NCBI GenBank assembly: GCA_903908715.1
Contig: CAIVSY010000053.1
Span: 1,943-65,942 of the forward strand
DNA length: 64,000 nt
Direction of reading: 5' to 3'
Source: an uncultured bacterium
GTDB taxonomy: Bacteria; Verrucomicrobiota; Kiritimatiellia; CAIKKV01; CAITUY01
Shown here: piece by piece, positions 1 to 64,000 of the stretch
Numbering within the stretch: the stretch's first letter is position 1
How the letters are laid out: every line of letters starts with the position of its first letter
Translations under genes and position numbers: made by a program
The notes under the pieces: model-generated
What the model was told of the DNA's origin: nothing
The model's input: only the letters and a program-made list of their open reading frames with translations
Database searches by the model: none

Positions 1-910
1 TGACGCGCACCCCTGGAAGAGCCTGCGCTAATTTCACGATCAGAGCCTGATCCACCCATTCAGACAACAAGCCGAAAAATCCAACCACCGGCAAATCGTC
101 CCCCTGCACGTTTTTGCGATCCGCAAACAGCACTGGCCGGTGCCTTTCCTTGTTTGCCGAAATGGCACTTCGGAAATGATCCCAGTCCACTCCGTGGGGT
201 ATCAGCACCGTGTTGGGGTTATGAGCCTTGCAACGGTCGAACAGTTCACACGCGGACGCAATCACCAGATCTGCGTAAGCGCAACAACGTCGATCCATTT
301 CCGTCATCATCCGTGAATCATAGGTACTGAACTGGTCCCAACGATCTACACAATGGTACACAACGCGCGGGGCTTTTTGTGGGGCCATGGGCTTGAGCCG
401 GGACCCTGTTCTCTTATTTTGATATCCGCCAACCCGTCGATCCCTTGTGCCCATTCGCCCGTCAAAACCCCTCATGGCTTCGGCCAACACAGGCACATAA
501 TTAATGAATACCGGATCCCGGAATCCCAGCCTCCAACCCCAGAACGCTATATGCAAACGGCAAATCAAACCATTGAACCTTCTCACCAGCCCGAACTTAG
601 GTAGCGGGATGAACAGCGGCGCAAGAACCCATAGCGAGCCAACAGCTCCCGCATCCTGCGCAACCGGGCCAGTGGTCTGCGAGCCCCGCGTGATGTCAGA
701 TTCTTTACGCACCCCGCGAAAGGCAGACACAACTTTTCGCATGATCTTCCAACGGTCATGGCCGGACCCCAGGCTTGGAGTCCGCATACCTGCGCCCTCG
801 ATCCAGAGCACCCGATATCCCCGCCGCACCAGTTCCAATGCAATCCGGTGCTTACTCGTCGGGTTATCCCTGCCGGCACTCCATGCATTCGCAATGATGA
901 CAAAGTCCAT
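1..910 (-). CDS. GT-B glycosyltransferase (TuaH-like), 3' end runs off the window
   Basis: Not in the ORF track. Hand translation from ATG at 910 gives MDFVIIANAW..TSKHRIALEL..VLWIE..VVYHCVDRWDQF..ADLVIASA..LIPHGVDWDHF..VVGFFGLLSEWVD; frame spot-checked at 529 and 370. Confidence 0.85.
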   Translation of the reverse strand, partial: MDFVIIANAWSAGRDNPTSKHRIALELVRRGYRVLWIEGAGMRTPSLGSGHDRWKIMRKVVSAFRGVRKESDITRGSQTTGPVAQDAGAVGSLWVLAPLFIPLPKFGLVRRFNGLICRLHIAFWGWRLGFRDPVFINYVPVLAEAMRGFDGRMGTRDRRVGGYQNKRTGSRLKPMAPQKAPRVVYHCVDRWDQFSTYDSRMMTEMDRRCCAYADLVIASACELFDRCKAHNPNTVLIPHGVDWDHFRSAISANKERHRPVLFADRKNVQGDDLPVVGFFGLLSEWVDQALIVKLAQALPGVRV

Positions 911-924
911 AATCACTCAGGTTT

Positions 925-2463
925 CTACACCTTACCCGACTCATTGATCAAATGCACAATTGTATCTGCCATTCTGCGCCAGGAATACTTTCCCGCATAC
1001 CGCTCCGCCATGGCCTGCCGGTCCACGCTCATTTCCAGCACTTCCTTCAAGGCTGCGGTCAAGCCGGCAACATCCTCCCTCCGGCATAGCCGCGCCGCAG
1101 GCTCATCCTGGAGCATTTCGCGGCAGGCGCCCACATCGGTTGCGACAACCGGCAACCCCGAGGCCAGCGCCTCCGCCACCACGTTCGGCATCCCCTCGCT
1201 CCGGCTCGTCAGACATAACACATCCGCCCGATTCATCCACAATGCCACTTCCGCATGCGGCCGACTGCCCAGGAAACGGACCTTGTCGGCAATGCCCAGT
1301 TCCCGCGCCTGGCGCTCAAGTTGCCTGCGCATGGGGCCGGAACCGATGATGACAAGGAGAAGTGAAGCGTGACGAGTGATGCGTACTGATTGAGCGGACT
1401 TAGCAGGAACGAGGCAGTTCAAAACACCCTCACCCTGGCCCTCTCCCGTAAAGGGAGAGGGAATTCCGGATCGTTGCGATACCCCACCGGCGTCATCTTC
1501 CGGTGAAGACACAAGGGGAGTCTTTGGCGCTTCCTCTTCCCTCTGTAGAGCAGCGAAGGCCCTCAACATCACATCCGGCCCCTTGACCGGGACAAGGTTG
1601 GCAATGAACAAAATGCACTGAGCCTTGCCCACAATTGGACTCCCGACTCCTGACTCCTTCCCACTGTCCCCCGGCTCCCGGCTCCGATACCGGAATAACC
1701 CGCCATCCACTCCATTGGGTACAACCTTGATCTTTGCAGGAGGAACGCCCGCGGCCACAAGACGGTCAGCCAGACCCTGGGCGACACAAACGACGCCATT
1801 CACCTCGGCACAGGCATCAAGAATCATCCGCTTGCGCAACCTGGCTTTAAGGTGAAAAGTGTCAGAACCGAGGACCATCAACCAGAGTTGCGCTCCCGAG
1901 CCACGCAAAGCCCTCGCCACAGCGACGCCGTCAGGGTAAAGCCAGGAGGCGAGAAAAGAGACATCGGACATCAGACCACAGACTTCAGACTTGGGAAAAC
2001 GAACGGGGCCCCGTGGTACAGACGAAGCATCCATGTCTACTAGCCCCTTCGCGCCTTCGCGTGAGATCCCTTCCTTCGAGGTCTCCTGTCCGATGTCCGT
2101 GGTCTGTCGTCTCCCAGCCCGCACCTGACTCCTCACTGCCCGGCAATAGAACCACCAGTTGATCGATCGGCCGATCAGGGGGAGGTAGAAGACCGGCAGG
2201 TACAGGGTATTTCCCCTGCTCTCTGCTTGCTGTTTTCCGCTTTCCTGTTCCCTGCAATCCATCCCCTGCATCGGCGCCTTCCACTTCCGGATGGCCGGCC
2301 AGCGCCAGATCCGCCATTCGGGCACAAGGCAGATATTTTGGATTCTGGATTCTGGATTCTGGATTCCAATCACCATGGCCATCTCCCTGAACAACTGCGC
2401 ATTGAACATACCGCGGGTCGGTTCGTCGGGACGTGGATAAAGGTTGGTAATGGTGAAGATCAT
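925..2463 (-). CDS. GT4 glycosyltransferase (TuaC-like) with several repeat-derived in-frame inserts
   Basis: Motifs ITNLYP, VVPNGVD, ANLVPVKG, SRSEGMPNVVAEALASGLPVVATDVG. Start moved to MIFTITNL. Confidence 0.9.
   Translation of the reverse strand: MIFTITNLYPRPDEPTRGMFNAQLFREMAMVIGIQNPESRIQNICLVPEWRIWRWPAIRKWKAPMQGMDCREQESGKQQAESRGNTLYLPVFYLPLIGRSINWWFYCRAVRSQVRAGRRQTTDIGQETSKEGISREGAKGLVDMDASSVPRGPVRFPKSEVCGLMSDVSFLASWLYPDGVAVARALRGSGAQLWLMVLGSDTFHLKARLRKRMILDACAEVNGVVCVAQGLADRLVAAGVPPAKIKVVPNGVDGGLFRYRSREPGDSGKESGVGSPIVGKAQCILFIANLVPVKGPDVMLRAFAALQREEEAPKTPLVSSPEDDAGGVSQRSGIPSPFTGEGQGEGVLNCLVPAKSAQSVRITRHASLLLVIIGSGPMRRQLERQARELGIADKVRFLGSRPHAEVALWMNRADVLCLTSRSEGMPNVVAEALASGLPVVATDVGACREMLQDEPAARLCRREDVAGLTAALKEVLEMSVDRQAMAERYAGKYSWRRMADTIVHLINESGKV
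1365..1550 (-). mobile_element. Hairpin/MITE-like element (CCCTCTCCC-GGGAGAGGG..GGGTGAGGG) inserted in-frame in the GT4 gene
   Basis: Reverse complement aligns by eye with the intergenic sequence at 58770-58940; translates as PSPFTGEGQGEG. Confidence 0.7.
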
Positions 2464-2476
2464 TGCAGGCGCACCG

Positions 2477-3739
2477 TCAATCCCCAAATTGGATCATACC
2501 CGAACAACACTTATACAGGTTCTCATAACCCGCCAGCGTTGCTTCCATCGAATAGCATTCGCGCACTCTGTGACGTGCGAAGTCCGCCCGAACCTTCATC
2601 CCTGCCCGGTCCTGCAGGAGAGCGGATAAAGCGCCCGGCCACTGGTTCTCATCCTGTGGCAGGATCACACCGCACCGGCCACCATCCACCACCCTGCCGC
2701 TTTCCCCAACGTCTGTCACCGCCACTGGAATACCCGAAGCCATTGCCTCCAGGAGACTGATCGGCAGCCCCTCACTCCGGGAGGGTAGCACAAAGAGATC
2801 CATTTCGGCATAGCTTGGCCTCGGATCCGGCTGAAATCCTGCGAAGGTCACATCTGCCGACATGCGAAGCGCATGAGCCTGTTGCTCCAGTGTTGCCCGT
2901 TCCGGCCCGTCGCCGACCATCAGCAATCTTGGCGGAACCCTGCCACCTGCGATTTCCAGTCGCCGGAACTCGCGAAAAGCAGCCAGCAACCTGTCATATC
3001 CCTTGATCTTCACCAAGCGGCCGACACTCCCTATACAGGGACGTAGCGACTCGCTGCACGCAGTCCCCCGGTGCAACCCCGACTCCGGCAGCATGCCACT
3101 GCCGCCATGATCGTCAAGGCCCATCCTGCGGGACGTCGACACGCCTTTACCCCCATTCTCCTTTCGCCTATTTTCAAGTCCGAGGAACCTCTCCCACGGT
3201 ATGCCATTCGCGATGACCAGGAGACTTTGCCTGGGAATGCGGTGCCGCACGGAAAGCTCTTCCGCAACACTCTCCGAAACCGCCACGGTCCGGCGGGTCA
3301 ACCGCCACAGCAGCGCTGTTCGGAACCTGTTGGCCAACCCCTTGAAATGCGGGTTCGTCCCATGTTCCGTGTGAACATGGCAAACACCTGTGCCCATAGT
3401 GGCAATGGCCCCATACTGCCAAGCGGCGGCATTATGCGAATGCAGCACAGTCACTCGAAGTTCCCGGAGAAGGCGGCGGAGCCGTAACACGGCCGGGATG
3501 TCGAATGGTTTTCGCAACCGGCAGGCCTGCAGGCACCACAGAGACTGGCGGGACTGGAGGGCTCCATTGGGTGGGAATTCGTTGACCTCGGCTGCAAGGG
3601 CTCCATTTTCATCCAGACAAACTATCGAGGTAGAAAACGGATTCCTCCTATTGCGATCGTTCGTCCAGTCAACCACGAGGCGCTCCAACCCCCCGGGCGC
3701 CAAGGACAGAACAAGATGGCAAACCTTAGGAACTGTCAT
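2477..3739 (-). CDS. GT4 glycosyltransferase
   Basis: GGLERLV, LHSHN, HTEHG, IANGI, VGRLVKIKG, SRSEGLPISLLEAMASG. Confidence 0.92.
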   Translation of the reverse strand: MTVPKVCHLVLSLAPGGLERLVVDWTNDRNRRNPFSTSIVCLDENGALAAEVNEFPPNGALQSRQSLWCLQACRLRKPFDIPAVLRLRRLLRELRVTVLHSHNAAAWQYGAIATMGTGVCHVHTEHGTNPHFKGLANRFRTALLWRLTRRTVAVSESVAEELSVRHRIPRQSLLVIANGIPWERFLGLENRRKENGGKGVSTSRRMGLDDHGGSGMLPESGLHRGTACSESLRPCIGSVGRLVKIKGYDRLLAAFREFRRLEIAGGRVPPRLLMVGDGPERATLEQQAHALRMSADVTFAGFQPDPRPSYAEMDLFVLPSRSEGLPISLLEAMASGIPVAVTDVGESGRVVDGGRCGVILPQDENQWPGALSALLQDRAGMKVRADFARHRVRECYSMEATLAGYENLYKCCSGMIQFGD

Positions 3740-3914
3740 ACCCACCTGCGCAAGCCAATGCAGCCCATCGGCCTTACCTTTCCCCTATTATTCCTTAAAA
3801 CATCCATGTACGACTCACTGTTCCGCTGGCGAACACCAACGGGCACCCTTCGTCCTGGCACTTGGTTATGTTACCTGCATTGCGAAACAGCAAATGATCG
3901 GGTATGATTATTCA

Positions 3915-4487
3915 ATGTTAACTAATGCACCTATGCTGGCGGCGATGGTGGTTTTCGCAGGGGGGCCCCATACCGAAACAAGGACTGATCTGGCTTGCGC
4001 CCTGCTCGAACGGTGCCAGCCCAAGCATGTCTACCTGACCGGCGTTGAATATCGCAACACTTCAAGCAATCTTGTTTCCAGAATCCGGTCACTCACGGCC
4101 GCATTGCCACATCCTCCAAGTGTAACAACAGACTCCTGCTCCAGCACCCTGGAAAGTTGCCGGCTCATCTCCAGCGAACTGCATCATGCCTATCCAGATG
4201 GGGGGACTATCACCATTGTGACATCAGACTACCATGCTGCCCGCGCCCGCTGGCTATTCAGCAGTTTTCTGCCCAAATCATTCCAGATCACCGTATGCGA
4301 ATCCAAGGATATCCCGCCGAAATACCGATGGTCCACACCGCAAAATCGCCAATTGATACGCGGTGAGTGTTTCAGCTGGCTCTATTGCTGGCCTCTTGGT
4401 CTCTCTTTCCGTTGTGGTTTGACTGCAGTGATCCCCCTTGCGACAATCTTAATCCTGACCATCCTGTACACCTCCAAACGCACGTAA
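3915..4487 (+). CDS. YdcF/DUF218 (ElyC/SanA-like) protein
   Basis: VVFAGG..R, YLTG, SSTLES, IVTSDYHAARA, followed by a hydrophobic C-terminus. The upstream part of track ORF 3390 is an antisense shadow. Confidence 0.7.
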   Translation: MLTNAPMLAAMVVFAGGPHTETRTDLACALLERCQPKHVYLTGVEYRNTSSNLVSRIRSLTAALPHPPSVTTDSCSSTLESCRLISSELHHAYPDGGTITIVTSDYHAARARWLFSSFLPKSFQITVCESKDIPPKYRWSTPQNRQLIRGECFSWLYCWPLGLSFRCGLTAVIPLATILILTILYTSKRT

Positions 4488-4549
4488 ATCCCGGATTCGT
4501 CCCATTGCCGTATCGACGCCAGGAAGCATATACAGGCCTAGTCTCTCCA

Positions 4550-5131
4550 TTATGAGATTTGGCGACAACCAGCGATGTCCGCCGGATCCATCACGCCACT
4601 CACCTGCTTCATATGCCATGGCGCCAGGTGCTGGACGAACTCGAATTGCGCCACGAACTTTGGCGATTCCTCTGTTCCGTGCGCAAGAATCTCCCGCGTC
4701 TTCAGCTTGCCCGCCATACGGTATCGCCTGCAACGGTCTGCAAGCAAAGGGTCCTGCACATGCAGGATATCAAACCCCTCATCCCTCAGGATCGGCCAGA
4801 GCTTCCGCCAGAAGCTCTTCTGCTCAAGATCATATCCGCTCTTCCAGCCCCAGCGCCAGGTAAAGCCGGGCGCCAGCCGCACCAGCCAGCGCGCCTGCCA
4901 GTCGCCTCGCTTGAGACATGGCAGGACCACAACCGACAGGCCACGCGGCACAGGCGACTGCAATTCTGCCGCGCAAAAAAGAGTCACCGACAGTTCTGTC
5001 CCCGTCTCCCGACTCCTGCCCCCTGACTCCTGACTCCCATACTCCACCAGCGCCGCGGCTGTATCCAGCGCCCAGGTCTCGATCCCGCGGGTGACGTGGC
5101 CTAATCCGGAACTGGCGATGGCAATTTTCAC
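4550..5131 (-). CDS. Stand-alone N-terminal (acceptor-binding) half of a GT4 glycosyltransferase
   Basis: GTG start: KIAIASSGLGHVTRGIETW, FDILHVQDP, ILAHG. It stops before any donor-binding domain. Confidence 0.75.
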   Translation of the reverse strand: MKIAIASSGLGHVTRGIETWALDTAAALVEYGSQESGGRSRETGTELSVTLFCAAELQSPVPRGLSVVVLPCLKRGDWQARWLVRLAPGFTWRWGWKSGYDLEQKSFWRKLWPILRDEGFDILHVQDPLLADRCRRYRMAGKLKTREILAHGTEESPKFVAQFEFVQHLAPWHMKQVSGVMDPADIAGCRQIS

Positions 5132-5135
5132 GGTT

Positions 5136-5777
5136 TCAGGCCTCCAACACCTTCCGGTAATAAGCGACATACTGGGGAATCACAGCGTCCGGGGAAAAGG
5201 TTTTAACCGCCCGTTCCCGCGCGTGAGCGCTATGAACACGCATCCACTCCGGGGTGATCCCCTGGATGGACGCGGCCAGTCCACCCTCCCGGCTCATGTC
5301 CAAACCCAACCCGCCGGCGCCCGTCATCCAAGTCATGACCGGATGCGAATGGGTCAGGCACGGCAACCCGCTGGCGAGGGCTTCCAGGAGTGCTATGGGC
5401 ATCATTTCGAACAATGAGGCCAGCGCAAACACATCCATTGCGCGATAGATACCGGGCATTTGATCCCGCCCGCAATCCGTCAGGATCCGATAGCGGCCGG
5501 GGATCAGCGACTCCGCCAGCGCCAGGAGTTCATCCGTTTCATCCGTCCTTGCGCCTGCGACGACGAGAAAGGGTGAGGAGGGGATGCGTGCGAATTCCCG
5601 GATGAGATGATCCACGCGCTTATGGTTTTTCTTCACGGCTGCGACGCAACCGACGACGAATGCCTCTTCGGGGAGGCCCAATGTGCGGCGGCAGGCCTGT
5701 TTTTCCTGCAGATCAGCGGAAGGATGGAACTTTTCGCAATCGACAAAATTCGGGAGAGATGTCCAGAGCCGTTTCAT
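5136..5777 (-). CDS. Stand-alone C-terminal (donor-binding) half of a GT4 glycosyltransferase
   Basis: Begins at the linker motif LPNFVD..FHP; HKRVDHLI, DVFALASLFEMMPIALLEALASGLP. Confidence 0.8.
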   Translation of the reverse strand: MKRLWTSLPNFVDCEKFHPSADLQEKQACRRTLGLPEEAFVVGCVAAVKKNHKRVDHLIREFARIPSSPFLVVAGARTDETDELLALAESLIPGRYRILTDCGRDQMPGIYRAMDVFALASLFEMMPIALLEALASGLPCLTHSHPVMTWMTGAGGLGLDMSREGGLAASIQGITPEWMRVHSAHARERAVKTFSPDAVIPQYVAYYRKVLEA

Positions 5778-5819
5778 GGGACAAAGGCAAGGCTGAATAA
5801 ATGCTTTATCGCATGCGAA

Positions 5820-6045
5820 GCCCTTCGGGCAAGCTCAGGCCAGGCGCCGGGGAACACAAAGGGCGGTCACTTCTCTTCTTTGAATCTCCATTTAACATCG
5901 ATGTACAGGATGCGAGTGAGGGGGGAAGGGGGAAGAGCAGAGGGGGGAAGAGGGAAGGGCATCCTGTCTATCCTGTTTATCCATGTTAATGAATCTTTGA
6001 AACTCAATTGCCATTTAACATCGATCCACAGGATGCACAGGATAA
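5820..6045. repeat. Intergenic composite of short repeats and palindromes
   Basis: CCCTTCGGGCAAGCTCAGG at 5821; TTTAACATCGAT..CAGGATG at 5891 and 6015; 9-mers ATCCTGTCT/ATCCTGTTT/ATCCATGTT at 5961; GGGGAAG-type heptamers between them. Confidence 0.65.
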
Positions 6046-6063
6046 GTCGTCCAATCCCCAACC

Positions 6064-9000
6064 CTACTCCCCTGCGCCTTCGAGCCAGTCAACGACTACG
6101 GGCTTGTTCACCGCCTCATCCATCAGCACCCGCATGGCATCCATCATCGCCTTGGTTTCGGCAATGCTGTTCAGCAGTTTCGCCACCGTCTGCGGATCCG
6201 TCAGCGATCCAGCCTGCAACTCATCCGCGGGCTGTCCGAGCGGCTGCAAGCCACGGGCCTTGGCCATCTCGTCAATCTTGCTCATGGCATCACGGATGGA
6301 CTTCACCAGGTCCTCCGTCGTCATGGTCGAGGCAACGCCACGCATCTGCTCTGCTGCAGCCCCCAGGGCCTGCCGTATCACCGCCAGGTCCTCCAGCGCC
6401 TGATTCAGCTGACCCGCCCCGATCCGTTTCTTGACTTCACCGATCGCCGTCGCCGCATTCTGCGCCTCGGTACGCGCCGAGGTAGCCTTCTGCAAGGTCT
6501 GCTTTGCCGTCCCGCCGACCCCGGTCAGGCCCTGCTCGATCGTCGTCAATTGGCCGAACACGGTATCGGCGCCCGCCGGATCCGTCACATACCCGAGCCT
6601 TTCCTCGATGCTCGAGAGCATATTGGAACTCATTTCCGCCGCATCCATGATCGCCAGTTGCAGGTTCGTGCTGGTTGAACCCACCGAGCCCATCGCAGCC
6701 GTCAGGGCCGCCAGGCTGTTGCTCAATGTTGCAGTGGAATCCATCAAAGTCGCCATGTCGGCTGACAAACCTTCGACCTGGGTGGCCACATTCGTCAAGG
6801 CCATGATCTCCCCGATCACGCCTGACAACTGCTCAACCTGCGTGCCAAGATTGGTCAACCCGCCAAGTTGGCCCAGGGTTGTGGCCAATCCATCCATCCT
6901 CTCATTGAAGTTTGTCAGCGGCACCAGAGTGCCCACCACATCCGCCACCTGCTGGATTTGGACTCCAAGATTTGTAACCACTCCAAGACCCGCGACGGCA
7001 TCGACCAGCCCGTCCACCTGGGCACCGATATTGGTCAGTGAGCCAAGCTGGCTGATCGAAGCAACCACATCATTCATGTCATTGGTCATATTGCCCAATT
7101 GTGAAACGATAGCCGAGATATCCGACAGCTGGGCCGGCAAGTTGGTCAGGCCAGCCAGTTGGTTGACCGAGCTTGCAAGGCTTGCCATCTGACCGGAAAG
7201 GTTGGTGACTGCAATCACTTGAGTCAACGCGTTGGAAACGCCTGCGAGTTGATCGGTCACATTGGTCAATGCACTCAGTTGGCCGACGGCATTGGTCAGA
7301 TAGTCCACGCGACTGCCCAGGTTGGTCAGGCTCGCAACCTGGCCGATCGCGTTGGTCATTACCGCCACCTGATCGCTAAGGTTCGTGATTCCCGCCAGTT
7401 TGCCCACCAGATTCGTCACATCCGCCATTTGCGAGGGAAGGTTGGTCAGCCCTGCCACTTGGCCGCTGATGTTCGTCAAGCCGCCAAGCTGTCCGATCGT
7501 GTTGGTCAGATAATCAATGCGGGCACCCAGGTTTGTCAGGCCGGAAATCTGCCCGATGGAGTTCGTGATGATGGCCACCTGGCCGCTGATGTTGGTCAGG
7601 CCGCTAAGCTGTCCGACTGTGTTGGTCAGATAATCAATGCGGGCACCCAGGTTTGTCAGGCCGGACACCTGCCCGATGGCATTCGTCATGACCGCCACCT
7701 GTTCCGTCAGATTGGTCAGGCCCATGAGGTCTGTGACAACATTGGTCAACCCTGCCATTTGCGACGGCAGGTTGGTCAATCCGGAAAGCTGTCCCATCAC
7801 ATTGGAGAGGCTGCCCAACTGCACCGGCATATTGGTCAGGGACGCCAGCATTCCCGGGACATTGGTCAGCGAACCCACCTGGGCGGACAGGTTGGTCAAT
7901 CCCTGCATCGACACCAGGGCATTGGTCACAAAATTGAGCTGTGCTCCCACATTCGTCAAGCCCGCGATCTGGGCGACCGAGTTCGTCATGGCCGAAACAG
8001 CGGAATTGATATTGGTCAAGGCGGCAATCTGGTTAATCACATTCGTGACATAACTCATTTGCGACGACACCGTGTTGATCTGGTTCGTGATTCCCGACAG
8101 CCGGGCCATACTGTTCGTAAGTGCAGCCATCTGCGGGGTCAGGTTGGTCAACACCCCCATCTGTCCCACGACATTGGTCACATAGGCAAGCTGACCGCTC
8201 ATATTCGTCAAGACCGTGATTTGCCCCACCGCATTGGTCAGGGTGGAAACCACGGGTGAAATGTTGGTCAGCACCACAACCTGGTCGATTACATTCGTCA
8301 TATAGTTCATTTGTGACGACATCGTGTTCAACTGGTTAGTGATGCTGGAAAGCCGGGCCATGCTGTTCGTCAGCGCGGCCATCTGCGGGGTCAGGTTGGT
8401 CAACACCCCCATCTGTCCCACGACATTGGTCACATAGTTGAGCTGCGAGCTCATGTTCGTCAGCACCGTGACCTGGGCGACGGCGGTGGTCATAGCGGCA
8501 ACCGCCGGATTGATGTTGGTCAGCACCACAATCTGGTTGATCACGTTCGTCATGTAGTTCATCTGTGACGACATTGTGTTAATGGAGTTCGTAATGGCGG
8601 ACAGCCGCGCAACCGAACTGGTAACAGCCGCCATCTGCGGGGTCAGGTTCGTAAGGGCTCCGAGGTTGTCGATTTGGGTGGCCATGTTCGTCAGCGCAAT
8701 GATCTGGCTCACAGCGCTCGTCATTGCGGCGACCGAGCCGGAAAGGTTTGTGAGTCCTGCCACCTGGCCGATGTTGTTGGTCAGATACGCGAGCTGTCCG
8801 GGCATATTGGACACCGTCAGGTAGATATCATCCACGTCAGCCATAAGAGTGGAAAGGTTGGTGACCAGCCCGCTGACATTCCGATCCGTATTGGAAGCCA
8901 CAAGGACAAGGTTCGACATCGAGCGTTCTACTCCGGCGATCTGATTGCTGATCCCGCTCATGGTTCCGGCAAGATCATCCAATTCCCACGTGGTCACCTT

Positions 9001-12000
9001 GATTACCATCCGGTCGTTTCCACCGGCGTCGTCACTGCACATGACCACGAAGTCCCCTGTGCCCCATGCAGCCGTAAGCAATTCCTCATAAACCCCGCCA
9101 GTCAGTTCTCCCATGGTATCAGAGTACACCGGCGCGCCGCCGGAGACCCGCGTGACCGTGATCGTGACATTCAGAAGGGGCTGGTGTCTGAACAGCACGT
9201 TGAAGCTGCTGCCCGCCTTGACCGAGGTCGGCCGCGTCAGGATCCGTGCGGCGGTGCCCGCCACATCGGACCGCAATTGATCAAGCAATTCCAGTACCGT
9301 ATTCGAGCTGCCGGGGCCGATGACCCCGAGGGTATTGGTCAGGGTTTCAAGCCGGGCCAATGCCTGTGTCGAAAGATCACTCACCTTGAGATCCAGGTTG
9401 GTTACCCCAGCCAGGATCACGTCCGCTGCATTGGTCAGAGTATCCAGCTTCGCGTTGACGCTCTGACGGAAGGCGGCCTGGGCGGTTGCCAAGTCCGTCA
9501 CGTTGGTATTGACCTGGTTCAGCAGGGCGAGAGCTTCCTGCATTTCACTGCCCTGCGGGACAGTGAGTTGGAAGGTGACGCCTGCCGTGTAGAGTGTCCC
9601 GGAGAACTCGACCTGCACCTTGGCGAAATAGACGCGTCCTTCCGCCATACCTGTCGGCAGGGTCTGCCAGAAGACTCCATTCAAATCACGGGTGGTCGTC
9701 GAGAGGGTCGCGACCAGGGCGCCGGCCGAATCATAGATTGTAACGATACTGCGAGTTGCCTCTGTCAGGATCCTGCCGCCCTTTTCGATCCAGGACGTGG
9801 ACCGGAAGACCAGACCGGTTGCATCATAGCTGAAGTTGGCCATAACGCGGAAGTCAGGGGCCACCTCCGACTGGGTCATCGGCACATCGTTCGTGCGAGA
9901 GGGTTCTGAAAGCCAGTTGAAGACCACCTTGTCATAGAAGAACTCGCGGGACCAGATCGTGTTGAACCTCCCGTACGGATACTCATGCAGGATCAGGTTC
10001 GTGGAATTCAGCCCGGACTCCGACCAGCCCGCGCTGTCGACCACGCTCAGGGAGGAGAGGCTGTTTGTATTGGCCGCATTGTATACGCGCCAGTAGATCC
10101 TGTAATAAAGGATGGAGAACAGGGCATCCGTATCGTCGTACGGGCCTTCCACAGCCGCATCAAAACGGTTGGTATATGCCGCATCCTGGACCCTGAGCCA
10201 AACGATCGGGCTCCTGACATTCGCCACCGTCCACAGGAATTGGCTCAACTGTTCGTGCCCTCTGTCGGCGATCGGCCCTTCCTCATTGACCTTGACCCAA
10301 TACTCGGGCCTGCGGGCAAGGTCTGTGCTGTAGTAGAGGTCCACATAGGGGACCCTTCCGAGTGTCGTCCATTCCACAAAGGTCGGCTTCTGGGAGTAGT
10401 ACTCCTCTCCTCCGTTCGGTTTGCTGATGGTGATGTTCGGCGACAGGTAGAAGCCCGCAGAGATATCCGTGATATTGGTATTGTTGTTGTTCGTTACACG
10501 GATCTTGGCGGCGCCAAGCCGGGTCGGATCCGAAGGCGTCCAGGACTGGCGAAACACGCCATTCGTGAAGGTCGGAGTCCCGATGATCTGCACGGAAGTG
10601 ACAAAGTCGTTCAGCGAGTACTCCACGGTGAAGGATGGAGTCACATTGCCCGCCTTGCTCCACTCGATCCAGTACGACTTGTTGAGTTTCCAGAAAACCC
10701 CTTCCACGGGGCTGACCACTTCAATCGTCGGTTCCGTCACAATGCGGAAAGGCTGGGAGTACCCCACGGAACCGCCGGAATCGGTCACGCGCACCCTCAG
10801 ATTCGTGCCGACGGACTCCACGGGAATGACCCAGTCATAGGAGGTTGCCGTGATGTTCGAGGCGATGGGGAACACCGTATTGTCCGGTCGCACAAGATCC
10901 ACGGTATTAGTCCCTTCGGTGCCGATGGACAGCCATATGATGCTGTTGGTTTCGCCCAACGACCAGATATCCGTGCTCATGGGGCGCAACACCTTGACAC
11001 CGCGGATGGTGAATGGCGCCGAAATCGCGAAGTCCGTCTGCGTGGCCGACTGGACCTTGATCCGGCTGGTGGCGGATGGTTCCCGGAAGGATTCTATCAC
11101 CCAGGTCACTGTGTGCAAGCCGTTGGAGATCGGCACATTCACGGCCACCGGCCGTGCCGTATCATAGGTGACGCCGTCCTGGGAGTAGTAGACATTCACA
11201 AAGGTTCCCGCGCTCGCCGCAAGGAACTGGATCTGGTTGGTGGTCCCGATGGCCCAGTTATTGTTCGTAGCGGGCGAAAGGATGCGCAAGCCCCGCAGTG
11301 TGAAAGTCGGGGAATACGCCACAAACGGAATGGAAGCGTTGGTAACCACCATCTTGATGACAGCGTTGATGGTCGGATCGGCTCCGGAATCCACCGACCA
11401 GGTTGCCTGCCGCAGGTCCAGCAGGATTGGCAACGGCAGCAACGGTGTTGTTCCATAAGTTGCGCCGCCATCCGTGGAGAGGAAGAAATCCCCCAGGGCG
11501 CCCGGATCAAACCCTGCAGTCAGCCATTGGATGGTTTCATCCGCCCCGATCCGCAGGACGGAACCGAGCGAAGGCGCGGTCAGACGCACGCCGCGGAGGG
11601 TGAAGTTCGCGCTAAGTCCCGTATAGGTTCCGGACACGGACTCGGTCACAACCTTCACCCGGCCCACTTCGGATGGATCCATGTCGAAGGAAGGAGTCCA
11701 CTCCCGCACGTTGCTGCCCGGGTAACGCTCATCATTGGGAGTCGTGGGCAGGACGGTAACCTCGGCGCCGTCATCGGGTGCATACGTGATTTTGACCGAG
11801 TCGTTGAGTGTACCGGCCGAATACCAGAGGATGGCGTCGTTTGTAGCCCATCCCATGGTATACATGGCTCCCGCGGTCGGCTTGGTGGTTTTCAAGCCCG
11901 CCACGGTGAAATAGTTATCCGAGACGTCCGCCACATTGGTGAATCCCGGATCGGAAGCCTGTACGCGAACCCGGCACTGCACGCTGGGAAAATCGGGCGC

Positions 12001-15000
12001 GTAGTCAAACTGCCTGGAAAGGAGAGGATATCCCGGCCCGCCCACGTTCGTGTAGGTCGCGCCATTATTATAAGAGAACTGGATCAAGCAACCTCCGCCG
12101 GCGGCCGCATACTCCCAGAGCACATTCGTCATGACCCCCATCTTCCAGATCTCGGTTCCCAATGTCGGCGCCGTCACCCGGATACCGGAAATGCTGAACC
12201 TTTCCGAGATTGCAAACAGGGTGCCGCCTCCGATGGTCGACTCGACCTTGACACGGGTTGTCTCTCCCGGGATCGCGGGAATCGCCCAGGCGTAACTGTT
12301 CACGACAGGGAAGTCGCGGTTTGTGGTGGTCGCCACATAATTCCACGAAGCACCGTCGTCGATGGAGTAATAGATATTCACGTTCGTGCCCGCGCCGCCC
12401 GCGGTCCACTGGATAAAGTTCGTGGTGTTCTGGATCCAGACGTTTGTCGCGGTGGGCTGTTTGATGTCAATATCCGCCACAGTGAACGGCTGGGACACGC
12501 CGGTCACATTCGCATCCTGCCGGGCAACGATGCGAAGCCTTGCGATCGGGCTTGGGTTCCCGGATGTCACCAGCCAGTCATATCGGTTGGTGCCCACAGT
12601 ATTCGCCACGCCCTGGGCGACATTGGTCCAGTTAACCCCATCCTCGGCGAAGTAGATATCCACGCCGTTCGTACCGGCCCCGGATGACACCCATTCCACG
12701 GTCCCCGTGCTTCCGCGCTTCCATGCGGTGACGGAATTTGGGGTGACGAAACCGATACCCGCGAGTACATACTCGTTATCCGAGATATCCGGATAACCGC
12801 CGAACGGGACGGTGATCCTCATGCGCGCATGCTCCGAGAGCAGGTCGTTGTTCGTGGCGGGTATTGACCAGAGATAGAGGTTGGTTCCGGACTGGTTGGG
12901 GATGTTCTCGTTGTTGATGCGGACCCAATCCGTCGTCGACCCGTTGCGATTGTAGTACAGCCAGGCCACGCTACCCATGTTTGTCGGCGACAGCCAGGCG
13001 ACCGAATCAGTCGTTCCGATATAGAACTTTTCCCCTCCGTTCGGGCGAGTCAGGCGGTAGCGGTAGGCCAGCTCGAAGAACGAGTCTGACTGGTCCGTGA
13101 TGCTGGTGTCGGAGGAATCCGTAATGCGGATCAGGCAGTTGCTGCGGGCGGCCGACTGGTTCTGGCCCGGAGTGGTCCAAACGTACTCCCCGGTGTTCGG
13201 GGCATTACTGGTCACGACAGACCAGGAGGTTCCTCCATTATCCGAGAACTGGATGATCATGGGGCCGTTCACTACCCCGGCATTGGTCCATGTGATCGTG
13301 TGGGGGACGCCGACGAGCCAGGCATTGTCCCCGACCTCCGTGCCGTTGGGCGCCGTCACCAGCACACGCCCACGGGAATAGGTCAGCGTGGTGCTGTCCA
13401 GGGCCGTCTGGTTCAACCCGTCGGAATTGAGGAACGCCTTGAACTTGAATGTCCCTCCGGTCTTGGGATAAATCTGGGCAAAGAAGGCCCCGATGTTGTT
13501 GCTCACAGTTGAAAGGCTGCTGGCCATATCCCATCCCAGGCCGGTTACATCCTCCCATGTTCCGGCGTTCCAGCGGTACCAGTTCACGCCGTTATTTCCG
13601 GAAATCTGATACCTTACAGAAGCATCCGTGTTGCTCGCCATCCTGTGCGAGAAGGCGAGCAGATGGCCGAAGAAATCCTGGCCAAACCCGTCCGCAGGCG
13701 CCACCCATGGATTATCCGTGGGATAGCTGGAGATAGCCACCTTGGCCCCTTGCGACCTCGGCCCCCAGCGGTAATCCTCCGTGGAATAATACAGGCGGTA
13801 CTGGAAGTTGCTGTTCAATTCGATGATGCCGACAAGATACGCCAGGGTGGATTCCGTGAAGTATGTGTTGGTCGTCTTGTCGGGGCCGATAAACGGCCCG
13901 GGCACATCCCCCGTCCATGAGCGGCACTGCATTCTGGCGGTTGAAATCCCCGCCCGGTAATGGTCGTTAATCTCCTCGCCATTGCAGGGCCGGGAACGGA
14001 AGGCCACCTCGTCGATCCGGCCCGCGAAATCCCCGCTTCCGTTATAGGCGAGCCCGATCCTGAAGGAGCCTGTATTGGCAACATCGGCACCGCCCAGGGC
14101 CGCCCGTGCCTGCATTACTCCATCCACATAGAGGCGCACCCAGTTGCCGTCATACACACCCGCGATGTGGGCCCATTCCCTCATACGAAGGGGAACCGCC
14201 GCAGCAACCATCGTGCCATTGACCTGGAAATACGGCAACCCGCCTGCGTCCAATCCCAGGGTATATCCCGGCGTGCCGCCGTCCCGCTTGTCCACAATCA
14301 CGCGGCTGAAGACATCACTTGGGTTCACCCAGGCTTCCACGGTAAACGTCAGGGTCTCCAGTGTCTCGTCATCTGCCACTTCAATCATCCGGTCTGAAGT
14401 CCCGTCAAAGGCCATGCAGGCCCCGAAGCGGCCGCTATTGGTCAACAGGGCGCCGCTGACCGTTCCGTGATTGAGCTGAAGGCTCGAATCCAGTGTTGTG
14501 GTCCCGTTGGTCGTCGAATCCAGGTGCCACAGGCCGGACAGATCCGCGCCGTCGGCCACCTGAGCCTTGCCGCAAGGCGTGTCGAGCCCCCACTTCATGA
14601 ACTCCCAGATTGTCTTCTGCTTGCCGTCGAATACCGGACTGGTGTAACGACCTGCCGCAAGGCTGTTCGCCCCTGCGCCCGAGTAGGCGCCGATCTCCAC
14701 CTCGCCGATAGCCCGGCTGAAAATGAACACCTCGTCCATTGCGCCCTTGAAATAGTAGTCCTGAGTCCCGTGTTTTCCCAGGTAAGCCTCACCCGTACCC
14801 ACTCCGCCGTAGCCGGCTCCGAGGTCCAGCATCCCCTGGAGCGCGCCATCCACATAGAACATCAACTGCCGGCCCTGTCGCACGCCGACCGCATGATGCC
14901 ACGCTCCATCCGACAACGACATCAGAGGACGGCTGGCAATGGCCCTCTGGCCGCCGCCGTTCTTGACCACAAAGGCCATCCGCCCCGCCACCCCGACTAC

Positions 15001-17652
15001 CCCGCCCGTGCTGTTGCACTCGATCGCGAAATAATCCCCGGCATTATAAGAGGAGACCAGTGCGCAATAATTCGTCGCCGAGGTCTTGAACCACCCGCCC
15101 ACGCTGAAATCCAGGGTGCCGACGCCCAGGGGCGGAATGTAGACGGCATCTCCGGCTCCATCAAACGAACCACCCAACATTCCCACCTTGGCATCCGTCG
15201 AAGTCTTTGCATCCCCCTGGGCTGTTCCGTTGAAGCCATTCCCTGTGGCATCCTCCACTCCGTTCAACGGCCAGCTTGTGTCATCCATATGCCAGAGGGC
15301 GAGCATCCCGCTGGTAGCGGCCGGGTTGATGGCAGGCGTCACGGATGCATTCAGGTCCGGCAGGGCGATCTCGTCACCGTACCAGCGGGTCCGGTCATCG
15401 TTGAATGTCCCCGCGTCCACTTCCTCAACGGTGTCATCCACATACGAACCGCCCGACGCGGTGGTAATCGTCACATTCTCCACGGCCGGTGTTGCCTCCC
15501 CGTCGCCGAGGAAGGTGACCTGATACTGGAAATACTGTCCTGCATAGCCACCCAGCGAGGAACCCGGGGTGTCGAAATAGCCGGGCAAAGTGGCCGGACC
15601 TGTGAAAGCTGCAGTTGGCGGGTTGTTGGTGCCCGCCCGGAACTGAAGGCGGACAGGGCCATTGACCGCAGTGCGTCGGCCGGCCACTGAATGTTCCGTG
15701 ATTTCCGCGGAAGTGAGAGCCCGGTTATAGACTGCCAGTTCATCCATCCAGCCTGCGAGGTAGTCGCCGTTTGCGCGCCCCACAATCAGGGCCACGTTGG
15801 TCACGGCGAGATCCGAGACCACTGCCACATGATTCCACCCCGGGAGGAGGGTTCCGTGGGGCTTGCCATTCACATACGGGGTTACCACCGCGCCGGACGG
15901 GAAACCAACGGTGCCGATGAACCGGTTCGAGAACACGACATAGGTGGTGTTTGCCACAAGCTCAAGTATGCCGTCCGACATCTGTTCGGACCTCATCCAC
16001 CACTCCACGCTTTGGATTGCACCCAGGGAAGCGATCGTCGCATAACTGGCCCCGCCGTCGAACACGGCAGACCGGTTGCCGAGCTTTGCCAGGTTCGTAT
16101 AGGTCACGCCGCTTGCCGACCCGTTCTTGCCATTGCCCGAATCATCCCGCCAGTCCGCAAGATCGAAGCGCCACAATCCCCGCAATCCGAAGATATTCGT
16201 CGACTGCACATCCGTTCGTTTCCATGAGATCTGGTTAAAGTTGATCACGCTGCCCGCATCGAGAACCCGGGACGTATAGGTGCCATTCGTGTAGTAACCT
16301 CCATTCAGTCCTTTGGCCAGTCCGAGATAGGGGGTGTCGGCCAGAGGCGGCACATTAGTCGTGCCCGCAAATTCTCCCTGCAGGTAATCTCCATATGTGG
16401 TATCAGCCGCAATGACCTTGGAGCCAACAAATGCAAACGACTCCAGTAACGGGCTTGCGGTCGGCTCTGCTGTTAAATAGGCCTTGTACTGGACAAACTG
16501 ATGATAAGGGGAAAAGTTCGCGCTTGCATTCAATGAATCCCTCTCATTAACATAAAAAGTATTCACTGAACCATCCGGCCCGCAAAAAGCACCGCCCGGA
16601 GGATAAGAGGATGAAGACCGCACCTGTACGGCCAAGGAAGACGCACGCCGGTAGAGAGCTAATATCTCTTCTGCGGACAAGGCTCGGTCATAAACCAAGA
16701 CTTCATCAATGAGCCCTTTTGAAGTTCGATCCGCGCTGTAATCATCGAACCCGATCTTCAAGTAATCGTCCTGGACAATGGTCCCGAAGGTCCCAGATTG
16801 CGATACAACAGGTAGGCCATCGAAGTAAAGGACTCGCTGTGTTCTGCTAATAGTGCCCGCGACAAATGTCCACCGCCCCGTCGCAATCGAAGTCGGCGAA
16901 ATCATATACCCGCCTGCGGCAAGAACAATTCTGCCATTGTTCTGTTGTTCTAGACCCAAATAAGTTGATCCGGAGTAAGCAAGCAGAATACCGCCCCATG
17001 TACTATACGACGCAAGCTTGATCCAACAAGCAAAAGTCGCCTCGTTTTTCCCGTTCAACAAACTGGAATCGGCTGTTATCACATGACTACTGCCATTCAG
17101 GCTTACGGCATGACTTCCGAACTTCGCCGCGGAAGAGAACGAAGGGGAGCCTACAGGCGTGCCAAAACTTCCCGCCTTGGAGTCCTGATAGTTGTTGTTG
17201 AGGTGATAGATCGCCACGATATTTGTTTCTGCCGGCAAGGCCTCACTTAAGCCGGGAGTATCGACAAGTTGCCGATTCGAGGCCTTGGTGCTGATGGCCT
17301 GCCACTGGTTCAAACTGCCGCCATCAAATACTCGGGAGACATAAGTTCCCGACGCCTGATATTGCTGGTTGGATTTCTCCACGCACACCGAAGCATCCGG
17401 CCCCACGTTGACATTCACTCGTTCCGTACCGTTGGAATAAAGATATTGCGGCATCCGGGCATCATAAGCGGACTCGGAACGCAGTTTCAGTTTGGCCACA
17501 TCATCCGCCACCTCGATCTTGACTGGATCCGAGACAACATATTCGGTTGACGTGGTAAAGGGCCATGTATTGGTCAAGGCCGAAGCCAGCAAGGTGCCGA
17601 AAAGCGTCATGCTTACGGCAACACTAACAATCCGAAAACGGTTTGCATTCAT
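6064..17652 (-). CDS. Giant secreted/surface protein (~3,860 aa): signal peptide, 4 LamG-like domains, ~11-12 Ig-like repeats with Asp-box motifs, long LTN-repeat coiled-coil stalk
   Basis: Signal-like MNANRFRIVSVAVSMTLFGTLLASA; LamG motifs W.H.A..YDG / G.IDEV.VY.RALS..EI; repeats of P.GGE.W..G....I.W and YS.DGG.TW; C-terminal decad repeats. Confidence 0.88.
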   Translation of the reverse strand: MNANRFRIVSVAVSMTLFGTLLASALTNTWPFTTSTEYVVSDPVKIEVADDVAKLKLRSESAYDARMPQYLYSNGTERVNVNVGPDASVCVEKSNQQYQASGTYVSRVFDGGSLNQWQAISTKASNRQLVDTPGLSEALPAETNIVAIYHLNNNYQDSKAGSFGTPVGSPSFSSAAKFGSHAVSLNGSSHVITADSSLLNGKNEATFACWIKLASYSTWGGILLAYSGSTYLGLEQQNNGRIVLAAGGYMISPTSIATGRWTFVAGTISRTQRVLYFDGLPVVSQSGTFGTIVQDDYLKIGFDDYSADRTSKGLIDEVLVYDRALSAEEILALYRRASSLAVQVRSSSSYPPGGAFCGPDGSVNTFYVNERDSLNASANFSPYHQFVQYKAYLTAEPTASPLLESFAFVGSKVIAADTTYGDYLQGEFAGTTNVPPLADTPYLGLAKGLNGGYYTNGTYTSRVLDAGSVINFNQISWKRTDVQSTNIFGLRGLWRFDLADWRDDSGNGKNGSASGVTYTNLAKLGNRSAVFDGGASYATIASLGAIQSVEWWMRSEQMSDGILELVANTTYVVFSNRFIGTVGFPSGAVVTPYVNGKPHGTLLPGWNHVAVVSDLAVTNVALIVGRANGDYLAGWMDELAVYNRALTSAEITEHSVAGRRTAVNGPVRLQFRAGTNNPPTAAFTGPATLPGYFDTPGSSLGGYAGQYFQYQVTFLGDGEATPAVENVTITTASGGSYVDDTVEEVDAGTFNDDRTRWYGDEIALPDLNASVTPAINPAATSGMLALWHMDDTSWPLNGVEDATGNGFNGTAQGDAKTSTDAKVGMLGGSFDGAGDAVYIPPLGVGTLDFSVGGWFKTSATNYCALVSSYNAGDYFAIECNSTGGVVGVAGRMAFVVKNGGGQRAIASRPLMSLSDGAWHHAVGVRQGRQLMFYVDGALQGMLDLGAGYGGVGTGEAYLGKHGTQDYYFKGAMDEVFIFSRAIGEVEIGAYSGAGANSLAAGRYTSPVFDGKQKTIWEFMKWGLDTPCGKAQVADGADLSGLWHLDSTTNGTTTLDSSLQLNHGTVSGALLTNSGRFGACMAFDGTSDRMIEVADDETLETLTFTVEAWVNPSDVFSRVIVDKRDGGTPGYTLGLDAGGLPYFQVNGTMVAAAVPLRMREWAHIAGVYDGNWVRLYVDGVMQARAALGGADVANTGSFRIGLAYNGSGDFAGRIDEVAFRSRPCNGEEINDHYRAGISTARMQCRSWTGDVPGPFIGPDKTTNTYFTESTLAYLVGIIELNSNFQYRLYYSTEDYRWGPRSQGAKVAISSYPTDNPWVAPADGFGQDFFGHLLAFSHRMASNTDASVRYQISGNNGVNWYRWNAGTWEDVTGLGWDMASSLSTVSNNIGAFFAQIYPKTGGTFKFKAFLNSDGLNQTALDSTTLTYSRGRVLVTAPNGTEVGDNAWLVGVPHTITWTNAGVVNGPMIIQFSDNGGTSWSVVTSNAPNTGEYVWTTPGQNQSAARSNCLIRITDSSDTSITDQSDSFFELAYRYRLTRPNGGEKFYIGTTDSVAWLSPTNMGSVAWLYYNRNGSTTDWVRINNENIPNQSGTNLYLWSIPATNNDLLSEHARMRITVPFGGYPDISDNEYVLAGIGFVTPNSVTAWKRGSTGTVEWVSSGAGTNGVDIYFAEDGVNWTNVAQGVANTVGTNRYDWLVTSGNPSPIARLRIVARQDANVTGVSQPFTVADIDIKQPTATNVWIQNTTNFIQWTAGGAGTNVNIYYSIDDGASWNYVATTTNRDFPVVNSYAWAIPAIPGETTRVKVESTIGGGTLFAISERFSISGIRVTAPTLGTEIWKMGVMTNVLWEYAAAGGGCLIQFSYNNGATYTNVGGPGYPLLSRQFDYAPDFPSVQCRVRVQASDPGFTNVADVSDNYFTVAGLKTTKPTAGAMYTMGWATNDAILWYSAGTLNDSVKITYAPDDGAEVTVLPTTPNDERYPGSNVREWTPSFDMDPSEVGRVKVVTESVSGTYTGLSANFTLRGVRLTAPSLGSVLRIGADETIQWLTAGFDPGALGDFFLSTDGGATYGTTPLLPLPILLDLRQATWSVDSGADPTINAVIKMVVTNASIPFVAYSPTFTLRGLRILSPATNNNWAIGTTNQIQFLAASAGTFVNVYYSQDGVTYDTARPVAVNVPISNGLHTVTWVIESFREPSATSRIKVQSATQTDFAISAPFTIRGVKVLRPMSTDIWSLGETNSIIWLSIGTEGTNTVDLVRPDNTVFPIASNITATSYDWVIPVESVGTNLRVRVTDSGGSVGYSQPFRIVTEPTIEVVSPVEGVFWKLNKSYWIEWSKAGNVTPSFTVEYSLNDFVTSVQIIGTPTFTNGVFRQSWTPSDPTRLGAAKIRVTNNNNTNITDISAGFYLSPNITISKPNGGEEYYSQKPTFVEWTTLGRVPYVDLYYSTDLARRPEYWVKVNEEGPIADRGHEQLSQFLWTVANVRSPIVWLRVQDAAYTNRFDAAVEGPYDDTDALFSILYYRIYWRVYNAANTNSLSSLSVVDSAGWSESGLNSTNLILHEYPYGRFNTIWSREFFYDKVVFNWLSEPSRTNDVPMTQSEVAPDFRVMANFSYDATGLVFRSTSWIEKGGRILTEATRSIVTIYDSAGALVATLSTTTRDLNGVFWQTLPTGMAEGRVYFAKVQVEFSGTLYTAGVTFQLTVPQGSEMQEALALLNQVNTNVTDLATAQAAFRQSVNAKLDTLTNAADVILAGVTNLDLKVSDLSTQALARLETLTNTLGVIGPGSSNTVLELLDQLRSDVAGTAARILTRPTSVKAGSSFNVLFRHQPLLNVTITVTRVSGGAPVYSDTMGELTGGVYEELLTAAWGTGDFVVMCSDDAGGNDRMVIKVTTWELDDLAGTMSGISNQIAGVERSMSNLVLVASNTDRNVSGLVTNLSTLMADVDDIYLTVSNMPGQLAYLTNNIGQVAGLTNLSGSVAAMTSAVSQIIALTNMATQIDNLGALTNLTPQMAAVTSSVARLSAITNSINTMSSQMNYMTNVINQIVVLTNINPAVAAMTTAVAQVTVLTNMSSQLNYVTNVVGQMGVLTNLTPQMAALTNSMARLSSITNQLNTMSSQMNYMTNVIDQVVVLTNISPVVSTLTNAVGQITVLTNMSGQLAYVTNVVGQMGVLTNLTPQMAALTNSMARLSGITNQINTVSSQMSYVTNVINQIAALTNINSAVSAMTNSVAQIAGLTNVGAQLNFVTNALVSMQGLTNLSAQVGSLTNVPGMLASLTNMPVQLGSLSNVMGQLSGLTNLPSQMAGLTNVVTDLMGLTNLTEQVAVMTNAIGQVSGLTNLGARIDYLTNTVGQLSGLTNISGQVAIITNSIGQISGLTNLGARIDYLTNTIGQLGGLTNISGQVAGLTNLPSQMADVTNLVGKLAGITNLSDQVAVMTNAIGQVASLTNLGSRVDYLTNAVGQLSALTNVTDQLAGVSNALTQVIAVTNLSGQMASLASSVNQLAGLTNLPAQLSDISAIVSQLGNMTNDMNDVVASISQLGSLTNIGAQVDGLVDAVAGLGVVTNLGVQIQQVADVVGTLVPLTNFNERMDGLATTLGQLGGLTNLGTQVEQLSGVIGEIMALTNVATQVEGLSADMATLMDSTATLSNSLAALTAAMGSVGSTSTNLQLAIMDAAEMSSNMLSSIEERLGYVTDPAGADTVFGQLTTIEQGLTGVGGTAKQTLQKATSARTEAQNAATAIGEVKKRIGAGQLNQALEDLAVIRQALGAAAEQMRGVASTMTTEDLVKSIRDAMSKIDEMAKARGLQPLGQPADELQAGSLTDPQTVAKLLNSIAETKAMMDAMRVLMDEAVNKPVVVDWLEGAGE
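6650..8950 (-). repeat. Intragenic coding tandem repeats: 30-bp base unit, with 120-bp and 252-bp higher-order duplications
   Basis: 7461-7580 resembles 7581-7700; sequence at 8101 recurs at 8353; TTGGTCA (LTN) recurs about every 30 bp. Confidence 0.85.
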
Positions 17653-17863
17653 ATGGACCACCTTGGAATCATTCCACAAGAACCTCAACGTCACTGATTA
17701 CTTAATGTGAGATTACCACAGGGCTATATAAAACTGAATGTCAAAGAAATGTGAATAAGTTCCAGGGATGCAGGGTTGTCGACTGGAGGGCGGCAGGCCA
17801 ATGCCGCCGACATACCAATCAGGTTGCCTCCTTGTCACTCTGCAACCTGACCACCCGTGAGAG

Positions 17864-18736
17864 CTATCCCTTCCTTAGCACGCACGAGAGGCTGTGGGCC
17901 AACATCCCGGGCCCGATTCCCGGAACACCTGCAGCGATGACGGCCAGACGACGGTTCATGCCGCCCGGCACACCTGCCCGGGCCGCCAGAAAGCGCCGTC
18001 CGCGATTCCCTGCATCGAGGTTCCGGTACCCCGGGCCAAACCCGTAGCGAATCGTCCAGGGCCAGACACCCCGGTCCCAGGACCGACTCCTGAAGCGATC
18101 CAGAAAGCGGGGAACATAATTGACCCACCAACTGCGGGAATGGACTTCCCTGGGCCACAACCGGTTACTGGTCCCCGTCACAACGACGACTCCGCCCGGC
18201 TTCAACACCCGATCCAGTTCCCGTTGCACATCCGCAAGCATGAAACAGGGCACGCACTCCAGGACGCTGGCGCAATTGATCAGGTCAAAGGCATCGTCGG
18301 GGAAGGGGAGTCGCCGGGTATCGGGGACATGGAGAAACTTGAGAGAAGCGGTTGAAAATGGAGGGCGTTGCGCTGTCGGCGCCGCGTCTTGGTATGTCGG
18401 CGGCAACGGCGTGCCGCCCTCCACCAGGGGAAACCCGTACCGCCGGGCATTCATCAATGAGAGAGCAATCCAGTCTGCAGACACATCCACGGCGGTCACA
18501 TTGGCCCCCAGACAGGCAAACACGATGGCAGAGCCGCCGACATTGCTTCCGAACTCGAGTACATCCTTGCCTGCCGCCTCGATCCCGTAGGCCGCCAGGA
18601 AGGGCGGCAGTTTCCGCCATTGGTAGTCGACATACCCCCCGACCCAGACGCTGGCGGGGTCATAGCCCATGGCTCGGCTTTTTTGCTGAAATAAAGCATC
18701 GTCCTCGGGGGACGTTATGACGGGTATGGGATTCAT
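17864..18736 (-). CDS. Class I SAM-dependent methyltransferase with in-frame REP doublet
   Basis: VLEFGSNVGG, LPFPDDAFDLI, RVLKPGG. Start moved to MNPIPV because the upstream extension is translated REP sequence. Confidence 0.85.
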   Translation of the reverse strand: MNPIPVITSPEDDALFQQKSRAMGYDPASVWVGGYVDYQWRKLPPFLAAYGIEAAGKDVLEFGSNVGGSAIVFACLGANVTAVDVSADWIALSLMNARRYGFPLVEGGTPLPPTYQDAAPTAQRPPFSTASLKFLHVPDTRRLPFPDDAFDLINCASVLECVPCFMLADVQRELDRVLKPGGVVVVTGTSNRLWPREVHSRSWWVNYVPRFLDRFRSRSWDRGVWPWTIRYGFGPGYRNLDAGNRGRRFLAARAGVPGGMNRRLAVIAAGVPGIGPGMLAHSLSCVLRKG

Positions 18737-18770
18737 GTAATGATGCTCCGCTCTATTGGATTTGCAGCAT

Positions 18771-18915
18771 CGGCGCTGCACGCCCTTCACGCTGTGTAGT
18801 AGCGGCTGTCTCAGCCGCGCTCTGCTCCTCAGCGCTGCACGCCCTGCGTCTTGTGTAGTAGCGGCTGTCTCAGCCGCGCTCTGCTTCTCAGCCGCGCTCT
18901 GCTCCTCAGCCGCGT
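18771..18915. repeat. GTAG-type REP array downstream of the RAYT gene
   Basis: GTAGTAGCGGCTGTCTCAGCCGC at 18796 and 18856 (60-bp period), plus 18-bp CTCAGCCGCGCTCTGCTY units. Confidence 0.9.
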
Positions 18916-18948
18916 TCTTCACGTCTCATGCCATGCACATTCGCGTTT

Positions 18949-19599
18949 CTAGACCTCCCCGATTTGCATGATCTCGCCGCGATATGGCCAGGCATCCCAA
19001 TTTGCAACCAAGCCTTTACGTACCGGATTGTCACGCACGTAGCACCATTTCTCCCGGTAGCTCTCATTGTGACGCAGCAGATGATCGAAGAACCCATCCT
19101 GCCAGATGGAGATGGAGGTCGGCTGCGAAGAAAAGGCGCCGCCGGGGACGGCGGCTACTACACGCCCTGCGTCTTGTGTAGTAGCGGCTGTCTCAGCCGC
19201 GCTCTGCTGCCCCGGCGCTGCACGCCCTGTGTCCTGTGTAGTAGCGGCTGTCTCAGCCGCGCTCTGCTTCTCAGCCGCGCTCTGCTCCTCAGCCGCGCTC
19301 CTCTGCTGGGCATACGCCTTTCCCATCACGCGCTTGAGTCCGCGAACCCACGGCCCCAACTTCGTGTCGCCGCCGATCCGCACGAATAGGTGGACATGAT
19401 CGGGCATGATCACGTATTGCCCCACCCCTACCCCATGCTCCAGTGCCGCCTCCGCGTACGAGCGAAAGGCATCATGGAGAATCGGTGTCGCCAGAACAGG
19501 ACGGCGATTCAGTGTGCAAAAGGTAATAAAATAAAGTGGCGGCGTGTAATCCTGAAAAACAAAAGGCAACCGAGGTGGGCGGTGTATAGCGTTGGGCAT
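18949..19599 (-). mobile_element. rayT: REP-associated tyrosine transposase (RAYT, Y1 HUH family) with its own REPs inserted in-frame
   Basis: YFITFCT, YVIMPDHVHL (HUH), WQDGFFDH, YVRDNPV; flanked by GTAG REPs on both sides. Confidence 0.92.
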
Positions 19600-19620
19600 G
19601 GGTAGAAATCCTAGTCCTGT

Positions 19621-19783
19621 GTAGTAGCGGCTGTCTCAGCCGCGCTCTGCTCTCAGCCGCGCTCTGCTCTCAGCCGCGCTCTGCTCTCAGCCGCGCTCTG
19701 CTCTCAGCCGCGCTCTGCTCTCAGCCGCGCTCTGCTCTCAGCCGCGCTCTGCTCTTCGGCGCGGCCGGGACGGCCGCTACTAC
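19621..19783. repeat. REPIN-like element: inverted GTAG REPs enclosing 7 perfect copies of a 17-mer
   Basis: GTAGTAGCGG ... (CTCAGCCGCGCTCTGCT)x7 at 19635-19753 ... CCGCTACTAC. Confidence 0.92.
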
Positions 19784-21306
19784 ACGGGCTGTGCGCTTGG
19801 GCGTTTACCTGCAATATACCGCGCCAGGATCCGCCACCACTTGCGCGAGACCTTTCGGCCAGAGGCCCAATAATTGGCATAGGCCCGCACCCACAATTTC
19901 ACGGCCGCCAGCCGGTCGCCCCGCTCAAACGCCATCCAACTCCCCTGCTGGCACTGGATCGACACCGCCGCCGGCTTGTATTCAGGCAGGGCCGACAACG
20001 CGCCCCCGGGCGCGAAGGCCTTGTCCAGCACCCGCAATACCTGCGGCAGGAACGTGCGCTCATCCCGGCTCAGGCTTCCCGGCGTTTCCCGGTAGTACAC
20101 CAACGGGGCATTGATGTGCCCGATATTGGGAGGAAGGAAGACTTTAGACTTTAGACTATAGACATTAGACGCAGCAGATGAGGGGACTTTAGACTTTAGA
20201 CCATAGACTTTAGACCTGAGCCCCGCACTTCCCGTATTCTCGTCTACGGTCTCTCCTCCCTCTCCCTGGTCTAAGGTCTGTAGTCTGTAGTCTGTAGTCT
20301 GTAGTCTGATATCTGCCGTCTGCCCTCCCTCCTTACCCCTTTCCCCTTGCCCCTTACCCTTCTGCCCTCCCCCTAAGGCTGCGACCCGCATCCACAGATC
20401 ATAGTCCTCCGGCCCGCGGAAGGACTCATCGAACCCGCCAGCGGCCAGCAGCGCCTCCCGCCGTACGAGAACCGTGGATGTCGCCACGCAGTTATGCCAG
20501 GCAAACTCTTCCAGCGGAATGAAGATGACTTTAGACTTTAGACTGTAGACATTAGACCGTGCCGTGTTTGGTGGTCCATTGTCTCCAGTCTCCAGTCCGT
20601 AGTCCGTCGTCCGTGGTCCGTGGCCCGTTGTTGGTTGTTGGTTGTTGGTTGTTCGTTGTCCGTCGTCCGTCGTCCGTAGTCCATCGTCTAAAGTCCATGG
20701 TCTATGGTCTATTGCCTGCAGTCCAGGGTCTATTGTCTGTTCTCCCACCCCCTCCGCAGTCCACTCCGCCCGGGGTCGGCAGTCCGTGGTCCGCAGTCCG
20801 TAGTCTCCCCCCCCCGCCACCCATCCACCACACCAGAGAACGACATCGGGCCACTGGGCGGCGCAGGCCATCTGCCGTTCCAACTTGTCCGGCAGCCAGG
20901 CGTCATCGGCATCGAGGAAGGCGATCCATTCGCCGGTCGCTTCCCGTATGCCCGCGTTGCGGGCCGCGGCGGGGCCGGCGTTGCGGGGAAGAACGTGAAG
21001 AGTGACGGGTGACGGGTGACTGGCAATCCATTTCCTCACGACCGTGACCGTATCATCCGAGGAACAGTCGTCGACCACAATCACCTCGTAACGGGATTCG
21101 GGATTCGAGATTCGAGATTCGGGATTCGACAGTTGCAAGGATCCGGCATCCCGCAACCCGCATCCTGTATCCGGATTGAGGTCTGAGGTCTGTAGTCTGT
21201 AGTCTGTGGAGTCTGCTTTCGCCCAGTACGTCTGGGCGAAAGCAGACTCCAGCGCCTCCACGATCGTGGATGAGCTGTTATAGGCGGGGATGATGATGGA
21301 GATCAT
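19780..21306 (-). CDS. GT2 glycosyltransferase expanded by three large heptamer-repeat inserts
   Basis: ISIIIPAYN, VIVVDDCSSD, AARNAG, IAFLDADD, GGFDESF..EDYDLW; low-complexity inserts lie between these motifs. Confidence 0.88.
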   Translation of the reverse strand: MISIIIPAYNSSSTIVEALESAFAQTYWAKADSTDYRLQTSDLNPDTGCGLRDAGSLQLSNPESRISNPESRYEVIVVDDCSSDDTVTVVRKWIASHPSPVTLHVLPRNAGPAAARNAGIREATGEWIAFLDADDAWLPDKLERQMACAAQWPDVVLWCGGWVAGGGDYGLRTTDCRPRAEWTAEGVGEQTIDPGLQAIDHRPWTLDDGLRTTDDGQRTTNNQQPTTGHGPRTTDYGLETGDNGPPNTARSNVYSLKSKVIFIPLEEFAWHNCVATSTVLVRREALLAAGGFDESFRGPEDYDLWMRVAALGGGQKGKGQGERGKEGGQTADIRLQTTDYRLQTLDQGEGGETVDENTGSAGLRSKVYGLKSKVPSSAASNVYSLKSKVFLPPNIGHINAPLVYYRETPGSLSRDERTFLPQVLRVLDKAFAPGGALSALPEYKPAAVSIQCQQGSWMAFERGDRLAAVKLWVRAYANYWASGRKVSRKWWRILARYIAGKRPSAQPV

Positions 21307-21387
21307 GGGAGCGCCTTCGGCGCGGTTATCGGTTATCCGTTGTTGGTTATTGGGAGGCGTACAGACGGAGGGTCTTCAGTCTACAGT

Positions 21388-21624
21388 CTATGGTCTAATG
21401 TCTACAGTCTCGCCCCCCTCCCGCCCCGCCTCTTCCACCAGCATGATAGGGATTCCGTCGCGGATGGGAAAGCGGAGGCCGCAGGCCGGATTCTGGCACA
21501 CGATCCACCCGGTCACCGAGCCTCCGGCTTCCGGCGGCAACGGCGTGCCGCCCTCCATTCGCACATCGCCCTTGCATTCCGGGCACGCCAGTATCTCCAG
21601 TAATTCCTGCCGAATCTCGCCCAT
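21388..21624 (-). CDS. Trm112-like (YcaR/UPF0434) protein with REP insert
   Basis: LLEILACPECK...C...FPIRDGIPIML. Confidence 0.85.
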   Translation of the reverse strand: MGEIRQELLEILACPECKGDVRMEGGTPLPPEAGGSVTGWIVCQNPACGLRFPIRDGIPIMLVEEAGREGGETVDIRP

Positions 21625-21651
21625 GATTTACCTCTCGCCTTGAAGATGATG

Positions 21652-21771
21652 GAACAGAAGGAAACAAAGGAAACGAAGCTGGGATTGATTGGTTTCCGCC
21701 GGAGGCGGAAGGAAAGGGCCTCTTTGTTACCTTCGTTAACTTCTGTTCAAACTCCTCGCATTTTGGTCTTC
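21652..21771. mobile_element. Palindromic MITE-like element, copy 1
   Basis: GAACAGAAGGAAACAAAGGAAACGAAG ... CTTTGTTACCTTCGTTAACTTCTGTTC; closely similar copy at 40088. Confidence 0.75.
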
Positions 21772-21857
21772 CGTCTCCAGTCTCCTCTTCCCGTAGTCCG
21801 TAGTCCGTCGTCCGTAGTCCCTCCCCTCCCCTCTCCCAATAGTCTAACGTCCAACGT

Positions 21858-22043
21858 CTACAGTCTCCCCCCCTCCCGCCCCGCCTCTTCCACCAACATG
21901 ATCGGGATACCTTCCCGGATCGGGAACTGCAACCCGCATTCCTGACTCTCACACCGGATATAATTTCCTTCCTGTCGGACTGGACTCTTGCAAATCGGAC
22001 AAGCAAGGATATTCATTAAGTCCTTTGATACGGCGCAAGTCAT
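21858..22043 (-). CDS. Trm112-like protein, second copy
   Basis: LMNILACPICK...C...FPIREGIPIML. Confidence 0.85.
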   Translation of the reverse strand: MTCAVSKDLMNILACPICKSPVRQEGNYIRCESQECGLQFPIREGIPIMLVEEAGREGGRL

Positions 22044-22837
22044 CCATTCCTCCTTGCCGCTATCACGGTGTGGACACCTTCCTCAAGGATTGAAAAGCCA
22101 TACGCCTTGACCGCCGCATCGAACTGACTTTCCTCACGGCTTTTTCCATGAAATTCGATTGCCAACATCCTAACCCGGTTCAACCATGAAACATCACTAC
22201 AGAACACCTCACGTTCAGCACCCTCAATATCCATTTTAACCACGTCTATTTGCGAGAATCCCGATAACTCAATTAGCCGCTGCATGGCGAAAGCATCCAC
22301 CATATTATCATCTGATGCGCCGCCATCCGTGTGACACCGACGTTGGTTCACATGCCCCTTCTCAAGCGGGGCCAGAGCGACCTGTCCATTGCACCCCCAA
22401 ACCGCTCCCTCAATCACTCTTGCATAACCAAGGGTTAACAAGGTCGATAGATTTTGCCTGAGAATTATCGCATTATCGTGCGCAGCCTCAACACAGAGCA
22501 AACTGACCCCTGGCCAGACTCCAGAGAAATACACGCTGGCCAACCCAATATTCGCGCCTAGATCAAGAACCGTGGAGACAGGCCCAGCATGTCGAACGAG
22601 AGACGCGTAGACTTTTTCAACAAAGATTTCACTAAAGGTATAATTGTCGTTGCTACCGGGTCCTATGACAATATCCTGCAAGAATGGGTTTCGCAGGGTG
22701 AGTCGCGCCGCTTGCATAGCATCCAAATTTCCTCCGCGATCATCTCGCAGGAGTCGCCAATATCGAATCAAGGAGGAAACCGTGAGTAGAGCGCCAAATT
22801 CCCGTATATACTCAATAGTCCAAGACTTCATGGTCAA
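22040..22837 (-). CDS. FkbM family methyltransferase
   Basis: VLDLGANIG, IDVVKMDIEGAE, IEFH. Confidence 0.92.
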   Translation of the reverse strand: MTMKSWTIEYIREFGALLTVSSLIRYWRLLRDDRGGNLDAMQAARLTLRNPFLQDIVIGPGSNDNYTFSEIFVEKVYASLVRHAGPVSTVLDLGANIGLASVYFSGVWPGVSLLCVEAAHDNAIILRQNLSTLLTLGYARVIEGAVWGCNGQVALAPLEKGHVNQRRCHTDGGASDDNMVDAFAMQRLIELSGFSQIDVVKMDIEGAEREVFCSDVSWLNRVRMLAIEFHGKSREESQFDAAVKAYGFSILEEGVHTVIAARRNG

Positions 22838-22869
22838 CCTAAAACTGTTCAGCAGAGATATGTGTGGAT

Positions 22870-23862
22870 CTAGATATATCGCGCCATGTTCTCCTGATAA
22901 TAGGCAACGGTTCGGGCAATACCACTCTCAAGATCTGTCATCGGCCTCCATCCAGAAGCCCGAGCAAGTTTGCTGATATTCGTCACGTAGTCGCCTGTTT
23001 CAACATTGACATAATCGGCGGGCCAAGGGACATAACGTACAGTCCCCTTACCGACCACTTTGGCTATACATTCCGTCATTTCCTTGAAGCTGATACCCGT
23101 GCCACTTCCGACATTGAATACCTCCCCGATACAGGCCTGCGATACGGCAGCAGAAATGAAGGCCTCCGCCAGATCATCCACGAAAATATAATCCCGGATC
23201 TGGCTCCCATCCCCAAATATGGTCAAGGGCTTCCCCTCCATCGCCAACCTTATGAACCAATTTACCATGGAATACTTCGAATGCCGCATCTGTGATCTGG
23301 GCCCATAGGGGTTCGCTATGCGGAACATGACAACCTTGATGCCATGAACCACGCTGTAGAACATGTACATGTTCTCAGCGGCGGTCTTATTCATTGCATA
23401 GGGGGTCCTAGGCCTTAACGGATGCGCTTCAGAGACTGGATTGGATTCAATGCGACCGAATTGCAATCTAGACCCGGAGTGGACAACAAGGGCGTCTGGA
23501 TTATGTCGGCGAACGCATTCAAGAACATTAAGGTGACCTATATAATTGATGTCAGCATCAAGGAACGGATCCTGCATGCTGTCATTGTGGCTAACCTGGC
23601 CAGCCAGGTTGAAGATGACATCCTTTTCTTGAACCAACCATTTCATCGCCTCCTTATCCCGAATGTCGGCAATATTGACGCGCATATCATTTCGAATACT
23701 GTCTATGTTGAAAAGATTCGCGCCATAGGGCTCAATGCGGGCATCAACGAGGGTAATGTCCGCGCCGAAGGGAACCAATTTGGCCGCGATCGTGCTGCCA
23801 ATCATCCCGAGCCCTCCCGTGATCAAGACTCGCTGTCCACGCCAAAAGTCACCTGCATTCAT
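22870..23862 (-). CDS. NAD-dependent epimerase/dehydratase
   Basis: ITGGLGMIG, FNLAGQ, YAMNK (YxxxK), NPYGP, RDYIFVDD. Confidence 0.93.
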   Translation of the reverse strand: MNAGDFWRGQRVLITGGLGMIGSTIAAKLVPFGADITLVDARIEPYGANLFNIDSIRNDMRVNIADIRDKEAMKWLVQEKDVIFNLAGQVSHNDSMQDPFLDADINYIGHLNVLECVRRHNPDALVVHSGSRLQFGRIESNPVSEAHPLRPRTPYAMNKTAAENMYMFYSVVHGIKVVMFRIANPYGPRSQMRHSKYSMVNWFIRLAMEGKPLTIFGDGSQIRDYIFVDDLAEAFISAAVSQACIGEVFNVGSGTGISFKEMTECIAKVVGKGTVRYVPWPADYVNVETGDYVTNISKLARASGWRPMTDLESGIARTVAYYQENMARYI

Positions 23863-23872
23863 CTGTCGTCTC

Positions 23873-25084
23873 CTATGCTTCACTCATGACTCTGGCCTGC
23901 TCACCCAAAGCCAAGCGATACTGTTCGAGAAATTTACCAACCATCACCTTGCGATCAAATGCGCACACATGGCGTCTGCCCGCTTCACCCATTTCTCGTG
24001 CTCGATTTGGATTTTTAACCAACCAACAAATTGCCTGAGATAAATCACGGCTATTGCGCGCGGGAACCACCAGACCAGTCTTCTGATGCAAATTGACCTC
24101 CGGGAGAGGACCGTAGTCCGAGGTGATTACCGGCAAACCTACAGCCATGGCATCCAGAAGTGCTAGGGGTAAGCCCTCGTGACTTACCGATGGCAGAACA
24201 AAACAATCGGCGTCTAATAAGAGCTCAATATGTTTATCGCTATGCCCAAGGAATCGCACAATCGGCGAAAGAGCTAAGGCTTGCACAAGGGCCTGTAGTT
24301 CCTCGGCTTCGTCACCATCTCCGACAATATCAAGAGTTACGCCAGTTCCGGCAAATGGATGCATAGCCTCGATCAGATATTTCAACCCCTTCATTGGATG
24401 CAGTCGCGCCACCGTGATTACCTTGAAGCCAGGGCCACTCCCGACCTCACGGGTTCTGGTGAGCGCCCGAAAACGGGAAACATCGACACTGTTCAACACC
24501 ACTTCACAACGACTATCACTAAAGCCCAACTCTTTACACCACTCGCGGGCACTATACCGGCTCGAGATGCAGATCCGGTTATATCCCCTGGCCGTGAGTC
24601 GAGCCAGCATGCGCCGCCACCAGACCTGTCCTGGCACCGGCGAAATAGGGAACAAGGCTACCGACGGGATACCAGCCACCTTTGCCGCCACTCCCGCCAC
24701 CTCATAACCATGCACGGTCACATGCATGACATCGACGACATTCCTCCTGAAAAGTTGGATGAGCCTGAAAATTTCCTGAACATTTCCCAAAATTGTTTTC
24801 AGGGACCTCGGCAAGATGGACAGAGCTATAGATTTGATAACCCATGGATCGGAAGGCTTAACACCTTGGCTGTTTCCCCCGGAATCCATTTTATCCAGCA
24901 CTTCAACCTCCTTCCACGGGACGCAGCTGATTCCCAATGCTCTGGCTTCATCCATCAAGCGTGAACCACTCAACCCGAATAGCACAGGCTCATGCCCAAG
25001 CTGCCGGACTGCAAGCATAAGATCTCGAATATAGAGCTCCGAGCCGCCCCAGCCTTCGATTGATGTGAAATATCCTATTTTCAT
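23873..25084 (-). CDS. GT4 glycosyltransferase
   Basis: WGGSE, VARLHPMKG, HEGLPLALLDAMAVGLP. Confidence 0.92.
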   Translation of the reverse strand: MKIGYFTSIEGWGGSELYIRDLMLAVRQLGHEPVLFGLSGSRLMDEARALGISCVPWKEVEVLDKMDSGGNSQGVKPSDPWVIKSIALSILPRSLKTILGNVQEIFRLIQLFRRNVVDVMHVTVHGYEVAGVAAKVAGIPSVALFPISPVPGQVWWRRMLARLTARGYNRICISSRYSAREWCKELGFSDSRCEVVLNSVDVSRFRALTRTREVGSGPGFKVITVARLHPMKGLKYLIEAMHPFAGTGVTLDIVGDGDEAEELQALVQALALSPIVRFLGHSDKHIELLLDADCFVLPSVSHEGLPLALLDAMAVGLPVITSDYGPLPEVNLHQKTGLVVPARNSRDLSQAICWLVKNPNRAREMGEAGRRHVCAFDRKVMVGKFLEQYRLALGEQARVMSEA

Positions 25085-25112
25085 GAGCTCGTTCAGGACT
25101 CATTGCCAATTC

Positions 25113-25829
25113 CTAAGCTTTCTTGTGGGATGCGAGCCGTAACCTCATGAAATAGATGAAACGCTTGATCTTTTCCAACGGGCTCCGCATGGCCGGCACT
25201 GTAAGCCCAGGCATCGTCCGCACAGAAGCTGCGTATTCACACAGCTCATGCTCAACTTGCTGGTCATCAAAACACAAATATTCCACTGCTTGGAAGGATC
25301 CGCTCCATTCAAATATCATTTCCACATAACGACTGTCGATTTGTCGGTTTGGCCCCACATCAGCGACAATCGCCCCTCGAATCACATGAAGCGAATGGGG
25401 CTTAAAGCGGAACACCAATTGACTTCCTTCGACAGACACCAGCCAGCGGTGATGGTAATAGCCGGCATAGCAGGGATGTTCAACTCCCCGGGACTGCTCG
25501 ACGATGCGCGATGGGGTCGATATGATTCCTGCCTTTGCTATGCGTTGAATTTCCGAGCAGACCCAGACCGGATCCCTGACATCTTCCAGCACATGCGTAC
25601 AATTAGCGTAGTCGAAATACTTATCAGGGAACGGCCAGGGCTTATGTTCGCAGATGTCGAGCGTGACCCAATGCTCCTCCGGAATGCCGTCATCCTGTCC
25701 GGCACCTTTACGCAGGGCACCTCGGGCCTTGTATGCCAACCCATCAATAACATAATCCGCTCTCGGAAGAGGATTCGCTCCTCCTCCCACATCAACAACC
25801 AATGCATCTTTCGGGATATTCTGGATCAT
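25113..25829 (-). CDS. Class I SAM-dependent methyltransferase
   Basis: VVDVGGG, PWPFPDKYFD, HVLEDVRDP. Confidence 0.8.
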   Translation of the reverse strand: MIQNIPKDALVVDVGGGANPLPRADYVIDGLAYKARGALRKGAGQDDGIPEEHWVTLDICEHKPWPFPDKYFDYANCTHVLEDVRDPVWVCSEIQRIAKAGIISTPSRIVEQSRGVEHPCYAGYYHHRWLVSVEGSQLVFRFKPHSLHVIRGAIVADVGPNRQIDSRYVEMIFEWSGSFQAVEYLCFDDQQVEHELCEYAASVRTMPGLTVPAMRSPLEKIKRFIYFMRLRLASHKKA

Positions 25830-25871
25830 TCTACTCCCTATGTCCTCTGCGCCCCTAAAAAGAGGTAAAGT

Positions 25872-27227
25872 TCAATATGTTGGATTGTCGTCTAACCGAA
25901 GCACCGACTCGAAACGCTTGATCATCGCAGCGCATGTCAGCGATTCAGCCCAGGTTTGTTGCCCAGCCTTACCCATTGTCTCGCGCAAAGCGGCATCTCC
26001 GGCCAGTCTCACCATCGCTCGGCTCCAGGCATCAATGTCATTGGGACTAACCAGCAATCCCGTTCTGCCATCTGCAACAATTTCGGGGACCCCACCAATC
26101 ATACTGGCCAGTACTGGCTTCCCCCGGCTCATAGCCTCCAGTAGAACCAAGCCAAATGCCTCGGGTTCACAGGACGCCAGAACCGCCACATCGCCCCCAT
26201 TGAAGTACAAATCCCCACGCGGTCTATACCCAAGGAACACGACCTCATTCCCCAATTTCAGCCGCTCCGCCTCCTCCTTTACGTCGTTGAAGCACTCCCC
26301 GTCCCCGATAAAAATCAAGCGCGCGCGCGGAAGGGAAGCATGGGATGCATTCGTAGCCGACGTTTCATTCGTCCAAGGAATGACATTCGCCCTTGGGTCT
26401 GCATCGAGGGAGCCCCCCCCTGATAAGGCCAATCCCCAATGCCCCCCAACCCCCACATTGCCTTGCCCTCCAATGCAACCATTCCCCAATGAAACCTCTT
26501 CCTTTCTAAGCATCCCCCATGCCCGCAGCAGGTTCATCTGGCCTTTCCAGCGAACAAACCGAGCTACACAAACGAAGTCGACCGTCCCGTCCGGCTTTTG
26601 GGGATAATCCTCCGGCACTGTTAAATCCGGAGGTTCCGCGCCAAGATGAACAACATGCCCCGGTATTGCCGCCACCCCAAGCTTACGCTTCCACAAGTCA
26701 CGCGACGCTGCTGAATTGAAAATCACCTCGGACACACACCACAGACACAACTTCTCGACACTTGTCCGCACAAAGTGCTTGGCACCCTCATCCTGTCCAG
26801 GATGGGTATGGCTAATAGACATAATCTTAGAAAACGGAAATACGACCCTGCAGGCAATAGGCAATGTTTCACACCCAAAATGATTCGTGACAATCACTTT
26901 TGTGCCGATTATCTTCCTGACCTTCCACACCCGCTTGATATCGCGCAATACTTGCACCAAATACGACAAGATTAGTGCGAGAAAGATGAAGCAGGATGAC
27001 TGATGCGTAATGCGTGGCGTGTTCACTACTCCCGCCATCAGCCCTCCGTTATCCGCCCACTGGCCTTCCGCCGTCTTCCCCTCGCCGTGCGGAACCTCAA
27101 TCACCTTAAAACGGTCCCCATGCTTTGCCAAACCTTTCTTCAGCTGTCCAATGAATGTAGTAACCCCACTTGGCAACATATCCATCATCGGTGGCGAAAT
27201 AAAGGCTATGTCCTTAGAACGGGTCAT
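25872..27227 (-). CDS. GT4 glycosyltransferase with a ~55-aa Gly-rich insert
   Basis: VARFVRWKG, EPEAFGLVLLEAMSRGKP; paralog of 53919-55121. Confidence 0.9.
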   Translation of the reverse strand: MTRSKDIAFISPPMMDMLPSGVTTFIGQLKKGLAKHGDRFKVIEVPHGEGKTAEGQWADNGGLMAGVVNTPRITHQSSCFIFLALILSYLVQVLRDIKRVWKVRKIIGTKVIVTNHFGCETLPIACRVVFPFSKIMSISHTHPGQDEGAKHFVRTSVEKLCLWCVSEVIFNSAASRDLWKRKLGVAAIPGHVVHLGAEPPDLTVPEDYPQKPDGTVDFVCVARFVRWKGQMNLLRAWGMLRKEEVSLGNGCIGGQGNVGVGGHWGLALSGGGSLDADPRANVIPWTNETSATNASHASLPRARLIFIGDGECFNDVKEEAERLKLGNEVVFLGYRPRGDLYFNGGDVAVLASCEPEAFGLVLLEAMSRGKPVLASMIGGVPEIVADGRTGLLVSPNDIDAWSRAMVRLAGDAALRETMGKAGQQTWAESLTCAAMIKRFESVLRLDDNPTY

Positions 27228-27265
27228 GTAGTAAGTCCCAGGGATCGCGATTCACACCTCACTTC

Positions 27266-28309
27266 TCACTCCGCAGTTATCTGCACAGGCGGCCACGGGA
27301 TGTTCCATTCACGTATCAACTGCCATACATACTGATGGGCATCTAGCATCTCTTGCGTATTCCAGGATAATCCGGAAACCAACCTCCGGATAAGATAGCC
27401 AGGCTCCTTCAGGGCTGCTCGCCCTAACCCCCATACAAAACGCCTCGGATCATCTCGCAGGCAGTCACGGCTCAATCCATAGCCTTCAAGATAGTACTGC
27501 TTCATACCGAACAGCATCTTATCCATCCAGCGGGGATCTTGCTTCCAGGATGCAGGAATCCTGCCTTGACACTCCTGAATTGTCTCCTCCGTCATCCGCA
27601 GGTTCTTTGCCCGCCAACCCGGCGTCTCGCCCCGCGAGGCCTGGCCCGGATGCACTCGCCACGTGGCGACCTTCTCCGGAGTATAGACCGTGTCCGCAAA
27701 GCTCGCCACCTTCATAGCCCAGAACCGGTCGGCAAAGGACTCACCCTTGCCAACATCCGTCCGAAATAGCCCCGCCTTTCTAACAACATCGGTTCTAAAC
27801 AAGGCCGATGTGATGGACGTCCAGGATGTGCCAAGCTGGGTATGAATGAGAAAATCCACCCAGCCGCTACGACGATGAGCCCGGGCCTGCCAGTCGCCCA
27901 AAAAGGATCCCGGGATCCCCTGTGTGGGCGGGATGATCCGCCCGGTGGAATCAATGAAATCGAACTGCCCGACCGCCACTCCGGCGTCCGGATGGCACGC
28001 CAACAGTCCCACCAGCGTCTCCAGTAAGTTCGGATAGGCCGTATCATCACTAGTGGCAATATACACATACTCCCCCCGAACCCGACGCAGACATTCGTTC
28101 CAGCCCGCAAAGAGCCCCTCGCGAGGCACCTGATACAGCCTGACGCGAGGATCATTCTGGTAACTACCGAAGAACTCCCACGCACCGTCATCGGAATGGC
28201 TGTCGCAAACGATCAGTTCCCAGTCACCCAGGGTCTGCGCAAGGATAGACTCCATCCTTGCGGGCAGAAATTCCCGTCCATTCAAGTTTGGCAGGCAGAT
28301 GGAGATCAT
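27266..28309 (-). CDS. GT2 glycosyltransferase
   Basis: MISICLPNLN, LIVCDSHSDDG, YIATSDD. Start moved downstream. Confidence 0.88.
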   Translation of the reverse strand: MISICLPNLNGREFLPARMESILAQTLGDWELIVCDSHSDDGAWEFFGSYQNDPRVRLYQVPREGLFAGWNECLRRVRGEYVYIATSDDTAYPNLLETLVGLLACHPDAGVAVGQFDFIDSTGRIIPPTQGIPGSFLGDWQARAHRRSGWVDFLIHTQLGTSWTSITSALFRTDVVRKAGLFRTDVGKGESFADRFWAMKVASFADTVYTPEKVATWRVHPGQASRGETPGWRAKNLRMTEETIQECQGRIPASWKQDPRWMDKMLFGMKQYYLEGYGLSRDCLRDDPRRFVWGLGRAALKEPGYLIRRLVSGLSWNTQEMLDAHQYVWQLIREWNIPWPPVQITAE

Positions 28310-28401
28310 GATGAGAGACTGAAGACTGTGGACATGAGACCACAGACCCAGAAACGCTGCGAGACAGAAAGACGTCGAGTCACACACTGCCCCCTAGGTT
28401 G

Positions 28402-28483
28402 CGGCGGCGACAGCGCGCCGCCCTCCAGAACCGGAGCAAGATGGTGATTCCTTCACATGGAGGGCGGCGCGCTGTCGCCGCCG
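28402..28483. repeat. TGGAG-type REP-like doublet overlapping the 3' end of the methyltransferase gene
   Basis: CGGCGGCGACAGCGCGCCGCCCTCCA and its reverse complement TGGAGGGCGGCGCGCTGTCGCCGCCG. Confidence 0.85.
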
Positions 28484-29274
28484 TTTGTGATCGAACGGCC
28501 ATAACCAGAATCACGGACAGGCAGCCGCTCACACGGAACCTGCGCCCATTGCCTTGCCTTGGCAAGAACCGGAGAAGACAGACAATGCATTCCAGCCTCG
28601 GGAGCATCGCCCTTGCGGAGCACCCAGAGGTTAATGACATTATCAAGGCATTTGCCTCGCATCTTGAAGTCCAAATATTTTTCGAAGAGCCTGCCCCGCC
28701 AATTCAACTTCAAGGGCTTCCGAAGCCCATAACCACAGAAACGCTCCAATTCAAACCCTGCCGCAACAGCCATCATGCAGAACAGTTCCACTATGATTGG
28801 CGTCAGGTGTCCGGTACCATGAACACTATCAAGTTGGAACCACGGCAATTCACCATGGAATAGATAGTCAATGCGGGATGCCTTATCCTGATTATTCGGT
28901 GATGTCATCACACAAACGGCTCCAGGCGAGAGAAGGCTTGCCACCTCGCGCAGGAACCTGGCCGGGCTCTCGATGTGCTCGATAACTTCCTGTGCGATCA
29001 CCATATCAAATGGGCCATGCGGAGTAATGGCCGAAACCCATTCCCTGTTCAAATCGCAGCCGATCAGCTGGTCACACTCACCCGAGAACAATTCAGGCTT
29101 GTAGTCACACGCCACCGTATAACATCCCGCCCTTTTCAATCGGGTCGCAAACTCACCTGGCCCGCAAGCCACATCCAGCACCCTGGCCTCATGCTTGCAT
29201 CCAAGGTAAGGTTCAATCACCGTCCACACCGCATCATGCAACCCTGCCAGTGACCATTCCGGAGGACATCTCAT
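28453..29274 (-). CDS. Class I SAM-dependent methyltransferase (UbiG-like fold)
   Basis: VLDVACGPG, FDMVIAQEVIEH, TSPN. Confidence 0.88.
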   Translation of the reverse strand: MRCPPEWSLAGLHDAVWTVIEPYLGCKHEARVLDVACGPGEFATRLKRAGCYTVACDYKPELFSGECDQLIGCDLNREWVSAITPHGPFDMVIAQEVIEHIESPARFLREVASLLSPGAVCVMTSPNNQDKASRIDYLFHGELPWFQLDSVHGTGHLTPIIVELFCMMAVAAGFELERFCGYGLRKPLKLNWRGRLFEKYLDFKMRGKCLDNVINLWVLRKGDAPEAGMHCLSSPVLAKARQWAQVPCERLPVRDSGYGRSITNGGDSAPPSM

Positions 29275-30431
29275 TGCTCCGCCGCTCCCGCTTCATGCCT
29301 CAAGCCCAACATAGCCGCCACTCGCTGACTACCCGCGAATTCGCGTGCGAAGGCGCACCCCACAGCCTCCTCCCCCGTTTCGCTATAGTGCACATGATCG
29401 ATGAAGCACTCCAACGTCTTCGGTACCTGAGCTTCGATATCCAACCAGGTTGCATTATTGGAAACGGAACATTGACGTTGAGCCTCCTTGAGCCGGTTCA
29501 GGCCATCCACAAAAACCCGCCAATCCACCCTGCGTCCTTTGTAGCGGTAACGTAGGATCTCCCACATGGCATAGAGTTCCTTTTCATTGATTTCAGGCTT
29601 GATCAAGGTCGCATGCCGGCCAACCACCACCGCAAATTGGTTCGTCCGGCCCAGCCCGATCAATTCCTGCAAGGCCTTGATCGACCCACTCTCGACGCCG
29701 GAGAGATCCATCAGGGTCTTGTTCGGATCCTGCCAGTATTCGCGAAGATACGCCCGGTTCCGTTCCCCACCCCGTGAGTAATGGTGCCGGTTCAACCGAT
29801 CCAGGATGATGGACTTGCACAACAATCGTTCCAGCCAGGAGGCCTTCCGGTTTTCGTAGTCGACGTATGCATCTTCCAACACCAAGTCCTCCTCGAAGTG
29901 GGACTGGAACCAACCGAAAAAATCATTATTGCCGTGGTAGACAACCACCACGTCCGGCTTCAGCGGCAAGCCCCGCTTCCTGAAGTTCCTAAGGCTCACC
30001 TCTGTCGAATAGCCGCTGGTGCCCATATTGATCACCTCGACGCGGCCCGTGCCTAGCGTTTTGTCCAGTTCCCGCTGCAGGACCTCGGGCCAGGTCCTGC
30101 CATCGGCCACAAACGCACCCTCTGTACTGGATTCTCCCAGCACAACGATCCTGATGCACCGATTTGGCTTTTCGATCGTCCTGGGATATGGACCCCTAAA
30201 GCCAAAAGCATTATACGAAACTACATGAGGAGTCGTTCCTCTCCAACTCGATATCGCACGTGAGTTAGGCACATGCACCCACGCACCAAGGTCGTTATCA
30301 TGAATCAATAGCACATCTTCAGGCGCAGCATTCACATTACGGCGGGCGAGCATTCGCACGAGAGTATCCGCAACCACAAAGAGAATGAGAAACGATGCTA
30401 CTAGAAGACATATCCTCTTCACAAAAACCAT
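29271..30431 (-). CDS. Membrane-anchored SGNH/GDSL-fold protein (possible O-acyltransferase/esterase)
   Basis: N-terminal TM segment, LGESSTEG, INMGTSGY, YHGNND, DHVH. Confidence 0.8.
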   Translation of the reverse strand: MVFVKRICLLVASFLILFVVADTLVRMLARRNVNAAPEDVLLIHDNDLGAWVHVPNSRAISSWRGTTPHVVSYNAFGFRGPYPRTIEKPNRCIRIVVLGESSTEGAFVADGRTWPEVLQRELDKTLGTGRVEVINMGTSGYSTEVSLRNFRKRGLPLKPDVVVVYHGNNDFFGWFQSHFEEDLVLEDAYVDYENRKASWLERLLCKSIILDRLNRHHYSRGGERNRAYLREYWQDPNKTLMDLSGVESGSIKALQELIGLGRTNQFAVVVGRHATLIKPEINEKELYAMWEILRYRYKGRRVDWRVFVDGLNRLKEAQRQCSVSNNATWLDIEAQVPKTLECFIDHVHYSETGEEAVGCAFAREFAGSQRVAAMLGLRHEAGAAEQ

Positions 30432-30471
30432 TGCCACCCTCTTCACTAGACATTTACTGATTACGGAGCTA

Positions 30472-31527
30472 TCAAGCGCGCCCTCGCAGACGGTCCCATC
30501 GAGCAAAACAGCGCCTTACCCCTGGACTGCCCACATATATGAGAATCCCCCATATGCTGAGAATCAGATAGCCGGTGAGAAATAATCGGAGCGTATACAG
30601 AAGGCCTACACGTCCATCAGCCCTCCAGCGCGTATTCCCTTGCGATCTCAAGACGCCACCTCCAAGGAACAGGCGCCGACTGCGCCGAGCCACAGCCTTG
30701 GCATAAGGAACTAGAACCAGTCGCGCAACATTATCTCCGCAATGTCCGCCATAGACCGCCAACCCCGGATCAAGCATATTTGAATTGAACCAGTGATAGC
30801 CTTGAAAGTGATAAAAGATGAGTGGCTCATGATTCACCATAACTGACTTATTACTTTTTCTTACTTGGTAGTTTTCGACATTCCATGGAGCAACATTGGC
30901 CCCAATGTGCCGACAGACGTGGACACCCTTAAACAGTGCAGGCCAGGAATCCAGGTACTTCTGGTCTGCAAAGCGCCCATCTTCATGTCGGTCGTAACAC
31001 CATTCGAGACAACGCGCACGCCACCAATCAGCACAGGCGTTTCCAGAGTCGTCGTTTCTGAACGAAATCCACCCCACATTGAATTTTCCGCTGTCCTCGT
31101 GCTTCGCTAATCGGTTTGGGAAACGGTGGGGGATGACAAGGATAGACTTATCACCCATTTCTTGAAACAAGGACCTCCAGGACGAAAAAAAGAACAGATC
31201 GGCATCAAGGTAAGTCAATATGCGAATCTCGCGACGGGAGGACATCAGGTAACGGCACCAACAGGAGGTGAGCGTGAAGTAGTATTCAACCTTTGATCGA
31301 GCGGTTTTCACGGAACGTAATCCTGTGTCCCATGCCTCCAACTCACCTAACCGGATGGGAATGATACCTTCGGCGTTTTCACCACTCACAACGCCATATG
31401 CCGCATCATCGAGGCACAGTACGAATAGAGCTACAGGAGTCCCAGGCTCAACTGTCACCAGGGATTCCCACATTGCAAGCCCACGCGAGGCGTAGTTTGC
31501 GTCATAATATGTGCAAAAGTGGTACAT
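30472..31527 (-). CDS. GT-A fold glycosyltransferase (GT8-like)
   Basis: FCTYYDANY, YLDADLFF (DxD), FNVG, ADQKYLD, FYHF. Confidence 0.8.
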   Translation of the reverse strand: MYHFCTYYDANYASRGLAMWESLVTVEPGTPVALFVLCLDDAAYGVVSGENAEGIIPIRLGELEAWDTGLRSVKTARSKVEYYFTLTSCWCRYLMSSRREIRILTYLDADLFFFSSWRSLFQEMGDKSILVIPHRFPNRLAKHEDSGKFNVGWISFRNDDSGNACADWWRARCLEWCYDRHEDGRFADQKYLDSWPALFKGVHVCRHIGANVAPWNVENYQVRKSNKSVMVNHEPLIFYHFQGYHWFNSNMLDPGLAVYGGHCGDNVARLVLVPYAKAVARRSRRLFLGGGVLRSQGNTRWRADGRVGLLYTLRLFLTGYLILSIWGILIYVGSPGVRRCFARWDRLRGRA

Positions 31528-31554
31528 TGTTCTTGTTCGCACTCGAAACGCCCA

Positions 31555-32712
31555 TTACAGCTGCCTCAGCACCTCGGAGGCGGCCGCACACACCCTCTCC
31601 ACTTGTGATGCATGCAATTGCGGAAACATGGGAAGGCTGACGATCTCACGAACTATCTGATCCGTATTATCCAGAGGGACGACTGAACCATAGCACCGGT
31701 AAGGGGCTTGTTGATGTGCGGCCAAGGGATAATGTATCGCCGTAGCGATCCCGCGTTCTGACATCGCACGAATAAACGCGTCACGCCGCGGCACGCGGAT
31801 CACATATTGGTGGTAAACATGTGAACATGCCTCGGGTTCAACTGGCAAGACCACACCAGTGGCCGCTAAACGTTCCGTGTAGGTATGGGCTACTGCGCGG
31901 CGTGCTTCGTTGTATTTATCAAGCGCTGGCAACTGGGCGCGCAAAATCGCCGCCTGCAACTCATCGAGTCGCGAGTTGACACCTTCGGTTTCACTGATGT
32001 AGCGCTGTTTCCATCCGTACTGTCGCAGCGCCTTAAGAGCTTCGACATGCTCCAAACAGCCAGTGACGATAGCTCCGCCATCGCCGAACGCGCACAAGTT
32101 TTTCGTAGGATAAAAACTGAACGCACCAAAATCCGCCAATGAGCCAATTTTGGAGCCTCTAAACATAGCACCGTGCGCTTGCGCACAGTCTTCGACAACT
32201 GAAATTGCGTACTGTTTGGCGATCACCAGGACAGAAGCCATATCGGCGGGACACCCATATAAGTGTACCGGAATGATGGCGCGTACATTCTTGTTGGCCT
32301 GGACAAGGCGCTTTATACAGAGGGCAAGGCTGTCAGGGTCCATCGTGTAGGTAGCAGGATCGACGTCCACAAGGGCAGGTATGCCGCCACACCGACGGAT
32401 TGCGGCAACCGTCGCAACAGCAGTTAACGACACAGTAACCACATGATCACCCATTCCGACATTACAGGCTCGAAGCGCAAGCTCAAGCGCATCGGTACCG
32501 CTCGCCACCGCCACGCAACCGGCAGCACTTTGGTACGCTGCGAATTCTCCCTCAAACCCTGAAACCTCGCGTCCAAGAATATAGGTACCGCTCGCCATAA
32601 CTCGTTTCATTGCGGCGTCAATTTCATCCCGGTTCTCAAGGTAAGCGGCCAGAGGTGCGGCCTGCGGGATTCTATCAGTAGCTGCGGTGTTCACAGATAA
32701 TGCTCCTTGCAC
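31555..32712 (-). CDS. DegT/DnrJ/EryC1/StrS PLP-dependent sugar aminotransferase
   Basis: SGTDAL, PVHLYG, EDCAQAHGA, SFYPTKNL, NSRLDELQAA. Confidence 0.95.
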   Translation of the reverse strand: MQGALSVNTAATDRIPQAAPLAAYLENRDEIDAAMKRVMASGTYILGREVSGFEGEFAAYQSAAGCVAVASGTDALELALRACNVGMGDHVVTVSLTAVATVAAIRRCGGIPALVDVDPATYTMDPDSLALCIKRLVQANKNVRAIIPVHLYGCPADMASVLVIAKQYAISVVEDCAQAHGAMFRGSKIGSLADFGAFSFYPTKNLCAFGDGGAIVTGCLEHVEALKALRQYGWKQRYISETEGVNSRLDELQAAILRAQLPALDKYNEARRAVAHTYTERLAATGVVLPVEPEACSHVYHQYVIRVPRRDAFIRAMSERGIATAIHYPLAAHQQAPYRCYGSVVPLDNTDQIVREIVSLPMFPQLHASQVERVCAAASEVLRQL

Positions 32713-33674
32713 TTCTGATAGTAGTCAAAGGTCAGCCTCAATCCCCGCTCCAGCGGAACCCGCGGCACCCAGCCGATGCAGGACCGCAGAGCTTCATCGC
32801 TCGAATAATAGTCGCCGATATCTATTTTTTTCCTGTCATCCGGGAAGTCCCTTATCTCGATCTCTCCCTCGCCATAAACACGCACCATTACTCGAGCCAA
32901 GTCCAGCAAGCTGATAATCTCACCGAACCCGCCCACATTATACACTCGTCCGCATGTTCGACTATCGCACGCGGCCATGAGCATCGCTTCGACTACATCA
33001 TCTACATACGCAAAATCACGCAACTGAGCCCCACCCCATACCTCGATCTTCTTCTTGGACATTAGCGAACGAATCCAGACGCCAAGAAACGTTTGGCGAG
33101 CATCTTTAATCCGCATGCGAGGCCCATAAGTGTTAGTAAGTCTCAGCGAGCACGTTGGGATGTTATACACGTCGTGATACAGGGTGTGGTATCCCTCCCC
33201 TGCCATCTTATTCACGCCGTTCACATCAACAGGGCGAACAGGATGCTTCTCGTCGACCGGTAAATAATCCGGACGGCCATAGATCTGTCGCGTACTGGCA
33301 AACACAATTGTCATGTCCGGATTTACGTGCCGACAGGTTTCAAGGATCGACAACTGGGCATGGCAGTTGATTTCCATATCCGTGAAAGGATCTGCCATGG
33401 AATCCATATGACTTGTCTGCCCCGCAAGGTTAAACATGACATCCTGCCCCTTCAGCAGGCATCGTAAACTGTACCTGTCTCTAACGTCGGATATATTTAG
33501 TCTAACATCACTAGGAAGGCCTTGGAGGTTTTGAAGATTTCCGCCGTATTCCGGAATAAGGCTGTCCACCAGGGTTAACTTCGCGCCCTCCTTGGCAAGC
33601 CGATGCGCCAGGTTTGACCCGATAAATCCAGCCCCCCCCGTAATAATGACCTTTTTATCGATCCAGAAACTCAT
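32691..33674 (-). CDS. NAD-dependent epimerase/dehydratase, paralog of 22870
   Basis: ITGGAGFIG, FNLAGQTSH, NTYGP; NGVNK in place of YxxxK. Confidence 0.92.
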   Translation of the reverse strand: MSFWIDKKVIITGGAGFIGSNLAHRLAKEGAKLTLVDSLIPEYGGNLQNLQGLPSDVRLNISDVRDRYSLRCLLKGQDVMFNLAGQTSHMDSMADPFTDMEINCHAQLSILETCRHVNPDMTIVFASTRQIYGRPDYLPVDEKHPVRPVDVNGVNKMAGEGYHTLYHDVYNIPTCSLRLTNTYGPRMRIKDARQTFLGVWIRSLMSKKKIEVWGGAQLRDFAYVDDVVEAMLMAACDSRTCGRVYNVGGFGEIISLLDLARVMVRVYGEGEIEIRDFPDDRKKIDIGDYYSSDEALRSCIGWVPRVPLERGLRLTFDYYQKCKEHYL

Positions 33675-34417
33675 GTCTTCACCGCTTTCTTTCGAACCAA
33701 GACTACATTATCCAGATAGAGGTCATCATTCGTCGGCAGAACTCGATACAAAAGCAACCCTGCAATATTGACGGGGAATATAAACATAAGCATGAGGATC
33801 ACATTGACAACTCTGTTGGCAACATGCAACCGCTTGTAAATATAGGCGCAGACCAGCTGGCAAATCACGCGCAGATCGGGCAAGGTCTTCTTCTGTTCGA
33901 GAATCTCAAAACCACTATCCGCAAGCAACCGCTTTAAGCCATACGATGTATAACGCATGTAGTCGTGAGGCTGTTCGTGTTCATCCCATATGAACGGTGT
34001 TGTGATTAGTAACCGGCCATTCGGCTTCAACACCCGACATATCTCGAAAAGAAGCGTGCGGGCGTCAAAGACATGTTCCAGCACCTGCGTACACAAGGCC
34101 GAATCAAAGGATTCATCCGGGAAAGGGAAACCAGCGTTTTTGTAATAGACATCAGCAGCTCCGTTCAGCCGAGCTGATTCCGTATCATATTCCATTCCAA
34201 TGTATTCTGACGCCACCACCAATTTCTGGTATGGCTTGCATCCACAGCCAATGTCAAGAAGTCGCCCCGTCAGCTCGCTTCCCTTTTGCTTTAGAACCCC
34301 ATATAGAGCCGCTCGGGCAAAATAAAAGGGATTTACCATGACCCCGAGACATCCAGGAGCAAATGCCTGTCGGTCAATAGCCCGCCACAACCTCCACACT
34401 ATACGATTCATCCACAT
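33671..34417 (-). CDS. Class I SAM-dependent methyltransferase
   Basis: LLDIGCG, FPDESFD, QVLEHV, RVLKPNG, PHDYMRYT. Confidence 0.9.
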   Translation of the reverse strand: MWMNRIVWRLWRAIDRQAFAPGCLGVMVNPFYFARAALYGVLKQKGSELTGRLLDIGCGCKPYQKLVVASEYIGMEYDTESARLNGAADVYYKNAGFPFPDESFDSALCTQVLEHVFDARTLLFEICRVLKPNGRLLITTPFIWDEHEQPHDYMRYTSYGLKRLLADSGFEILEQKKTLPDLRVICQLVCAYIYKRLHVANRVVNVILMLMFIFPVNIAGLLLYRVLPTNDDLYLDNVVLVRKKAVKT

Positions 34418-35250
34418 TACTTGGCCTGCTGAGACTTGAACAAGAACCCCCGGAATTCAGAAGGAATATTTGCCTTGTCAGGACAGATGAACTCAGTCAT
34501 CAAGCCGTAGCGTGGTGATAGACAATCGAAGAAACGTGAACGACTCAGGAACCAACATGGGTAGGAAGCCTCATAAATCCATGGAGGCACTCGCTGCACC
34601 GTCAACTGCGTCGTATCATCCAAGGTAAAACCCGTGCGATCAAAGACCAAGAAGGGTATTGACAATGTACGCATCCGCGAGAGCCACTCATATGGATGCT
34701 GTATATACGCTAAAAACGCTGAACTTAACAAGACTGTCGGTTCAGTGGAACTTACAGCCTCTTCAAACGTTGCACAGAAACGCAGGTGCCCATCCTCAAA
34801 TTCACGCTTCCCGACTATAACATACTGCGATTGCTCCACGATGCACCAGACTACATCGGGAAGTGATTTAAGAAAGATCTGATTCTGAAAGTAGGTCGAC
34901 CCGAGAGCGCCACCCACGTCGACAACATGCAACCTACCCTGTGCAGCAGATGCCGCATACATGAGGCAGGACAGGAGGGGCCAATTGTAATCCTGCTGAT
35001 GAAATACAAAGGAATCTCTTTCAAACGCCGCCTTGCCGTCACGCACTACTCGAGCGGCTGACAATGTCTTCTCAAAAATATTTGAAGATCCGTAGCCACT
35101 CGAGGACTTAACGGCACTTTCCCAGTCTAGATAGTTACCACTCCAGCCATAATTACCATCACATCCTGAGTCAAAGCCCATGCTCCAGGCATGCAGGCAT
35201 TTGGAGACAATTCGTTTCCCAAAAGAGCGACCTCTTTGCTTCAATATCAT
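34417..35250 (-). CDS. Putative methyltransferase (TIGR04325-like)
   Basis: FERDS, VVDVGGALGSTYFQN, SYPCWF. Confidence 0.8.
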   Translation of the reverse strand: MILKQRGRSFGKRIVSKCLHAWSMGFDSGCDGNYGWSGNYLDWESAVKSSSGYGSSNIFEKTLSAARVVRDGKAAFERDSFVFHQQDYNWPLLSCLMYAASAAQGRLHVVDVGGALGSTYFQNQIFLKSLPDVVWCIVEQSQYVIVGKREFEDGHLRFCATFEEAVSSTEPTVLLSSAFLAYIQHPYEWLSRMRTLSIPFLVFDRTGFTLDDTTQLTVQRVPPWIYEASYPCWFLSRSRFFDCLSPRYGLMTEFICPDKANIPSEFRGFLFKSQQAK

Positions 35251-36248
35251 CCCCCTCTCCCATATTTGCGAAGCATTTCCCGAATCATTCGCATAATCGA
35301 CCGTACGCGTTCTTCAGCTAAGAACCAAATAGTGGGACGGCTGCCGCATTCTCTTTGCCAGATGCCTTTGACATCAGGATGCTCAACGGGCCGAGGCCAT
35401 ACAGCGGGCGTGGGAGGCACTGACCGAAGTGGCGGATTCGCCCATGATTCGTCGGGGGAGTTTGTAGCGGAGTCGTCAAATCCAATATGCTCAACCATGC
35501 TCCAAGGTGGGCGCACGCATAGCCCACCTTTAATAATATGTTGATAGAGGAACCTTACAGCCCAGAGATTCCGGCTCTTCTCGAGTCCGGCCAGCGCGAC
35601 CAAATCAGCACCGTACTTATAGATATCTATTCTTTTTTGCTTACATCGCACCAGCAATTGTCGAGAGTCAATGTCCATTCCGGCCCATGCCCTGGCCCAG
35701 GTCCCCCACACCCAGCACTCTGCTCGACCGTCAAAATAAGGCATCTCCCCCACATCTGCCGGAGTGACCCGCGGGTGCGTCCAAGCTGTCACGCTCATGA
35801 CTTTACTGTCTTCACGATATCGCTCCATGGCTGCGCACATGTATCGGTACGTCCCCGGCACGCAGACCAAATCATCCTCATATACAATGACGGCTTCGTG
35901 TTTACGGAGGACTTCCCCTACTCCAATAAGAATAGATCTCCCTAGCCCGAGGTTTTCGACGCGTTCAGTGATTGCAACTTCACACCAGTCAATCCCTCGA
36001 ACCAAGGTCCGAACCTCATTAACCTTTGCCTTAGCCGCAGCATCCCGTGGGCCATCACTAAAGACGTACAACAGCGGAATGCGGTTTTCACGCAAGCATG
36101 TGAGGGTTCGGCGGGCGTGTTCCGGCCTTGCATACACAAAGAGCACCACGGGTACAGGAGGCACCGAAGACGGTTTCGTGTTCTTTTCCGTTTTCACTCC
36201 TGTTGATTGCTGCGCTTTCACTGAGCCGACACCATCCTCAACCTGCAA
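35247..36248 (-). CDS. GT-A fold glycosyltransferase
   Basis: PVVLFVYARP, VFSDG, NLGL, VIVYEDD, WVWGTW. Confidence 0.85.
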   Translation of the reverse strand: MQVEDGVGSVKAQQSTGVKTEKNTKPSSVPPVPVVLFVYARPEHARRTLTCLRENRIPLLYVFSDGPRDAAAKAKVNEVRTLVRGIDWCEVAITERVENLGLGRSILIGVGEVLRKHEAVIVYEDDLVCVPGTYRYMCAAMERYREDSKVMSVTAWTHPRVTPADVGEMPYFDGRAECWVWGTWARAWAGMDIDSRQLLVRCKQKRIDIYKYGADLVALAGLEKSRNLWAVRFLYQHIIKGGLCVRPPWSMVEHIGFDDSATNSPDESWANPPLRSVPPTPAVWPRPVEHPDVKGIWQRECGSRPTIWFLAEERVRSIMRMIREMLRKYGRGG

Positions 36249-36256
36249 TGAATCTG

Positions 36257-37384
36257 TCAGGCCCGGACGAGAACAGTCAGATCTTCATCCCGACCGCATC
36301 CCAGGAAATAGTCCGCGACAACCTCAGCATGTTTGCATATATAATCGTTCAAGATCGCGTGCAAGTAGTTCACAGGGTATTCCAAACGCACACCCATTCC
36401 CAGCGCTTCCATGCCTTTGTTGATCGCATCCTGAATACATCGATTCCTGGCATTAATCCTCGGAAACTTGCATCCCGTCACCGCCATCGCCTCTCCCCTT
36501 GGCAGGTTACAGAGCATCTCAAAAAGGCCCGTAAACGCATCCGAATCATTGGGGTCATAGCGATACTCGTGACACAGCGAAAGTCTTGTTTCCAGGCTTA
36601 GGGAGTCGACAAACCGATAAACCTGTCTATCCTCGCTTGAGATATACCGCCCCCACTTGTCACTGTTGCGGATCAGGTTCAACTTGTTGATTTCATAATG
36701 TTCCGCCATGCGCGCCCAGTTGAGAGCCCATTCAATTCCAGAATGCCGCTTCGCGTCAACTGGATGCCACACGTGATAGATCGTTACCTTCCCATTAATC
36801 CATCGGTCCGCCAGTCCGAAATGGATGAGTCGTTGGGCCAAATCCTCATCTTCACGCCCCCATACGCGATAATACTCATCGAAACCTCGCACTTGTACGA
36901 TAGCAGGCAACGGAAAGCACTGGCAGGTACCCCTGTGCGTTCTAGCCGTCGAATGCGCGATGATTTGCGCAGAAGTTAATTGCGTATAATCTGACATTCC
37001 TTTCGGCATGAGTACTGGCGCACAATGTACAATGGACTGTCCATCCTGTTCCCCAAGAAGTGCGCCAAGAAAACCCTTCGAAAAAACAATGTCTACGTCA
37101 GTGGTCAGCACCGTCGATGTTCTCGCCATCCGGATACCGATATTCAGCGCGTGACTGCGGTTCCAGGGCCAGCCGCGGGTGTCAGTGTAGATATAGCGGG
37201 CGAAGGGGTATTTCTCCACCACAGCCTTGGCAGCAGCCGCCTGTTGCGGCCAACTGCCGTAGTCCACGAAGAGCACCACGAAGTCCTTGCGCGTCTGCGC
37301 GGCCAGCGAGGCCAGACACCGGTCCACCCGTTCCGGCTCGCGGTTGCGGTAGCCGAAGATGATGGTCAATGTCGCGGCCGACAT
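36257..37384 (-). CDS. GT2 glycosyltransferase (galactosyltransferase-like C-terminal motif)
   Basis: FVDYGS, ALNIG, TDVD, GFDEYYRVWGREDED. The N-terminal extension in the track ORF is translated heptamer repeat. Confidence 0.85.
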   Translation of the reverse strand: MSAATLTIIFGYRNREPERVDRCLASLAAQTRKDFVVLFVDYGSWPQQAAAAKAVVEKYPFARYIYTDTRGWPWNRSHALNIGIRMARTSTVLTTDVDIVFSKGFLGALLGEQDGQSIVHCAPVLMPKGMSDYTQLTSAQIIAHSTARTHRGTCQCFPLPAIVQVRGFDEYYRVWGREDEDLAQRLIHFGLADRWINGKVTIYHVWHPVDAKRHSGIEWALNWARMAEHYEINKLNLIRNSDKWGRYISSEDRQVYRFVDSLSLETRLSLCHEYRYDPNDSDAFTGLFEMLCNLPRGEAMAVTGCKFPRINARNRCIQDAINKGMEALGMGVRLEYPVNYLHAILNDYICKHAEVVADYFLGCGRDEDLTVLVRA

Positions 37385-37387
37385 TGA

Positions 37388-37510
37388 AGACGTTAGACCT
37401 TGGACGTTGGACTCATGACAAGGGGAAGACTTTGGACTATAGACTTTAGACGTTGGACTCATGGGGAAGAGGAGACTGTAGACCTTGGACGTTGGACTGG
37501 GTTGTGGACT
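37388..37510. repeat. GACNNNN heptamer array (downstream arm of four-helix-bundle element 1)
   Basis: GACGTTA GACCTTG GACGTTG ... GACTTTG GACTATA GACTTTA ... GACTGTA GACCTTG GACGTTG. Confidence 0.85.
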
Positions 37511-37544
37511 TGTCATGTCTGTTGTCTGGCCATAAATTTCTCTA

Positions 37545-37973
37545 TCATCTGAGCACCATACCGCAGGAGAGCGCAAGGAAACTTGTGACACGGGCAAGCG
37601 TTCGACTGACAACACCGGCCTCCTTCTCGACTGACCGGATGAGGCCCGCCAGTATGCGCAGGGTCTCTTCAGATGCTTCCGTTAATGTTCGTTGCTGAAT
37701 TATGTCCAAGTATCCGAGTCGTCCGGCCAAATGAATGAAGTACCGCGTCTCCGATAGCGAACCTCGAGCAATGTGCAGGAAGTGAAGGTAATCCTTGAGG
37801 CTTTCCCGGGAAGATCCTTCGACAATATTTGCGGGAACGGAATAGGCAGCACGACGAAGTTGACTTGTCAGGGAATAGATTTCGTCCTTCGGAAATGATC
37901 GCGTCGCCTCGTATACCCCCACCGTTAGATCGTCCGCTTTTTTCCACGCTACTATTTTCGTATAATCACGCAT
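37545..37973 (-). CDS. Four helix bundle protein (23S IVS-protein/Avd-like), copy 1
   Basis: AWKKA, FPKDEIYSLTSQLRRAAYSVPANIVEG, FLHIARGSLSE. Confidence 0.93.
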   Translation of the reverse strand: MRDYTKIVAWKKADDLTVGVYEATRSFPKDEIYSLTSQLRRAAYSVPANIVEGSSRESLKDYLHFLHIARGSLSETRYFIHLAGRLGYLDIIQQRTLTEASEETLRILAGLIRSVEKEAGVVSRTLARVTSFLALSCGMVLR

Positions 37974-37984
37974 CTTGTTTCTTT

Positions 37985-38052
37985 GGTCTGACGACTTTGT
38001 CCATGGTCTAACGCCTATGGTCTATGGTCTAACGTCCATGGTCTATAGTCTA
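37985..38052. repeat. GTCYANN heptamer array (upstream arm of element 1), overlapping the 3' end of the acetyltransferase gene
   Basis: GTCCATG GTCTAAC GCCTATG GTCTATG GTCTAAC GTCCATG GTCTATA GTC. Confidence 0.85.
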
Positions 38053-38668
38053 ATCCCCCCTCCCCCTCCCACCCCACATCCTCCACATACCCCTTCGAAC
38101 CTTCATAAGATACCACTTTGGCCGGGATGCCTACAACGACCGCGTTGTCCGGCACATCACTCGTCACCACGGCGTTGGCTCCGATCGCCACGTTGTTCCC
38201 CACCGTCACCGCCCCGATCACCTTGGCCCCGGGGCCGATATATACATTGTCGCCGATCACCGGATAGCCCTTACGCCGCCCCCGGTTCGCTTGCCCGATC
38301 GTAACCCCCGGCGAAAGGTTGCAATTCTTGCCGATCCGGCTGTGACCGTTGACGATGATGTTTCCAAAATGCCCGATGTAGAAGCCTGGTCCGATCTGCG
38401 TCCCGTACGGGATCAGGATGCCGTACTTGAACATGCAATGCCGCAGCATGAGGCGGGCGAGGAGGTGGAGAGGAAACAGGAAGAGATTGGAGATTGGAGA
38501 TTGGGTTTTCGAATTGGGATGTGTATAGGCGCAGGTACGCATCCAGAAAATGTAGGCCCAAGCCTCGCCACAGAACAGTTCGCGGAGGAAGGCCCGGACG
38601 CCTATCCGCCCACCGGTGGCGCGGTAGAGGTCGGAGCGGACCAGGGATTTGTATTCAGTGAAGGTCAT
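38015..38668 (-). CDS. Serine O-acetyltransferase-like hexapeptide acetyltransferase (WcaB/EpsC type)
   Basis: IGPGFYIGHFG, GVTIG, IGDNVYIGPGAKV, IGANAVV, VVGIPAK. Confidence 0.92.
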   Translation of the reverse strand: MTFTEYKSLVRSDLYRATGGRIGVRAFLRELFCGEAWAYIFWMRTCAYTHPNSKTQSPISNLFLFPLHLLARLMLRHCMFKYGILIPYGTQIGPGFYIGHFGNIIVNGHSRIGKNCNLSPGVTIGQANRGRRKGYPVIGDNVYIGPGAKVIGAVTVGNNVAIGANAVVTSDVPDNAVVVGIPAKVVSYEGSKGYVEDVGWEGEGGLDYRPWTLDHRP

Positions 38669-38687
38669 GGGGGGATGCGGTATAATG

Positions 38688-38900
38688 GACTACGGACTAC
38701 GGAAGGAGGAGACTATGGACTATAGACTTTAGACGTTAGACTGAAGACCAAATGCGAAGACTTTGAACAGAAGCAAACGAATGATTCATGCTGGAGGGCG
38801 CCGCGCTGTCGGCGCCGTTCTTCCCACACCGGCGGCAACGGCGTGCCGCCCTCCAGGTGCTCTGGCACCGTTACAGTCTACGGACTATAGTCCAACGTCC
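38688..38900. repeat. Composite intergenic repeat: GAC heptamers, MITE end and TGGAG REP doublet
   Basis: Heptamers at 38688-38750; GAAGACCAAATGCGAAGACTTTGAACAGAAG; inverted REPs at 38792-38855. Confidence 0.8.
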
Positions 38901-39976
38901 CCACTTACCATTCTCACGACTTCCCACCACGCACCGATCGCCTCCCGATACTTCGGGGGCCACAAGGCGGCCTTGATCAGATCCCGTTTGAAGGCCCTCC
39001 TGACCCGCCTCCATTCCGCCTCTTCCCCCTTCCCGTCCGTCGTCCGTAGTCCGTAGTCCGTAGTCCTATAAACACGCCCCAGCAACTCAATCCGCCGCCA
39101 CCGGTCCCGGCCATGCACATTCGCCGCCGGCCGGCGCATGAGGCTCACGTCCTCGAGCGACAGGCCTGAGAACCCCGCCGCGCGAAGGTTTTCCAGCGCG
39201 ATTTGGTCCGCGCAGGCCTGCTGCTCCTGATACCTGGCGAACGTGATGGCGTTGGCATGGTTGCGAATCAACACCAGCGGCTCGGCCAGATTCGCCGCCC
39301 GCCCCCGGCGCATCAACGCCGACCACAGTCCGTAGTCCTGGGCATAGCGCAGCGATTCATCATATTCCAACCGGTCCCTGGAGGGCGCCGCGTCCGCCCT
39401 GAGCAGCGTCGTAGGGCTGTCGGCGCCGCTCTTCGAACCATCGGCGGCAACGGCGTGCCGCCCTCCATCAATACCCTGCCGCCACATCACGCTGGAATGT
39501 CGGAACCCATTCTGCAGCAACAGGTTCCACCGCAGTGCTCGATCGCCCAGCAGCGGGATCACCGGTTGTGGGTCAACCCGCCCAGCCTCGTCAATCCATT
39601 GCCAGCCGCACCCGAGCAACACGACATCCGGATGTGCCTCAAGGAACTCCACCTGGCGGGCCAGCCGTTCGGGACGTGAGACATCGTCGTCATCCTGGCG
39701 GGCGATATAACGCCCCGTGCAACGGGCGAGGCCGATGTTCAGGGACTTGGTGAGCCCCACGTTGGCGGGGTTGGTGATCCGCCTGATCCGGGGATCTGAG
39801 TAGCTGTCAAGGATCGCCGCCGTCCGATCCGTTGACCCGTCATCCACGATGACGAACTCGAAATCCGTGAAGGTCTGGGCCAGGACCCCGTCCACGGCCT
39901 CGCGCAGGTACCGTTCGCCGTTGTAAACGGCCATGAGGACGCTGACGAGGGGGGGGGATGAGGGGGAGGGGTTCAT
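38885..39976 (-). CDS. GT2 glycosyltransferase with REP and heptamer inserts
   Basis: VSVLMAVYNGE, IVDDGSTD, IARQDDDD, AQDYGLW. Confidence 0.9.
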   Translation of the reverse strand: MNPSPSSPPLVSVLMAVYNGERYLREAVDGVLAQTFTDFEFVIVDDGSTDRTAAILDSYSDPRIRRITNPANVGLTKSLNIGLARCTGRYIARQDDDDVSRPERLARQVEFLEAHPDVVLLGCGWQWIDEAGRVDPQPVIPLLGDRALRWNLLLQNGFRHSSVMWRQGIDGGRHAVAADGSKSGADSPTTLLRADAAPSRDRLEYDESLRYAQDYGLWSALMRRGRAANLAEPLVLIRNHANAITFARYQEQQACADQIALENLRAAGFSGLSLEDVSLMRRPAANVHGRDRWRRIELLGRVYRTTDYGLRTTDGKGEEAEWRRVRRAFKRDLIKAALWPPKYREAIGAWWEVVRMVSGDVGL

Positions 39977-40087
39977 GGTTACATTGGGGCGGTTGGGGGC
40001 AAGTGGTGCCGATTGATCAGTTTACAGTCTACAGTCCCTTCTAGTCCGTTTGCACGCTGGTGCCCCTGCCCAGACATCGGAGAATCT

Positions 40088-40244
40088 GAACAGAAGGAAA
40101 CAAAGGAAACGAAGTTAGGAGTGATGGCTTCCGCCGAAGGCGGCAACAAAGGCCTCTTTGTTACCTTCGCTGCCTTCTGTTCGAACTCTTCGCATCTGGT
40201 CTTCAGTCTTCAGTCTACAGTCTAATGTCTAATGTCTACAGTCC
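40088..40244. mobile_element. Palindromic MITE-like element, copy 2, followed by a GTC heptamer array
   Basis: Same termini and internal organisation as the 21652 copy; followed by GTCTTCA GTCTTCA GTCTACA GTCTAAT GTCTAAT GTCTACA. Confidence 0.75.
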
Positions 40245-41553
40245 CTTTGCCTCCCCCCATCACCTTGCGATACACCGCCAGTTCCATCTCCACGATCCGG
40301 TCCAGGCTGTAGTGTTCGACCGCGAACTGGCGGGCGTTGCGGCCCAGGCGCTCACGGAGAGCGGGGTCCCCCATCATCCGCACGATCGCCGCCCGGAGGC
40401 TGACCGGGTCCGTACCGCACAGCAGCCCGGTCTCCTCATGCCGGATGACCTCCCGGATCCCGGGCACGTCCGTGCCGATCACAGGCATCCCGCAGGCCAT
40501 CGCCTCGATCAGGGTCTTGGGATGGCCTTCGTACAACGAGGGCAGGACGAAGAACGCATTCTGGCGCAGGATGCCCGCAATCTGCGAATGCGGAACGTTT
40601 CCCAGAAACTGGACATTCACCTGGTGCGCCTGTGCCAAAGTCGCCAATTCATTGTGTAGCGACCCCTCCCCGACCAGGACCAGACGCAGATTCAATCCCT
40701 CCGAGGCAGCAATGAGTGCTGCCAGGTTCTTTTGCTCAGCCAACCGCCCAACGAAACACCCGCTGGCGGCCACGGGCGCCCCCGCAGTGGCCACAGCTTC
40801 GGCAAAAGGCCCCGCGGATGTTCCTGTCGACGTCTTTGCGCCAATCCTGACTTGGCTCGAAGAATCATTACAACCGCTCATCGACAGGGACATATCCCCC
40901 CTGGAGGGCGGCACGCTGTTGCCGCCGTCCCCAAGCGCCGAGAAATCCACGTAATTCGGAATAACGGTAATCTTTTCGCCCTCTATGCCATAGTTCCGGA
41001 TCAGCACCTGCTTCGCATCTTCCGTTGTGACTACGCACTGGCTCGCACAGCGGAATGCCTTCGCCTCCATCCGCCTTGCCTCATTCGCCTCGCGGGAACA
41101 GGCCCCATAAGCCCGCTCCTCGAATTCAGACCACAAGTACCCGCAACGTGCCACCAGAGGTTTGCGCCACAGCCGAGCCGCACATACGGCAACATCTGAT
41201 CCCTTCATCTGGTTCGTCTTCAGAATATCCGCGTGTCGCAATACGCGCCAGTGGATGAAGCACGCCATTCTATAATAGAGATCCTCGGGCAAATTCCACG
41301 AATTGCAAACTATTCCTATGCCATGCATCCGAGCTGCGTACTTGAGTTCATTCCTGCCCCCATATGTCAGAAATACAACCTCAACGCCGCGCTTACGAAG
41401 CTCCCTGTATACCGCAATCTCTCTTTCCAGGATTCCTATTGTATCCCAAGCCGCCAAGGACATGCCCTTTGTAAAAATCACAATCACGTTGAGCCGGCTA
41501 TAATTTGTCGTAGCGCTTTGCTGCAATGCCAAGGTTGTTGATTGATTGATCAT
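40222..41553 (-). CDS. GT4 glycosyltransferase with in-frame insert
   Basis: VIPNYVD, FVGRLAEQKN, SLYEGHPKTLIEAMACG. Confidence 0.9.
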   Translation of the reverse strand: MINQSTTLALQQSATTNYSRLNVIVIFTKGMSLAAWDTIGILEREIAVYRELRKRGVEVVFLTYGGRNELKYAARMHGIGIVCNSWNLPEDLYYRMACFIHWRVLRHADILKTNQMKGSDVAVCAARLWRKPLVARCGYLWSEFEERAYGACSREANEARRMEAKAFRCASQCVVTTEDAKQVLIRNYGIEGEKITVIPNYVDFSALGDGGNSVPPSRGDMSLSMSGCNDSSSQVRIGAKTSTGTSAGPFAEAVATAGAPVAASGCFVGRLAEQKNLAALIAASEGLNLRLVLVGEGSLHNELATLAQAHQVNVQFLGNVPHSQIAGILRQNAFFVLPSLYEGHPKTLIEAMACGMPVIGTDVPGIREVIRHEETGLLCGTDPVSLRAAIVRMMGDPALRERLGRNARQFAVEHYSLDRIVEMELAVYRKVMGGGKGTVDIRH

Positions 41554-41713
41554 ATTTACATTATCGTGGGATAACGTCCCGCAAGACTAGCATGAGTATT
41601 ACGATGAGAATTATATAGCTGGCGCCAGTATCCCTCCCAGGCCTCGTTTACAGAGAAGCCTCCAGAAGCGGTAATTCGACATAAATGCAGGACAGCCGTG
41701 ATCAGGCAACCTA

Positions 41714-42607
41714 TTAATAGGGATCCAATTGTAGCTTTTCCTTGGCAAAACGGATCCACTTCTCAAGACTGCCTTCGTCCGCGTTTTTACTAAGCACCTT
41801 TTGCGATCCTCGACCTAAATGCATAAACAACACATTGTTCTCATCATCCAGCGCCCTATCAAAACCAAGCGAATCAAAATCAGTTCCCGCAAGTAGAGCA
41901 CCTTCCAGTTCCGGATTAGTATGTGTGTTTCGGCAAGCGATCACTTCATACCCGGCATTCCTAAAGGCAACTGTAATCTGATCGCCCACATCATACTTTG
42001 GCAGTTCCGGCATTACGGACACCCTCAATCGCCTAAATTCCTGGAAGTCGAACAGGCACCCCAGGATATGCACGACCCCTGCGGGGGTCCGAACTGCATC
42101 CATCCTCACCCCAACAGCCTTCGTTTTACCGTTCAACTTCGACATCAGATACGAGAGCCATTGCCCGTGACATAATATGGTGTCCATGTGCAGCGTCATA
42201 CAATACCTTGTGTCTGTTGGAAATTGCAGAAAGGCCGCCTCCAGCGCCACCCCGTTTGCATAACTGCCTGAACCAGGATCATCCCTGATAAGAAGATAAT
42301 TCACCTTGTTATCCTTCATCAGTTTCTCAATATAGACAGGATTGGAGTTGTTATCGACAACCCAGATTTCATAGGGGCGATCTGTATACTTTATAACAGA
42401 ACGGATACAGAGACGAACAAGGTCCACGGCGGCTTGGTTCGGCAGTATGGATACAATAACGATTCGCACAGAATCTGCTGAACGCTCAGCGCTGCGCACG
42501 ACTCTGCATGCGTAATTGGTGCCCGCCACTTTCACTGTGGCTCTTTTTCTGAGCCCCATTCGAACGCACGCCCTAAACATTTCCAATGATTTACGCAGTC
42601 TATGCAT
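41714..42607 (-). CDS. GT2-like glycosyltransferase
   Basis: YEIWVVDNNS, LHMDT, YDVGD; start uncertain. Confidence 0.65.
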   Translation of the reverse strand: MHRLRKSLEMFRACVRMGLRKRATVKVAGTNYACRVVRSAERSADSVRIVIVSILPNQAAVDLVRLCIRSVIKYTDRPYEIWVVDNNSNPVYIEKLMKDNKVNYLLIRDDPGSGSYANGVALEAAFLQFPTDTRYCMTLHMDTILCHGQWLSYLMSKLNGKTKAVGVRMDAVRTPAGVVHILGCLFDFQEFRRLRVSVMPELPKYDVGDQITVAFRNAGYEVIACRNTHTNPELEGALLAGTDFDSLGFDRALDDENNVLFMHLGRGSQKVLSKNADEGSLEKWIRFAKEKLQLDPY

Positions 42608-42623
42608 TTTAATGTTGTGGCAG

Positions 42624-43265
42624 TTACGCCTTGCGACCAACGACATATATAGAATCACACCAGTCCATGCGGAATACATTGCACACAACGCTAACCACAG
42701 GCTTTTCCCACCAACGCGGTCCAGGCCGCTTGTTTGAGCGTGCACATATTATAGGCTCAAGCCCTCCCAGCATCATTAGTGCACACAGGTTGAGGTAATT
42801 CCAAGGCGTTATGTGGGTGGGATGACTTTGCTGCCTCACTGGATGACTGGGATTAGGCACGCCAATCTCAAGCACCCCTCCGGGTTTAACATGCGCAGCC
42901 AGCTTGATGGCTATTGGGAGTGCTTCGTTAAAGGCCAAATGCTCAAATGCTTGATTTGACGCAACAACGTCATATTCCTTCACTATTGGAATTTCTTGAA
43001 CCGATGAATAAGTAAATATTTGCGAGGTGTCAGAATCGCAACTTTCATATCGCATATCGTCGATGCCTAGCATCCTCTTCAAGGGCATCTGGGCTCCACA
43101 ACCAAAATCCAACACTTTTCCTTCAGGACAACAACCGTGATAGTATCTGCAAAGCCATGGGTAAGCGCCGTCCGTGATCGGCAAATCAAGGATATTCCCG
43201 AATCGCCTTTGAGCACGAACGCAATAGTCAAAGAATTTCTCATAAGGTACTGTGTCAGCGTGCAT
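42624..43265 (-). CDS. Class I SAM-dependent methyltransferase
   Basis: VLDFGCG, YDVV..QAFEH, VKPGG. Confidence 0.82.
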   Translation of the reverse strand: MHADTVPYEKFFDYCVRAQRRFGNILDLPITDGAYPWLCRYYHGCCPEGKVLDFGCGAQMPLKRMLGIDDMRYESCDSDTSQIFTYSSVQEIPIVKEYDVVASNQAFEHLAFNEALPIAIKLAAHVKPGGVLEIGVPNPSHPVRQQSHPTHITPWNYLNLCALMMLGGLEPIICARSNKRPGPRWWEKPVVSVVCNVFRMDWCDSIYVVGRKA

Positions 43266-43292
43266 CTTGGCCTGCTTCCTTTTTCTAAGAAA

Positions 43293-44234
43293 TCACTTAA
43301 GCTGGCAACAGGCCAGATAAAGCTCTGTTATCCCTTCAATTCTGTTGATTTCGATACTGGCATGCAATTGCAGGTATTCACGCAGCACTTTCTCTATAGC
43401 GGAAGGAGCCTCCGCTGGCTCAACAAACCCAACACCCGCATTTTTGACGATCTCCGGATGACCTCCTGACTTTCGATAAACGGCCGGCAATCCACAAGCG
43501 AGTGCTTCAAGCAAAGCGTTTGAGCAAGGGTCGTTGATGCTAGCTGCAATATAGATGTCGTGCTGCCGCAGAATGCCGGCAAGTATCGGCGAGGCAACCG
43601 GTTCAGAGAGGCGAATCCAGTTAAATTCACAAGATGTACGCCCAACAAATCGAAACTCATAGCGGTCCTTGTCTAGATGAGCATCCAAATATTCAAGCGT
43701 GTCTGCACCTTTGTTGGGATTATCCGACCAAGCCGTTGAGATCAAACGGACTTTCCTGCAACCGTCTGGCGGAGCAATCCGCCCAGACTCGTGAAATATG
43801 GCGGAGTCTACTGCATTCGGTATAACGCAGGGGGAGCGAAACTCATACCCCATGCGGCGGTATTCTCCTAAGCTGAATTCAGACTGGAAGATTGAGGCGT
43901 CGGCCAGGTCCCGATTATACTCCCACACCTTGCGATCAGAACCATCGTCGTATCCGCGGTATGAGGCCTTCGGCCCGTCCACCCGATGCACCATCCGGAT
44001 GTTTGGATAGCGGCGCTTGACGTCGTAAAGATAGGCTGCATCGAAATTCATCGAGTTGAAAAGGCAAGCGCGCGTCCATCTGCCGACAATATTAGCGGAG
44101 CATCGAATCCCGCGCTGTTCCACCGTCCGCTTGAAGGCTAGCATGAACTGGTTTCCGCCGCCATAAGGTGGCGGGCGGAAATCATGCATGAGGGCAAGTG
44201 GCGGGCGAACCAGAGAATTGATAAAGTGCACCAT
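43293..44234 (-). CDS. GT4 glycosyltransferase
   Basis: YGGGNQF, IPNAVD, NKG, DPCSNALLEALACGLP. Confidence 0.88.
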   Translation of the reverse strand: MVHFINSLVRPPLALMHDFRPPPYGGGNQFMLAFKRTVEQRGIRCSANIVGRWTRACLFNSMNFDAAYLYDVKRRYPNIRMVHRVDGPKASYRGYDDGSDRKVWEYNRDLADASIFQSEFSLGEYRRMGYEFRSPCVIPNAVDSAIFHESGRIAPPDGCRKVRLISTAWSDNPNKGADTLEYLDAHLDKDRYEFRFVGRTSCEFNWIRLSEPVASPILAGILRQHDIYIAASINDPCSNALLEALACGLPAVYRKSGGHPEIVKNAGVGFVEPAEAPSAIEKVLREYLQLHASIEINRIEGITELYLACCQLK

Positions 44235-44323
44235 ACTACAATTCGCCTTGCATTGTAGGCCTCAGCTCAAAGATGGAGCTATGACGCTCAGATCTGGCGC
44301 GAAACATGCTGGCCTTAATATTT

Positions 44324-45094
44324 TCAGTCCCTGCAACCCTGTAGGAACACATGCAACCATGCGTCACCCCGTTTAACTTCGAGCAAACTCTTGAAATGTG
44401 TGAGCAACACAGAAAATACCGCTTCACTGGAATCCCATTCTGCAGCCTCAAAGGCCCCGCCATGGGCTTGCAACGCAACATCAAACATAGCGTATCCATT
44501 CTTCTTCATAACCCTTGCGTGCTCTTTGAAAAAGGTATCCAGATTGAATGCATGGTCCAGGCAATTGGAGTAAACCAGGTCAAAAGTATTGTTGGCGTAG
44601 CTCATCTTCATGAAATCACCGGTTACCACGTATGGATTGTTAGGGCCAGGGTTTATGTCAATACCCTGCGCACGGGAATAGCCCATATCCCTGAGCACCT
44701 CCACTTCCGTCCCCTGCCTCGCGCCGGTGCAAAGGATAGTACAATCATACCTGAGCAGTCGGGGAACTTCTCGAAAGCGCTCGCGAAAACGTTGACGTTG
44801 ACTCAACAGATAGTCAGAGGCAAAACCACCCTTGATTCGCAACAGCTCGTTCAACTTCTGAGCCTGGTGCACGAGATACTCCTCATAATCCGAGTATCGG
44901 CGGTATCGGACTGTTGCGCCCATTCCGTGATCCCATCCCTCCGTCGCATTGTGCTTTTCCCGGACAGGATGTTTGTCTCGCGTATGGTCGTACGCCTGAT
45001 CAAGCCGTTGATGCCATTCGCGATAATGACCATATCCACTGCGAGATAGCCGAAGCGCGATATTCTTCATGTGGTACTTCCACAGTATTCTCAT
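44324..45094 (-). CDS. Class I SAM-dependent methyltransferase
   Basis: ILCTGARQGTE, GIDI, FDLVYSNCLDHA. Confidence 0.78.
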   Translation of the reverse strand: MRILWKYHMKNIALRLSRSGYGHYREWHQRLDQAYDHTRDKHPVREKHNATEGWDHGMGATVRYRRYSDYEEYLVHQAQKLNELLRIKGGFASDYLLSQRQRFRERFREVPRLLRYDCTILCTGARQGTEVEVLRDMGYSRAQGIDINPGPNNPYVVTGDFMKMSYANNTFDLVYSNCLDHAFNLDTFFKEHARVMKKNGYAMFDVALQAHGGAFEAAEWDSSEAVFSVLLTHFKSLLEVKRGDAWLHVFLQGCRD

Positions 45095-45157
45095 ACTCCA
45101 CCCAATTCTATTTTGACATTAATGGCACATGATCGCGTTATTCAAAGACAATCGGCT

Positions 45158-46231
45158 CTATTTCGACAATTTTAACATCGCCCTGTAAACGCACTCATAG
45201 TGTTGGCGCCCGATGTTCTGATACGCAAAATCCCGTACTGTAGAAACGGCTTGGGAACAAATGTTTTGTCTTAGGGCCGGATCCTGGAGCAATTGCCTGA
45301 TTCGGCACTCCAGCTCGGCAGCACCATCAATCGCGCAAACAAACCCATTTTCCCCGTTCTGAATCAGGTCCGCCGCCATCCCAACCCTCGTAGAAACCAG
45401 AGGCACTTCCGATGCCATGCTTTCCAGAACTGCCTTTGGGCCACCCTCCTCCCTTGAGGTAATAAGGTAAAGATCAAGGGCATGATAATAGGGCGCTACC
45501 TCCTCCGGAGTGTTCAAGTGGACATGCCGATAAGGGACACCCAACTGCGCCAACCCCCGTTTAACGAACCCCCGCGCCGGACCGGTCAATAACACAGTAA
45601 TCGACAGTTCCCTGCTGATACGCTCCACCACGTCCAGGAAGACGTCAGGCCCTTTGATCAACTTCGGCTCCAACCCTTCCTCCCACCCCACTCCATCCTT
45701 CTGGAATGAGCCGATGACGAAACGATCCTCCGGAATCCCTAGCCGGGCCCGCATGGCTCCGCGCTCGCCGGCCCGCGGCGGCCGGAAAATAGACAAGTCC
45801 ACGCCAATCGGTATCTGGACAATCTTTTCTTCAGGCACCCCCCACTCCAGCAGTCGATTGCGCATAATGCTGCAGGATACGATGACCTTGTCAATTCGAT
45901 GAATTTCCCGAAGGAATATTTCTATTGTGCGAGTGAACCCGGGATCAGACCGGTCGCCATGATAGAACGTGACGACGACGCGGTTCGAACGATGGACGGC
46001 CTCGTAGCCGCCATTGACAAAAAGATAGAGATATCCGAAATGAACGATCTGCCGCCGTAAATTCCCGGCGTGAGTCACCACAGTAGGCCGCAACGGCGAA
46101 CAGGTTGCGACGGCACGACAGATATTACGGGCCTCGGCATCGACTACCCATCCGCTGGGTTCGGTCACATAATAGAGATCGCTCCGCAACAATCCTCGAA
46201 CCCAAGCGATTCCTGCCCGCAAATAATCCAT
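45158..46231 (-). CDS. GT4 glycosyltransferase
   Basis: IPIGVD, IKGPD, SREEGGPKAVLESMAS. Confidence 0.9.
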   Translation of the reverse strand: MDYLRAGIAWVRGLLRSDLYYVTEPSGWVVDAEARNICRAVATCSPLRPTVVTHAGNLRRQIVHFGYLYLFVNGGYEAVHRSNRVVVTFYHGDRSDPGFTRTIEIFLREIHRIDKVIVSCSIMRNRLLEWGVPEEKIVQIPIGVDLSIFRPPRAGERGAMRARLGIPEDRFVIGSFQKDGVGWEEGLEPKLIKGPDVFLDVVERISRELSITVLLTGPARGFVKRGLAQLGVPYRHVHLNTPEEVAPYYHALDLYLITSREEGGPKAVLESMASEVPLVSTRVGMAADLIQNGENGFVCAIDGAAELECRIRQLLQDPALRQNICSQAVSTVRDFAYQNIGRQHYECVYRAMLKLSK

Positions 46232-46287
46232 TCGCAACCTGCGCCCTATTGGGAATTATTTTCGCCCGAATGCACACCAGAAGCATC

Positions 46288-47253
46288 TCATAAAATTTCT
46301 CTCACGACAGTCCTGTTAACTGAACCTTTCAGCAGGTTTCCGGCGCCATCCAAAGGTAGCTTGTAACCTATAGGCTGGACACTGGCTTCAAAATCCATAG
46401 GGTACGGCTCGAGGTTGCGCCGCTTGACCATATCCTCGTGCACTATCTTGTAATAGTAAGTGCCATCTGCTGGAGACATGTATGCCCCATACCGCTTTCC
46501 CCCGCGGACCTTCGCCTTGCAGCCTATGTCATCATCCACGATGTCGGCAGCCACAGGCACTATGGAATGCAGGCGTTTCAGAGAGCACAACCCAGAACCC
46601 CTGAACCGCGCCAACATTTCATCCTCCCCGCCTCCTGAATCGATGACACCATCCCCGCCACCGCTTTTCCACGGCCCCAGTTGTCGCCACACCTCGGTAC
46701 GCGTCAGTGAAGGTATGCCGGAGCCAATGATCCCTTCCCTTGTGTTCTCATAGGATATACAGCTCCAGCCGTTTGAAGATGTGACAATGGGCCAATCGGA
46801 AGTGCGGTGAAAAATCCATGACAACTGCCCTAGCCAAGTTGGTTTCGCCACCGGCCCCCACACACGCTGGATCGTCTGCCGCCTGACATAATTCAGCGCA
46901 AGGCTTCCATATTCGCGATGCTTCATTAGGGTCTCGGCATATCCCGCCAGCCACTCTCCCTCGACGGTGAATTGAATGTCATCCGGCCAAAGCAACAACA
47001 GGTCCCCTCGTGCCAACTGGACGGCACGGTTCATGGCTTCGGCATGAGAGCAATCTTCAATCACAAGTTGATCAAGCCATGACAACGACTCCAAGTAGGA
47101 ACGCAATCCTGCCTCGCGCGAACCTCCATCGAGGACAATCCACTGCAAGGACGGATAATGGATGCAGCGCCGCATCGACTCTAACGTCGCCCTCAAATAC
47201 TTCAGACGGTTGAAGCTGATAACTGCAACACTCACTAGGGGGGCTTTCATCAT
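46288..47253 (-). CDS. GT2 glycosyltransferase
   Basis: PLVSVAVISFNR, IVLDGGS, WPDD, GGED. Confidence 0.8.
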   Translation of the reverse strand: MMKAPLVSVAVISFNRLKYLRATLESMRRCIHYPSLQWIVLDGGSREAGLRSYLESLSWLDQLVIEDCSHAEAMNRAVQLARGDLLLLWPDDIQFTVEGEWLAGYAETLMKHREYGSLALNYVRRQTIQRVWGPVAKPTWLGQLSWIFHRTSDWPIVTSSNGWSCISYENTREGIIGSGIPSLTRTEVWRQLGPWKSGGGDGVIDSGGGEDEMLARFRGSGLCSLKRLHSIVPVAADIVDDDIGCKAKVRGGKRYGAYMSPADGTYYYKIVHEDMVKRRNLEPYPMDFEASVQPIGYKLPLDGAGNLLKGSVNRTVVREIL

Positions 47254-47999
47254 CACCTCCACACACGCTGATCCGTCAACTTGTTTGGTCGCATCGCTAC
47301 CACTTGCCACCCGGAGGCAAACGAAGCGAAAAACTCGTCGCCTTTCTCATTGCAGCGGTCTGCCTTACGAATCGCCCACCATTCAAAAGCAGGCAGGCCC
47401 GCCCCCAAAATGCGCGCAAGCCAGCCACTACCCCTCATTGTCACGGCATACTGGCGGCAAAAATCCACCACTACCGCATGAAACCCACCCTGAGGGCTCA
47501 TGTTCAAACTGGAGAACCCCGCGCGTTTAAGATTCAATTCCCAATAGTCGCCCGTATACCGTCCATAGTCTTCTGGATCTCCGTGCACCCGGTACATGAA
47601 GGGGCACGTGATCAGAACCTGACCGCCAGGAACCAGCACCCTATAGATTTCAACCAGGACCGGCCGCGGATCAGGAACGTGCTCAAGCACCTCGGAACAG
47701 ACCACCACATCGAACGTACTGCCCTTGAGGGGAATAGCCGCGGCATCCGCGCAGACGTCCGGACGCTTGGCCGTGGAGAGGTTCAGATATGTGACCTGCA
47801 CTGGATAGCGGCCGATGTCGAACCGACCCCTCTTGTTCGTGCGGGTTCCTCCCAAGTCGAGGACGCGGAGACCCGGGCGCCACGTCTCCGCCTGGCTGGC
47901 CAGGAAATCGTCGACAAACCTCCGGCGCAGGCTGTAGCGCAAGTCAAACCGGTATGCCTTTTCTCTCACCCATCCCCCTCCAATGAACCTAATTTCCAA
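47253..47999 (-). CDS. Class I SAM-dependent methyltransferase
   Basis: VLDLGG, FDVVVCSEVLEH, RVLVPGG, DYGRYT. Confidence 0.88.
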   Translation of the reverse strand: MEIRFIGGGWVREKAYRFDLRYSLRRRFVDDFLASQAETWRPGLRVLDLGGTRTNKRGRFDIGRYPVQVTYLNLSTAKRPDVCADAAAIPLKGSTFDVVVCSEVLEHVPDPRPVLVEIYRVLVPGGQVLITCPFMYRVHGDPEDYGRYTGDYWELNLKRAGFSSLNMSPQGGFHAVVVDFCRQYAVTMRGSGWLARILGAGLPAFEWWAIRKADRCNEKGDEFFASFASGWQVVAMRPNKLTDQRVWR

Positions 48000-48009
48000 T
48001 GCTCCCGCT

Positions 48010-48690
48010 TCAGCCCCCCACCCGCCAGATCACCCTGATGATGGCATTCCCCTCGGCATTACGCTCCGACCTTGGCGGCTGCTCCTCCGCCCATAACACA
48101 TCCACCTGCGACAACCCCAGCCGCACCCTGAGCCCCTCCTTGTCGCCGAAATCCACCAGATCCACCCCCCCCACCGCATAGCACACCGGAACTTCAACGG
48201 CAAGCACGCCGCCAGGCTTCAACACCCTCATGATCTCCCGACCGACCTTCTCTGGGTCCAGTGCATGCTCAAGGGAGTGGCAGGCATAAACAATGTCAAA
48301 GACATGATCGCCGAAGGTCATTGCATGCATGTCCATAATTTTGATGTCGGGTCGCACGCTGATGACATCGATCCCGACAACTTTGCATGCTCCATGATGC
48401 GTTATATAATCTATTTCTTTTGAGTTGCGGCAACCGATGCACAAAACAGCAGGCGCACTTTCCAGCAACTTCATCGTGGCTAACTGATCCACCAGCAATC
48501 GCGTACGAAGCTTTAAGTCACCATGCATGGCTCGATAACGCGTCCTCTGGAACTGGGTCTCCAGATATCGGCGCTGTTTGCCATCAACTTTCCTTGCCAA
48601 TTTGGCAAATCTTATCTTGTATCTCGTTAGGTTTACTCTTTCAAATAGCCAGTCATAAGTATTCCTGATCGCTTGCTGGATATCTTTCAT
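48010..48690 (-). CDS. Class I SAM-dependent methyltransferase
   Basis: VLCIGCR, FDIVYACHSLEH, RVLKPGG. Confidence 0.85.
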   Translation of the reverse strand: MKDIQQAIRNTYDWLFERVNLTRYKIRFAKLARKVDGKQRRYLETQFQRTRYRAMHGDLKLRTRLLVDQLATMKLLESAPAVLCIGCRNSKEIDYITHHGACKVVGIDVISVRPDIKIMDMHAMTFGDHVFDIVYACHSLEHALDPEKVGREIMRVLKPGGVLAVEVPVCYAVGGVDLVDFGDKEGLRVRLGLSQVDVLWAEEQPPRSERNAEGNAIIRVIWRVGG

Positions 48691-48694
48691 TTGT

Positions 48695-50011
48695 TCATCC
48701 TTGGGATAATTCGATGTTCCACTCGGCGTCAACATTCACCAAGCCCCGTGCGATCACACCTCCTAAAGGTCTTACGGCAAAGGACCATTCAGGAGCGGCG
48801 CGCGTAAAGGTCTCCATGGTGTCGTCGTCGCGTATCGCAAACATCGGAAAATACCGTCCAGGCATTAAATGATGACATCTAATCATCATTGTTACGCAGT
48901 AGCGACCTACGGCCAATGGTTCGAATACCTTCCCGCCGGGGTCATTGCTAACCTTCCAGATCACCTGTGACCCCCGCTCGTCCATGATGGCTACAGAAAA
49001 GTAAGGTCGGGTTGAGGGCCGGTTTACATTCAGTTCGCATTGCAGAACCAGGGGCTCTGCCATCCCAACCTCGCGACCACTGGCCATAAGCCTAAAATCC
49101 CGCACCTGAATGGCTTCCGAGGCAGCCACGGCAACCCCGCTGCCACGCTGCCGTTCCCCTCCCCCAGACCGCCTCTTCACACATAGATCCTGATAACAAC
49201 TGACGGCCTCAGCAGGCGGTCCCTGATAAATCATTTTGCCCTTATCCAGAACGATCACTCGCCCGCACAGGTTCCGCACCTGTTCAAGATTGTGGGAGAT
49301 GTAGATGATCGCCTTAGCCTTCTTCTTATACTCCGACAGGTATCGCAAGCTCTTGTTCACAAACGAGTAATCCCCCACCGCAAGCACCTCGTCCACCAGC
49401 AGGATGTCCGGCTCGCCATGGATCGCCACGGCAAACCCAAGACGCACGTGCATGCCGGAGGAGTAGGTAGCCAGAGGAGCCTCCAGGAAGTCACCGATTT
49501 CCGAGAACTTCGCTATCGAGTCGAACTTGCTATCGATCTCCGCCTTGGACATTCCCAGTATCGCCCCATTGAGATAGATATTCTCCCGCCCTGTCAAATG
49601 GGGGTGCATTCCGGCCCCCAGGGCGATCAACCCCCCCACCCGGCCCCGCGTCAGGATCTCACCGGTATCGGGCGGGAAGACCGAGTTCAACACCCGCAAC
49701 AAGGTGCTCTTACCCGACCCGTTCATGCCAATGATGCCCAGCGACTCGCCCTGGTGAAGATCGAAGGAGATATTCTTCAACGCCCAGAATTCGTCGGCGC
49801 GCAACGCTGGTGAAGCGTGATGCGTGACGGGTGATGAGCGAGAAGGCCAGCATCTGCTTGGCAAAAGGAAGTCGCGGGCCAGCTCCCCTATCCCATACCA
49901 CATGGACCGCTTGAGGTTGCGGCAGAACTTTTTCGAGACGTGCCTTACCGATAAGACTACGTCTTCCGGCAGGGAGAGGGCGGAGGGCGGAGGCTGGAGA
50001 CTTGAGGGCAT
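48695..50011 (-). CDS. wzt: Polysaccharide ABC exporter ATP-binding subunit with C-terminal carbohydrate-binding domain
   Basis: FWALKNISF, GMNGSGKST (Walker A), YSSGM, LLVDEVLAVGD, plus a C-terminal extension. Confidence 0.93.
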   Translation of the reverse strand: MPSSLQPPPSALSLPEDVVLSVRHVSKKFCRNLKRSMWYGIGELARDFLLPSRCWPSRSSPVTHHASPALRADEFWALKNISFDLHQGESLGIIGMNGSGKSTLLRVLNSVFPPDTGEILTRGRVGGLIALGAGMHPHLTGRENIYLNGAILGMSKAEIDSKFDSIAKFSEIGDFLEAPLATYSSGMHVRLGFAVAIHGEPDILLVDEVLAVGDYSFVNKSLRYLSEYKKKAKAIIYISHNLEQVRNLCGRVIVLDKGKMIYQGPPAEAVSCYQDLCVKRRSGGGERQRGSGVAVAASEAIQVRDFRLMASGREVGMAEPLVLQCELNVNRPSTRPYFSVAIMDERGSQVIWKVSNDPGGKVFEPLAVGRYCVTMMIRCHHLMPGRYFPMFAIRDDDTMETFTRAAPEWSFAVRPLGGVIARGLVNVDAEWNIELSQG

Positions 50012-50052
50012 ATGCGGGGAGGAGTTTGAGTCGGATCGTGAAATAATAAGAG

Positions 50053-50409
50053 TTACGTTTTTCTCTGTTTGACGTTTTTTGACATTGCGACGAATATTGA
50101 AATCAATTCGTTTACCTCTTTTTCGAGCCAGTCTGAATTTTCATTTTAAAAACCACATTCCTCTCGCAGCAGCTCAAGCCAATACAATGTTTCGTCAGCC
50201 TCCTGGGCGCACAGGTCAATCTTTGACAAAAACTCCGCATCTGAACGAGCTCTTGACGCCTCACGGTAATTGGCCCCAACCGAAGTCCCAGAACGAAGCA
50301 TCTGATGCCCAACAACTTGAACTTCCCGTCGGTTCATCGGCAGTGCGACATACAGCCGAATGATCCGCCCGGCAAATTCCTTCGTCCTTTTTCTCAGATC
50401 CTGCGCCAT
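50053..50409 (-). pseudogene. Four helix bundle protein copy 2 with an internal in-frame TAA (50146-50148)
   Basis: QMLRSGTSVGANYREA..EADETLYWLELL; past the stop the frame continues NENSDWLEKEVNELISIFVAMSKNVKQRKT*, the expected fourth helix. Confidence 0.75.
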
Positions 50410-50450
50410 TCTCCCCTTTCAGACTCAAGTCTCATCCCTCAGCCCTCTCT

Positions 50451-51350
50451 TCACACCATCCTCTCAATCAACTTGTTCTCGCTCACGTAGAACAGCCGCC
50501 AGGCCATCATGAAAAACAGAAAGGCGCCGAGGGCACTGATGGCGTAGCCCAGCGGGTCGTACAACCGACCAAACAGGATGAGGTCGCGGCAAGAACAGAC
50601 CAGATAGGTCAGGGGGTTCCAGCGGATAACAGCGTGCGCAAACGGACTGTCCACCTCGCTGGTGTACACTATGGGACTGGCAAACATCAGCAGCGGGAAC
50701 AGGAGGTTGACCGCCTTGGACAGGTCCATAGCCACGACCCCGATCAGGGAGAGCAGCAGCCCGATGCCGGCAGCCAGGAAGAACAGCGGAAGCGCCACGA
50801 GGGGGAACAATAGCGCCCAGGGACTGGGCACCACCCGGAAACACAGGGCCACCGCCACGCAGAAGACCAGGCTGAACAGGGACGTCGCCAGGTTCTGGGC
50901 CACCTGCTTGAACAGCAGGATCTCATGGGGAAAGTTCACCTGCAGGACCAAGTCGCTGCCCGACTGCAGCGTCGTCCCCGCCGCCGTCAGGATCCCCATG
51001 AACAGCGTCCAGACCGTCGTCCCCAGCAGCACATAGACCGGATAGGGCACAGAGGATTCCCCGGGGTTGAACATGCCCGTCCCGCGCAGAAACAGCCACA
51101 TTACTACAGCACTTAAAGGTGTCAGTATAGCCCAGGCCAAGCCGAGAAACGATTTCTTATAGGCTCCAAGAAAGTCACGCTTGAACAACTGCCATATCAG
51201 CTCACGTGAACCATACACATTCTGCGCCATGACTGCCCAGGTTCGGAACATCCCTTGCTCGTGACGCATATTGGGGCGCGAAACATTAACGGTGCGCGCT
51301 GGGTTCATGCAAACAGCGGAGGCAGAGTGGTTACGACTCATTGTTGTCAT
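50451..51350 (-). CDS. wzm: Polysaccharide ABC exporter permease
   Basis: RDF..YK.S.LG.AWAIL.P, about 6 TM segments, SPIVY, WNPL; adjacent to wzt. Confidence 0.93.
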   Translation of the reverse strand: MTTMSRNHSASAVCMNPARTVNVSRPNMRHEQGMFRTWAVMAQNVYGSRELIWQLFKRDFLGAYKKSFLGLAWAILTPLSAVVMWLFLRGTGMFNPGESSVPYPVYVLLGTTVWTLFMGILTAAGTTLQSGSDLVLQVNFPHEILLFKQVAQNLATSLFSLVFCVAVALCFRVVPSPWALLFPLVALPLFFLAAGIGLLLSLIGVVAMDLSKAVNLLFPLLMFASPIVYTSEVDSPFAHAVIRWNPLTYLVCSCRDLILFGRLYDPLGYAISALGAFLFFMMAWRLFYVSENKLIERMV

Positions 51351-51394
51351 CCGTGCGGGTTATGCAGCGATTGGAGCAGCCATAAATATATATT

Positions 51395-52246
51395 CTAAGA
51401 CCTGTTTTGATCGGAGATATATCTGGCATTCCCATGCAAATCCTCTTCAATTTGTCCACCTTTCAGGAAAGGGACTATCGACTTCCTCACACATTTTCCC
51501 CTGCGATATTTTGCCATTTTCCATTTTGAACTCTCATAGCGTGACACCCAAGGACACCAGCGCCGTATTATCTTTCCAATCGCTGTCATTCGATTAAGCT
51601 CACTGATATTGCGCCGTGCATACTGGGACGTCGACCCCTCCAACGAACTGCGTGCCAAGAAGCAGAGATGCAGGCAGCGCAAATCTGCCTTTTCCCAAGA
51701 AATGGTCTCATATAGAGATGTCGGAAGCCGGACAGGAAAGTCCGGCTTATATTTAAGAATCCCGCCATGGAGGCGTTGTGTACAATTAGTCCATGATGAT
51801 ATTGCAGAAAAATTGTAAAGTTTGGTCATGGAGCGACATGGGGGGGCCAGGTAGCCTTCGGCCGCCACGAATGTCGCATCCAGCTTTACACAATTTAACA
51901 CATTGCCATGAACACCCCAAGACGCACGAAATTCCCCAGCCAAAAGCCGCTGCTTAAGGCGCAGCAAACCCTCTGGATCATAAATCTCGTCCCCATCGAT
52001 ACCCAAGACCCAACTCTCAGAACCAGCAAAAGGCTCCACATAGGCATGGGATTCGGAGGGATCGTCTATTGAGTGTATCTCGATCTTTGGATAAATGGAC
52101 TTCAGACGCAACAAACACTCCATCGTATCGTCCGTCGAGTTGTTATCCAGGACGAGCAGCCTGTCGCAGAAGTCGATCGTGTTCCGCAGCGCCCAAGACA
52201 CGAATCGGTCTTCATTCCTAACCAACGATATGCCAACAACCTGCAT
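51395..52246 (-). CDS. GT2-like glycosyltransferase
   Basis: VRNED, VLDNNSTDDT, WVLGIDGDE. Confidence 0.82.
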   Translation of the reverse strand: MQVVGISLVRNEDRFVSWALRNTIDFCDRLLVLDNNSTDDTMECLLRLKSIYPKIEIHSIDDPSESHAYVEPFAGSESWVLGIDGDEIYDPEGLLRLKQRLLAGEFRASWGVHGNVLNCVKLDATFVAAEGYLAPPCRSMTKLYNFSAISSWTNCTQRLHGGILKYKPDFPVRLPTSLYETISWEKADLRCLHLCFLARSSLEGSTSQYARRNISELNRMTAIGKIIRRWCPWVSRYESSKWKMAKYRRGKCVRKSIVPFLKGGQIEEDLHGNARYISDQNRS

Positions 52247-52851
52247 CACAGGAGCATCCTCGCATTGAGCATCCTGCGATAAAGACGAAGCATGACGGAT
52301 ACTTGTGGCTTTGGCCACCAGCGGCACCACCCGATGCGCCCCTCCCACTTCAACACACAGTGGCCAAGAAACCGTACAGCCATCTCCCGTTCATGCCTCC
52401 TGTCGTTATCATGCCAGACAATCAAGCCGCCCGGACGAGTGTGACAGGTTGAAAAAGCAAAACTTCCGGAACGCCCATCACTTGCTTGCCTCGCCGATCG
52501 AGGGCCATCGATAAAGGTCATATCGAATGCCGAACCATCATAAACAACAGGATCTTTCAGGACATCACGATTCCCTTTCGGGTATACATCGTACAATCGA
52601 ACGTCCACGCGACTCGTATGCCGATGGCCCGCCAATGCAATCTTCACAAGCTGGACCCAGTCCGCGTTGTTGTCCCAAGAGACTATTGTGGCAGAAGTTT
52701 CCTCCATCCAGAATCTTGTAGTGTTCCCACTGCCAAATTCAGCGATGCGCTTAGGGCTGACTTGCCCCAGGAGATTCCGGTAGATCCGAATCTCCTCTTC
52801 ATTAAGAACGAATTCCTCAAGTTTCATGGATCGCAAACCGCTTTTGGCCAC
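52246..52851 (-). CDS. Class I SAM-dependent (O-)methyltransferase
   Basis: IAEFGSGNTT, FDMTFIDGP, GGLIVWHD. Confidence 0.8.
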   Translation of the reverse strand: MAKSGLRSMKLEEFVLNEEEIRIYRNLLGQVSPKRIAEFGSGNTTRFWMEETSATIVSWDNNADWVQLVKIALAGHRHTSRVDVRLYDVYPKGNRDVLKDPVVYDGSAFDMTFIDGPRSARQASDGRSGSFAFSTCHTRPGGLIVWHDNDRRHEREMAVRFLGHCVLKWEGRIGWCRWWPKPQVSVMLRLYRRMLNARMLL

Positions 52852-52971
52852 GTCTTTTCTTGCATCGCCAACGAACTATCCGGGATGGTCGATGTCTCAC
52901 TCGCGGTCACCCCCGTGCCGCAAGCCCACTTCCGCCGTGCATCTTCCGCCCTCACCGTGTAACGTGTTGCC

Positions 52972-53922
52972 ATGCATATTCTTCTCACCATCGACATCGA
53001 ATCCGCCTACGGCGACTACGAACGGGACGTCCATGCGGGCGGGCTGGGGCTGGATTATCTGCTCGCCTCGCTGCAGGCGTCGGGACTGAAGGGCACGTTC
53101 TTCGTCGAAGCCGCCAGCGCGACGGCTAGGCCCGAGGCGGATCTCGCGGACACGTGCCACCGGATCCTGGCGGCCGGCATGGACCTCCAACTCCATGTCC
53201 ACCCTGAAATGGCCGCCCTGCCCGGCATCCTCAATACCGACGGCGTCCTGTGGCGCAACACCCGCGGGGAACAGGCCCGCCTGATCGCCGCCGGGCGGGA
53301 CAGACTTGCGAAACTCACAGGGTGCAGTCCCGTCGCCTTCCGCGCCGGGAGTCTCACGGCCAACACCGACACGCTGCTCGCTATGAAGGATTGCGGCCTC
53401 ACGCTCAGCTCGAATCGGGATCTGGACACTCATAGCTCCATCGAATCGCGGCTGAATGATGTCTTTCCCGTAGTAAATGATGTTTCCACCTTCATGGGCA
53501 TTACCGATATCCCTGTCTCGGCTTTCCGCAGTCCCCTGCCACGGCTGGATGGCGCATGGCGCCATCTCGAACCTTGCGCCTTGAGCCTGGGGGAAATGAC
53601 CTCCGCACTCACCGCTATGCACCGGGCTGGTTACCACTCCGCTTGCCTCTTGACGCATCCTCATGAGTTTTACTACCGCCTTGGCAACCGCTACCATATC
53701 AACCATATCAACCGCCGCCGCTGGGAAGGCCTCCTCAAATTCCTCAAGTCAGCACCCTGGGCCAAGGTCACGACCTTCGCCTCCCTCCCATCTCTCCTCA
53801 CGTCTCATCCCTCACCCCTCACCCCTCACCCATCCCCCCCACCCATCAGACTCCCTGTTTTCTGGAGCCTGTACAGGCTTGCGGAACAGGCTCTGAAAAG
53901 GGTACACGGGGTGAGCCGTTAG
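52972..53922 (+). CDS. Polysaccharide deacetylase family protein
   Basis: LTIDIE, TFFVE, QLHVHP, FRAG, HPHEF. Confidence 0.88.
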   Translation: MHILLTIDIESAYGDYERDVHAGGLGLDYLLASLQASGLKGTFFVEAASATARPEADLADTCHRILAAGMDLQLHVHPEMAALPGILNTDGVLWRNTRGEQARLIAAGRDRLAKLTGCSPVAFRAGSLTANTDTLLAMKDCGLTLSSNRDLDTHSSIESRLNDVFPVVNDVSTFMGITDIPVSAFRSPLPRLDGAWRHLEPCALSLGEMTSALTAMHRAGYHSACLLTHPHEFYYRLGNRYHINHINRRRWEGLLKFLKSAPWAKVTTFASLPSLLTSHPSPLTPHPSPPPIRLPVFWSLYRLAEQALKRVHGVSR

Positions 53923-55121
53923 GCGGTAACGGCGTGCCCCCCCTCCAGAGTCGCCTTGGATTGAGCAAACACGGCGTCATACTCCTTCAACATGCGGTCG
54001 AGTGAAAAGGCTTCAGCCCAGCGGCGCCGCCCTTCCATCCCCATCCGCGCACGGGCAACATGATCACTGGCGAGGGAACACAAGGCCCGGGCCACAGCAG
54101 CGCAGTCACCAGGATCCACCAGAACCCCCGTGTGACCATCCTCGACTATTTCAGGAATCCCCCCAAGCCGGCTTGCCAGAACCGGCCGACCGGCCCGCAT
54201 AGCCTCCAATAACACAAATCCAAAGGCTTCAGGTTCGGCCGACAACAAGACGGCCACATCACCCGCGGCCAGACAGGCCGCACCATCTGGTCGGTTTCCC
54301 AGAAAGAGAACGCTTTCTGAAATACCAAGTGTCCGGGCCAGCTCCCGGGCTGCGTCCAGCCGCTCACCATCACCAACCAGCACAGCCCGCGCGTTCCGCA
54401 TGCCCGCATCCACTGCCATTTTCCAGGCATTCAGGAACCCCTCCTGCCCCTTCCAGGAATAGAAACGGGCCACATATACAAAATCCACAAAACCGGTCTT
54501 CCTCGCAGGATAATCAGATTGCAAGGGCATCTCTGAATCAGGCAATCCATGATGGATCACACCGCCTTTGACCGTTGCGCGTCCAAGTTTACAGGCCCAT
54601 AGCGCCCTGACTGCACTCGAGTTGTAGATAACGCCTGAAACACAATGATAGCAAAGGCGTTCGATCAGGGAACGGACCACATGTCTGGCCGCCATATCCT
54701 GCCCGGGATGTGTATGTGCAATGGCCAATATCTTCCGCCGCGGGAAAACCCATCGCAATGCCAAGGGCAGCGTTTCACAACCAAACTGGTTGGTCAGCAG
54801 TACCGCGCCCGTGACGGAAGACCGGATTCGTCTGAGAAAGCGGACATCTTCCCTGAAACGGGTCCCATACCCCAGCAGGAGAAGCATGGATCTCATGGCG
54901 GAATGCCTCGTCAACCAGGAGGTATTACCCGGCCTCACCGCTTCCGGAACCACACCCCCGGTGTTCGATCCGGGGTCAAATGGCAATTCAATGAATTGAA
55001 TGCCCCTTCCGCGCCATTCCGCCTCAACCAACTGCACAAAGGTCGATGTCCCTGCAGGATCCTTCCTCCAATTCCCATGAATAAAGTAGGTGACCGATAA
55101 ACGGGACATCACAAAATCCAC
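53919..55121 (-). CDS. GT4 glycosyltransferase
   Basis: VARFYSWKG, EPEAFGFVLLEAMRAG; paralog of 25872. Confidence 0.9.
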   Translation of the reverse strand: MDFVMSRLSVTYFIHGNWRKDPAGTSTFVQLVEAEWRGRGIQFIELPFDPGSNTGGVVPEAVRPGNTSWLTRHSAMRSMLLLLGYGTRFREDVRFLRRIRSSVTGAVLLTNQFGCETLPLALRWVFPRRKILAIAHTHPGQDMAARHVVRSLIERLCYHCVSGVIYNSSAVRALWACKLGRATVKGGVIHHGLPDSEMPLQSDYPARKTGFVDFVYVARFYSWKGQEGFLNAWKMAVDAGMRNARAVLVGDGERLDAARELARTLGISESVLFLGNRPDGAACLAAGDVAVLLSAEPEAFGFVLLEAMRAGRPVLASRLGGIPEIVEDGHTGVLVDPGDCAAVARALCSLASDHVARARMGMEGRRRWAEAFSLDRMLKEYDAVFAQSKATLEGGHAVTA

Positions 55122-55158
55122 TCCAGCGAATCAGACCCGTGTACTTGAGAGGCAACCC

Positions 55159-56244
55159 CTAAATCAGACCCCGGTAGGACACTATCAGCGCCCTGTCCAT
55201 CAGCGGAACCTCCGCCTTGCGCCCCAGGAAATAGAATCCTGATGCCGCGTCGTAAGCCGCCGGCTTCCGGGATAGCCAGCCATCGAGATACTTGAGCCAG
55301 AATGCCGTGAGGCGTCCGGCCATAAAAGCCAGCCGGCGCCCGCTTCTGGAGGAGCAACAACTCATCAGGAAGTACTGCCAGGACCACGCCAGCGCCGTTC
55401 CCGGGCCGCAGGCAATACCACTATCAATCTCGGAAAAGTCGCGAAACAGGCGACGATGCCCAAGGTGCGTGTAACGTGTGAAATCATAGCAGCCGCCGTG
55501 GACCTGCTGCATAAAAGGGGTTTCGGCATACACCACGCCACCGGGCGCCAGTACCCGGTGAATCTCCGCAACGGCCCGCGCCGGATCGGGTAAGTATTCC
55601 AGCACCGCCTGCGCCACCACCCCATCGAATGTTCCATCGGCAAAAGGAATATCCTGCGCATCGCACACCAACCCGGTCCGCGAACCGAAACCAATGTCGG
55701 TTTCGACGAGTTCAATAGCAGGATCGCTCAAGAGGGCGTCAAACCCCACCCCGGCTTCCGCACCACCAAGGACAAGTACTCTGGGAGGCTCCTGCCATGC
55801 AGGTGCCGACAACGCGGCGCCCTCCAGAGAACACCGGGAATTGGAGGGCGACACGCCGTTGCCGCCGTTCCCTGCCGTTGGATCAAGGCTGTTCCTCTCA
55901 CCTCGCACCCTTTGCTTCACCAGGCTCGCGAATTCCGGCAATACCCGCGCCGCACAAACATTGCCCGTGATGCCGGGGAGAACACGATAGAGGAATCCAG
56001 AACCTTTCCGCCGACCTTCGGCAGCGGCGGTCACCCCACCCGAACGATAATCGGAAATCGAAACAAGACTGCGGGATTCGTTCAGCAGCACGGGAATCCC
56101 TTCCACCACCGGAAAACCCTTTGCACAAGCCGGCGCCATACAGGTGAACGAGGTGACGCCCGAAGTCAGCACACCCCCGCAAACGGGGCAGCGCAAGGCC
56201 TGCACAATGGCTTGACTGAACCGCAGGTTGTCTGCCCCGTTCAT
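55159..56244 (-). CDS. Trm112-like domain fused to a class I methyltransferase, with in-frame REP doublet
   Basis: LRCPVCGG...C...FPVVEGIPVL, then VLVLGG, PFADGTFD, RVLAPGG. Start moved to MNGADN. Confidence 0.85.
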   Translation of the reverse strand: MNGADNLRFSQAIVQALRCPVCGGVLTSGVTSFTCMAPACAKGFPVVEGIPVLLNESRSLVSISDYRSGGVTAAAEGRRKGSGFLYRVLPGITGNVCAARVLPEFASLVKQRVRGERNSLDPTAGNGGNGVSPSNSRCSLEGAALSAPAWQEPPRVLVLGGAEAGVGFDALLSDPAIELVETDIGFGSRTGLVCDAQDIPFADGTFDGVVAQAVLEYLPDPARAVAEIHRVLAPGGVVYAETPFMQQVHGGCYDFTRYTHLGHRRLFRDFSEIDSGIACGPGTALAWSWQYFLMSCCSSRSGRRLAFMAGRLTAFWLKYLDGWLSRKPAAYDAASGFYFLGRKAEVPLMDRALIVSYRGLI

Positions 56245-56246
56245 GA

Positions 56247-57554
56247 TCAATGGATAATCCTGTTGAAAATAATGATCGAGATATAGATGTAGACCACACT
56301 GAGAAGGGTGCCGATCGTGCAATAGACAAACAAATCCCTCCGAACATCGATCAGCGGCGGATGATCCTCCGGTAAGGCCCGTTGCACGAGCACCGGGACC
56401 ATGTTGGCCAAGCCGAACAGCATAAAAAGCGGGAACACAAAGGTTCGGCTCAAGAAGTAGGCGCTCGCCGCAAAACCCGCAAGCGAAGCCATGGTCATAC
56501 CCGCGAGGCGCTTCAGATAGATCTGTCCCGGCGTCCGGGGCCGACGCAGGGCAACCAATGAACGCCAACATCCGATGAACCCCAGTTGCAACAGGGAAAA
56601 CCAAAACCAGTATCCCACCAACCCCATTTCCCCATAACAGGACACATAGGCATTATGCACCGGCCTCGAGGTCTCCGTGGCCTCCTCAATCATGCCATAC
56701 CCCAGCCCGAATATCGGATTGTGCTTGAAGGCATAATTGGCATCACCCCAGAGCGCGACACGCTCACGGGCGGACTCATCCATCATCTTCCCGCCCATGG
56801 TTCCACAAAGCACCAATCCGCCAATCAACGCCAACACACCCGCATACGGCAACCAACGGGCCGGCAGGCGGGTGAAGATTATCGCGACGACCATGGCAAT
56901 GGCGGCAATCAACCCACCCCGCGATTCCGTAAAGGTGGAAGCTTTGTACAGGAATCCGGCCCCCCCCGCACAAAGCGCAAAAGTAAAAAAGTTCATTCGA
57001 TAGGGCAGGGCGAAAACCAGCGGGATGGTGCTGACAAGGATCTGCGCCAGATCATTCGGATCCTCGAAAATGCCGAAGAAAAGACTCCGGACCTTGATGG
57101 CACCGGTGAACTCATCCTCCTGATAGACCGGCGTTTGCCCGACGTAACCGAACCCCGTCTTCCTCTGCATAAAAGCATGAATCGCCATGATGATGGCACT
57201 GAGAACAAAGACCCAGCTCATCATCCTCGCCCGCCGTGGCGTCTGCAGAACCACACACAACAGAATCAGAAAAAAACAGGGGCGGAAGGTGGCCGGAACT
57301 GTATCCACAAGCCCCTGAAAGTAGAAATGAACAATCTGGGAAAGAATACTGGCAAACCACAAGCCAACAGCCAGAGCAATCGCAGGCGTGCGGGGGAAGT
57401 AGTACGTTTTCTGGCTGGCCTCCATGGCCAACGTCAACAGGGCCACATAGATGACCGCATCAAGCACCGGATACCCATACATCCAGGGAAACAGCCAGTC
57501 CTGCGGCCGCCAGAAGACCAGGAACATGAAGATTAATGTTAAGGGGAAAGTCAT
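56247..57554 (-). CDS. O-antigen ligase/Wzy-like polymerase
   Basis: About 12 TM segments, FEDPNDLA, TESRGG, PIFGLG, HNAY...GEMG. Confidence 0.88.
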   Translation of the reverse strand: MTFPLTLIFMFLVFWRPQDWLFPWMYGYPVLDAVIYVALLTLAMEASQKTYYFPRTPAIALAVGLWFASILSQIVHFYFQGLVDTVPATFRPCFFLILLCVVLQTPRRARMMSWVFVLSAIIMAIHAFMQRKTGFGYVGQTPVYQEDEFTGAIKVRSLFFGIFEDPNDLAQILVSTIPLVFALPYRMNFFTFALCAGGAGFLYKASTFTESRGGLIAAIAMVVAIIFTRLPARWLPYAGVLALIGGLVLCGTMGGKMMDESARERVALWGDANYAFKHNPIFGLGYGMIEEATETSRPVHNAYVSCYGEMGLVGYWFWFSLLQLGFIGCWRSLVALRRPRTPGQIYLKRLAGMTMASLAGFAASAYFLSRTFVFPLFMLFGLANMVPVLVQRALPEDHPPLIDVRRDLFVYCTIGTLLSVVYIYISIIIFNRIIH

Positions 57555-57647
57555 TGGGAGCGCCTTCGGCGCGGAGATTGGTTATTCGTTATTGGGAGAT
57601 GCATCAAGGAGAACTGGTTGTCGGAGGATTCCACCAATCTTGTACAC

Positions 57648-58055
57648 CTAATCCCCAATCTCCTTCTTCCCCTTCTCAACCCCGCCTGCACGTTGAAGAT
57701 ACGCAATATATCCGTTCAGTGTTCTTACAGCCCGCGCAACCAATTCCTCGCCCTTCTGAAACAGTGCATCAGAAACCATGCCCTCGTCATGCCCTGTCAC
57801 CAAATGATCCAACGTCTCATATGCCGAACCACGGGAATTGCAGCCGAATTTCGCGTTATCGAGGTAGTGAAAGCGGCCATACCCCTCGGCAATGTTCGCG
57901 GTTGTCGACCGTGCCGCACGAATCAGTTGATCGCCCAAGCGATACTTTTCGTCTTTAGGCAACAATGGCAGCACTTCCTTCGCAACATACACCCGCAAGT
58001 CCCGACAAGCCTTCCAACAATCCAAATCACGAAAGGTCCTAAAGCGTTCCGCCAT
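57648..58055 (-). CDS. Four helix bundle protein, copy 3
   Basis: FRDLDCWK, LPKDEKYRLGDQLIRAARSTTANIAEGYGR, RGSAYE. Confidence 0.93.
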   Translation of the reverse strand: MAERFRTFRDLDCWKACRDLRVYVAKEVLPLLPKDEKYRLGDQLIRAARSTTANIAEGYGRFHYLDNAKFGCNSRGSAYETLDHLVTGHDEGMVSDALFQKGEELVARAVRTLNGYIAYLQRAGGVEKGKKEIGD

Positions 58056-58153
58056 TGCCAATCTCCAATAACCAATCTCGAATCTCTCACATCATACACG
58101 CGCCAATTGCCACGCCTTAATATCTTCGAAACGCTTGATCCCCATATTCCCTC

Positions 58154-58669
58154 TCATTTCAGAATCAACTTCACAATCGGGTTGCTCCACGCTCTTTCGG
58201 CCTTGCTCTGAAATGCCTTTAACCGGGCAACCCTGTCCTTGAGAAAATCATGATTCGTGTTCAGGTCTGCAGTCTTCGGCCTCCGGTCTCCAGTCTGGAT
58301 GCCGGCCATTAATTCAGTCTCGGCCTCCTCCAGCGCCTGCGCCAATGCGGCCAGGCGCTTGCCCATGAGGTCGGAGAGGATGCTGCGGATGATACTGCCG
58401 AAGTAATCGTTGGCGATGTAGTAGTCCTTGCGGTCACCCTTGACCCAGACCCGCTTGACCGCACCCCATTGCTCCAATTGACGCACTCCCATGCTGGCGG
58501 AACCCTTGCTGATCCCCAGCGCCTCTTTCATGTCATCCAGGGTGCGCGGCGGCTCGCTGAAATACAGGTAGGCATAGATCTGCCCCACCACGCGGCCCAC
58601 CCCCAGCGCCTGGGTGGTGTTGCCCGCTTCCTCGACAAAACGCCTGACTACCGGCTCATCCATACGCAA
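58154..58669 (-). CDS. GbsR/MarR-type transcriptional regulator
   Basis: GQIYAYLY, TLDDM..LGISKGSASM, GDRKDYY. Confidence 0.88.
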   Translation of the reverse strand: MRMDEPVVRRFVEEAGNTTQALGVGRVVGQIYAYLYFSEPPRTLDDMKEALGISKGSASMGVRQLEQWGAVKRVWVKGDRKDYYIANDYFGSIIRSILSDLMGKRLAALAQALEEAETELMAGIQTGDRRPKTADLNTNHDFLKDRVARLKAFQSKAERAWSNPIVKLILK

Positions 58670-58720
58670 AGTTAATCAGAACAGAATATTGGGTCTCACG
58701 CGAAATTGCCGGGTGCAGTT

Positions 58721-58940
58721 CCCCTCACCTCAATCCTCCGAGGCTCGCCGTAGCGCTTGCGCGGAGGCGGCTCCCACAAGGGCAGAGGAAGTGCCAGCGA
58801 CCCCGCCTATGCCGTCACCAAAAGGTGATGCCGTCGGAACGAACCAGAATTCCCTCTCCCTTGACGGGAGAGGGTCAGGGTGAGGGTGTTTTGAATTGGA
58901 TCGTTCTGCCTAAGGACCTCAAGTGAGTGGCATCATTCAC
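58721..58940 (+). mobile_element. Intergenic hairpin/MITE-like element, with a second small palindrome nested in its left end
   Basis: CCCTCACC at the left end and CCCTCTCCCTTGACGGGAGAGGGTCAGGGTGAGGG at the right; homologous to 1365-1550. Confidence 0.7.
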
Positions 58941-59178
58941 CGCAGACACAAAATGAATCACTTCAACCGGCTGAAATGAATCCAGCCACGCTCCCGCCCC
59001 GTCCATTATGCAACACCCGGCTGGATGCAAATGGATCGTTCAATATGAATTGAATTTTGCTGGATTTTCGCAAAAGAATCAAGGTCCTTTATTCAACATA
59101 TGGCAAGATTCCACCAGAAGCCTGCGACAACCAAATTTCATCTCTTCCGCAACGGCCACCCTATGTTAATATGCCGAA

Positions 59179-60024
59179 GTGAATCGCCGCTTCGTTCCAT
59201 GGGTTTTCACTGCTTGCGCGCTTCTGGCAGCTATCTGGATGCTGCTCGCCTATAGCTCAAGGCAACCTTTCAAGGCTTTCACCCTTTCCGCTAATCATTT
59301 CCGCACACTGACGCCAAGCATACCTGGCTGGAAAATCGAATCACTCCCCATCCAGACCCCGGATCCTGCTGAACCGAATATTGTCACATACCTCGTGACT
59401 GTACCACCCTCTCCAGCAAGCTTGCCTAAACCCGCTGTCCTCCCTGTATCCCACCAGCATTTTCAGGTCAGGCTGGTCCATGGCTATAACATGCCCATGT
59501 GCATGAAAATCAAAGGTTATTCGGTGGAGCCAGTCAGTGACTCGATGCAACCTGCCCCTGACGGACAGTCGTCAAACTACAGAATCCAAACCTGGAAATT
59601 GACCTCGGATGCAGGGGAAGTCTCCTATTGGCTCACAACCATGATACAGGCGGATGACTTCAGCCCCTCAGGTCAGGATATCTGCCGCATGGCCTTTCCC
59701 CGCGTGGATATTCCCGATGACCCGAATTGGACACCTGACGGGATCAGCATGGAGGACCTGCGACATCCCTTGCAAGCCATGCACCGATGGTACCGCACCC
59801 GATGGAATGCGGCACGAATGGACCTGTTGACTTTCCTGCGGCTCAAACAGCCGGCATGGGCAAGCCATGAACAACTTAGCTATGTGACACGGGATTTTCC
59901 CGCCAAGGACGACAATCCGGATCCGGCCAGACGAATCGCCGAACTGCAAATGGTACACATTCGGATGCTTGCGTTATTCCAGGACTGGCGCCGGACGCAG
60001 GCATCACACCAAAGCAGGCAATAA
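59179..60024 (+). CDS. Exported protein, possibly exosortase-associated EpsI-like
   Basis: N-terminal TM segment, IPGW, H....C....GY motif; sits in an EPS locus. Confidence 0.5.
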   Translation: MNRRFVPWVFTACALLAAIWMLLAYSSRQPFKAFTLSANHFRTLTPSIPGWKIESLPIQTPDPAEPNIVTYLVTVPPSPASLPKPAVLPVSHQHFQVRLVHGYNMPMCMKIKGYSVEPVSDSMQPAPDGQSSNYRIQTWKLTSDAGEVSYWLTTMIQADDFSPSGQDICRMAFPRVDIPDDPNWTPDGISMEDLRHPLQAMHRWYRTRWNAARMDLLTFLRLKQPAWASHEQLSYVTRDFPAKDDNPDPARRIAELQMVHIRMLALFQDWRRTQASHQSRQ

Positions 60025-60159
60025 CCAGGGGACTTCCATCCGGCACCAAGATACCCCTCCATTCCCTCCCGCTTCAGGCGAAAGAACGGAGGACGCTCAT
60101 AAGAACTGTTCGGAATCCTGATTCCTTCTCAACCCACACGCCGTGTCGGCCTGTCTCCC

Positions 60160-61584
60160 CTACTTCATTTCCCGTTCCAAACCGAAAACCACAATCCGCA
60201 ATGTGCGCAGGATAATTCGCAAATCAAGTCCGATGGAGAGGTTCTGCAGATAATAGAGGTCGAATTCCAGCTTGGCCCTCGCATCATCCGTGGTGGCACC
60301 ATAAGGATACCGGATCTGCGCCCAACCGGTAAGGCCGGGCAACAAATTCTCCCGCTCCCGGTAGTAGGGAATCTCACGGGCCAGCTTCTCGACAATCTCC
60401 GGACGCTCCGGACGCGGCCCGACCAGGCTCATCTCACCACGCCATACATTGATCAACTGCGGCAACTCATCCAGCCGGTATTTGCGGAAGAACCGCCCCA
60501 CCCATGTAATCCGCGGGTCATTGTCCGACGCCCAGACCGCACCGGTATCCGCCTCGGCACCGGGCCGCATGGTCCGGAACTTATAGATCCGGAAAATCAC
60601 ACCAAACCGGCCCACCCGCTCCTGCATGTATAATACCGGATGCCGCGGGCCCGTTACCTTGATCAGCAGGACTACTAACCCCGCCACCAGCAATGCCAAT
60701 ACTCCAAAAAGAAGAATGATTACAAGATCCATGAGCCGCTTGAAACGCAAAGCCACCGGCGTGGCAAACCCCTGACTGGCATGCATCAGCCAGTGCTCAT
60801 CCACCAGACGCAAAGGCACCCGGCCTCCATACGCCTCCGCCACCTCAAGCGGCGTAAGCACGGATACCCCCTCAAACCGCAAACGGCGTAACTGCGGGTA
60901 AATCCCGGCCAGATCGGCTTCCCGGTCTACCCCAAGCATGACCACATCTGCACCCATCGCCCGGATCGTGGATGCCACGTGCGCCATTCCGCATTCAATA
61001 ACCGCCACATCCTCCTGCTCGTCCCGCACAATGCTTCGGCCATTCCCCACCCCGTCGACAACCAGCATGCCGACAACCCTGTGAACCGGCCTAAGGTCCG
61101 GCGACCGCACCATGCGGAGAAAATCGCGGGCGGTATTCCCCACTCCCAGTATCACCACTCGATAGCCGAATGATTCCCTGGCAAAAACACGCTGATAGAT
61201 GATCAACCGCAGGGACAGCCAGAAAATCGAGTAGATCAGGATGGTGTAACCAAGCACACCACGGCCGATCGCCAAGTGCAGCCATGCATAGGAAGTGGCC
61301 CCCACAAGCGCTGTAGCCATCAGGATGGAGAACAGCCAATTGACCACCATGTTGAAGCGGGAAAGGCGCAATTCCATGCCGTACGCGCCGGACACATAGT
61401 TGGCCACAACAATGGTCAAGGAGAAATACAACCAGATAGAGACGTTATCGGCCACGTATCCGCCGATTTCCGTCGACCCCAATCGAAGCCAGACGCCGCC
61501 CAGAATCCCGAAGACCAGGCACAACAAATCCAACGCAGCCATCCAGAGGATCTGCTGCTGCAGGTAGCTTCGATGTGTAGCCAT
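60160..61584 (-). CDS. Polyprenyl-phosphate glycosylphosphotransferase (priming sugar transferase)
   Basis: KRLMD, QERVG, KFRTM, DPRIT, RLDELPQ, GEMSLVGPRPE, PGLTGWAQ. Confidence 0.95.
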   Translation of the reverse strand: MATHRSYLQQQILWMAALDLLCLVFGILGGVWLRLGSTEIGGYVADNVSIWLYFSLTIVVANYVSGAYGMELRLSRFNMVVNWLFSILMATALVGATSYAWLHLAIGRGVLGYTILIYSIFWLSLRLIIYQRVFARESFGYRVVILGVGNTARDFLRMVRSPDLRPVHRVVGMLVVDGVGNGRSIVRDEQEDVAVIECGMAHVASTIRAMGADVVMLGVDREADLAGIYPQLRRLRFEGVSVLTPLEVAEAYGGRVPLRLVDEHWLMHASQGFATPVALRFKRLMDLVIILLFGVLALLVAGLVVLLIKVTGPRHPVLYMQERVGRFGVIFRIYKFRTMRPGAEADTGAVWASDNDPRITWVGRFFRKYRLDELPQLINVWRGEMSLVGPRPERPEIVEKLAREIPYYRERENLLPGLTGWAQIRYPYGATTDDARAKLEFDLYYLQNLSIGLDLRIILRTLRIVVFGLEREMK

Positions 61585-61817
61585 AAAGGAACAAGACGCT
61601 AGAAGTTTAACATCCCGTAATCCACTTGATCCCTACTGCAATTTTGTTCCACTTCAAGAACCGTCTCTACTGTTGTCCTTCTTCGAGCACTCCGCGACTT
61701 CGCGCGAAAATCATGCATTCCTGTCCCGGAAAAAGACGAATAAATCACTTTGTCTCACGCGAAGACGCGAAGAACGCGAATATTCCCCCATTAACCATCA
61801 ACCACTCCGCCTGCCCC

Positions 61818-64000
61818 TCACTCCGCCGGAGTAAAGGTGTGCCGGAACCAGCGGCCGACAGACCGGCGCCATTGAGTGAATGGACCGATCGTTTTCCGCC
61901 GCCCGTGCGCATCATAGAGATCGTAATTGTAGCCGTACCGGTACGCATAACTGTAGTACGCATAGTTCGGATACTGATACGCATAATACAAACTGCTGAT
62001 CCGGTGCATCTCGATGCTGTTGACGATCATCCCGATGACGTGCGCATCACCCAGCATGTCGAGCGAGTATTTGATGACCGGCTTGGACGTACGATTGGCA
62101 TGGGCAACATAAATCACACAGGCCAGCGCGCAACCACCCAGAATGACCGTATCCGTCACGCGCAGGACCGGCGCCGTATCGAGGATCACGTAATCGTAGT
62201 CGTTAACCACTTCCCCAAGAAAACTATCCAGTTCCACCGAGTGCAGAAGTTCCGACGTATTGCGGTCGACCGTTCCCGCCGCCACAAACCAGAGGTTCCC
62301 GTGCATCGTCTTGCGGACCACGGAACTCAAGGGCTGCCTGTCGCGAAGGACATCGATAAGGCCTGGAGTCCGCTCCTGCTCGAAGGATTTGTGCAGGACT
62401 CCGCGCCGCAGGTCCATATCCAGGAGGAGTACCCTCTTCCCCGCCTTGGCAATCATGATCGAGAGGTTCAAGGCAGTCAGCGTCTTGCCTTCCTTGGAGT
62501 CGGCGCTGGTGATGATCACCACTTTCTTGCCGGCTTTCTCCACAGCCCCCATTACATTGGTTCGCAAGGCACGATATGCCTCCGCGGCACCCGACCGGTG
62601 CTCATCGCTGACAATCGGGCGGATGCGGCTGACCAGGTCACTGTGCACCCAGAACGGCACCCCCCCAAGGAACGGAACCCCGATCGTCTCCTCCACGTCT
62701 GTCATCGACTGCACCTTGTCGTCAAAGAAGAACGCCAACAACGCAAGCCCGAGCCCTGATCCAATTCCAGCAACCAATACGGTCACCATGATCTTGAAGG
62801 GATCCGGCCATGCCGGCTTCGGATTCGTGCGTACCGGACGCAAGACGGAGAAATATTCAGCCTTGATCTCCTGCTCGACCCGGATGTCATTCAACTTCTG
62901 GAACAGTGCGGCATACATCCCATCCAGCCGCGCAACCGCCATCTGCAGGTGACGGAAGTCCGCACCCTTCTTGCTGGCCATTAGATAGGAATTGCGCCAC
63001 CGTCGCTGAGCCTCATCCAAGGCCTCAAGTTGCATATCAATCGCCGTTGTCCGATCCTTGACCTTGGTGTATTCCAATTCGGCGAACAGGCCCAACTCCT
63101 TGCGAAGCTGGGCGATGTCATCATCCATGGACCTGAGCTTCGGGTTCTCCGGCTGCATGAATGCAGCGCTCTCCTTGCGCTGCTGCTCCAGCCTCGACAA
63201 CTTCAGACGCAAATCCTGCCACCGTGATTCCGAACCATCCGTGAACGCAGGCTCCACCATGGTCGACACCGGAAAATTGGTCCCTCCCGCCGCCACCACA
63301 GCCTTATCCGCACCCCCCACAAGGCCAGTCTCCCGCGTCATGGCTAAGACGCTGTTCACCATCTCGGCGCTCTGCCCCTTGAGCTTGGGATATTGCACCT
63401 CGAGCATCCATTTCTCTGTACTCAACTGCTGCTGCCGGCCAACCAGCATGTTTAAATAACCCAGTTCCAGTTGCCCCTTGGCCTGCACATACTCCATCTG
63501 GTTCACGCGCTGGAATTCAATCACCTCATCCTCTGCCGCACGGATCTGCTCCTTCAGGCGTGCCAACTCCTCTTCCAGAATTCCCGCCGCGGACCGATAG
63601 GACTCCGACTTGACCAGCTCCCGCTGCCGCTTGAACTCCCTGATGACTTTCGCAAGAAAAGCCCGGGCATAAGCAGGATGCGTGTTGCGAACATTCAGAG
63701 CCAAGGTGATGCCCGCCCCCCCAACACGTTCAACCCTGAAAGCAGGGTTTAACTGTCGCACATCCCCACCAAGCCTGACCAGCCACCGCGGAGCCAACTC
63801 CTCAACCACGCGGGCCACAAACTGCTCATTGTTGATCAGCGAGATATGAGTCTGGCTCTGCTCCCAATGATAACTCTGCGACTGGATCTGGGTACTCGGA
63901 TCACGATATATCATGATCTGGGTGCTGGTGTCGTACTCCTTGGGCGCGAAATTCAAATAAATCACACCCCCCAGCATGCAATAGAGAAAACAGATGACAA
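61818..64000 (-). CDS. wzc: Polysaccharide co-polymerase/tyrosine autokinase, 5' end beyond the window
   Basis: Periplasmic coiled coil, TM segment, EAYRALRTN, EGKT, DMDLR, DTAP, C-terminal Tyr cluster. Confidence 0.93.
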   Translation of the reverse strand, partial: VICFLYCMLGGVIYLNFAPKEYDTSTQIMIYRDPSTQIQSQSYHWEQSQTHISLINNEQFVARVVEELAPRWLVRLGGDVRQLNPAFRVERVGGAGITLALNVRNTHPAYARAFLAKVIREFKRQRELVKSESYRSAAGILEEELARLKEQIRAAEDEVIEFQRVNQMEYVQAKGQLELGYLNMLVGRQQQLSTEKWMLEVQYPKLKGQSAEMVNSVLAMTRETGLVGGADKAVVAAGGTNFPVSTMVEPAFTDGSESRWQDLRLKLSRLEQQRKESAAFMQPENPKLRSMDDDIAQLRKELGLFAELEYTKVKDRTTAIDMQLEALDEAQRRWRNSYLMASKKGADFRHLQMAVARLDGMYAALFQKLNDIRVEQEIKAEYFSVLRPVRTNPKPAWPDPFKIMVTVLVAGIGSGLGLALLAFFFDDKVQSMTDVEETIGVPFLGGVPFWVHSDLVSRIRPIVSDEHRSGAAEAYRALRTNVMGAVEKAGKKVVIITSADSKEGKTLTALNLSIMIAKAGKRVLLLDMDLRRGVLHKSFEQERTPGLIDVLRDRQPLSSVVRKTMHGNLWFVAAGTVDRNTSELLHSVELDSFLGEVVNDYDYVILDTAPVLRVTDTVILGGCALACVIYVAHANRTSKPVIKYSLDMLGDAHVIGMIVNSIEMHRISSLYYAYQYPNYAYYSYAYRYGYNYDLYDAHGRRKTIGPFTQWRRSVGRWFRHTFTPAE

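Follow-up and report, generated by a model that had tools for sequence, protein, structure and literature searches.

The window analyzed here, a stretch of 64,000 nucleotides, carries on its minus strand an open reading frame for a GT2 glycosyltransferase of the GT-A fold and, further along the same strand, a four-helix-bundle gene of family PF05635 (Table 1). Inspection of the GT2 frame reveals a match to PF00535 (Glycos_transf_2) with an E-value of 5.2e-32 and a score of 111.5 bits (cut-off 23.3), where the match is broken into two stretches by the first of three inserts. Residues D79 and D80, D132, D134 and G298-P-E-D301 are invariant across an alignment of 76 sequences and D135 is nearly so; the GT2 protein is itself one of the 76, such that the invariant columns hold in it by definition. 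The preliminary description of this locus had stated that the frame and the GT2 motifs are intact, and both are. An AlphaFold2 model places the core at pLDDT above 90 with a pTM of 0.72, and Foldseek matches this model to TarS, TarP, WrtF and SpsA with E-values of 2e-12 to 2e-10. Judging from sequence relationships, the host is a lake-water bacterium of a Verrucomicrobia/Kiritimatiellia-like group; the named sources of related sequences are Verrucomicrobia and Kiritimatiellia at 56-61% identity.

Several small features adjoin the GT2 gene. The array directly upstream of its start also codes for the C-terminal tail GGETVDIRP of a Trm112-like gene at 21388-21624. On the other side lies the Y1 transposase gene, which matches PF01797 with an E-value of 2.1e-8 over profile positions 7-89 only, is broken in frame by 18-bp repeats and is one of just two Y1 genes in the genome. 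The 17-bp repeat sits between this gene and the GT2 stop codon, and the 17-mer occurs in 13 exact copies, every one of them in the contig that we refer to as C53.

Table 1. Features of the GT2 locus and of the PF05635 element, in window coordinates.
Feature	Position	Strand	Basis
IS200-like Y1 transposase (RAYT-like) gene adjoining GT2	18949..19599	minus	PF01797
17-bp tandem repeat, 7.2 copies (19634-19755), within 30-nt inverted repeats	19616..19788	strandless	Tandem Repeats Finder
GT2 (GT-A fold) glycosyltransferase ORF, 508 aa, conserved C-terminal helical domain	19780..21306	minus	ORF call and Pfam PF00535
Insert 3, hot spot S3, residues 311-393	20128..20376	minus	Arrays and homolog alignment
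AGACTTT/GACTTTA period-7 arrays	20139-20170, 20185-20215, 20527-20557		Tandem Repeats Finder
GTCTGTA array, 4.7 copies, 100% matches	20276-20308		Tandem Repeats Finder
CCTTACC array	20331-20359		Tandem Repeats Finder
Insert 2, hot spot S2, residues 164-258	20533..20817	minus	Arrays and homolog alignment
GTCCGTT array, 12.6 copies	20595-20682		Tandem Repeats Finder
GGTTGTT run, within GTCCGTT array	20630-20651		
GTCCGCA array	20775-20805		Tandem Repeats Finder
GTGACGG array, 2.7 copies, encodes SHPSPVT, hot spot S1b	21002..21020	minus	Tandem Repeats Finder and homolog alignment
Insert 1, hot spot S1, residues ~28-72	21091..21225	minus	Arrays and homolog alignment
CGGGATT array	21092-21128		Tandem Repeats Finder
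GTCTGTA array, second site	21188-21207		Tandem Repeats Finder
Perfect 19-nt palindrome, 5-nt loop, at start of insert 1	21208..21250	strandless	Sequence and inverted-repeat search
G-rich leader and GAC array, directly upstream of GT2 start	21371..21432	minus	Arrays and ORFs
Complete four-helix-bundle element	37405..38062	minus	PF05635, E 1.6e-33

The GT2 protein had been described as inflated in frame by roughly 200 residues of heptamer repeats, and this is borne out: three period-7 inserts contribute 222 aa, with lengths of 132, 285 and 249 nt when residues 29-72, 164-258 and 311-393 are scored. Alignment to insert-free homologs delimits all three, and the boundaries fall within ~10 nt of those proposed from the letters alone. 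Overall, the protein exceeds the homolog median by ~178 aa and the homolog minimum by ~204 aa. Tandem Repeats Finder detects period-7 arrays in each of the three zones, where GTCTGTA at 20276-20308 is the sole perfect tract of the gene and the remaining tracts are degenerate, with 70-93% matches.

The three inserts differ in how completely they display a hairpin layout. Read along the coding strand, insert 3 presents a G-rich leader of GGGTAAG type, a perfect GAC arm of 4.7 CAGACTA units, a loop, two GTC arms and a C/T-rich tail. Insert 2 opens with a G-rich leader followed by ~260 nt of GAC-type heptamers that enclose a CAACAAC run, and its final GAC units pair with a short GTC arm. The ends of both are G-rich and C/T-rich with GAC and GTC arms, albeit imperfectly, and the earlier claim that a GAC run precedes a GTC run holds for these two larger inserts. 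Insert 1 has neither kind of end; it consists of a GAC-type run, CCGGATG-type units and CGAATCC heptamers and lacks a GTC arm. The inserts had been described as partly self-complementary, and self-complementarity is indeed only partial. In predicted RNA folding, insert 2 has a z-score of -4.84, folds better than all 200 shuffles and forms a 3' hairpin, insert 3 is not significantly above shuffles (z -1.51), and insert 1 shows no excess folding (z +1.47). The start of insert 1 lies within a palindrome whose arms, 21208-21226 and 21232-21250, present the core codons (L)ESAFAQ inverted as the first codons of the insert (WAKADS). An ortholog in genome G014 has a 10-nt palindrome at the equivalent place, with two base pairs altered on both sides. 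No target-site duplication is visible in the sequence at the borders of the GT2 inserts, and the ORF list and Pfam place no PF05635 ORF within them.

Each insert length is divisible by three and each insert is free of stops in the GT2 frame. Counts of sense-frame stops by frame are 0/0/0 for insert 1, 0/4/2 for insert 2 and 0/5/7 for insert 3, and mononucleotide shuffles (n = 5000) remain open in frame 0 in 17%, 4.9% and 1.0% of cases for inserts 1, 2 and 3, respectively. The GTC arms of inserts 2 and 3 comprise three arrays, each open in one of six frames, namely that of GT2 itself. The idea that such arrays are inherently stop-free was ruled out, in that 48 of 138 GAC-strand units yield a stop in some frame when repeated as a pure array, as do 53 of 138 units of the complementary strand. 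Mean hydropathy is -1.03 for the inserts versus -0.01 for the core. AlphaFold2 models the inserts without secondary structure at pLDDT of about 31-56, with insert 2 reaching 62; by insert the values are 51-56, 31-62 and 34-48. From their sequence, the inserts look to be translated and harmless. A search of public sequencing runs returned no RNA run that contains this stretch.

The insertion sites coincide with loops that vary in length throughout the family. Loops more than 15 aa over the median length occur at S1 in 30, at S1b in 21, at S2 in 23 and at S3 in 27 of 76 homologs. Of three core segments, two never exceed their median by this margin and the third does so in 1/76 homologs, with lengths across the set of 49-56, 43-43 and 83-127 aa. 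Insert content varies from homolog to homolog: orthologs of GT2, at 300-694 aa, carry unrelated inserts in the same loops. Between homologs P0004 and P0006 the cores align closely, yet large indels separate the inserts, one of them exactly 7 aa long and inside a GAC array. Nested blocks that resemble other dispersed repeats likewise distinguish close orthologs. Period-7 arrays are found within the ORF of same-family orthologs at L082 (9), L088 (5), L084 (2), L085 (2) and L087 (1), versus none in the more distant orthologs L083, L001 and L006. P0001, a partial sequence that is 99% identical, could derive from the sample of the window itself and was excluded as an independent homolog. A scan with very general GT2 motifs returned mostly distant GT2 proteins among the matches listed and served for a few named loci only. 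A single-protein query found no close GT2 alleles in JGI metagenome contigs, and no frameshifted allele is present among the GT2 orthologs read.

The arm geometry of the two larger inserts had been likened to that of the four-helix-bundle element of the window, and the two do match in their order of leader, GAC run, loop, GTC run and C/T tail. In the element, a 5' arm of G-rich leader and GAC heptamers (~37998-38062) and a 3' arm of GTC heptamers and C/T tail (~37405-37530) enclose the PF05635 ORF at 37545-37973. Both the MFE and the centroid fold join the two arms, but the z-score of the whole element is only -0.97.

Inverted heptamer arms prove to be general around PF05635 genes of this lineage. 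Seven of the eight PF05635 copies in the genome have inverted heptamer-like arms. In relatives, both flanks reach a period-7 score of at least 16/21 at 13 of the 27 usable loci, versus 0.5% of background windows, and at 20 of the 27 the upstream array beats all 200 shuffles as a complement of the downstream flank. For loci sampled at class or phylum level the corresponding counts are 9/28 and 16/28. Counted by flank, period 7 is strong in 28/54 flanks of relatives and 20/56 of the broader set, compared with 2/45 and 0/52 control windows placed ~1.0-1.3 kb from the loci, and other periods from 4 to 12 are strong in at most four flanks. Loci L113 and L122, for the 27-locus set, and L151, for the 28-locus set, were excluded ahead of these counts for flanks that were too short, and the window's own copy, L104, was excluded from both. 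Arms remain complementary although their units differ among copies. In a wobble test to which six of the genome's eight copies were given (C94 has no arms and the flank of C33 is cut by a contig end), 42 of 61 loci reached the arm-alignment score. Mismatches comprised 81 G-U versus 109 A-C pairs (p 0.05 in the opposite direction) with no sense-strand G-U excess. We make no claim of RNA-level structure for these arms, since G-U pairs are not in excess over A-C. In the literature searched, a mention of heptamer arrays that flank PF05635 and are complementary on both sides was found for one Coxiella element only.

Heptamer arrays also extend well beyond the GT2 gene. The genome contains 75 period-7 arrays versus 10-16 for periods 5, 8, 10 and 11, a signal beyond chance; 25 of the 75 lie in contig C53, which makes up 2.2% of the assembly, and 11 in the GT2 gene. 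Arrays of GAC/GTC type number 33 against a median of 2 over all 64 trinucleotides, and 21 of them fall in C53, a contig rich in glycosyltransferase genes. For the pattern search, the pattern read backwards is an unclean control, since CAG-spaced heptamer families are also abundant. At least four consecutive G lie within 40 nt upstream of 16/33 arrays versus 14% of background, and the arrays so preceded include an arm of the PF05635 element and insert 2. Outside GT2, in-frame GAC/GTC arrays occur in ThiL, a GT4, a Mu-like portal protein and a Mu-like protease, where "genic" denotes an open frame with long flanks and is a partly circular call. The ThiL insert occupies one loop, which is short in 5/12 aligned homologs. 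Unrelated genes, intergenic DNA and the surroundings of a PF05635 gene all show the composite order of G-rich leader, GAC, loop, GTC and C/T tail, with units that vary from place to place. A blastn search of the three inserts against the genome returned array matches of 19-39 nt only and no long shared copy, which leaves a derivation from this particular PF05635 element, as first proposed, without backing. With no long near-identical copy elsewhere, transposition of a defined element goes without backing as well, and local slippage could yield much of the insert sequence; both points weigh against the explanation favored below.

These results are probably best explained if the GT2 inserts are gene-less, decaying members of a hairpin-repeat family whose complete form encloses PF05635 genes, translated as part of a functional GT-A glycosyltransferase encoded in a polysaccharide-synthesis cluster and tolerated in its loops. 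Both the descent shared with PF05635 elements and the manner of spread are what we infer from sequence. Members of the family would be laid out as a G-rich leader, heptamers of the form GAC-Y-D-Y-R, a short loop, complementary GTC heptamers and a C/T-rich tail, and the gene enclosed by the complete form would be that of the so-called 23S rRNA intervening-sequence protein. Such lineage-wide repeat DNA would occupy three surface loops of GT2, with a fourth loop serving as a hot spot in relatives. The ribosome would translate straight across it. Three heptamers encode a peptide of 7 residues, such as DYRLQTT or SKVYSLK, because 7 and 3 have no common factor. The products are predicted to be hydrophilic, disordered loops rich in Gly, Thr, Asp, Arg and Gln that leave the catalytic core unaffected. 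Selection would act as a filter, such that surviving inserts have a length that is a multiple of three, no stop in the host frame and a position in a permissive loop. Turnover would be fast: units would be gained and lost, other small repeats would nest within the inserts, and palindromes would extend into flanking codons. The proposal of tolerated disordered loops made in the preliminary description fits this picture, in view of the open frame, low insert pLDDT, variable loops shared with orthologs and the ThiL case.

A broader version of this reading is put forward more tentatively, and we consider it possible rather than probable. PF05635 genes and inverted heptamer arrays may together form one widespread class of selfish hairpins that ranges from this phylum to the 23S intervening sequence of Coxiella, with gene-less arms colonizing protein-coding DNA. 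The 7-nt period would yield the same 7-residue peptide in every frame and so ease survival, and templated extension into neighboring codons would lengthen the hairpins. The last step is suggested by insert 1, where core codons recur as a perfect inverted copy of 19 nt, and where an ortholog retains a palindrome by way of two compensatory changes.

Other origins of the inserts have to be weighed against this explanation. Purely local growth of low-complexity sequence, through slippage, fold-back synthesis and a shared mutational bias with neither PF05635 descent nor mobility, is rather unlikely. It gains from the failure to find a long shared copy anywhere in the genome and from array units that differ by place, and for insert 1 a local origin is suggested by the perfect inverted copy of its own flank with which it opens. 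It does not readily account for a leader-to-tail order that recurs in unrelated genes, between genes and around a PF05635 gene, for PF05635 arms that stay complementary despite differing units, or for nested blocks, like other dispersed repeats, that separate close orthologs. Set against the favored explanation are also the missing GTC arm and missing excess folding of insert 1 and the weak folding of insert 3. Phase variation of glycosyltransferase genes is common in other bacteria, and the tracts could constitute a contingency locus in which slippage by one or two heptamers shifts the frame, toggles GT2 (and its neighbors) and varies the surface polysaccharide. Such a locus would be compatible with translated inserts in its ON state. 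It would also predict the concentration of arrays in the glycosyltransferase-rich contig C53 (21/33 of GAC/GTC type and 25/75 of period 7), and it draws on a unit length that is not a multiple of three and on the one perfect GTCTGTA tract. A parallel comes from the heptamer number in the Coxiella 23S intervening sequence, which is described as differing between strains (PMC4990558). Nevertheless, we regard this as quite unlikely: degeneracy of most tracts would damp slippage, arrays lie mid-gene rather than close to the start, similar arrays occur in ThiL and prophage genes, none of the orthologs read is a frameshifted allele, and contigs of three runs present no indel or joint, where contigs hide minor variants.

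Removal or bypass of the inserts at the RNA level, whether by RNase III-type excision, an intron-like process or ribosome hopping, would yield a protein lacking them, and had been offered as an option in the preliminary description. Cleavage by RNase III in rRNA is not known to be followed by ligation. The option takes some support from the folding of insert 2 beyond all 200 shuffles and from the resemblance of complete elements to 23S intervening sequences, which are reported to be excised by RNase III (PMC4990558). Under removal, however, neither length nor stops would be constrained, which would leave both the divisibility by three and an openness restricted to the gene's own frame unexplained; insert 1 is unstructured, and no Rfam family, intron or ribozyme matched within 17000-42500 at E up to 0.1. 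We consider it very improbable. The same holds for an assembly artefact produced by repeat mis-joins, or for a decaying pseudogene. The source is indeed a metagenome-assembled genome of 118 contigs, and short contigs of public runs end inside arrays. Against this, three runs from a single lake-water study yield contigs that read across the core-insert junctions without any difference, the 508-codon frame is unbroken and retains all invariant residues of the family, and orthologs in other genomes share the architecture.

For the hairpin-repeat explanation, the closest known system by analogy would be the protein-coding palindromes of Rickettsia, but here without a conserved consensus sequence. 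Those palindromic elements (RPEs) are described as lying in frame in many unrelated genes, metabolic ones included, and as translated and fold-compatible (PMC10969869). The GT2 inserts resemble them as palindromic repeats in frame within coding genes, with translation predicted from the sequence here. Unlike RPEs, which are ~150 bp long with conserved sequence and peptide, the inserts have no conserved full-length consensus. Their arms consist of tandem heptamers whose units vary, a PF05635 gene is enclosed where the form is complete, and several inserts accumulate and nest within shared loops. The host is a free-living Verrucomicrobia/Kiritimatiellia relative and not Rickettsia.

The complete element of the window is comparable to the 23S rRNA intervening sequences of Coxiella and Leptospira with their S23p/PF05635 ORF, in that inverted arms that pair in predicted folds flank the ORF, albeit with little folding beyond shuffles for the element as a whole. 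In Coxiella, tandem GACAGAT heptamers of strain-variable number are described upstream of the S23p ORF (PMC4990558), and GAC-starting tandem heptamers likewise adjoin the ORF here. The elements of this genome differ in lying between or inside protein-coding genes rather than in rRNA (the assembly contains no 23S rRNA gene), and the GT2 inserts lack an ORF of their own; RNase III excision would clash with the open frame. Dispersed tandem heptanucleotides are also over-represented among bacterial simple repeats in cyanobacteria and xanthomonads (three such repeats in Calothrix, and GGGNATC repeats), where they are reported as enriched in non-coding and depleted in coding DNA (PMC4692102). Those repeats form G-quadruplexes and are not described as inverted pairs, unlike the many in-frame, inverted arrays seen here.

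Phase-variable contingency loci are tracts with a unit that is not a multiple of three in surface-polysaccharide glycosyltransferase genes. The GT2 tracts share this unit property and lie inside a glycosyltransferase gene of a polysaccharide cluster, but they are mostly degenerate and internal, arrays also occur in housekeeping genes, and contigs of three runs, which drop minor variants, present no length variation. Small dispersed hairpin-forming repeats are also the hallmark shared with REP/REPIN-RAYT systems and MITEs, and a Y1 gene with REP-like 17/18-bp repeats adjoins GT2. The heptamer arrays are nonetheless distinct from the REP-like repeat, and, unlike for MITEs, no target-site duplication, terminal consensus, near-identical long copy, transposase-bearing parent or cognate transposase was identified for them.

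For annotation, the favored reading, if it holds, carries a warning that repeat-encoded segments inflate proteins of these genomes, break domain matches and seed spurious similarity between unrelated proteins. If the link to heptamer arms is correct, PF05635, a poorly understood family known as the 23S intervening-sequence protein, gains a concrete genomic signature at about half of the loci examined. If the broader version with selfish elements is true, the GT2 gene would capture proteins in the course of remodeling by such elements throughout a bacterial order. Already under the favored reading, an entire lineage would tolerate and renew repeat-derived disordered loops in its enzymes, a housekeeping kinase included. 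The lineage would then represent a natural experiment in the load of foreign sequence that a fold can bear and in the birth of new protein segments.

Inspection of the GT2 glycosyltransferase gene with Tandem Repeats Finder reveals period-7 arrays with units GACTTTA, GTCTGTA, CCTTACC, GTCCGTT (12.6 copies), GTCCGCA and CGGGATT, which fall in exactly the three zones where the preliminary description had placed 7-bp units. Our own scan of the assembly (3.05 Mb, 118 contigs, 59% G+C) returned 75 period-7 arrays versus 10-16 each for periods 5, 8, 10 and 11; 25 of the 75 lie in the contig carrying GT2 (C53; the window is G000:C53:1943-65942), and the gene itself holds 11. Insert borders were drawn by aligning GT2 with the insert-free homologs P0014 (319 aa) and P0027 (313 aa) together with inflated forms, which places the inserts at residues of about 28-72, 164-258 and 311-393. 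The scored segments sum to 222 aa, and GT2, whose homologs span about 300 to 694 aa, exceeds the homolog median by ~178 aa and the minimum by ~204 aa, in agreement with the inflation of roughly 200 aa first proposed.

Coordinates of the principal features, in the window unless a contig is named
Feature	Coordinates	Strand	Details
GT2 ORF	19780..21306	minus	508 aa; Pfam Glycos_transf_2 E 5.2e-32, match in two stretches
Insert 1, scored segment	21091-21222	minus	residues 29-72; 132 nt
Insert 2, scored segment	20533-20817	minus	residues 164-258; 285 nt
Insert 3, scored segment	20128-20376	minus	residues 311-393; 249 nt
GT4 glycosyltransferase with in-frame array	925-2487		
ThiL with in-frame array			AIRS domains
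Mu-like prophage portal (PF06074) and protease (PF10123) genes, each with in-frame GAC array	G000:C12:42000-47744		locus L125
PF05635 ORF	37545-37973		E 1.6e-33
IS200-like Y1 transposase (RAYT-like) gene	18949-19599	minus	in polysaccharide cluster

The length of each insert is divisible by 3, and none contains a stop in the frame of the gene. The other two sense frames hold 0/0, 4/2 and 5/7 stops in inserts 1, 2 and 3, respectively, and the antisense frames hold 1-7. Upon mononucleotide shuffling (5000 shuffles), frame 0 stays open in 17%, 4.9% and 1.0% of cases for inserts 1, 2 and 3. In inserts 2 and 3, the GTC arms form three arrays, each open in a single one of the six frames, namely that of the gene; a pure GTCTAAA array runs into TAA within 21 nt whatever the frame, and the GTC arms avoid this via variant units. 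AlphaFold2, supplied with a 76-sequence alignment, predicts a core of pLDDT >90 that is similar to the GT-A enzymes TarS, TarP, WrtF and SpsA, versus inserts of pLDDT 31-56 without secondary structure. Mean hydropathy is -1.03 (hydrophilic) for the inserts versus -0.01 for the core. Of the two fates initially offered for the inserts, tolerance as disordered loops agrees with the predicted structure, while their removal or bypass at the RNA level is disfavoured by a gene frame open through all inserts and by an Rfam search that gave no match (17000-42500, E up to 0.1). From these features of the sequence, we strongly infer that the GT2 inserts are translated.

It is unlikely that the inserts were created during assembly, as three runs of a single lake-water study yield contigs that span the core-insert junctions with 0 differences, and orthologs have the same architecture. 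Those contigs contain no length variant either, which weighs lightly against phase variation of GT2 through its heptamer tracts. Such variation is possible given a unit length not divisible by 3, one perfect tract and a concentration of arrays in the glycosyltransferase cluster. However, the majority of tracts are degenerate and lie within the gene, and arrays also occur in housekeeping genes.

GAC arrays, defined as four or more GAC at 7-nt spacing, number 33 in the genome versus a median of 2 over all 64 trinucleotides, with 21 of the 33 in C53. Their unit consensus is GAC-Y-D-Y-R, where position 7 is a purine in 96% of 138 units. Four further identified genes (ThiL, GT4, and the Mu-like portal protein and protease) carry in-frame arrays, "genic" here denoting an open frame with long flanks, a partly circular criterion; the portal and protease arrays indicate that the repeats enter prophage genes as well. 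The ThiL insert is confined to one loop, which is short in 5 of 12 aligned homologs and bears unrelated inserts in several others. Going by the source names of ThiL homologs, the organism falls near Verrucomicrobia/Kiritimatiellia. Each of the 24 relatives from the same family has GAC arrays, as do families f2-f4, and none occurs in the genomes searched in f5 (n = 7) and f6 (n = 1). Two Trm112-like small genes in tandem (21388-21624 and 21858-22043, minus strand) have EEAGREGGE... tails encoded by the repeat's G-rich leader and GAC array, the ORF ending at the array's first TAG. A G-rich leader with GAC array (G000:C94:8775-8812) also lies immediately 5' of a Cas3-like ORF.

Period 7 is specific in the flanks of PF05635 genes, which encode the four-helix-bundle "23S rRNA intervening-sequence protein" (S23p). 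In the complete element (37405-38062), a G-rich leader and GAC heptamers lie upstream of the ORF and GTC heptamers and a C/T-rich tail downstream; the arms pair in both minimum-energy and centroid folds, with a whole-element z-score of only -0.97. Inverted heptamer-like arms accompany 7 of the genome's 8 PF05635 copies, with units that differ between copies, and the eighth (G000:C94:1772-2089), within a CRISPR-cas locus, has no heptamer arms. Sense-strand G-U is not in excess among arm mismatches (81 vs 109 A-C). The family occurs in 38 of 40 relative genomes (39 of 41 including the genome under study). Analysis of the best PF05635 locus per genome in 29 genomes, where 27 loci were usable, gave a period-7 score of at least 16/21 on both flanks in 13 of 27 versus 0.5% of random 260-nt windows, and a match between upstream array and complement of the downstream flank that beat all 200 shuffles in 20 of 27. 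For class- and phylum-level loci (n = 28), the respective counts are 9 and 16. Strong period 7 marks 28/54 and 20/56 flanks in the two sets, no other period between 4 and 12 is strong in more than 4, and control windows about 1.0-1.3 kb away show strong period 7 in 2/45 and 0/52. A literature search conducted mostly outside subscription journals found PF05635/S23p linked to heptamers only for Coxiella, whose 23S intervening sequence is reported to have tandem GACAGAT heptamers of strain-variable number 5' of the S23p ORF (PMC4990558).

The GT2 inserts have the same composite signature as the PF05635 element. A run of at least four G lies within 40 nt 5' of 16 of the 33 GAC arrays versus 14% background; these include the 5' arm of the element and insert 2, and insert 3 likewise opens with a G-rich leader. 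The original reading of the two larger inserts as element arms without the gene agrees with this common signature of G-rich leader and heptamers. In insert 1 the GTC arm is absent and structure is not in excess, and blastn of the three inserts against the genome gave array-only matches of 19-39 nt and no long copies. These properties fit a simple mobile-element story poorly. At its start, insert 1 repeats the core codons that precede it as a perfect inverted copy of 19 nt (21208-21226 vs 21232-21250), such that the palindrome 21208-21250 bridges conserved core codons and the insert's first codons. The ortholog in G014, a same-family genome, keeps a 10-nt palindrome at this site with two base pairs altered on both sides; in the core these compensatory changes replace F by L and A by V, and opposite they are silent. 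Based on just two sequences, this comparison suggests either that the hairpin templates growth or that it is under selection. At this G014 locus (L082, G014:C12:31611-35501), a truncated PF05635 gene lies between GAGGTGA and TCACCTC arrays directly 5' of the orthologous GT2, and its 3' arm is read as an extra 71 aa at the N terminus of the called protein, P0004.

GT2 is located in a polysaccharide cluster with methyltransferases, the two Trm112-like genes, further GT2 and GT4 genes, a hexapeptide acyltransferase, 3 of the 8 PF05635 genes and the transposase gene, which 18-bp repeats (TCTCAGCCGCGCTCTGCT) interrupt in frame. The TCTCAGCCGCGCTCTGCT repeat also forms the N-terminal extension of the adjoining methyltransferase ORF (repeat positions include 18773-18918 and 19251-19300) and a 17-bp x7.2 tandem at 19634-19755 between 30-nt inverted repeats. 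Its 17-mer has 13 exact copies, every one in C53. A second small repeat, with GGCACGCCGTTGCCGCC, is in frame in four ORFs (17864-18922, 21388-21624, 38885-39976 and 40222-41553), reads by frame and strand as GGTPLPP, GGNGVPP/GGNSVPP or GRHAVAA, and has 4 exact 17-mer copies, 4/4 in C53. Following CAATAAC-type heptamers, CGCGCCGAAGGCGCTCCC abuts the start codon of GT2 (21307-21324) and of one other gene; this other copy, of 2 exact copies genome-wide, is at about 59500 of G000:C53, just 3' of the PF05635 gene C53:59653-59973. CGCGCCGAAGGCGCTCCC may be an element end that provides translation start context. Large tandem repeats at 7454-8649, with units of 120 bp (x2.1) and of 252 bp (x2.9, 73% matches), probably belong to a repetitive protein-coding gene.

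Among 76 aligned sequences, loops S1, S2 and S3, which hold inserts 1-3, are >15 aa longer than the median in 30, 23 and 27, and a fourth loop, S1b, in 21. Two of three core segments exceed this margin in 0/76 and the third in 1/76 (spans 49-56, 43-43 and 83-127 aa). Insert content varies between homologs. Many inserts have a common grammar, in which a TTDYRLQTTD-like run (translated GAC-type heptamers) leads through a variable middle to a SNVYSLKSNV-like run (translated GTC-type heptamers). Period-7 arrays within the ORFs of same-family orthologs number 9 at L082, 5 at L088, 1 at L087 and 2 each at L084 and L085, with none in those of the more distant loci L083, L001 and L006. Between P0004 and its homolog P0006, core segments align closely while inserts are separated by large indels, one of which, within a GAC array, amounts to precisely three units (21 nt, 7 aa), and others consist of small repeats of different kinds in nested blocks. 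Evolution of the inserts is therefore much more rapid than that of the core.

The closest known case is that of the Rickettsia protein-coding palindromes (PMC10969869). In contrast to those palindromes as described there, GT2-type inserts lack a conserved consensus sequence, have arms made of heptamers, involve repeats tied to PF05635 genes and nest in common hot spots. Heptamer repeats of xanthomonads and Nostoc are reportedly mainly non-coding (PMC4692102). At S1b (21002-21020 and homologs), even "insert-free" homologs have a short S-R-F-T-L-H-like segment preceding a core strand. Its resemblance to translated TCACSYC-type heptamers suggests that a repeat-derived segment may have joined the fold and may now be part of it.

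Follow-up and report, generated by a model that had tools for sequence, protein, structure and literature searches.

Inverted heptamer arrays around PF05635 four-helix-bundle genes in a bacterial polysaccharide locus and in distant phyla

The stretch of DNA analysed here, 64,000 nucleotides long and hereafter called the window, holds three genes of PF05635, a large protein family of unknown function, each of them enclosed by tandem arrays of a 7-nt unit that stand in inverted orientation on its two sides. This arrangement raises the question of whether gene and arrays belong to a single element and, if so, what kind of element that would be. A first-pass annotation of the same DNA had suggested an undescribed system of cassettes resembling the intervening sequences (IVS) of 23S rRNA.

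Three cassettes in the window

The features of the three cassettes, which span positions 37388-38060, 49974-50449 and 57574-58086, and of a gene remnant beside the third are the following:

37388-37498, minus strand: cassette 1, downstream (3') arm region, AGAC/GGAC-type heptamers, C/T-rich on the gene-sense strand
37545-37973, minus strand: cassette 1, ORF of 142 aa, intact four-helix-bundle protein, PF05635/TIGR02436
37979-38060, minus strand: cassette 1, upstream (5') arm, GTCT/GTCC heptamers on the plus strand, sense strand purine-rich
49974-50018, minus strand: cassette 2, downstream arm, plus-strand units of the GAGGGCG type
50053-50409, minus strand: cassette 2, broken ORF (intact-frame part 50146-50409), PF05635/TIGR02436
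50421-50449, minus strand: cassette 2, upstream arm, immediately past the stop codon that ends the gene for the ABC-2 permease (50451-51350)
57574-57595, minus strand: cassette 3, downstream arm, plus-strand units of the TTATTGG/GAGATTG type
57648-58061, minus strand: cassette 3, ORF, intact four-helix-bundle protein, PF05635/TIGR02436
58058-58086, minus strand: cassette 3, upstream arm, plus-strand units CCAATCT/CCAATAA
58092-58145, minus strand: remnant of a four-helix-bundle gene, 17 codons (MGIKRFEDIKAWQLARV) and then a stop

In profile searches the product of cassette 1 matches PF05635 (E 1.6e-33, 115.5 bits; cut-off 33.8 bits) as well as TIGR02436 (E 9.7e-34, 115.9 bits; cut-off 24 bits), and the same cut-offs are exceeded by cassette 3 (E 1.1e-21, 77.5 bits and E 1.8e-20, 73.1 bits, respectively), whose protein has 137 aa if a TTG within the array serves as start and 135 aa if the ATG at 58055 does. 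The ORF of cassette 2 also scores above both (E 1.6e-14, 54.4 bits and E 2.2e-19, 69.7 bits); it encodes 87 aa up to an in-frame TAA (50146-50148), followed by 30 in-frame codons resembling helix 4. The PF05635 alignment spans model positions 6-103 with one TAA after position ~81, and the ORF is probably a pseudogene. The closest solved relative of the cassette 1 protein is XCC0516 (PDB 2gsc, five chains, E 2e-21), 2rld being also matched, and the four-helix fold attributed to the cassette proteins rests on their resemblance to these two structures.

Inverted period-7 arms flank all three genes, and the match counts given in the first-pass annotation were reproduced. In cassette 1, positions 37474-37497 pair with 38027-38050 at 21 of 24 positions by hand count, a pairing that can be extended to 37464-37497 against 38027-38060 (34 nt, 79%); the corresponding pairs are 49983-50006 and 50424-50447 in cassette 2 (24 nt, 83%), and 57574-57595 and 58058-58079 in cassette 3 (22 nt, 86%), where the units are degenerate CCAATxx. 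RNA duplexes computed for the flanks reach −70.5, −53.1 and −26.9 kcal/mol (z −6.7, −5.2 and −3.6), with 0/300, 0/300 and 2/300 shuffles as good. The downstream region of cassette 1 comprises three heptamer arrays (37388-37413, 37427-37459 and 37473-37498) and abuts the start codon (ATG, 37387) of the GT2 gene that follows (36257-37387); TRF reports period 7 in the flanks of cassettes 1 and 2, with 7.7 copies at 37999-38052 in the upstream arm of the former. Past the downstream arm of cassette 3 lie a hairpin, GCGCCGAAGGCGC, and then the first codons of Wzy_C (56247-57554). The remnant found just upstream of the opposite arm has 15 of its first 16 residues identical to the protein of another locus (L022), a sign that cassettes have been replaced here.

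The neighbouring genes encode GT2, acetyltransferase, ABC-2, ABC and Wzy_C proteins. The hexapeptide acetyltransferase ORF (38015-38668) runs into the upstream array of cassette 1 and terminates inside it, and the downstream arm of cassette 2 extends over the opening codons of the ORF annotated as Wzt (start 50011). The three window copies do lie between co-oriented genes, as had been claimed to be always the case; elsewhere, however, this applies to only 36 of the 57 callable loci.

Arms around PF05635 genes, within the genome and across phyla

A flank inverted-repeat score was computed for the source genome, represented by 2331 crude ORF 'genes' (median 8, 99th percentile 12). Copies 1, 2 and 3 score 17.5, 14 and 13 and rank 4, 8 and 11 of 2331, the value of copy 3 being obtained only with hand-set bounds. 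Five of the eight four-helix-bundle copies of the genome fall within the top 16 and the remaining three have no arms above threshold. Among the 49 scored window genes, a value of 12.5 is reached only by copy 1, copy 2 and an IS200-like gene.

Heptamer arrays are in themselves frequent in this genome. TRF arrays with at least three copies and a score of at least 35 amount to 57/103 at period 7, against 2/58, 6/124, 3/14, 10/21 and 2/4 at periods 5, 6, 8, 9 and 10, an over-representation like that of heptamer simple-sequence repeats (STRR-like). Arrays of period 7 are densest on the contig of the window. The AGACnnn/GTCTnnn unit of copy 1 recurs at many further positions of the window itself (20139-21820, 38710-40243 and 58264-58296), and 53 of the 56 strongest ones genome-wide have no four-helix-bundle gene within 300 nt. 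The loops of arrays away from such genes contain no recognisable gene remnant, the genome having only eight PF05635 matches. ORF-less inverted heptamer hairpins and in-frame array insertions also occur.

The abundance of such arrays would fit a coincidence, in which small genes of a repeat-rich polysaccharide locus came by chance to lie between repeats of heptamer-rich intergenic DNA. Against this, complementary flanks are confined, among the scored genes of the window, to the four-helix-bundle genes and the IS200-like gene, and the survey of other genomes already contradicts an explanation that we find barely credible. In 41 related genomes, arms scoring at least 13 are present at 22 of 25 loci, with period 7 in both arms at 18, a mixed 7/8 period at one, period 8 at two and period 6 at one. 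At loci from ~25 distant phyla arms are found in 63 of 74 cases, as compared to 1 of 280 displaced control windows; in 57 of these 63 both arms are of period 7, 11 of the 74 lack arms above threshold, and 7 is the best period in 123 of 156 flanks. Cyanobacterial plasmid copies have the same layout. The arrangement is confirmed for the window and is general.

The arms have a polarity, as the upstream one contains more G than C in 48 cassettes and less in 9, the two being equal in 6 (binomial 1.5e-7), and 46 of 57 callable cassettes are oriented like their upstream gene. Established RNA stems normally carry an excess of G.U wobble pairs; in the arm mismatches, read on the sense strand, there is no such excess (55 G.U-type against 62 A.C-type), which suggests that complementarity may be kept at the DNA level.

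Inheritance, selection and transfer

The heptamer unit follows the protein clade. Taking as shared those units alike at 6 or more of 7 positions, 14 of 25 protein pairs with at least 70% amino acid identity have the unit in common, against 2% of pairs below 55%, the pairs in these counts not being independent of each other; a co-variation check put forward in the first-pass annotation is thereby positive. In five pairs from four clades the unit is identical at 7/7 positions at pS 0.69-0.85, and at one syntenic site (L052 compared with L084) both arms are altered in concert. Clearly, the two arms change together and the unit is kept beyond neutral expectation. The cassette protein is likewise under strong purifying selection, with dN/dS of 0.04-0.19 in the seven protein pairs for which dS could be estimated. 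That each gene has a heptamer of its own is nevertheless overstated, since many arrays without an ORF use the same units: 45% of solo arrays have units common to resident cassettes, against 23% in control sets, 2 of 500 of which reach 45%. The suggestion that the protein propagates its cognate heptamer finds no clear support, as CAGAATC arrays abound in genomes that yielded no member of the cognate protein clade (G020, G014 and G017, with 56, 36 and 36 matches), an absence that is not proven because these are incomplete MAGs.

The cassette is inherited and transferred as a unit. Syntenic cassettes are retained over large divergence (L052/L084 and L082/L099), the same protein clade and unit are found in different phyla, and two cassettes (L008 and L010) are 93% identical with no flanking homologs in common. 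Empty orthologous sites, which the first-pass annotation had proposed to look for, were found at the ykuD-aspS spacer: of the 24 loci having 1500 nt of upstream sequence 19 carry no cassette there, and in 6 of 30 loci the spacer is filled, by three protein subfamilies with three different units. Since filled and empty spacers share no alignable sequence, neither insertion boundary nor target-site duplication can be read there. No recombinase or transposase linked to the cassettes was found, in agreement with the first-pass annotation, which had them free of transposase and reverse transcriptase; the three RVT_1 genes of the genome are on other contigs (C70, C8 and C54), none of them near any four-helix-bundle gene.

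Relation to known systems and possible explanations

The closest counterpart is the 23S IVS of Coxiella, in which terminal inverted repeats form a stem of 28 bp around an S23p ORF; GACAGAT heptamers adjoin the ORF in 2-3 tandem copies according to strain, and RNase III cleaves at the first repeat (PMC4990558). ORF-bearing 23S IVS are reported also from Leptospira, Brucella and Xanthomonas, and the Coxiella element is considered selfish and horizontally acquired (PMC4990558). The window cassettes share the S23p/PF05635 ORF in the loop, the terminal inverted repeats, which can pair into a stem and loop out the element, and the adjoining heptamers; this bears out the IVS-like architecture proposed for them. 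They differ in lying outside rRNA, between protein-coding genes of a polysaccharide locus, and in the purifying selection acting on their proteins; the ORF of the Coxiella IVS was judged expendable, and its authors concluded that it is probably untranslated (PMC4990558). There are no Rfam matches in the window, hence no insertion in 23S or 16S rRNA, and none of 80 distant four-helix-bundle loci gives an rRNA match. The source genome encodes RNase III.

Heptamer simple-sequence repeats, to which the cyanobacterial STRR belong, offer a second comparison. GGGAATC in Xanthomonas and GGGGA(C/T)T in Nostoc are over-represented (PMC4692102), TAACTGA occurs in Beggiatoaceae and cyanobacteria (PMC4679880), and 70-75 pairs of Xanthomonas heptamers are in convergent (inverted) orientation (PMC4692102). 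Like the window arrays these are intergenic 7-nt tandem units, in many cases rich in G, that differ from lineage to lineage and have no known function. The passages of both papers that were searched contain no mention of a four-helix-bundle/S23p gene (PMC4692102, PMC4679880). As far as our searches of the literature reach, the general rule of a PF05635 gene between inverted heptamer arms is not stated; in this respect the system is undescribed, but its single pieces are already in print.

The cassette proteins are also homologous in their four-helix-bundle fold to Avd of diversity-generating retroelements. Avd forms pentamers and binds nucleic acid. Identity with this accessory protein was rejected, as copy 1 matches it only weakly, far under the cut-offs (24.2 bits against bAvd, PF22296, cut-off 40; 27.3 bits against DivGenRetAVD, NF033474, cut-off 80) and no reverse transcriptase is adjacent. 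REPIN-RAYT systems likewise have short intergenic inverted repeats around their own gene and many gene-less hairpins; the window cassettes do not belong there, as a PF05635 gene, with no known catalytic domain, takes the place of the Y1 HUH transposase, and single imperfect palindromes are replaced by arms of tandem heptamers whose unit varies between cassettes. The genome has two Y1_Tnp genes, and the one in the window (18949-19599) is caged by its own, different REP-type hairpins.

The explanation we favour, at a probability of roughly 0.55, is that the window loci are copies of one widespread IVS-like cassette, whose protein reads its own arrays and whose stem is cut by RNase III. The PF05635 ORF fills the loop between inverted arrays of ~3-5 copies of the 7-nt unit; on the sense strand the 5' array is G/purine-rich and the 3' one C-rich. 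The architecture is that of an ORF-bearing 23S IVS, placed here, and nearly always in the relatives examined, between protein-coding genes. From its inheritance as a unit, the purifying selection, the concerted arms and the clade-tracking heptamer, we infer that the protein recognises its own arrays; the solved relative is a homopentameric toroid. In read-through transcripts the arms may form a stem of 22-34 bp and, by analogy with the Coxiella IVS, be cut by RNase III, which would free the cassette RNA and make insertion within operons or rRNA tolerable. The ORF-less hairpins would most simply be decayed or non-autonomous derivatives. Several observations count against this explanation: the missing wobble excess, the CAGAATC arrays in genomes that yielded no cognate protein, the many arrays apart from any four-helix-bundle gene, the copies and loci whose arms stay below threshold, and the probable lack of translation of the Coxiella ORF. 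A wider version, which we hold to be doubtful, takes PF05635 proteins as sequence-specific readers of 7-nt arrays, with one unit per pentamer subunit, in ubiquitous transposase-less cassettes; rRNA IVS would be one niche among many, and the bacterial heptamer repeats that have long lacked an explanation (STRR, GGGAATC and TAACTGA, together with the hairpins without an ORF and the arrays inserted in frame in this genome) would be their footprints or non-autonomous offspring.

There are two rival explanations. The arms might be a pure RNA-processing hairpin, in which an RNase III stem insulates the insertion from host transcripts, the 7-nt period is incidental to polymerase slippage, which favours heptamers, and the protein has an unrelated job and does not read the arrays. 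Excision of the Coxiella IVS by RNase III (PMC4990558) and the slippage origin proposed for heptamer repeats over-represented in many bacteria (PMC4692102) speak for it, together with the stable duplexes computed for the window cassettes and the prevailing co-orientation with the upstream gene. We regard it as unlikely, however, in view of the missing wobble excess and of units that follow the clade and stay identical where synonymous sites are saturated; such constancy of the unit is not predicted for a sequence-blind stem. The lack of wobble bias would instead suit a DNA mobile element, with the arrays as terminal inverted repeats for a recombinase acting in trans (e.g., HUH/Y1 on folded single strands), the four-helix-bundle gene as cargo or accessory DNA-binding factor and the ORF-less hairpins as MITE-like. 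Filled and empty sites, with three different cassettes at one spacer, near-identical cassettes in unrelated contexts, the occurrence of one clade and unit in different phyla, the sharing of units between solo arrays and resident cassettes and the two Y1_Tnp genes all agree with this. It is decidedly unlikely even so: no target-site duplication or exact boundary is definable at ykuD-aspS, no recombinase is linked to the cassettes and the window Y1 gene has hairpins of a different type, while synteny over large divergence points to stable residence and the G-rich-5' polarity relative to the ORF demands a strand-specific explanation.

The recurrence of this packaging around PF05635 genes in most bacterial phyla suggests that a mobile cassette akin to the intervening sequences of rRNA genes has been overlooked. 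PF05635 has been annotated after its 23S rRNA niche, which none of the 80 distant loci occupies. The conserved flanks, with their fixed period, polarity, concerted arms and constrained, clade-tracking units, lead to the testable hypothesis that the protein reads its own arrays. This would tie together three puzzles, namely the purpose of the IVS ORF, the over-representation of heptamers in bacteria and the presence of PF05635 genes inside CRISPR-cas, tRNA and polysaccharide operons; the 'association' of the family with defence or CRISPR loci may accordingly reflect cassette insertion and not function.

The four-helix-bundle cassettes of the window and of its genome

Three four-helix-bundle (4HB) genes, copies 1, 2 and 3, are found in the window, each enclosed by two inverted arms of tandem heptamers, with which it forms what is here called a cassette:

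37545-37973, minus strand: 4HB ORF of copy 1, PF05635 and TIGR02436 matches well over cut-off
50146-50409, minus strand: 4HB ORF of copy 2, PF05635 and TIGR02436 matches well over cut-off
57648-58061, minus strand: 4HB ORF of copy 3, PF05635 and TIGR02436 matches well over cut-off

The genome of origin is an assembly of 3.05 Mb in 118 contigs (59% G+C), of which the window covers positions 1943-65942 of contig C53. The best relatives of copy 1 at the protein level come from a Verrucomicrobia MAG (74%), Pontiella and Kiritimatiellales, which makes Kiritimatiellota/Verrucomicrobiota the probable affiliation of the host. The solved structure of XCC0516 (2gsc, five chains) is similar to copy 1 (E 2e-21), as is 2rld. 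In copy 2 an in-frame TAA follows residue 87 and the same frame continues beyond it. All three copies lie among polysaccharide genes of the same strand: copy 1 is found with a hexapeptide acetyltransferase and a GT2 glycosyltransferase gene as neighbours, copy 2 with an ABC-2 permease and a Wzt-like ATPase gene, and copy 3 upstream of the gene of a Wzy_C protein. In these cassettes the upstream gene terminates within the 5' array or immediately ahead of it, and the next gene begins at the 3' array or inside it. The search of the window against Rfam gave no matches, and the phage search none either.

The arm pairs that the first-pass annotation had proposed for the three copies were recovered on re-analysis, with the same match counts. 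Compared with 300 shuffles, the energies of the arm duplexes correspond to z values of -6.7, -5.2 and -3.6 for copies 1, 2 and 3, respectively. The arm duplexes were used as the energy measure because the total energy of the whole-cassette fold of copy 1 is no better than that of shuffles (z -0.28); the arms are paired in both its MFE and centroid structures.

We have analysed flank complementarity over the whole genome by local alignment of the 200-nt upstream flank of each gene with the reverse complement of its 200-nt downstream flank. Since the ORF caller used is crude and mis-assigns strands, the bounds of the 4HB genes were set by hand. Over 2331 crude genes the median score is 8 and the 99th percentile 12, while copies 1, 2 and 3 score 17.5, 14 and 13 (genome ranks 4, 8 and 11), the value for copy 3 being dependent on the hand-set bounds. 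Of the 49 genes scored in the window no more than three, copy 1, copy 2 and an IS200-like gene, attain 12.5, so that such arms are not as common around the other genes of the locus as around the 4HB genes, copy 3 being counted with its hand-set bounds. The genome holds eight PF05635 profile matches, five of which rank in the top 0.7% of genes by flank score. The copies outside the window are as follows:

Contig C50: between permease and ATPase genes, unit AAAGCAG, complementary arms, rank 7
Contig C48: hexamer GATTAC, complementary arms, rank 16
Contig C111: one-sided CCATTAA array, frameshifted ORF
Contig C33: truncated by the contig end
Contig C94, 1772-2089 (locus L138): between cas4-like and cas1-like genes, without arms

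Two other genes stand at the top of this ranking. The highest score (22) belongs to a cysteinyl-tRNA synthetase gene (G000:C111:24147-26575, locus L135), which has CAGAATC-type arrays on either side, among them a stand-alone inverted pair whose loop measures about 45 nt, and a REP-like insertion in its coding sequence. The second (19.5) is the IS200-like, RAYT-like Y1_Tnp gene of the window (18949-19599, minus strand), which lies between REP-type hairpins, GCGGCTG-TCT-CAGCCGC repeats arrayed with a period of 17, and has a coding sequence invaded by AAAGCAG-type repeats (AAEKQSAAE stretch).

Separately, a remnant of another 4HB gene, of 17 codons, lies directly upstream of copy 3. A small hairpin of sequence GCGCC-GAAG-GCGC, with TCCCA(A)TG after it, occurs at 57555-57575 and at 21306-21325, directly after a heptamer array and before the start codons of two different genes; it may constitute a shared translation-start module.

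Inverted heptamer arms across relatives and phyla

Inverted heptamer arms are a family-wide rule for 4HB genes. PF05635 matches are present in 36 of 41 genomes of the same order. Because the start of the called ORF is often covered by an array, the arm scan of these genomes used 325-nt windows reaching 75 nt into the called ORFs. At 22 of the 25 same-order loci with enough flank the arms score 13 or more, the period being 7 in both arms in 18 of these, mixed 7/8 in one, 8 in two and 6 in one. A seven-sequence alignment was then compared with species-representative genomes, which yielded 80 distant loci from about 25 phyla, among them Acidobacteriota, Planctomycetota, Chloroflexota, Nitrospirota, Bacteroidota, Clostridia, all proteobacterial classes and lineages of the candidate phyla radiation; 74 of the loci had usable flanks. 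Arms at the same threshold are present at 63 of these 74 loci, against 1 of 280 control windows taken from the same loci at a displacement of 700 or 1000 nt. The period is 7 in both arms in 57 of the 63 armed distant loci, 123 of 156 flanks fit period 7 best, and the median arm length is 30 nt. Together with the own genome, where five of eight copies carry complementary arms, these counts extend the observation of the first-pass annotation to 4HB genes in general.

As to genomic context, of 57 callable loci 36 have both neighbours co-oriented with the cassette, and 46 have a co-oriented upstream neighbour. None of the 80 distant loci has an rRNA match in Rfam, the only families detected being tRNA, 6S and two sRNA families, and two loci lie among tRNA genes. 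Cassettes in or beside tRNA gene clusters were observed in Planctomycetota and Verrucomicrobiia (L047, with eight tRNAs, L036 and L074). Cyanobacterial plasmid copies have the same layout, with the stop codon within the array, and one of them, in Picosynechococcus (L179), carries AGGAGAT arms and separates cmr2 from cmr3. Arms of the CAGGAGT/CAGAATT type enclose the copies on pNPUN02 of Nostoc punctiforme PCC 73102 (NPUN_RS35280) and on plasmid C of Trichormus variabilis ATCC 29413 (AVA_RS28115). The CRISPR association reported for the 4HB family may in part be due to cassette insertion.

Evolution of the unit and relocation of the cassette

Purifying selection acts on the 4HB protein, the two arms of a cassette evolve together, and the heptamer unit is under constraint and follows the protein clade. 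Indeed, dN/dS ranges from 0.04 to 0.19 in the seven pairs with estimable dS, and judged by this ratio the protein is functional. Among 85 cassettes, the unit is shared (at least 6 of 7 positions) by 14 of the 25 pairs whose proteins are at least 70% identical, by 7% of pairs at 55-70% and by 2% below 55%, which agrees with the co-variation of heptamer and protein clade considered in the first-pass annotation; as the pairs are not independent, these figures are descriptive counts. Five pairs from four clades have an identical unit despite synonymous sites that are saturated or nearly so (pS 0.69-0.85), and at such divergence a neutral repeat would have drifted, which points to constraint on the unit sequence. 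In the syntenic loci L052 and L084 the units are GGGACT(T/A) and GGGACGA, each with a matching complementary arm, and on this comparison both arms have changed together.

The arms are also strand-biased: in sense orientation, G exceeds C in the 5' arm of 48 cassettes and falls short of it in 9, with 6 ties (binomial 1.5e-7), and this arm is purine-rich in 52 cassettes versus 8. Across 63 arm pairs, read on the sense strand, there is no excess of G.U mismatches (55 G.U-type versus 62 A.C-type), which argues against selection on mRNA pairing alone and fits maintenance at the DNA level, for example by templated correction between the arms together with slippage. By a crude measure, 131 of 156 flank arrays have fewer than five units, and the count falls sharply above five.

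The arrays of unit CAGAATC are lineage-specific, being present in 23 of 24 genomes of family f1, in 2 of 3 of family f2 and in only 1 of 13 from the other five families of the order, and it is to f1 and f2 that both these arrays and the cognate protein clade are restricted. Within these two families the arrays are abundant also where the cognate clade was not found, the genomes being kin and incomplete, and this counts, ambiguously, against a strict model in which the protein propagates its unit.

The cassette, arms and ORF together, is inherited and relocated as a unit. The proteins of L008 and L010 are 93% identical and the two loci have no flanking gene in common, cassettes of the same clade with the same unit are found in Nitrospirota and Desulfobacterota, and four cassette pairs are syntenic over large divergence. 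Empty orthologous sites, a check suggested in the first-pass annotation, are represented by the spacer between the L,D-transpeptidase (ykuD) and aspS genes. Of 30 such loci, six are occupied by a 4HB cassette, namely those of the own genome (degraded), G007 (remnant), G011, G002, G024 and G008, with three protein subfamilies and three units (CCATTAA, CAGAATC and GGGTTCA), and the spacer is empty in 19 of the 24 loci with 1500 nt of upstream sequence, including congeners of filled genomes. In G004 it contains just two CCTGAAC units, versus the full cassette of G008. Filled and empty spacers are not alignable and yielded no precise insertion boundaries, and neither a target duplication nor a recombinase was identified for the cassettes. 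A metagenome scan with the GT2 neighbour protein gave only one relative, 29% identical, and hence no near-identical strain with an empty site. The Wzm-Wzt junction was also considered: 22 of 24 Wzt loci of relatives have no 4HB gene, but these are paralogous operons and not strict empty sites.

Heptamer arrays away from 4HB genes, known systems and a possible mechanism

According to the first-pass annotation each 4HB gene is enclosed by its own heptamer, a claim that is only partly right because period-7 arrays occur genome-wide: the arms do flank 4HB copies, but 53 of the 56 strongest period-7 arrays of the genome lie more than 300 nt from any 4HB gene, and the unit of copy 1, AGACnnn/GTCTnnn, belongs to the commonest unit family of the genome. 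Among TRF arrays of at least three copies, a score of at least 35 is reached by 57 of 103 with period 7, and by 2 of 58 with period 5, 6 of 124 with period 6, 3 of 14 with period 8, 10 of 21 with period 9 and 2 of 4 with period 10. The contig of the window is the densest in arrays (34 TRF rows), and several arrays of the genome form short-loop hairpins that enclose no ORF. The units of solo arrays coincide with those of resident cassettes in 45% of cases, versus a mean of 23% for units taken from other genomes; 45% is reached by 2 of 500 control sets, although the test is weak since the resident unit list was picked by eye.

Repeats are also found within coding sequences of the window. A 508-aa open frame at 19780-21306 (minus strand), a GT2 glycosyltransferase by Pfam (residues 66-157 corresponding to profile positions 21-112), is broken up by in-frame, stop-free blocks of AGACTTT, GTCTGTA, GTCCGTn and GGGATTC arrays, which approximately double the length of the protein, and at 21205-21247 a stretch of native coding sequence precedes an inverted copy of itself. 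Logan contigs, short pieces from three DNA runs of one study, confirm stretches such as 19769-20305 and 20896-21206; the apparent joints in this comparison were dismissed as cross-matches between arrays. A look-up of RNA runs for positions 36900-38700 of the window gave none. The GT2 gene at 38885-39976 and the ORF at 58154-58669 likewise contain in-frame arrays, of smaller size. A short palindrome, GGCGGCA..TGCCGCC, recurs in frame in coding regions (window positions around 21527-21550 and 38790-38830; ORFs 17864-18922 and 38885-39976), and would encode GGTPLPP in one direction and GGRHAVAA on the opposite strand. In addition, a roughly 100-nt hairpin element, whose ends are of the form GAACAGAAG...CTTCTGTTC, is intergenic in this genome and in relatives, being found at 21650-21750 and 40080-40185 of the window and upstream of aspS in L150, L155 and L159.

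The closest described system is the ORF-bearing intervening sequence (IVS) of 23S rRNA. The Coxiella IVS, 428 nt long, contains a PF05635-type (S23p) ORF and is closed by an inverted-repeat stem of 28 bp. Ahead of the ORF stand GACAGAT heptamers in two or three tandem copies, and RNase III cuts at the first repeat; the authors regard the IVS as a selfish element and cite an older idea that the ORF serves mobility (PMC4990558). As regards architecture, an ORF between inverted heptamer arms, the IVS-like reading of the first-pass annotation is supported. Two other identities were rejected: that of Avd of diversity-generating retroelements, as profile scores are far under cut-off and the three reverse transcriptase genes of the genome are on other contigs, and that of REPINs, as the Y1_Tnp gene of the window carries different hairpin repeats of its own. 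An excess of heptamer repeats in bacteria is known, and catalogues that assign them no function (PMC4692102, PMC4679880) list inverted GGGAATC pairs in Xanthomonas and G-rich heptamers in Nostoc (PMC4692102), and TAACTGA repeats in Beggiatoaceae and cyanobacteria (PMC4679880); words for the 4HB protein family are absent from the passages searched in these two texts. In the main texts of the open literature searched, we found no paper stating that PF05635 genes are generally bracketed by inverted heptamer arrays.

In the most likely mechanism, the pentameric 4HB protein would recognise its own arrays. In read-through transcripts the arms could pair into a stem that would be cleaved by RNase III, whose gene is present in the genome, in the manner of the rRNA IVS. 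With such cleavage, operons could tolerate the insertion and the cassette RNA would be set free, and the heptamer hairpins without an ORF would be decayed or non-autonomous derivatives of the cassettes.
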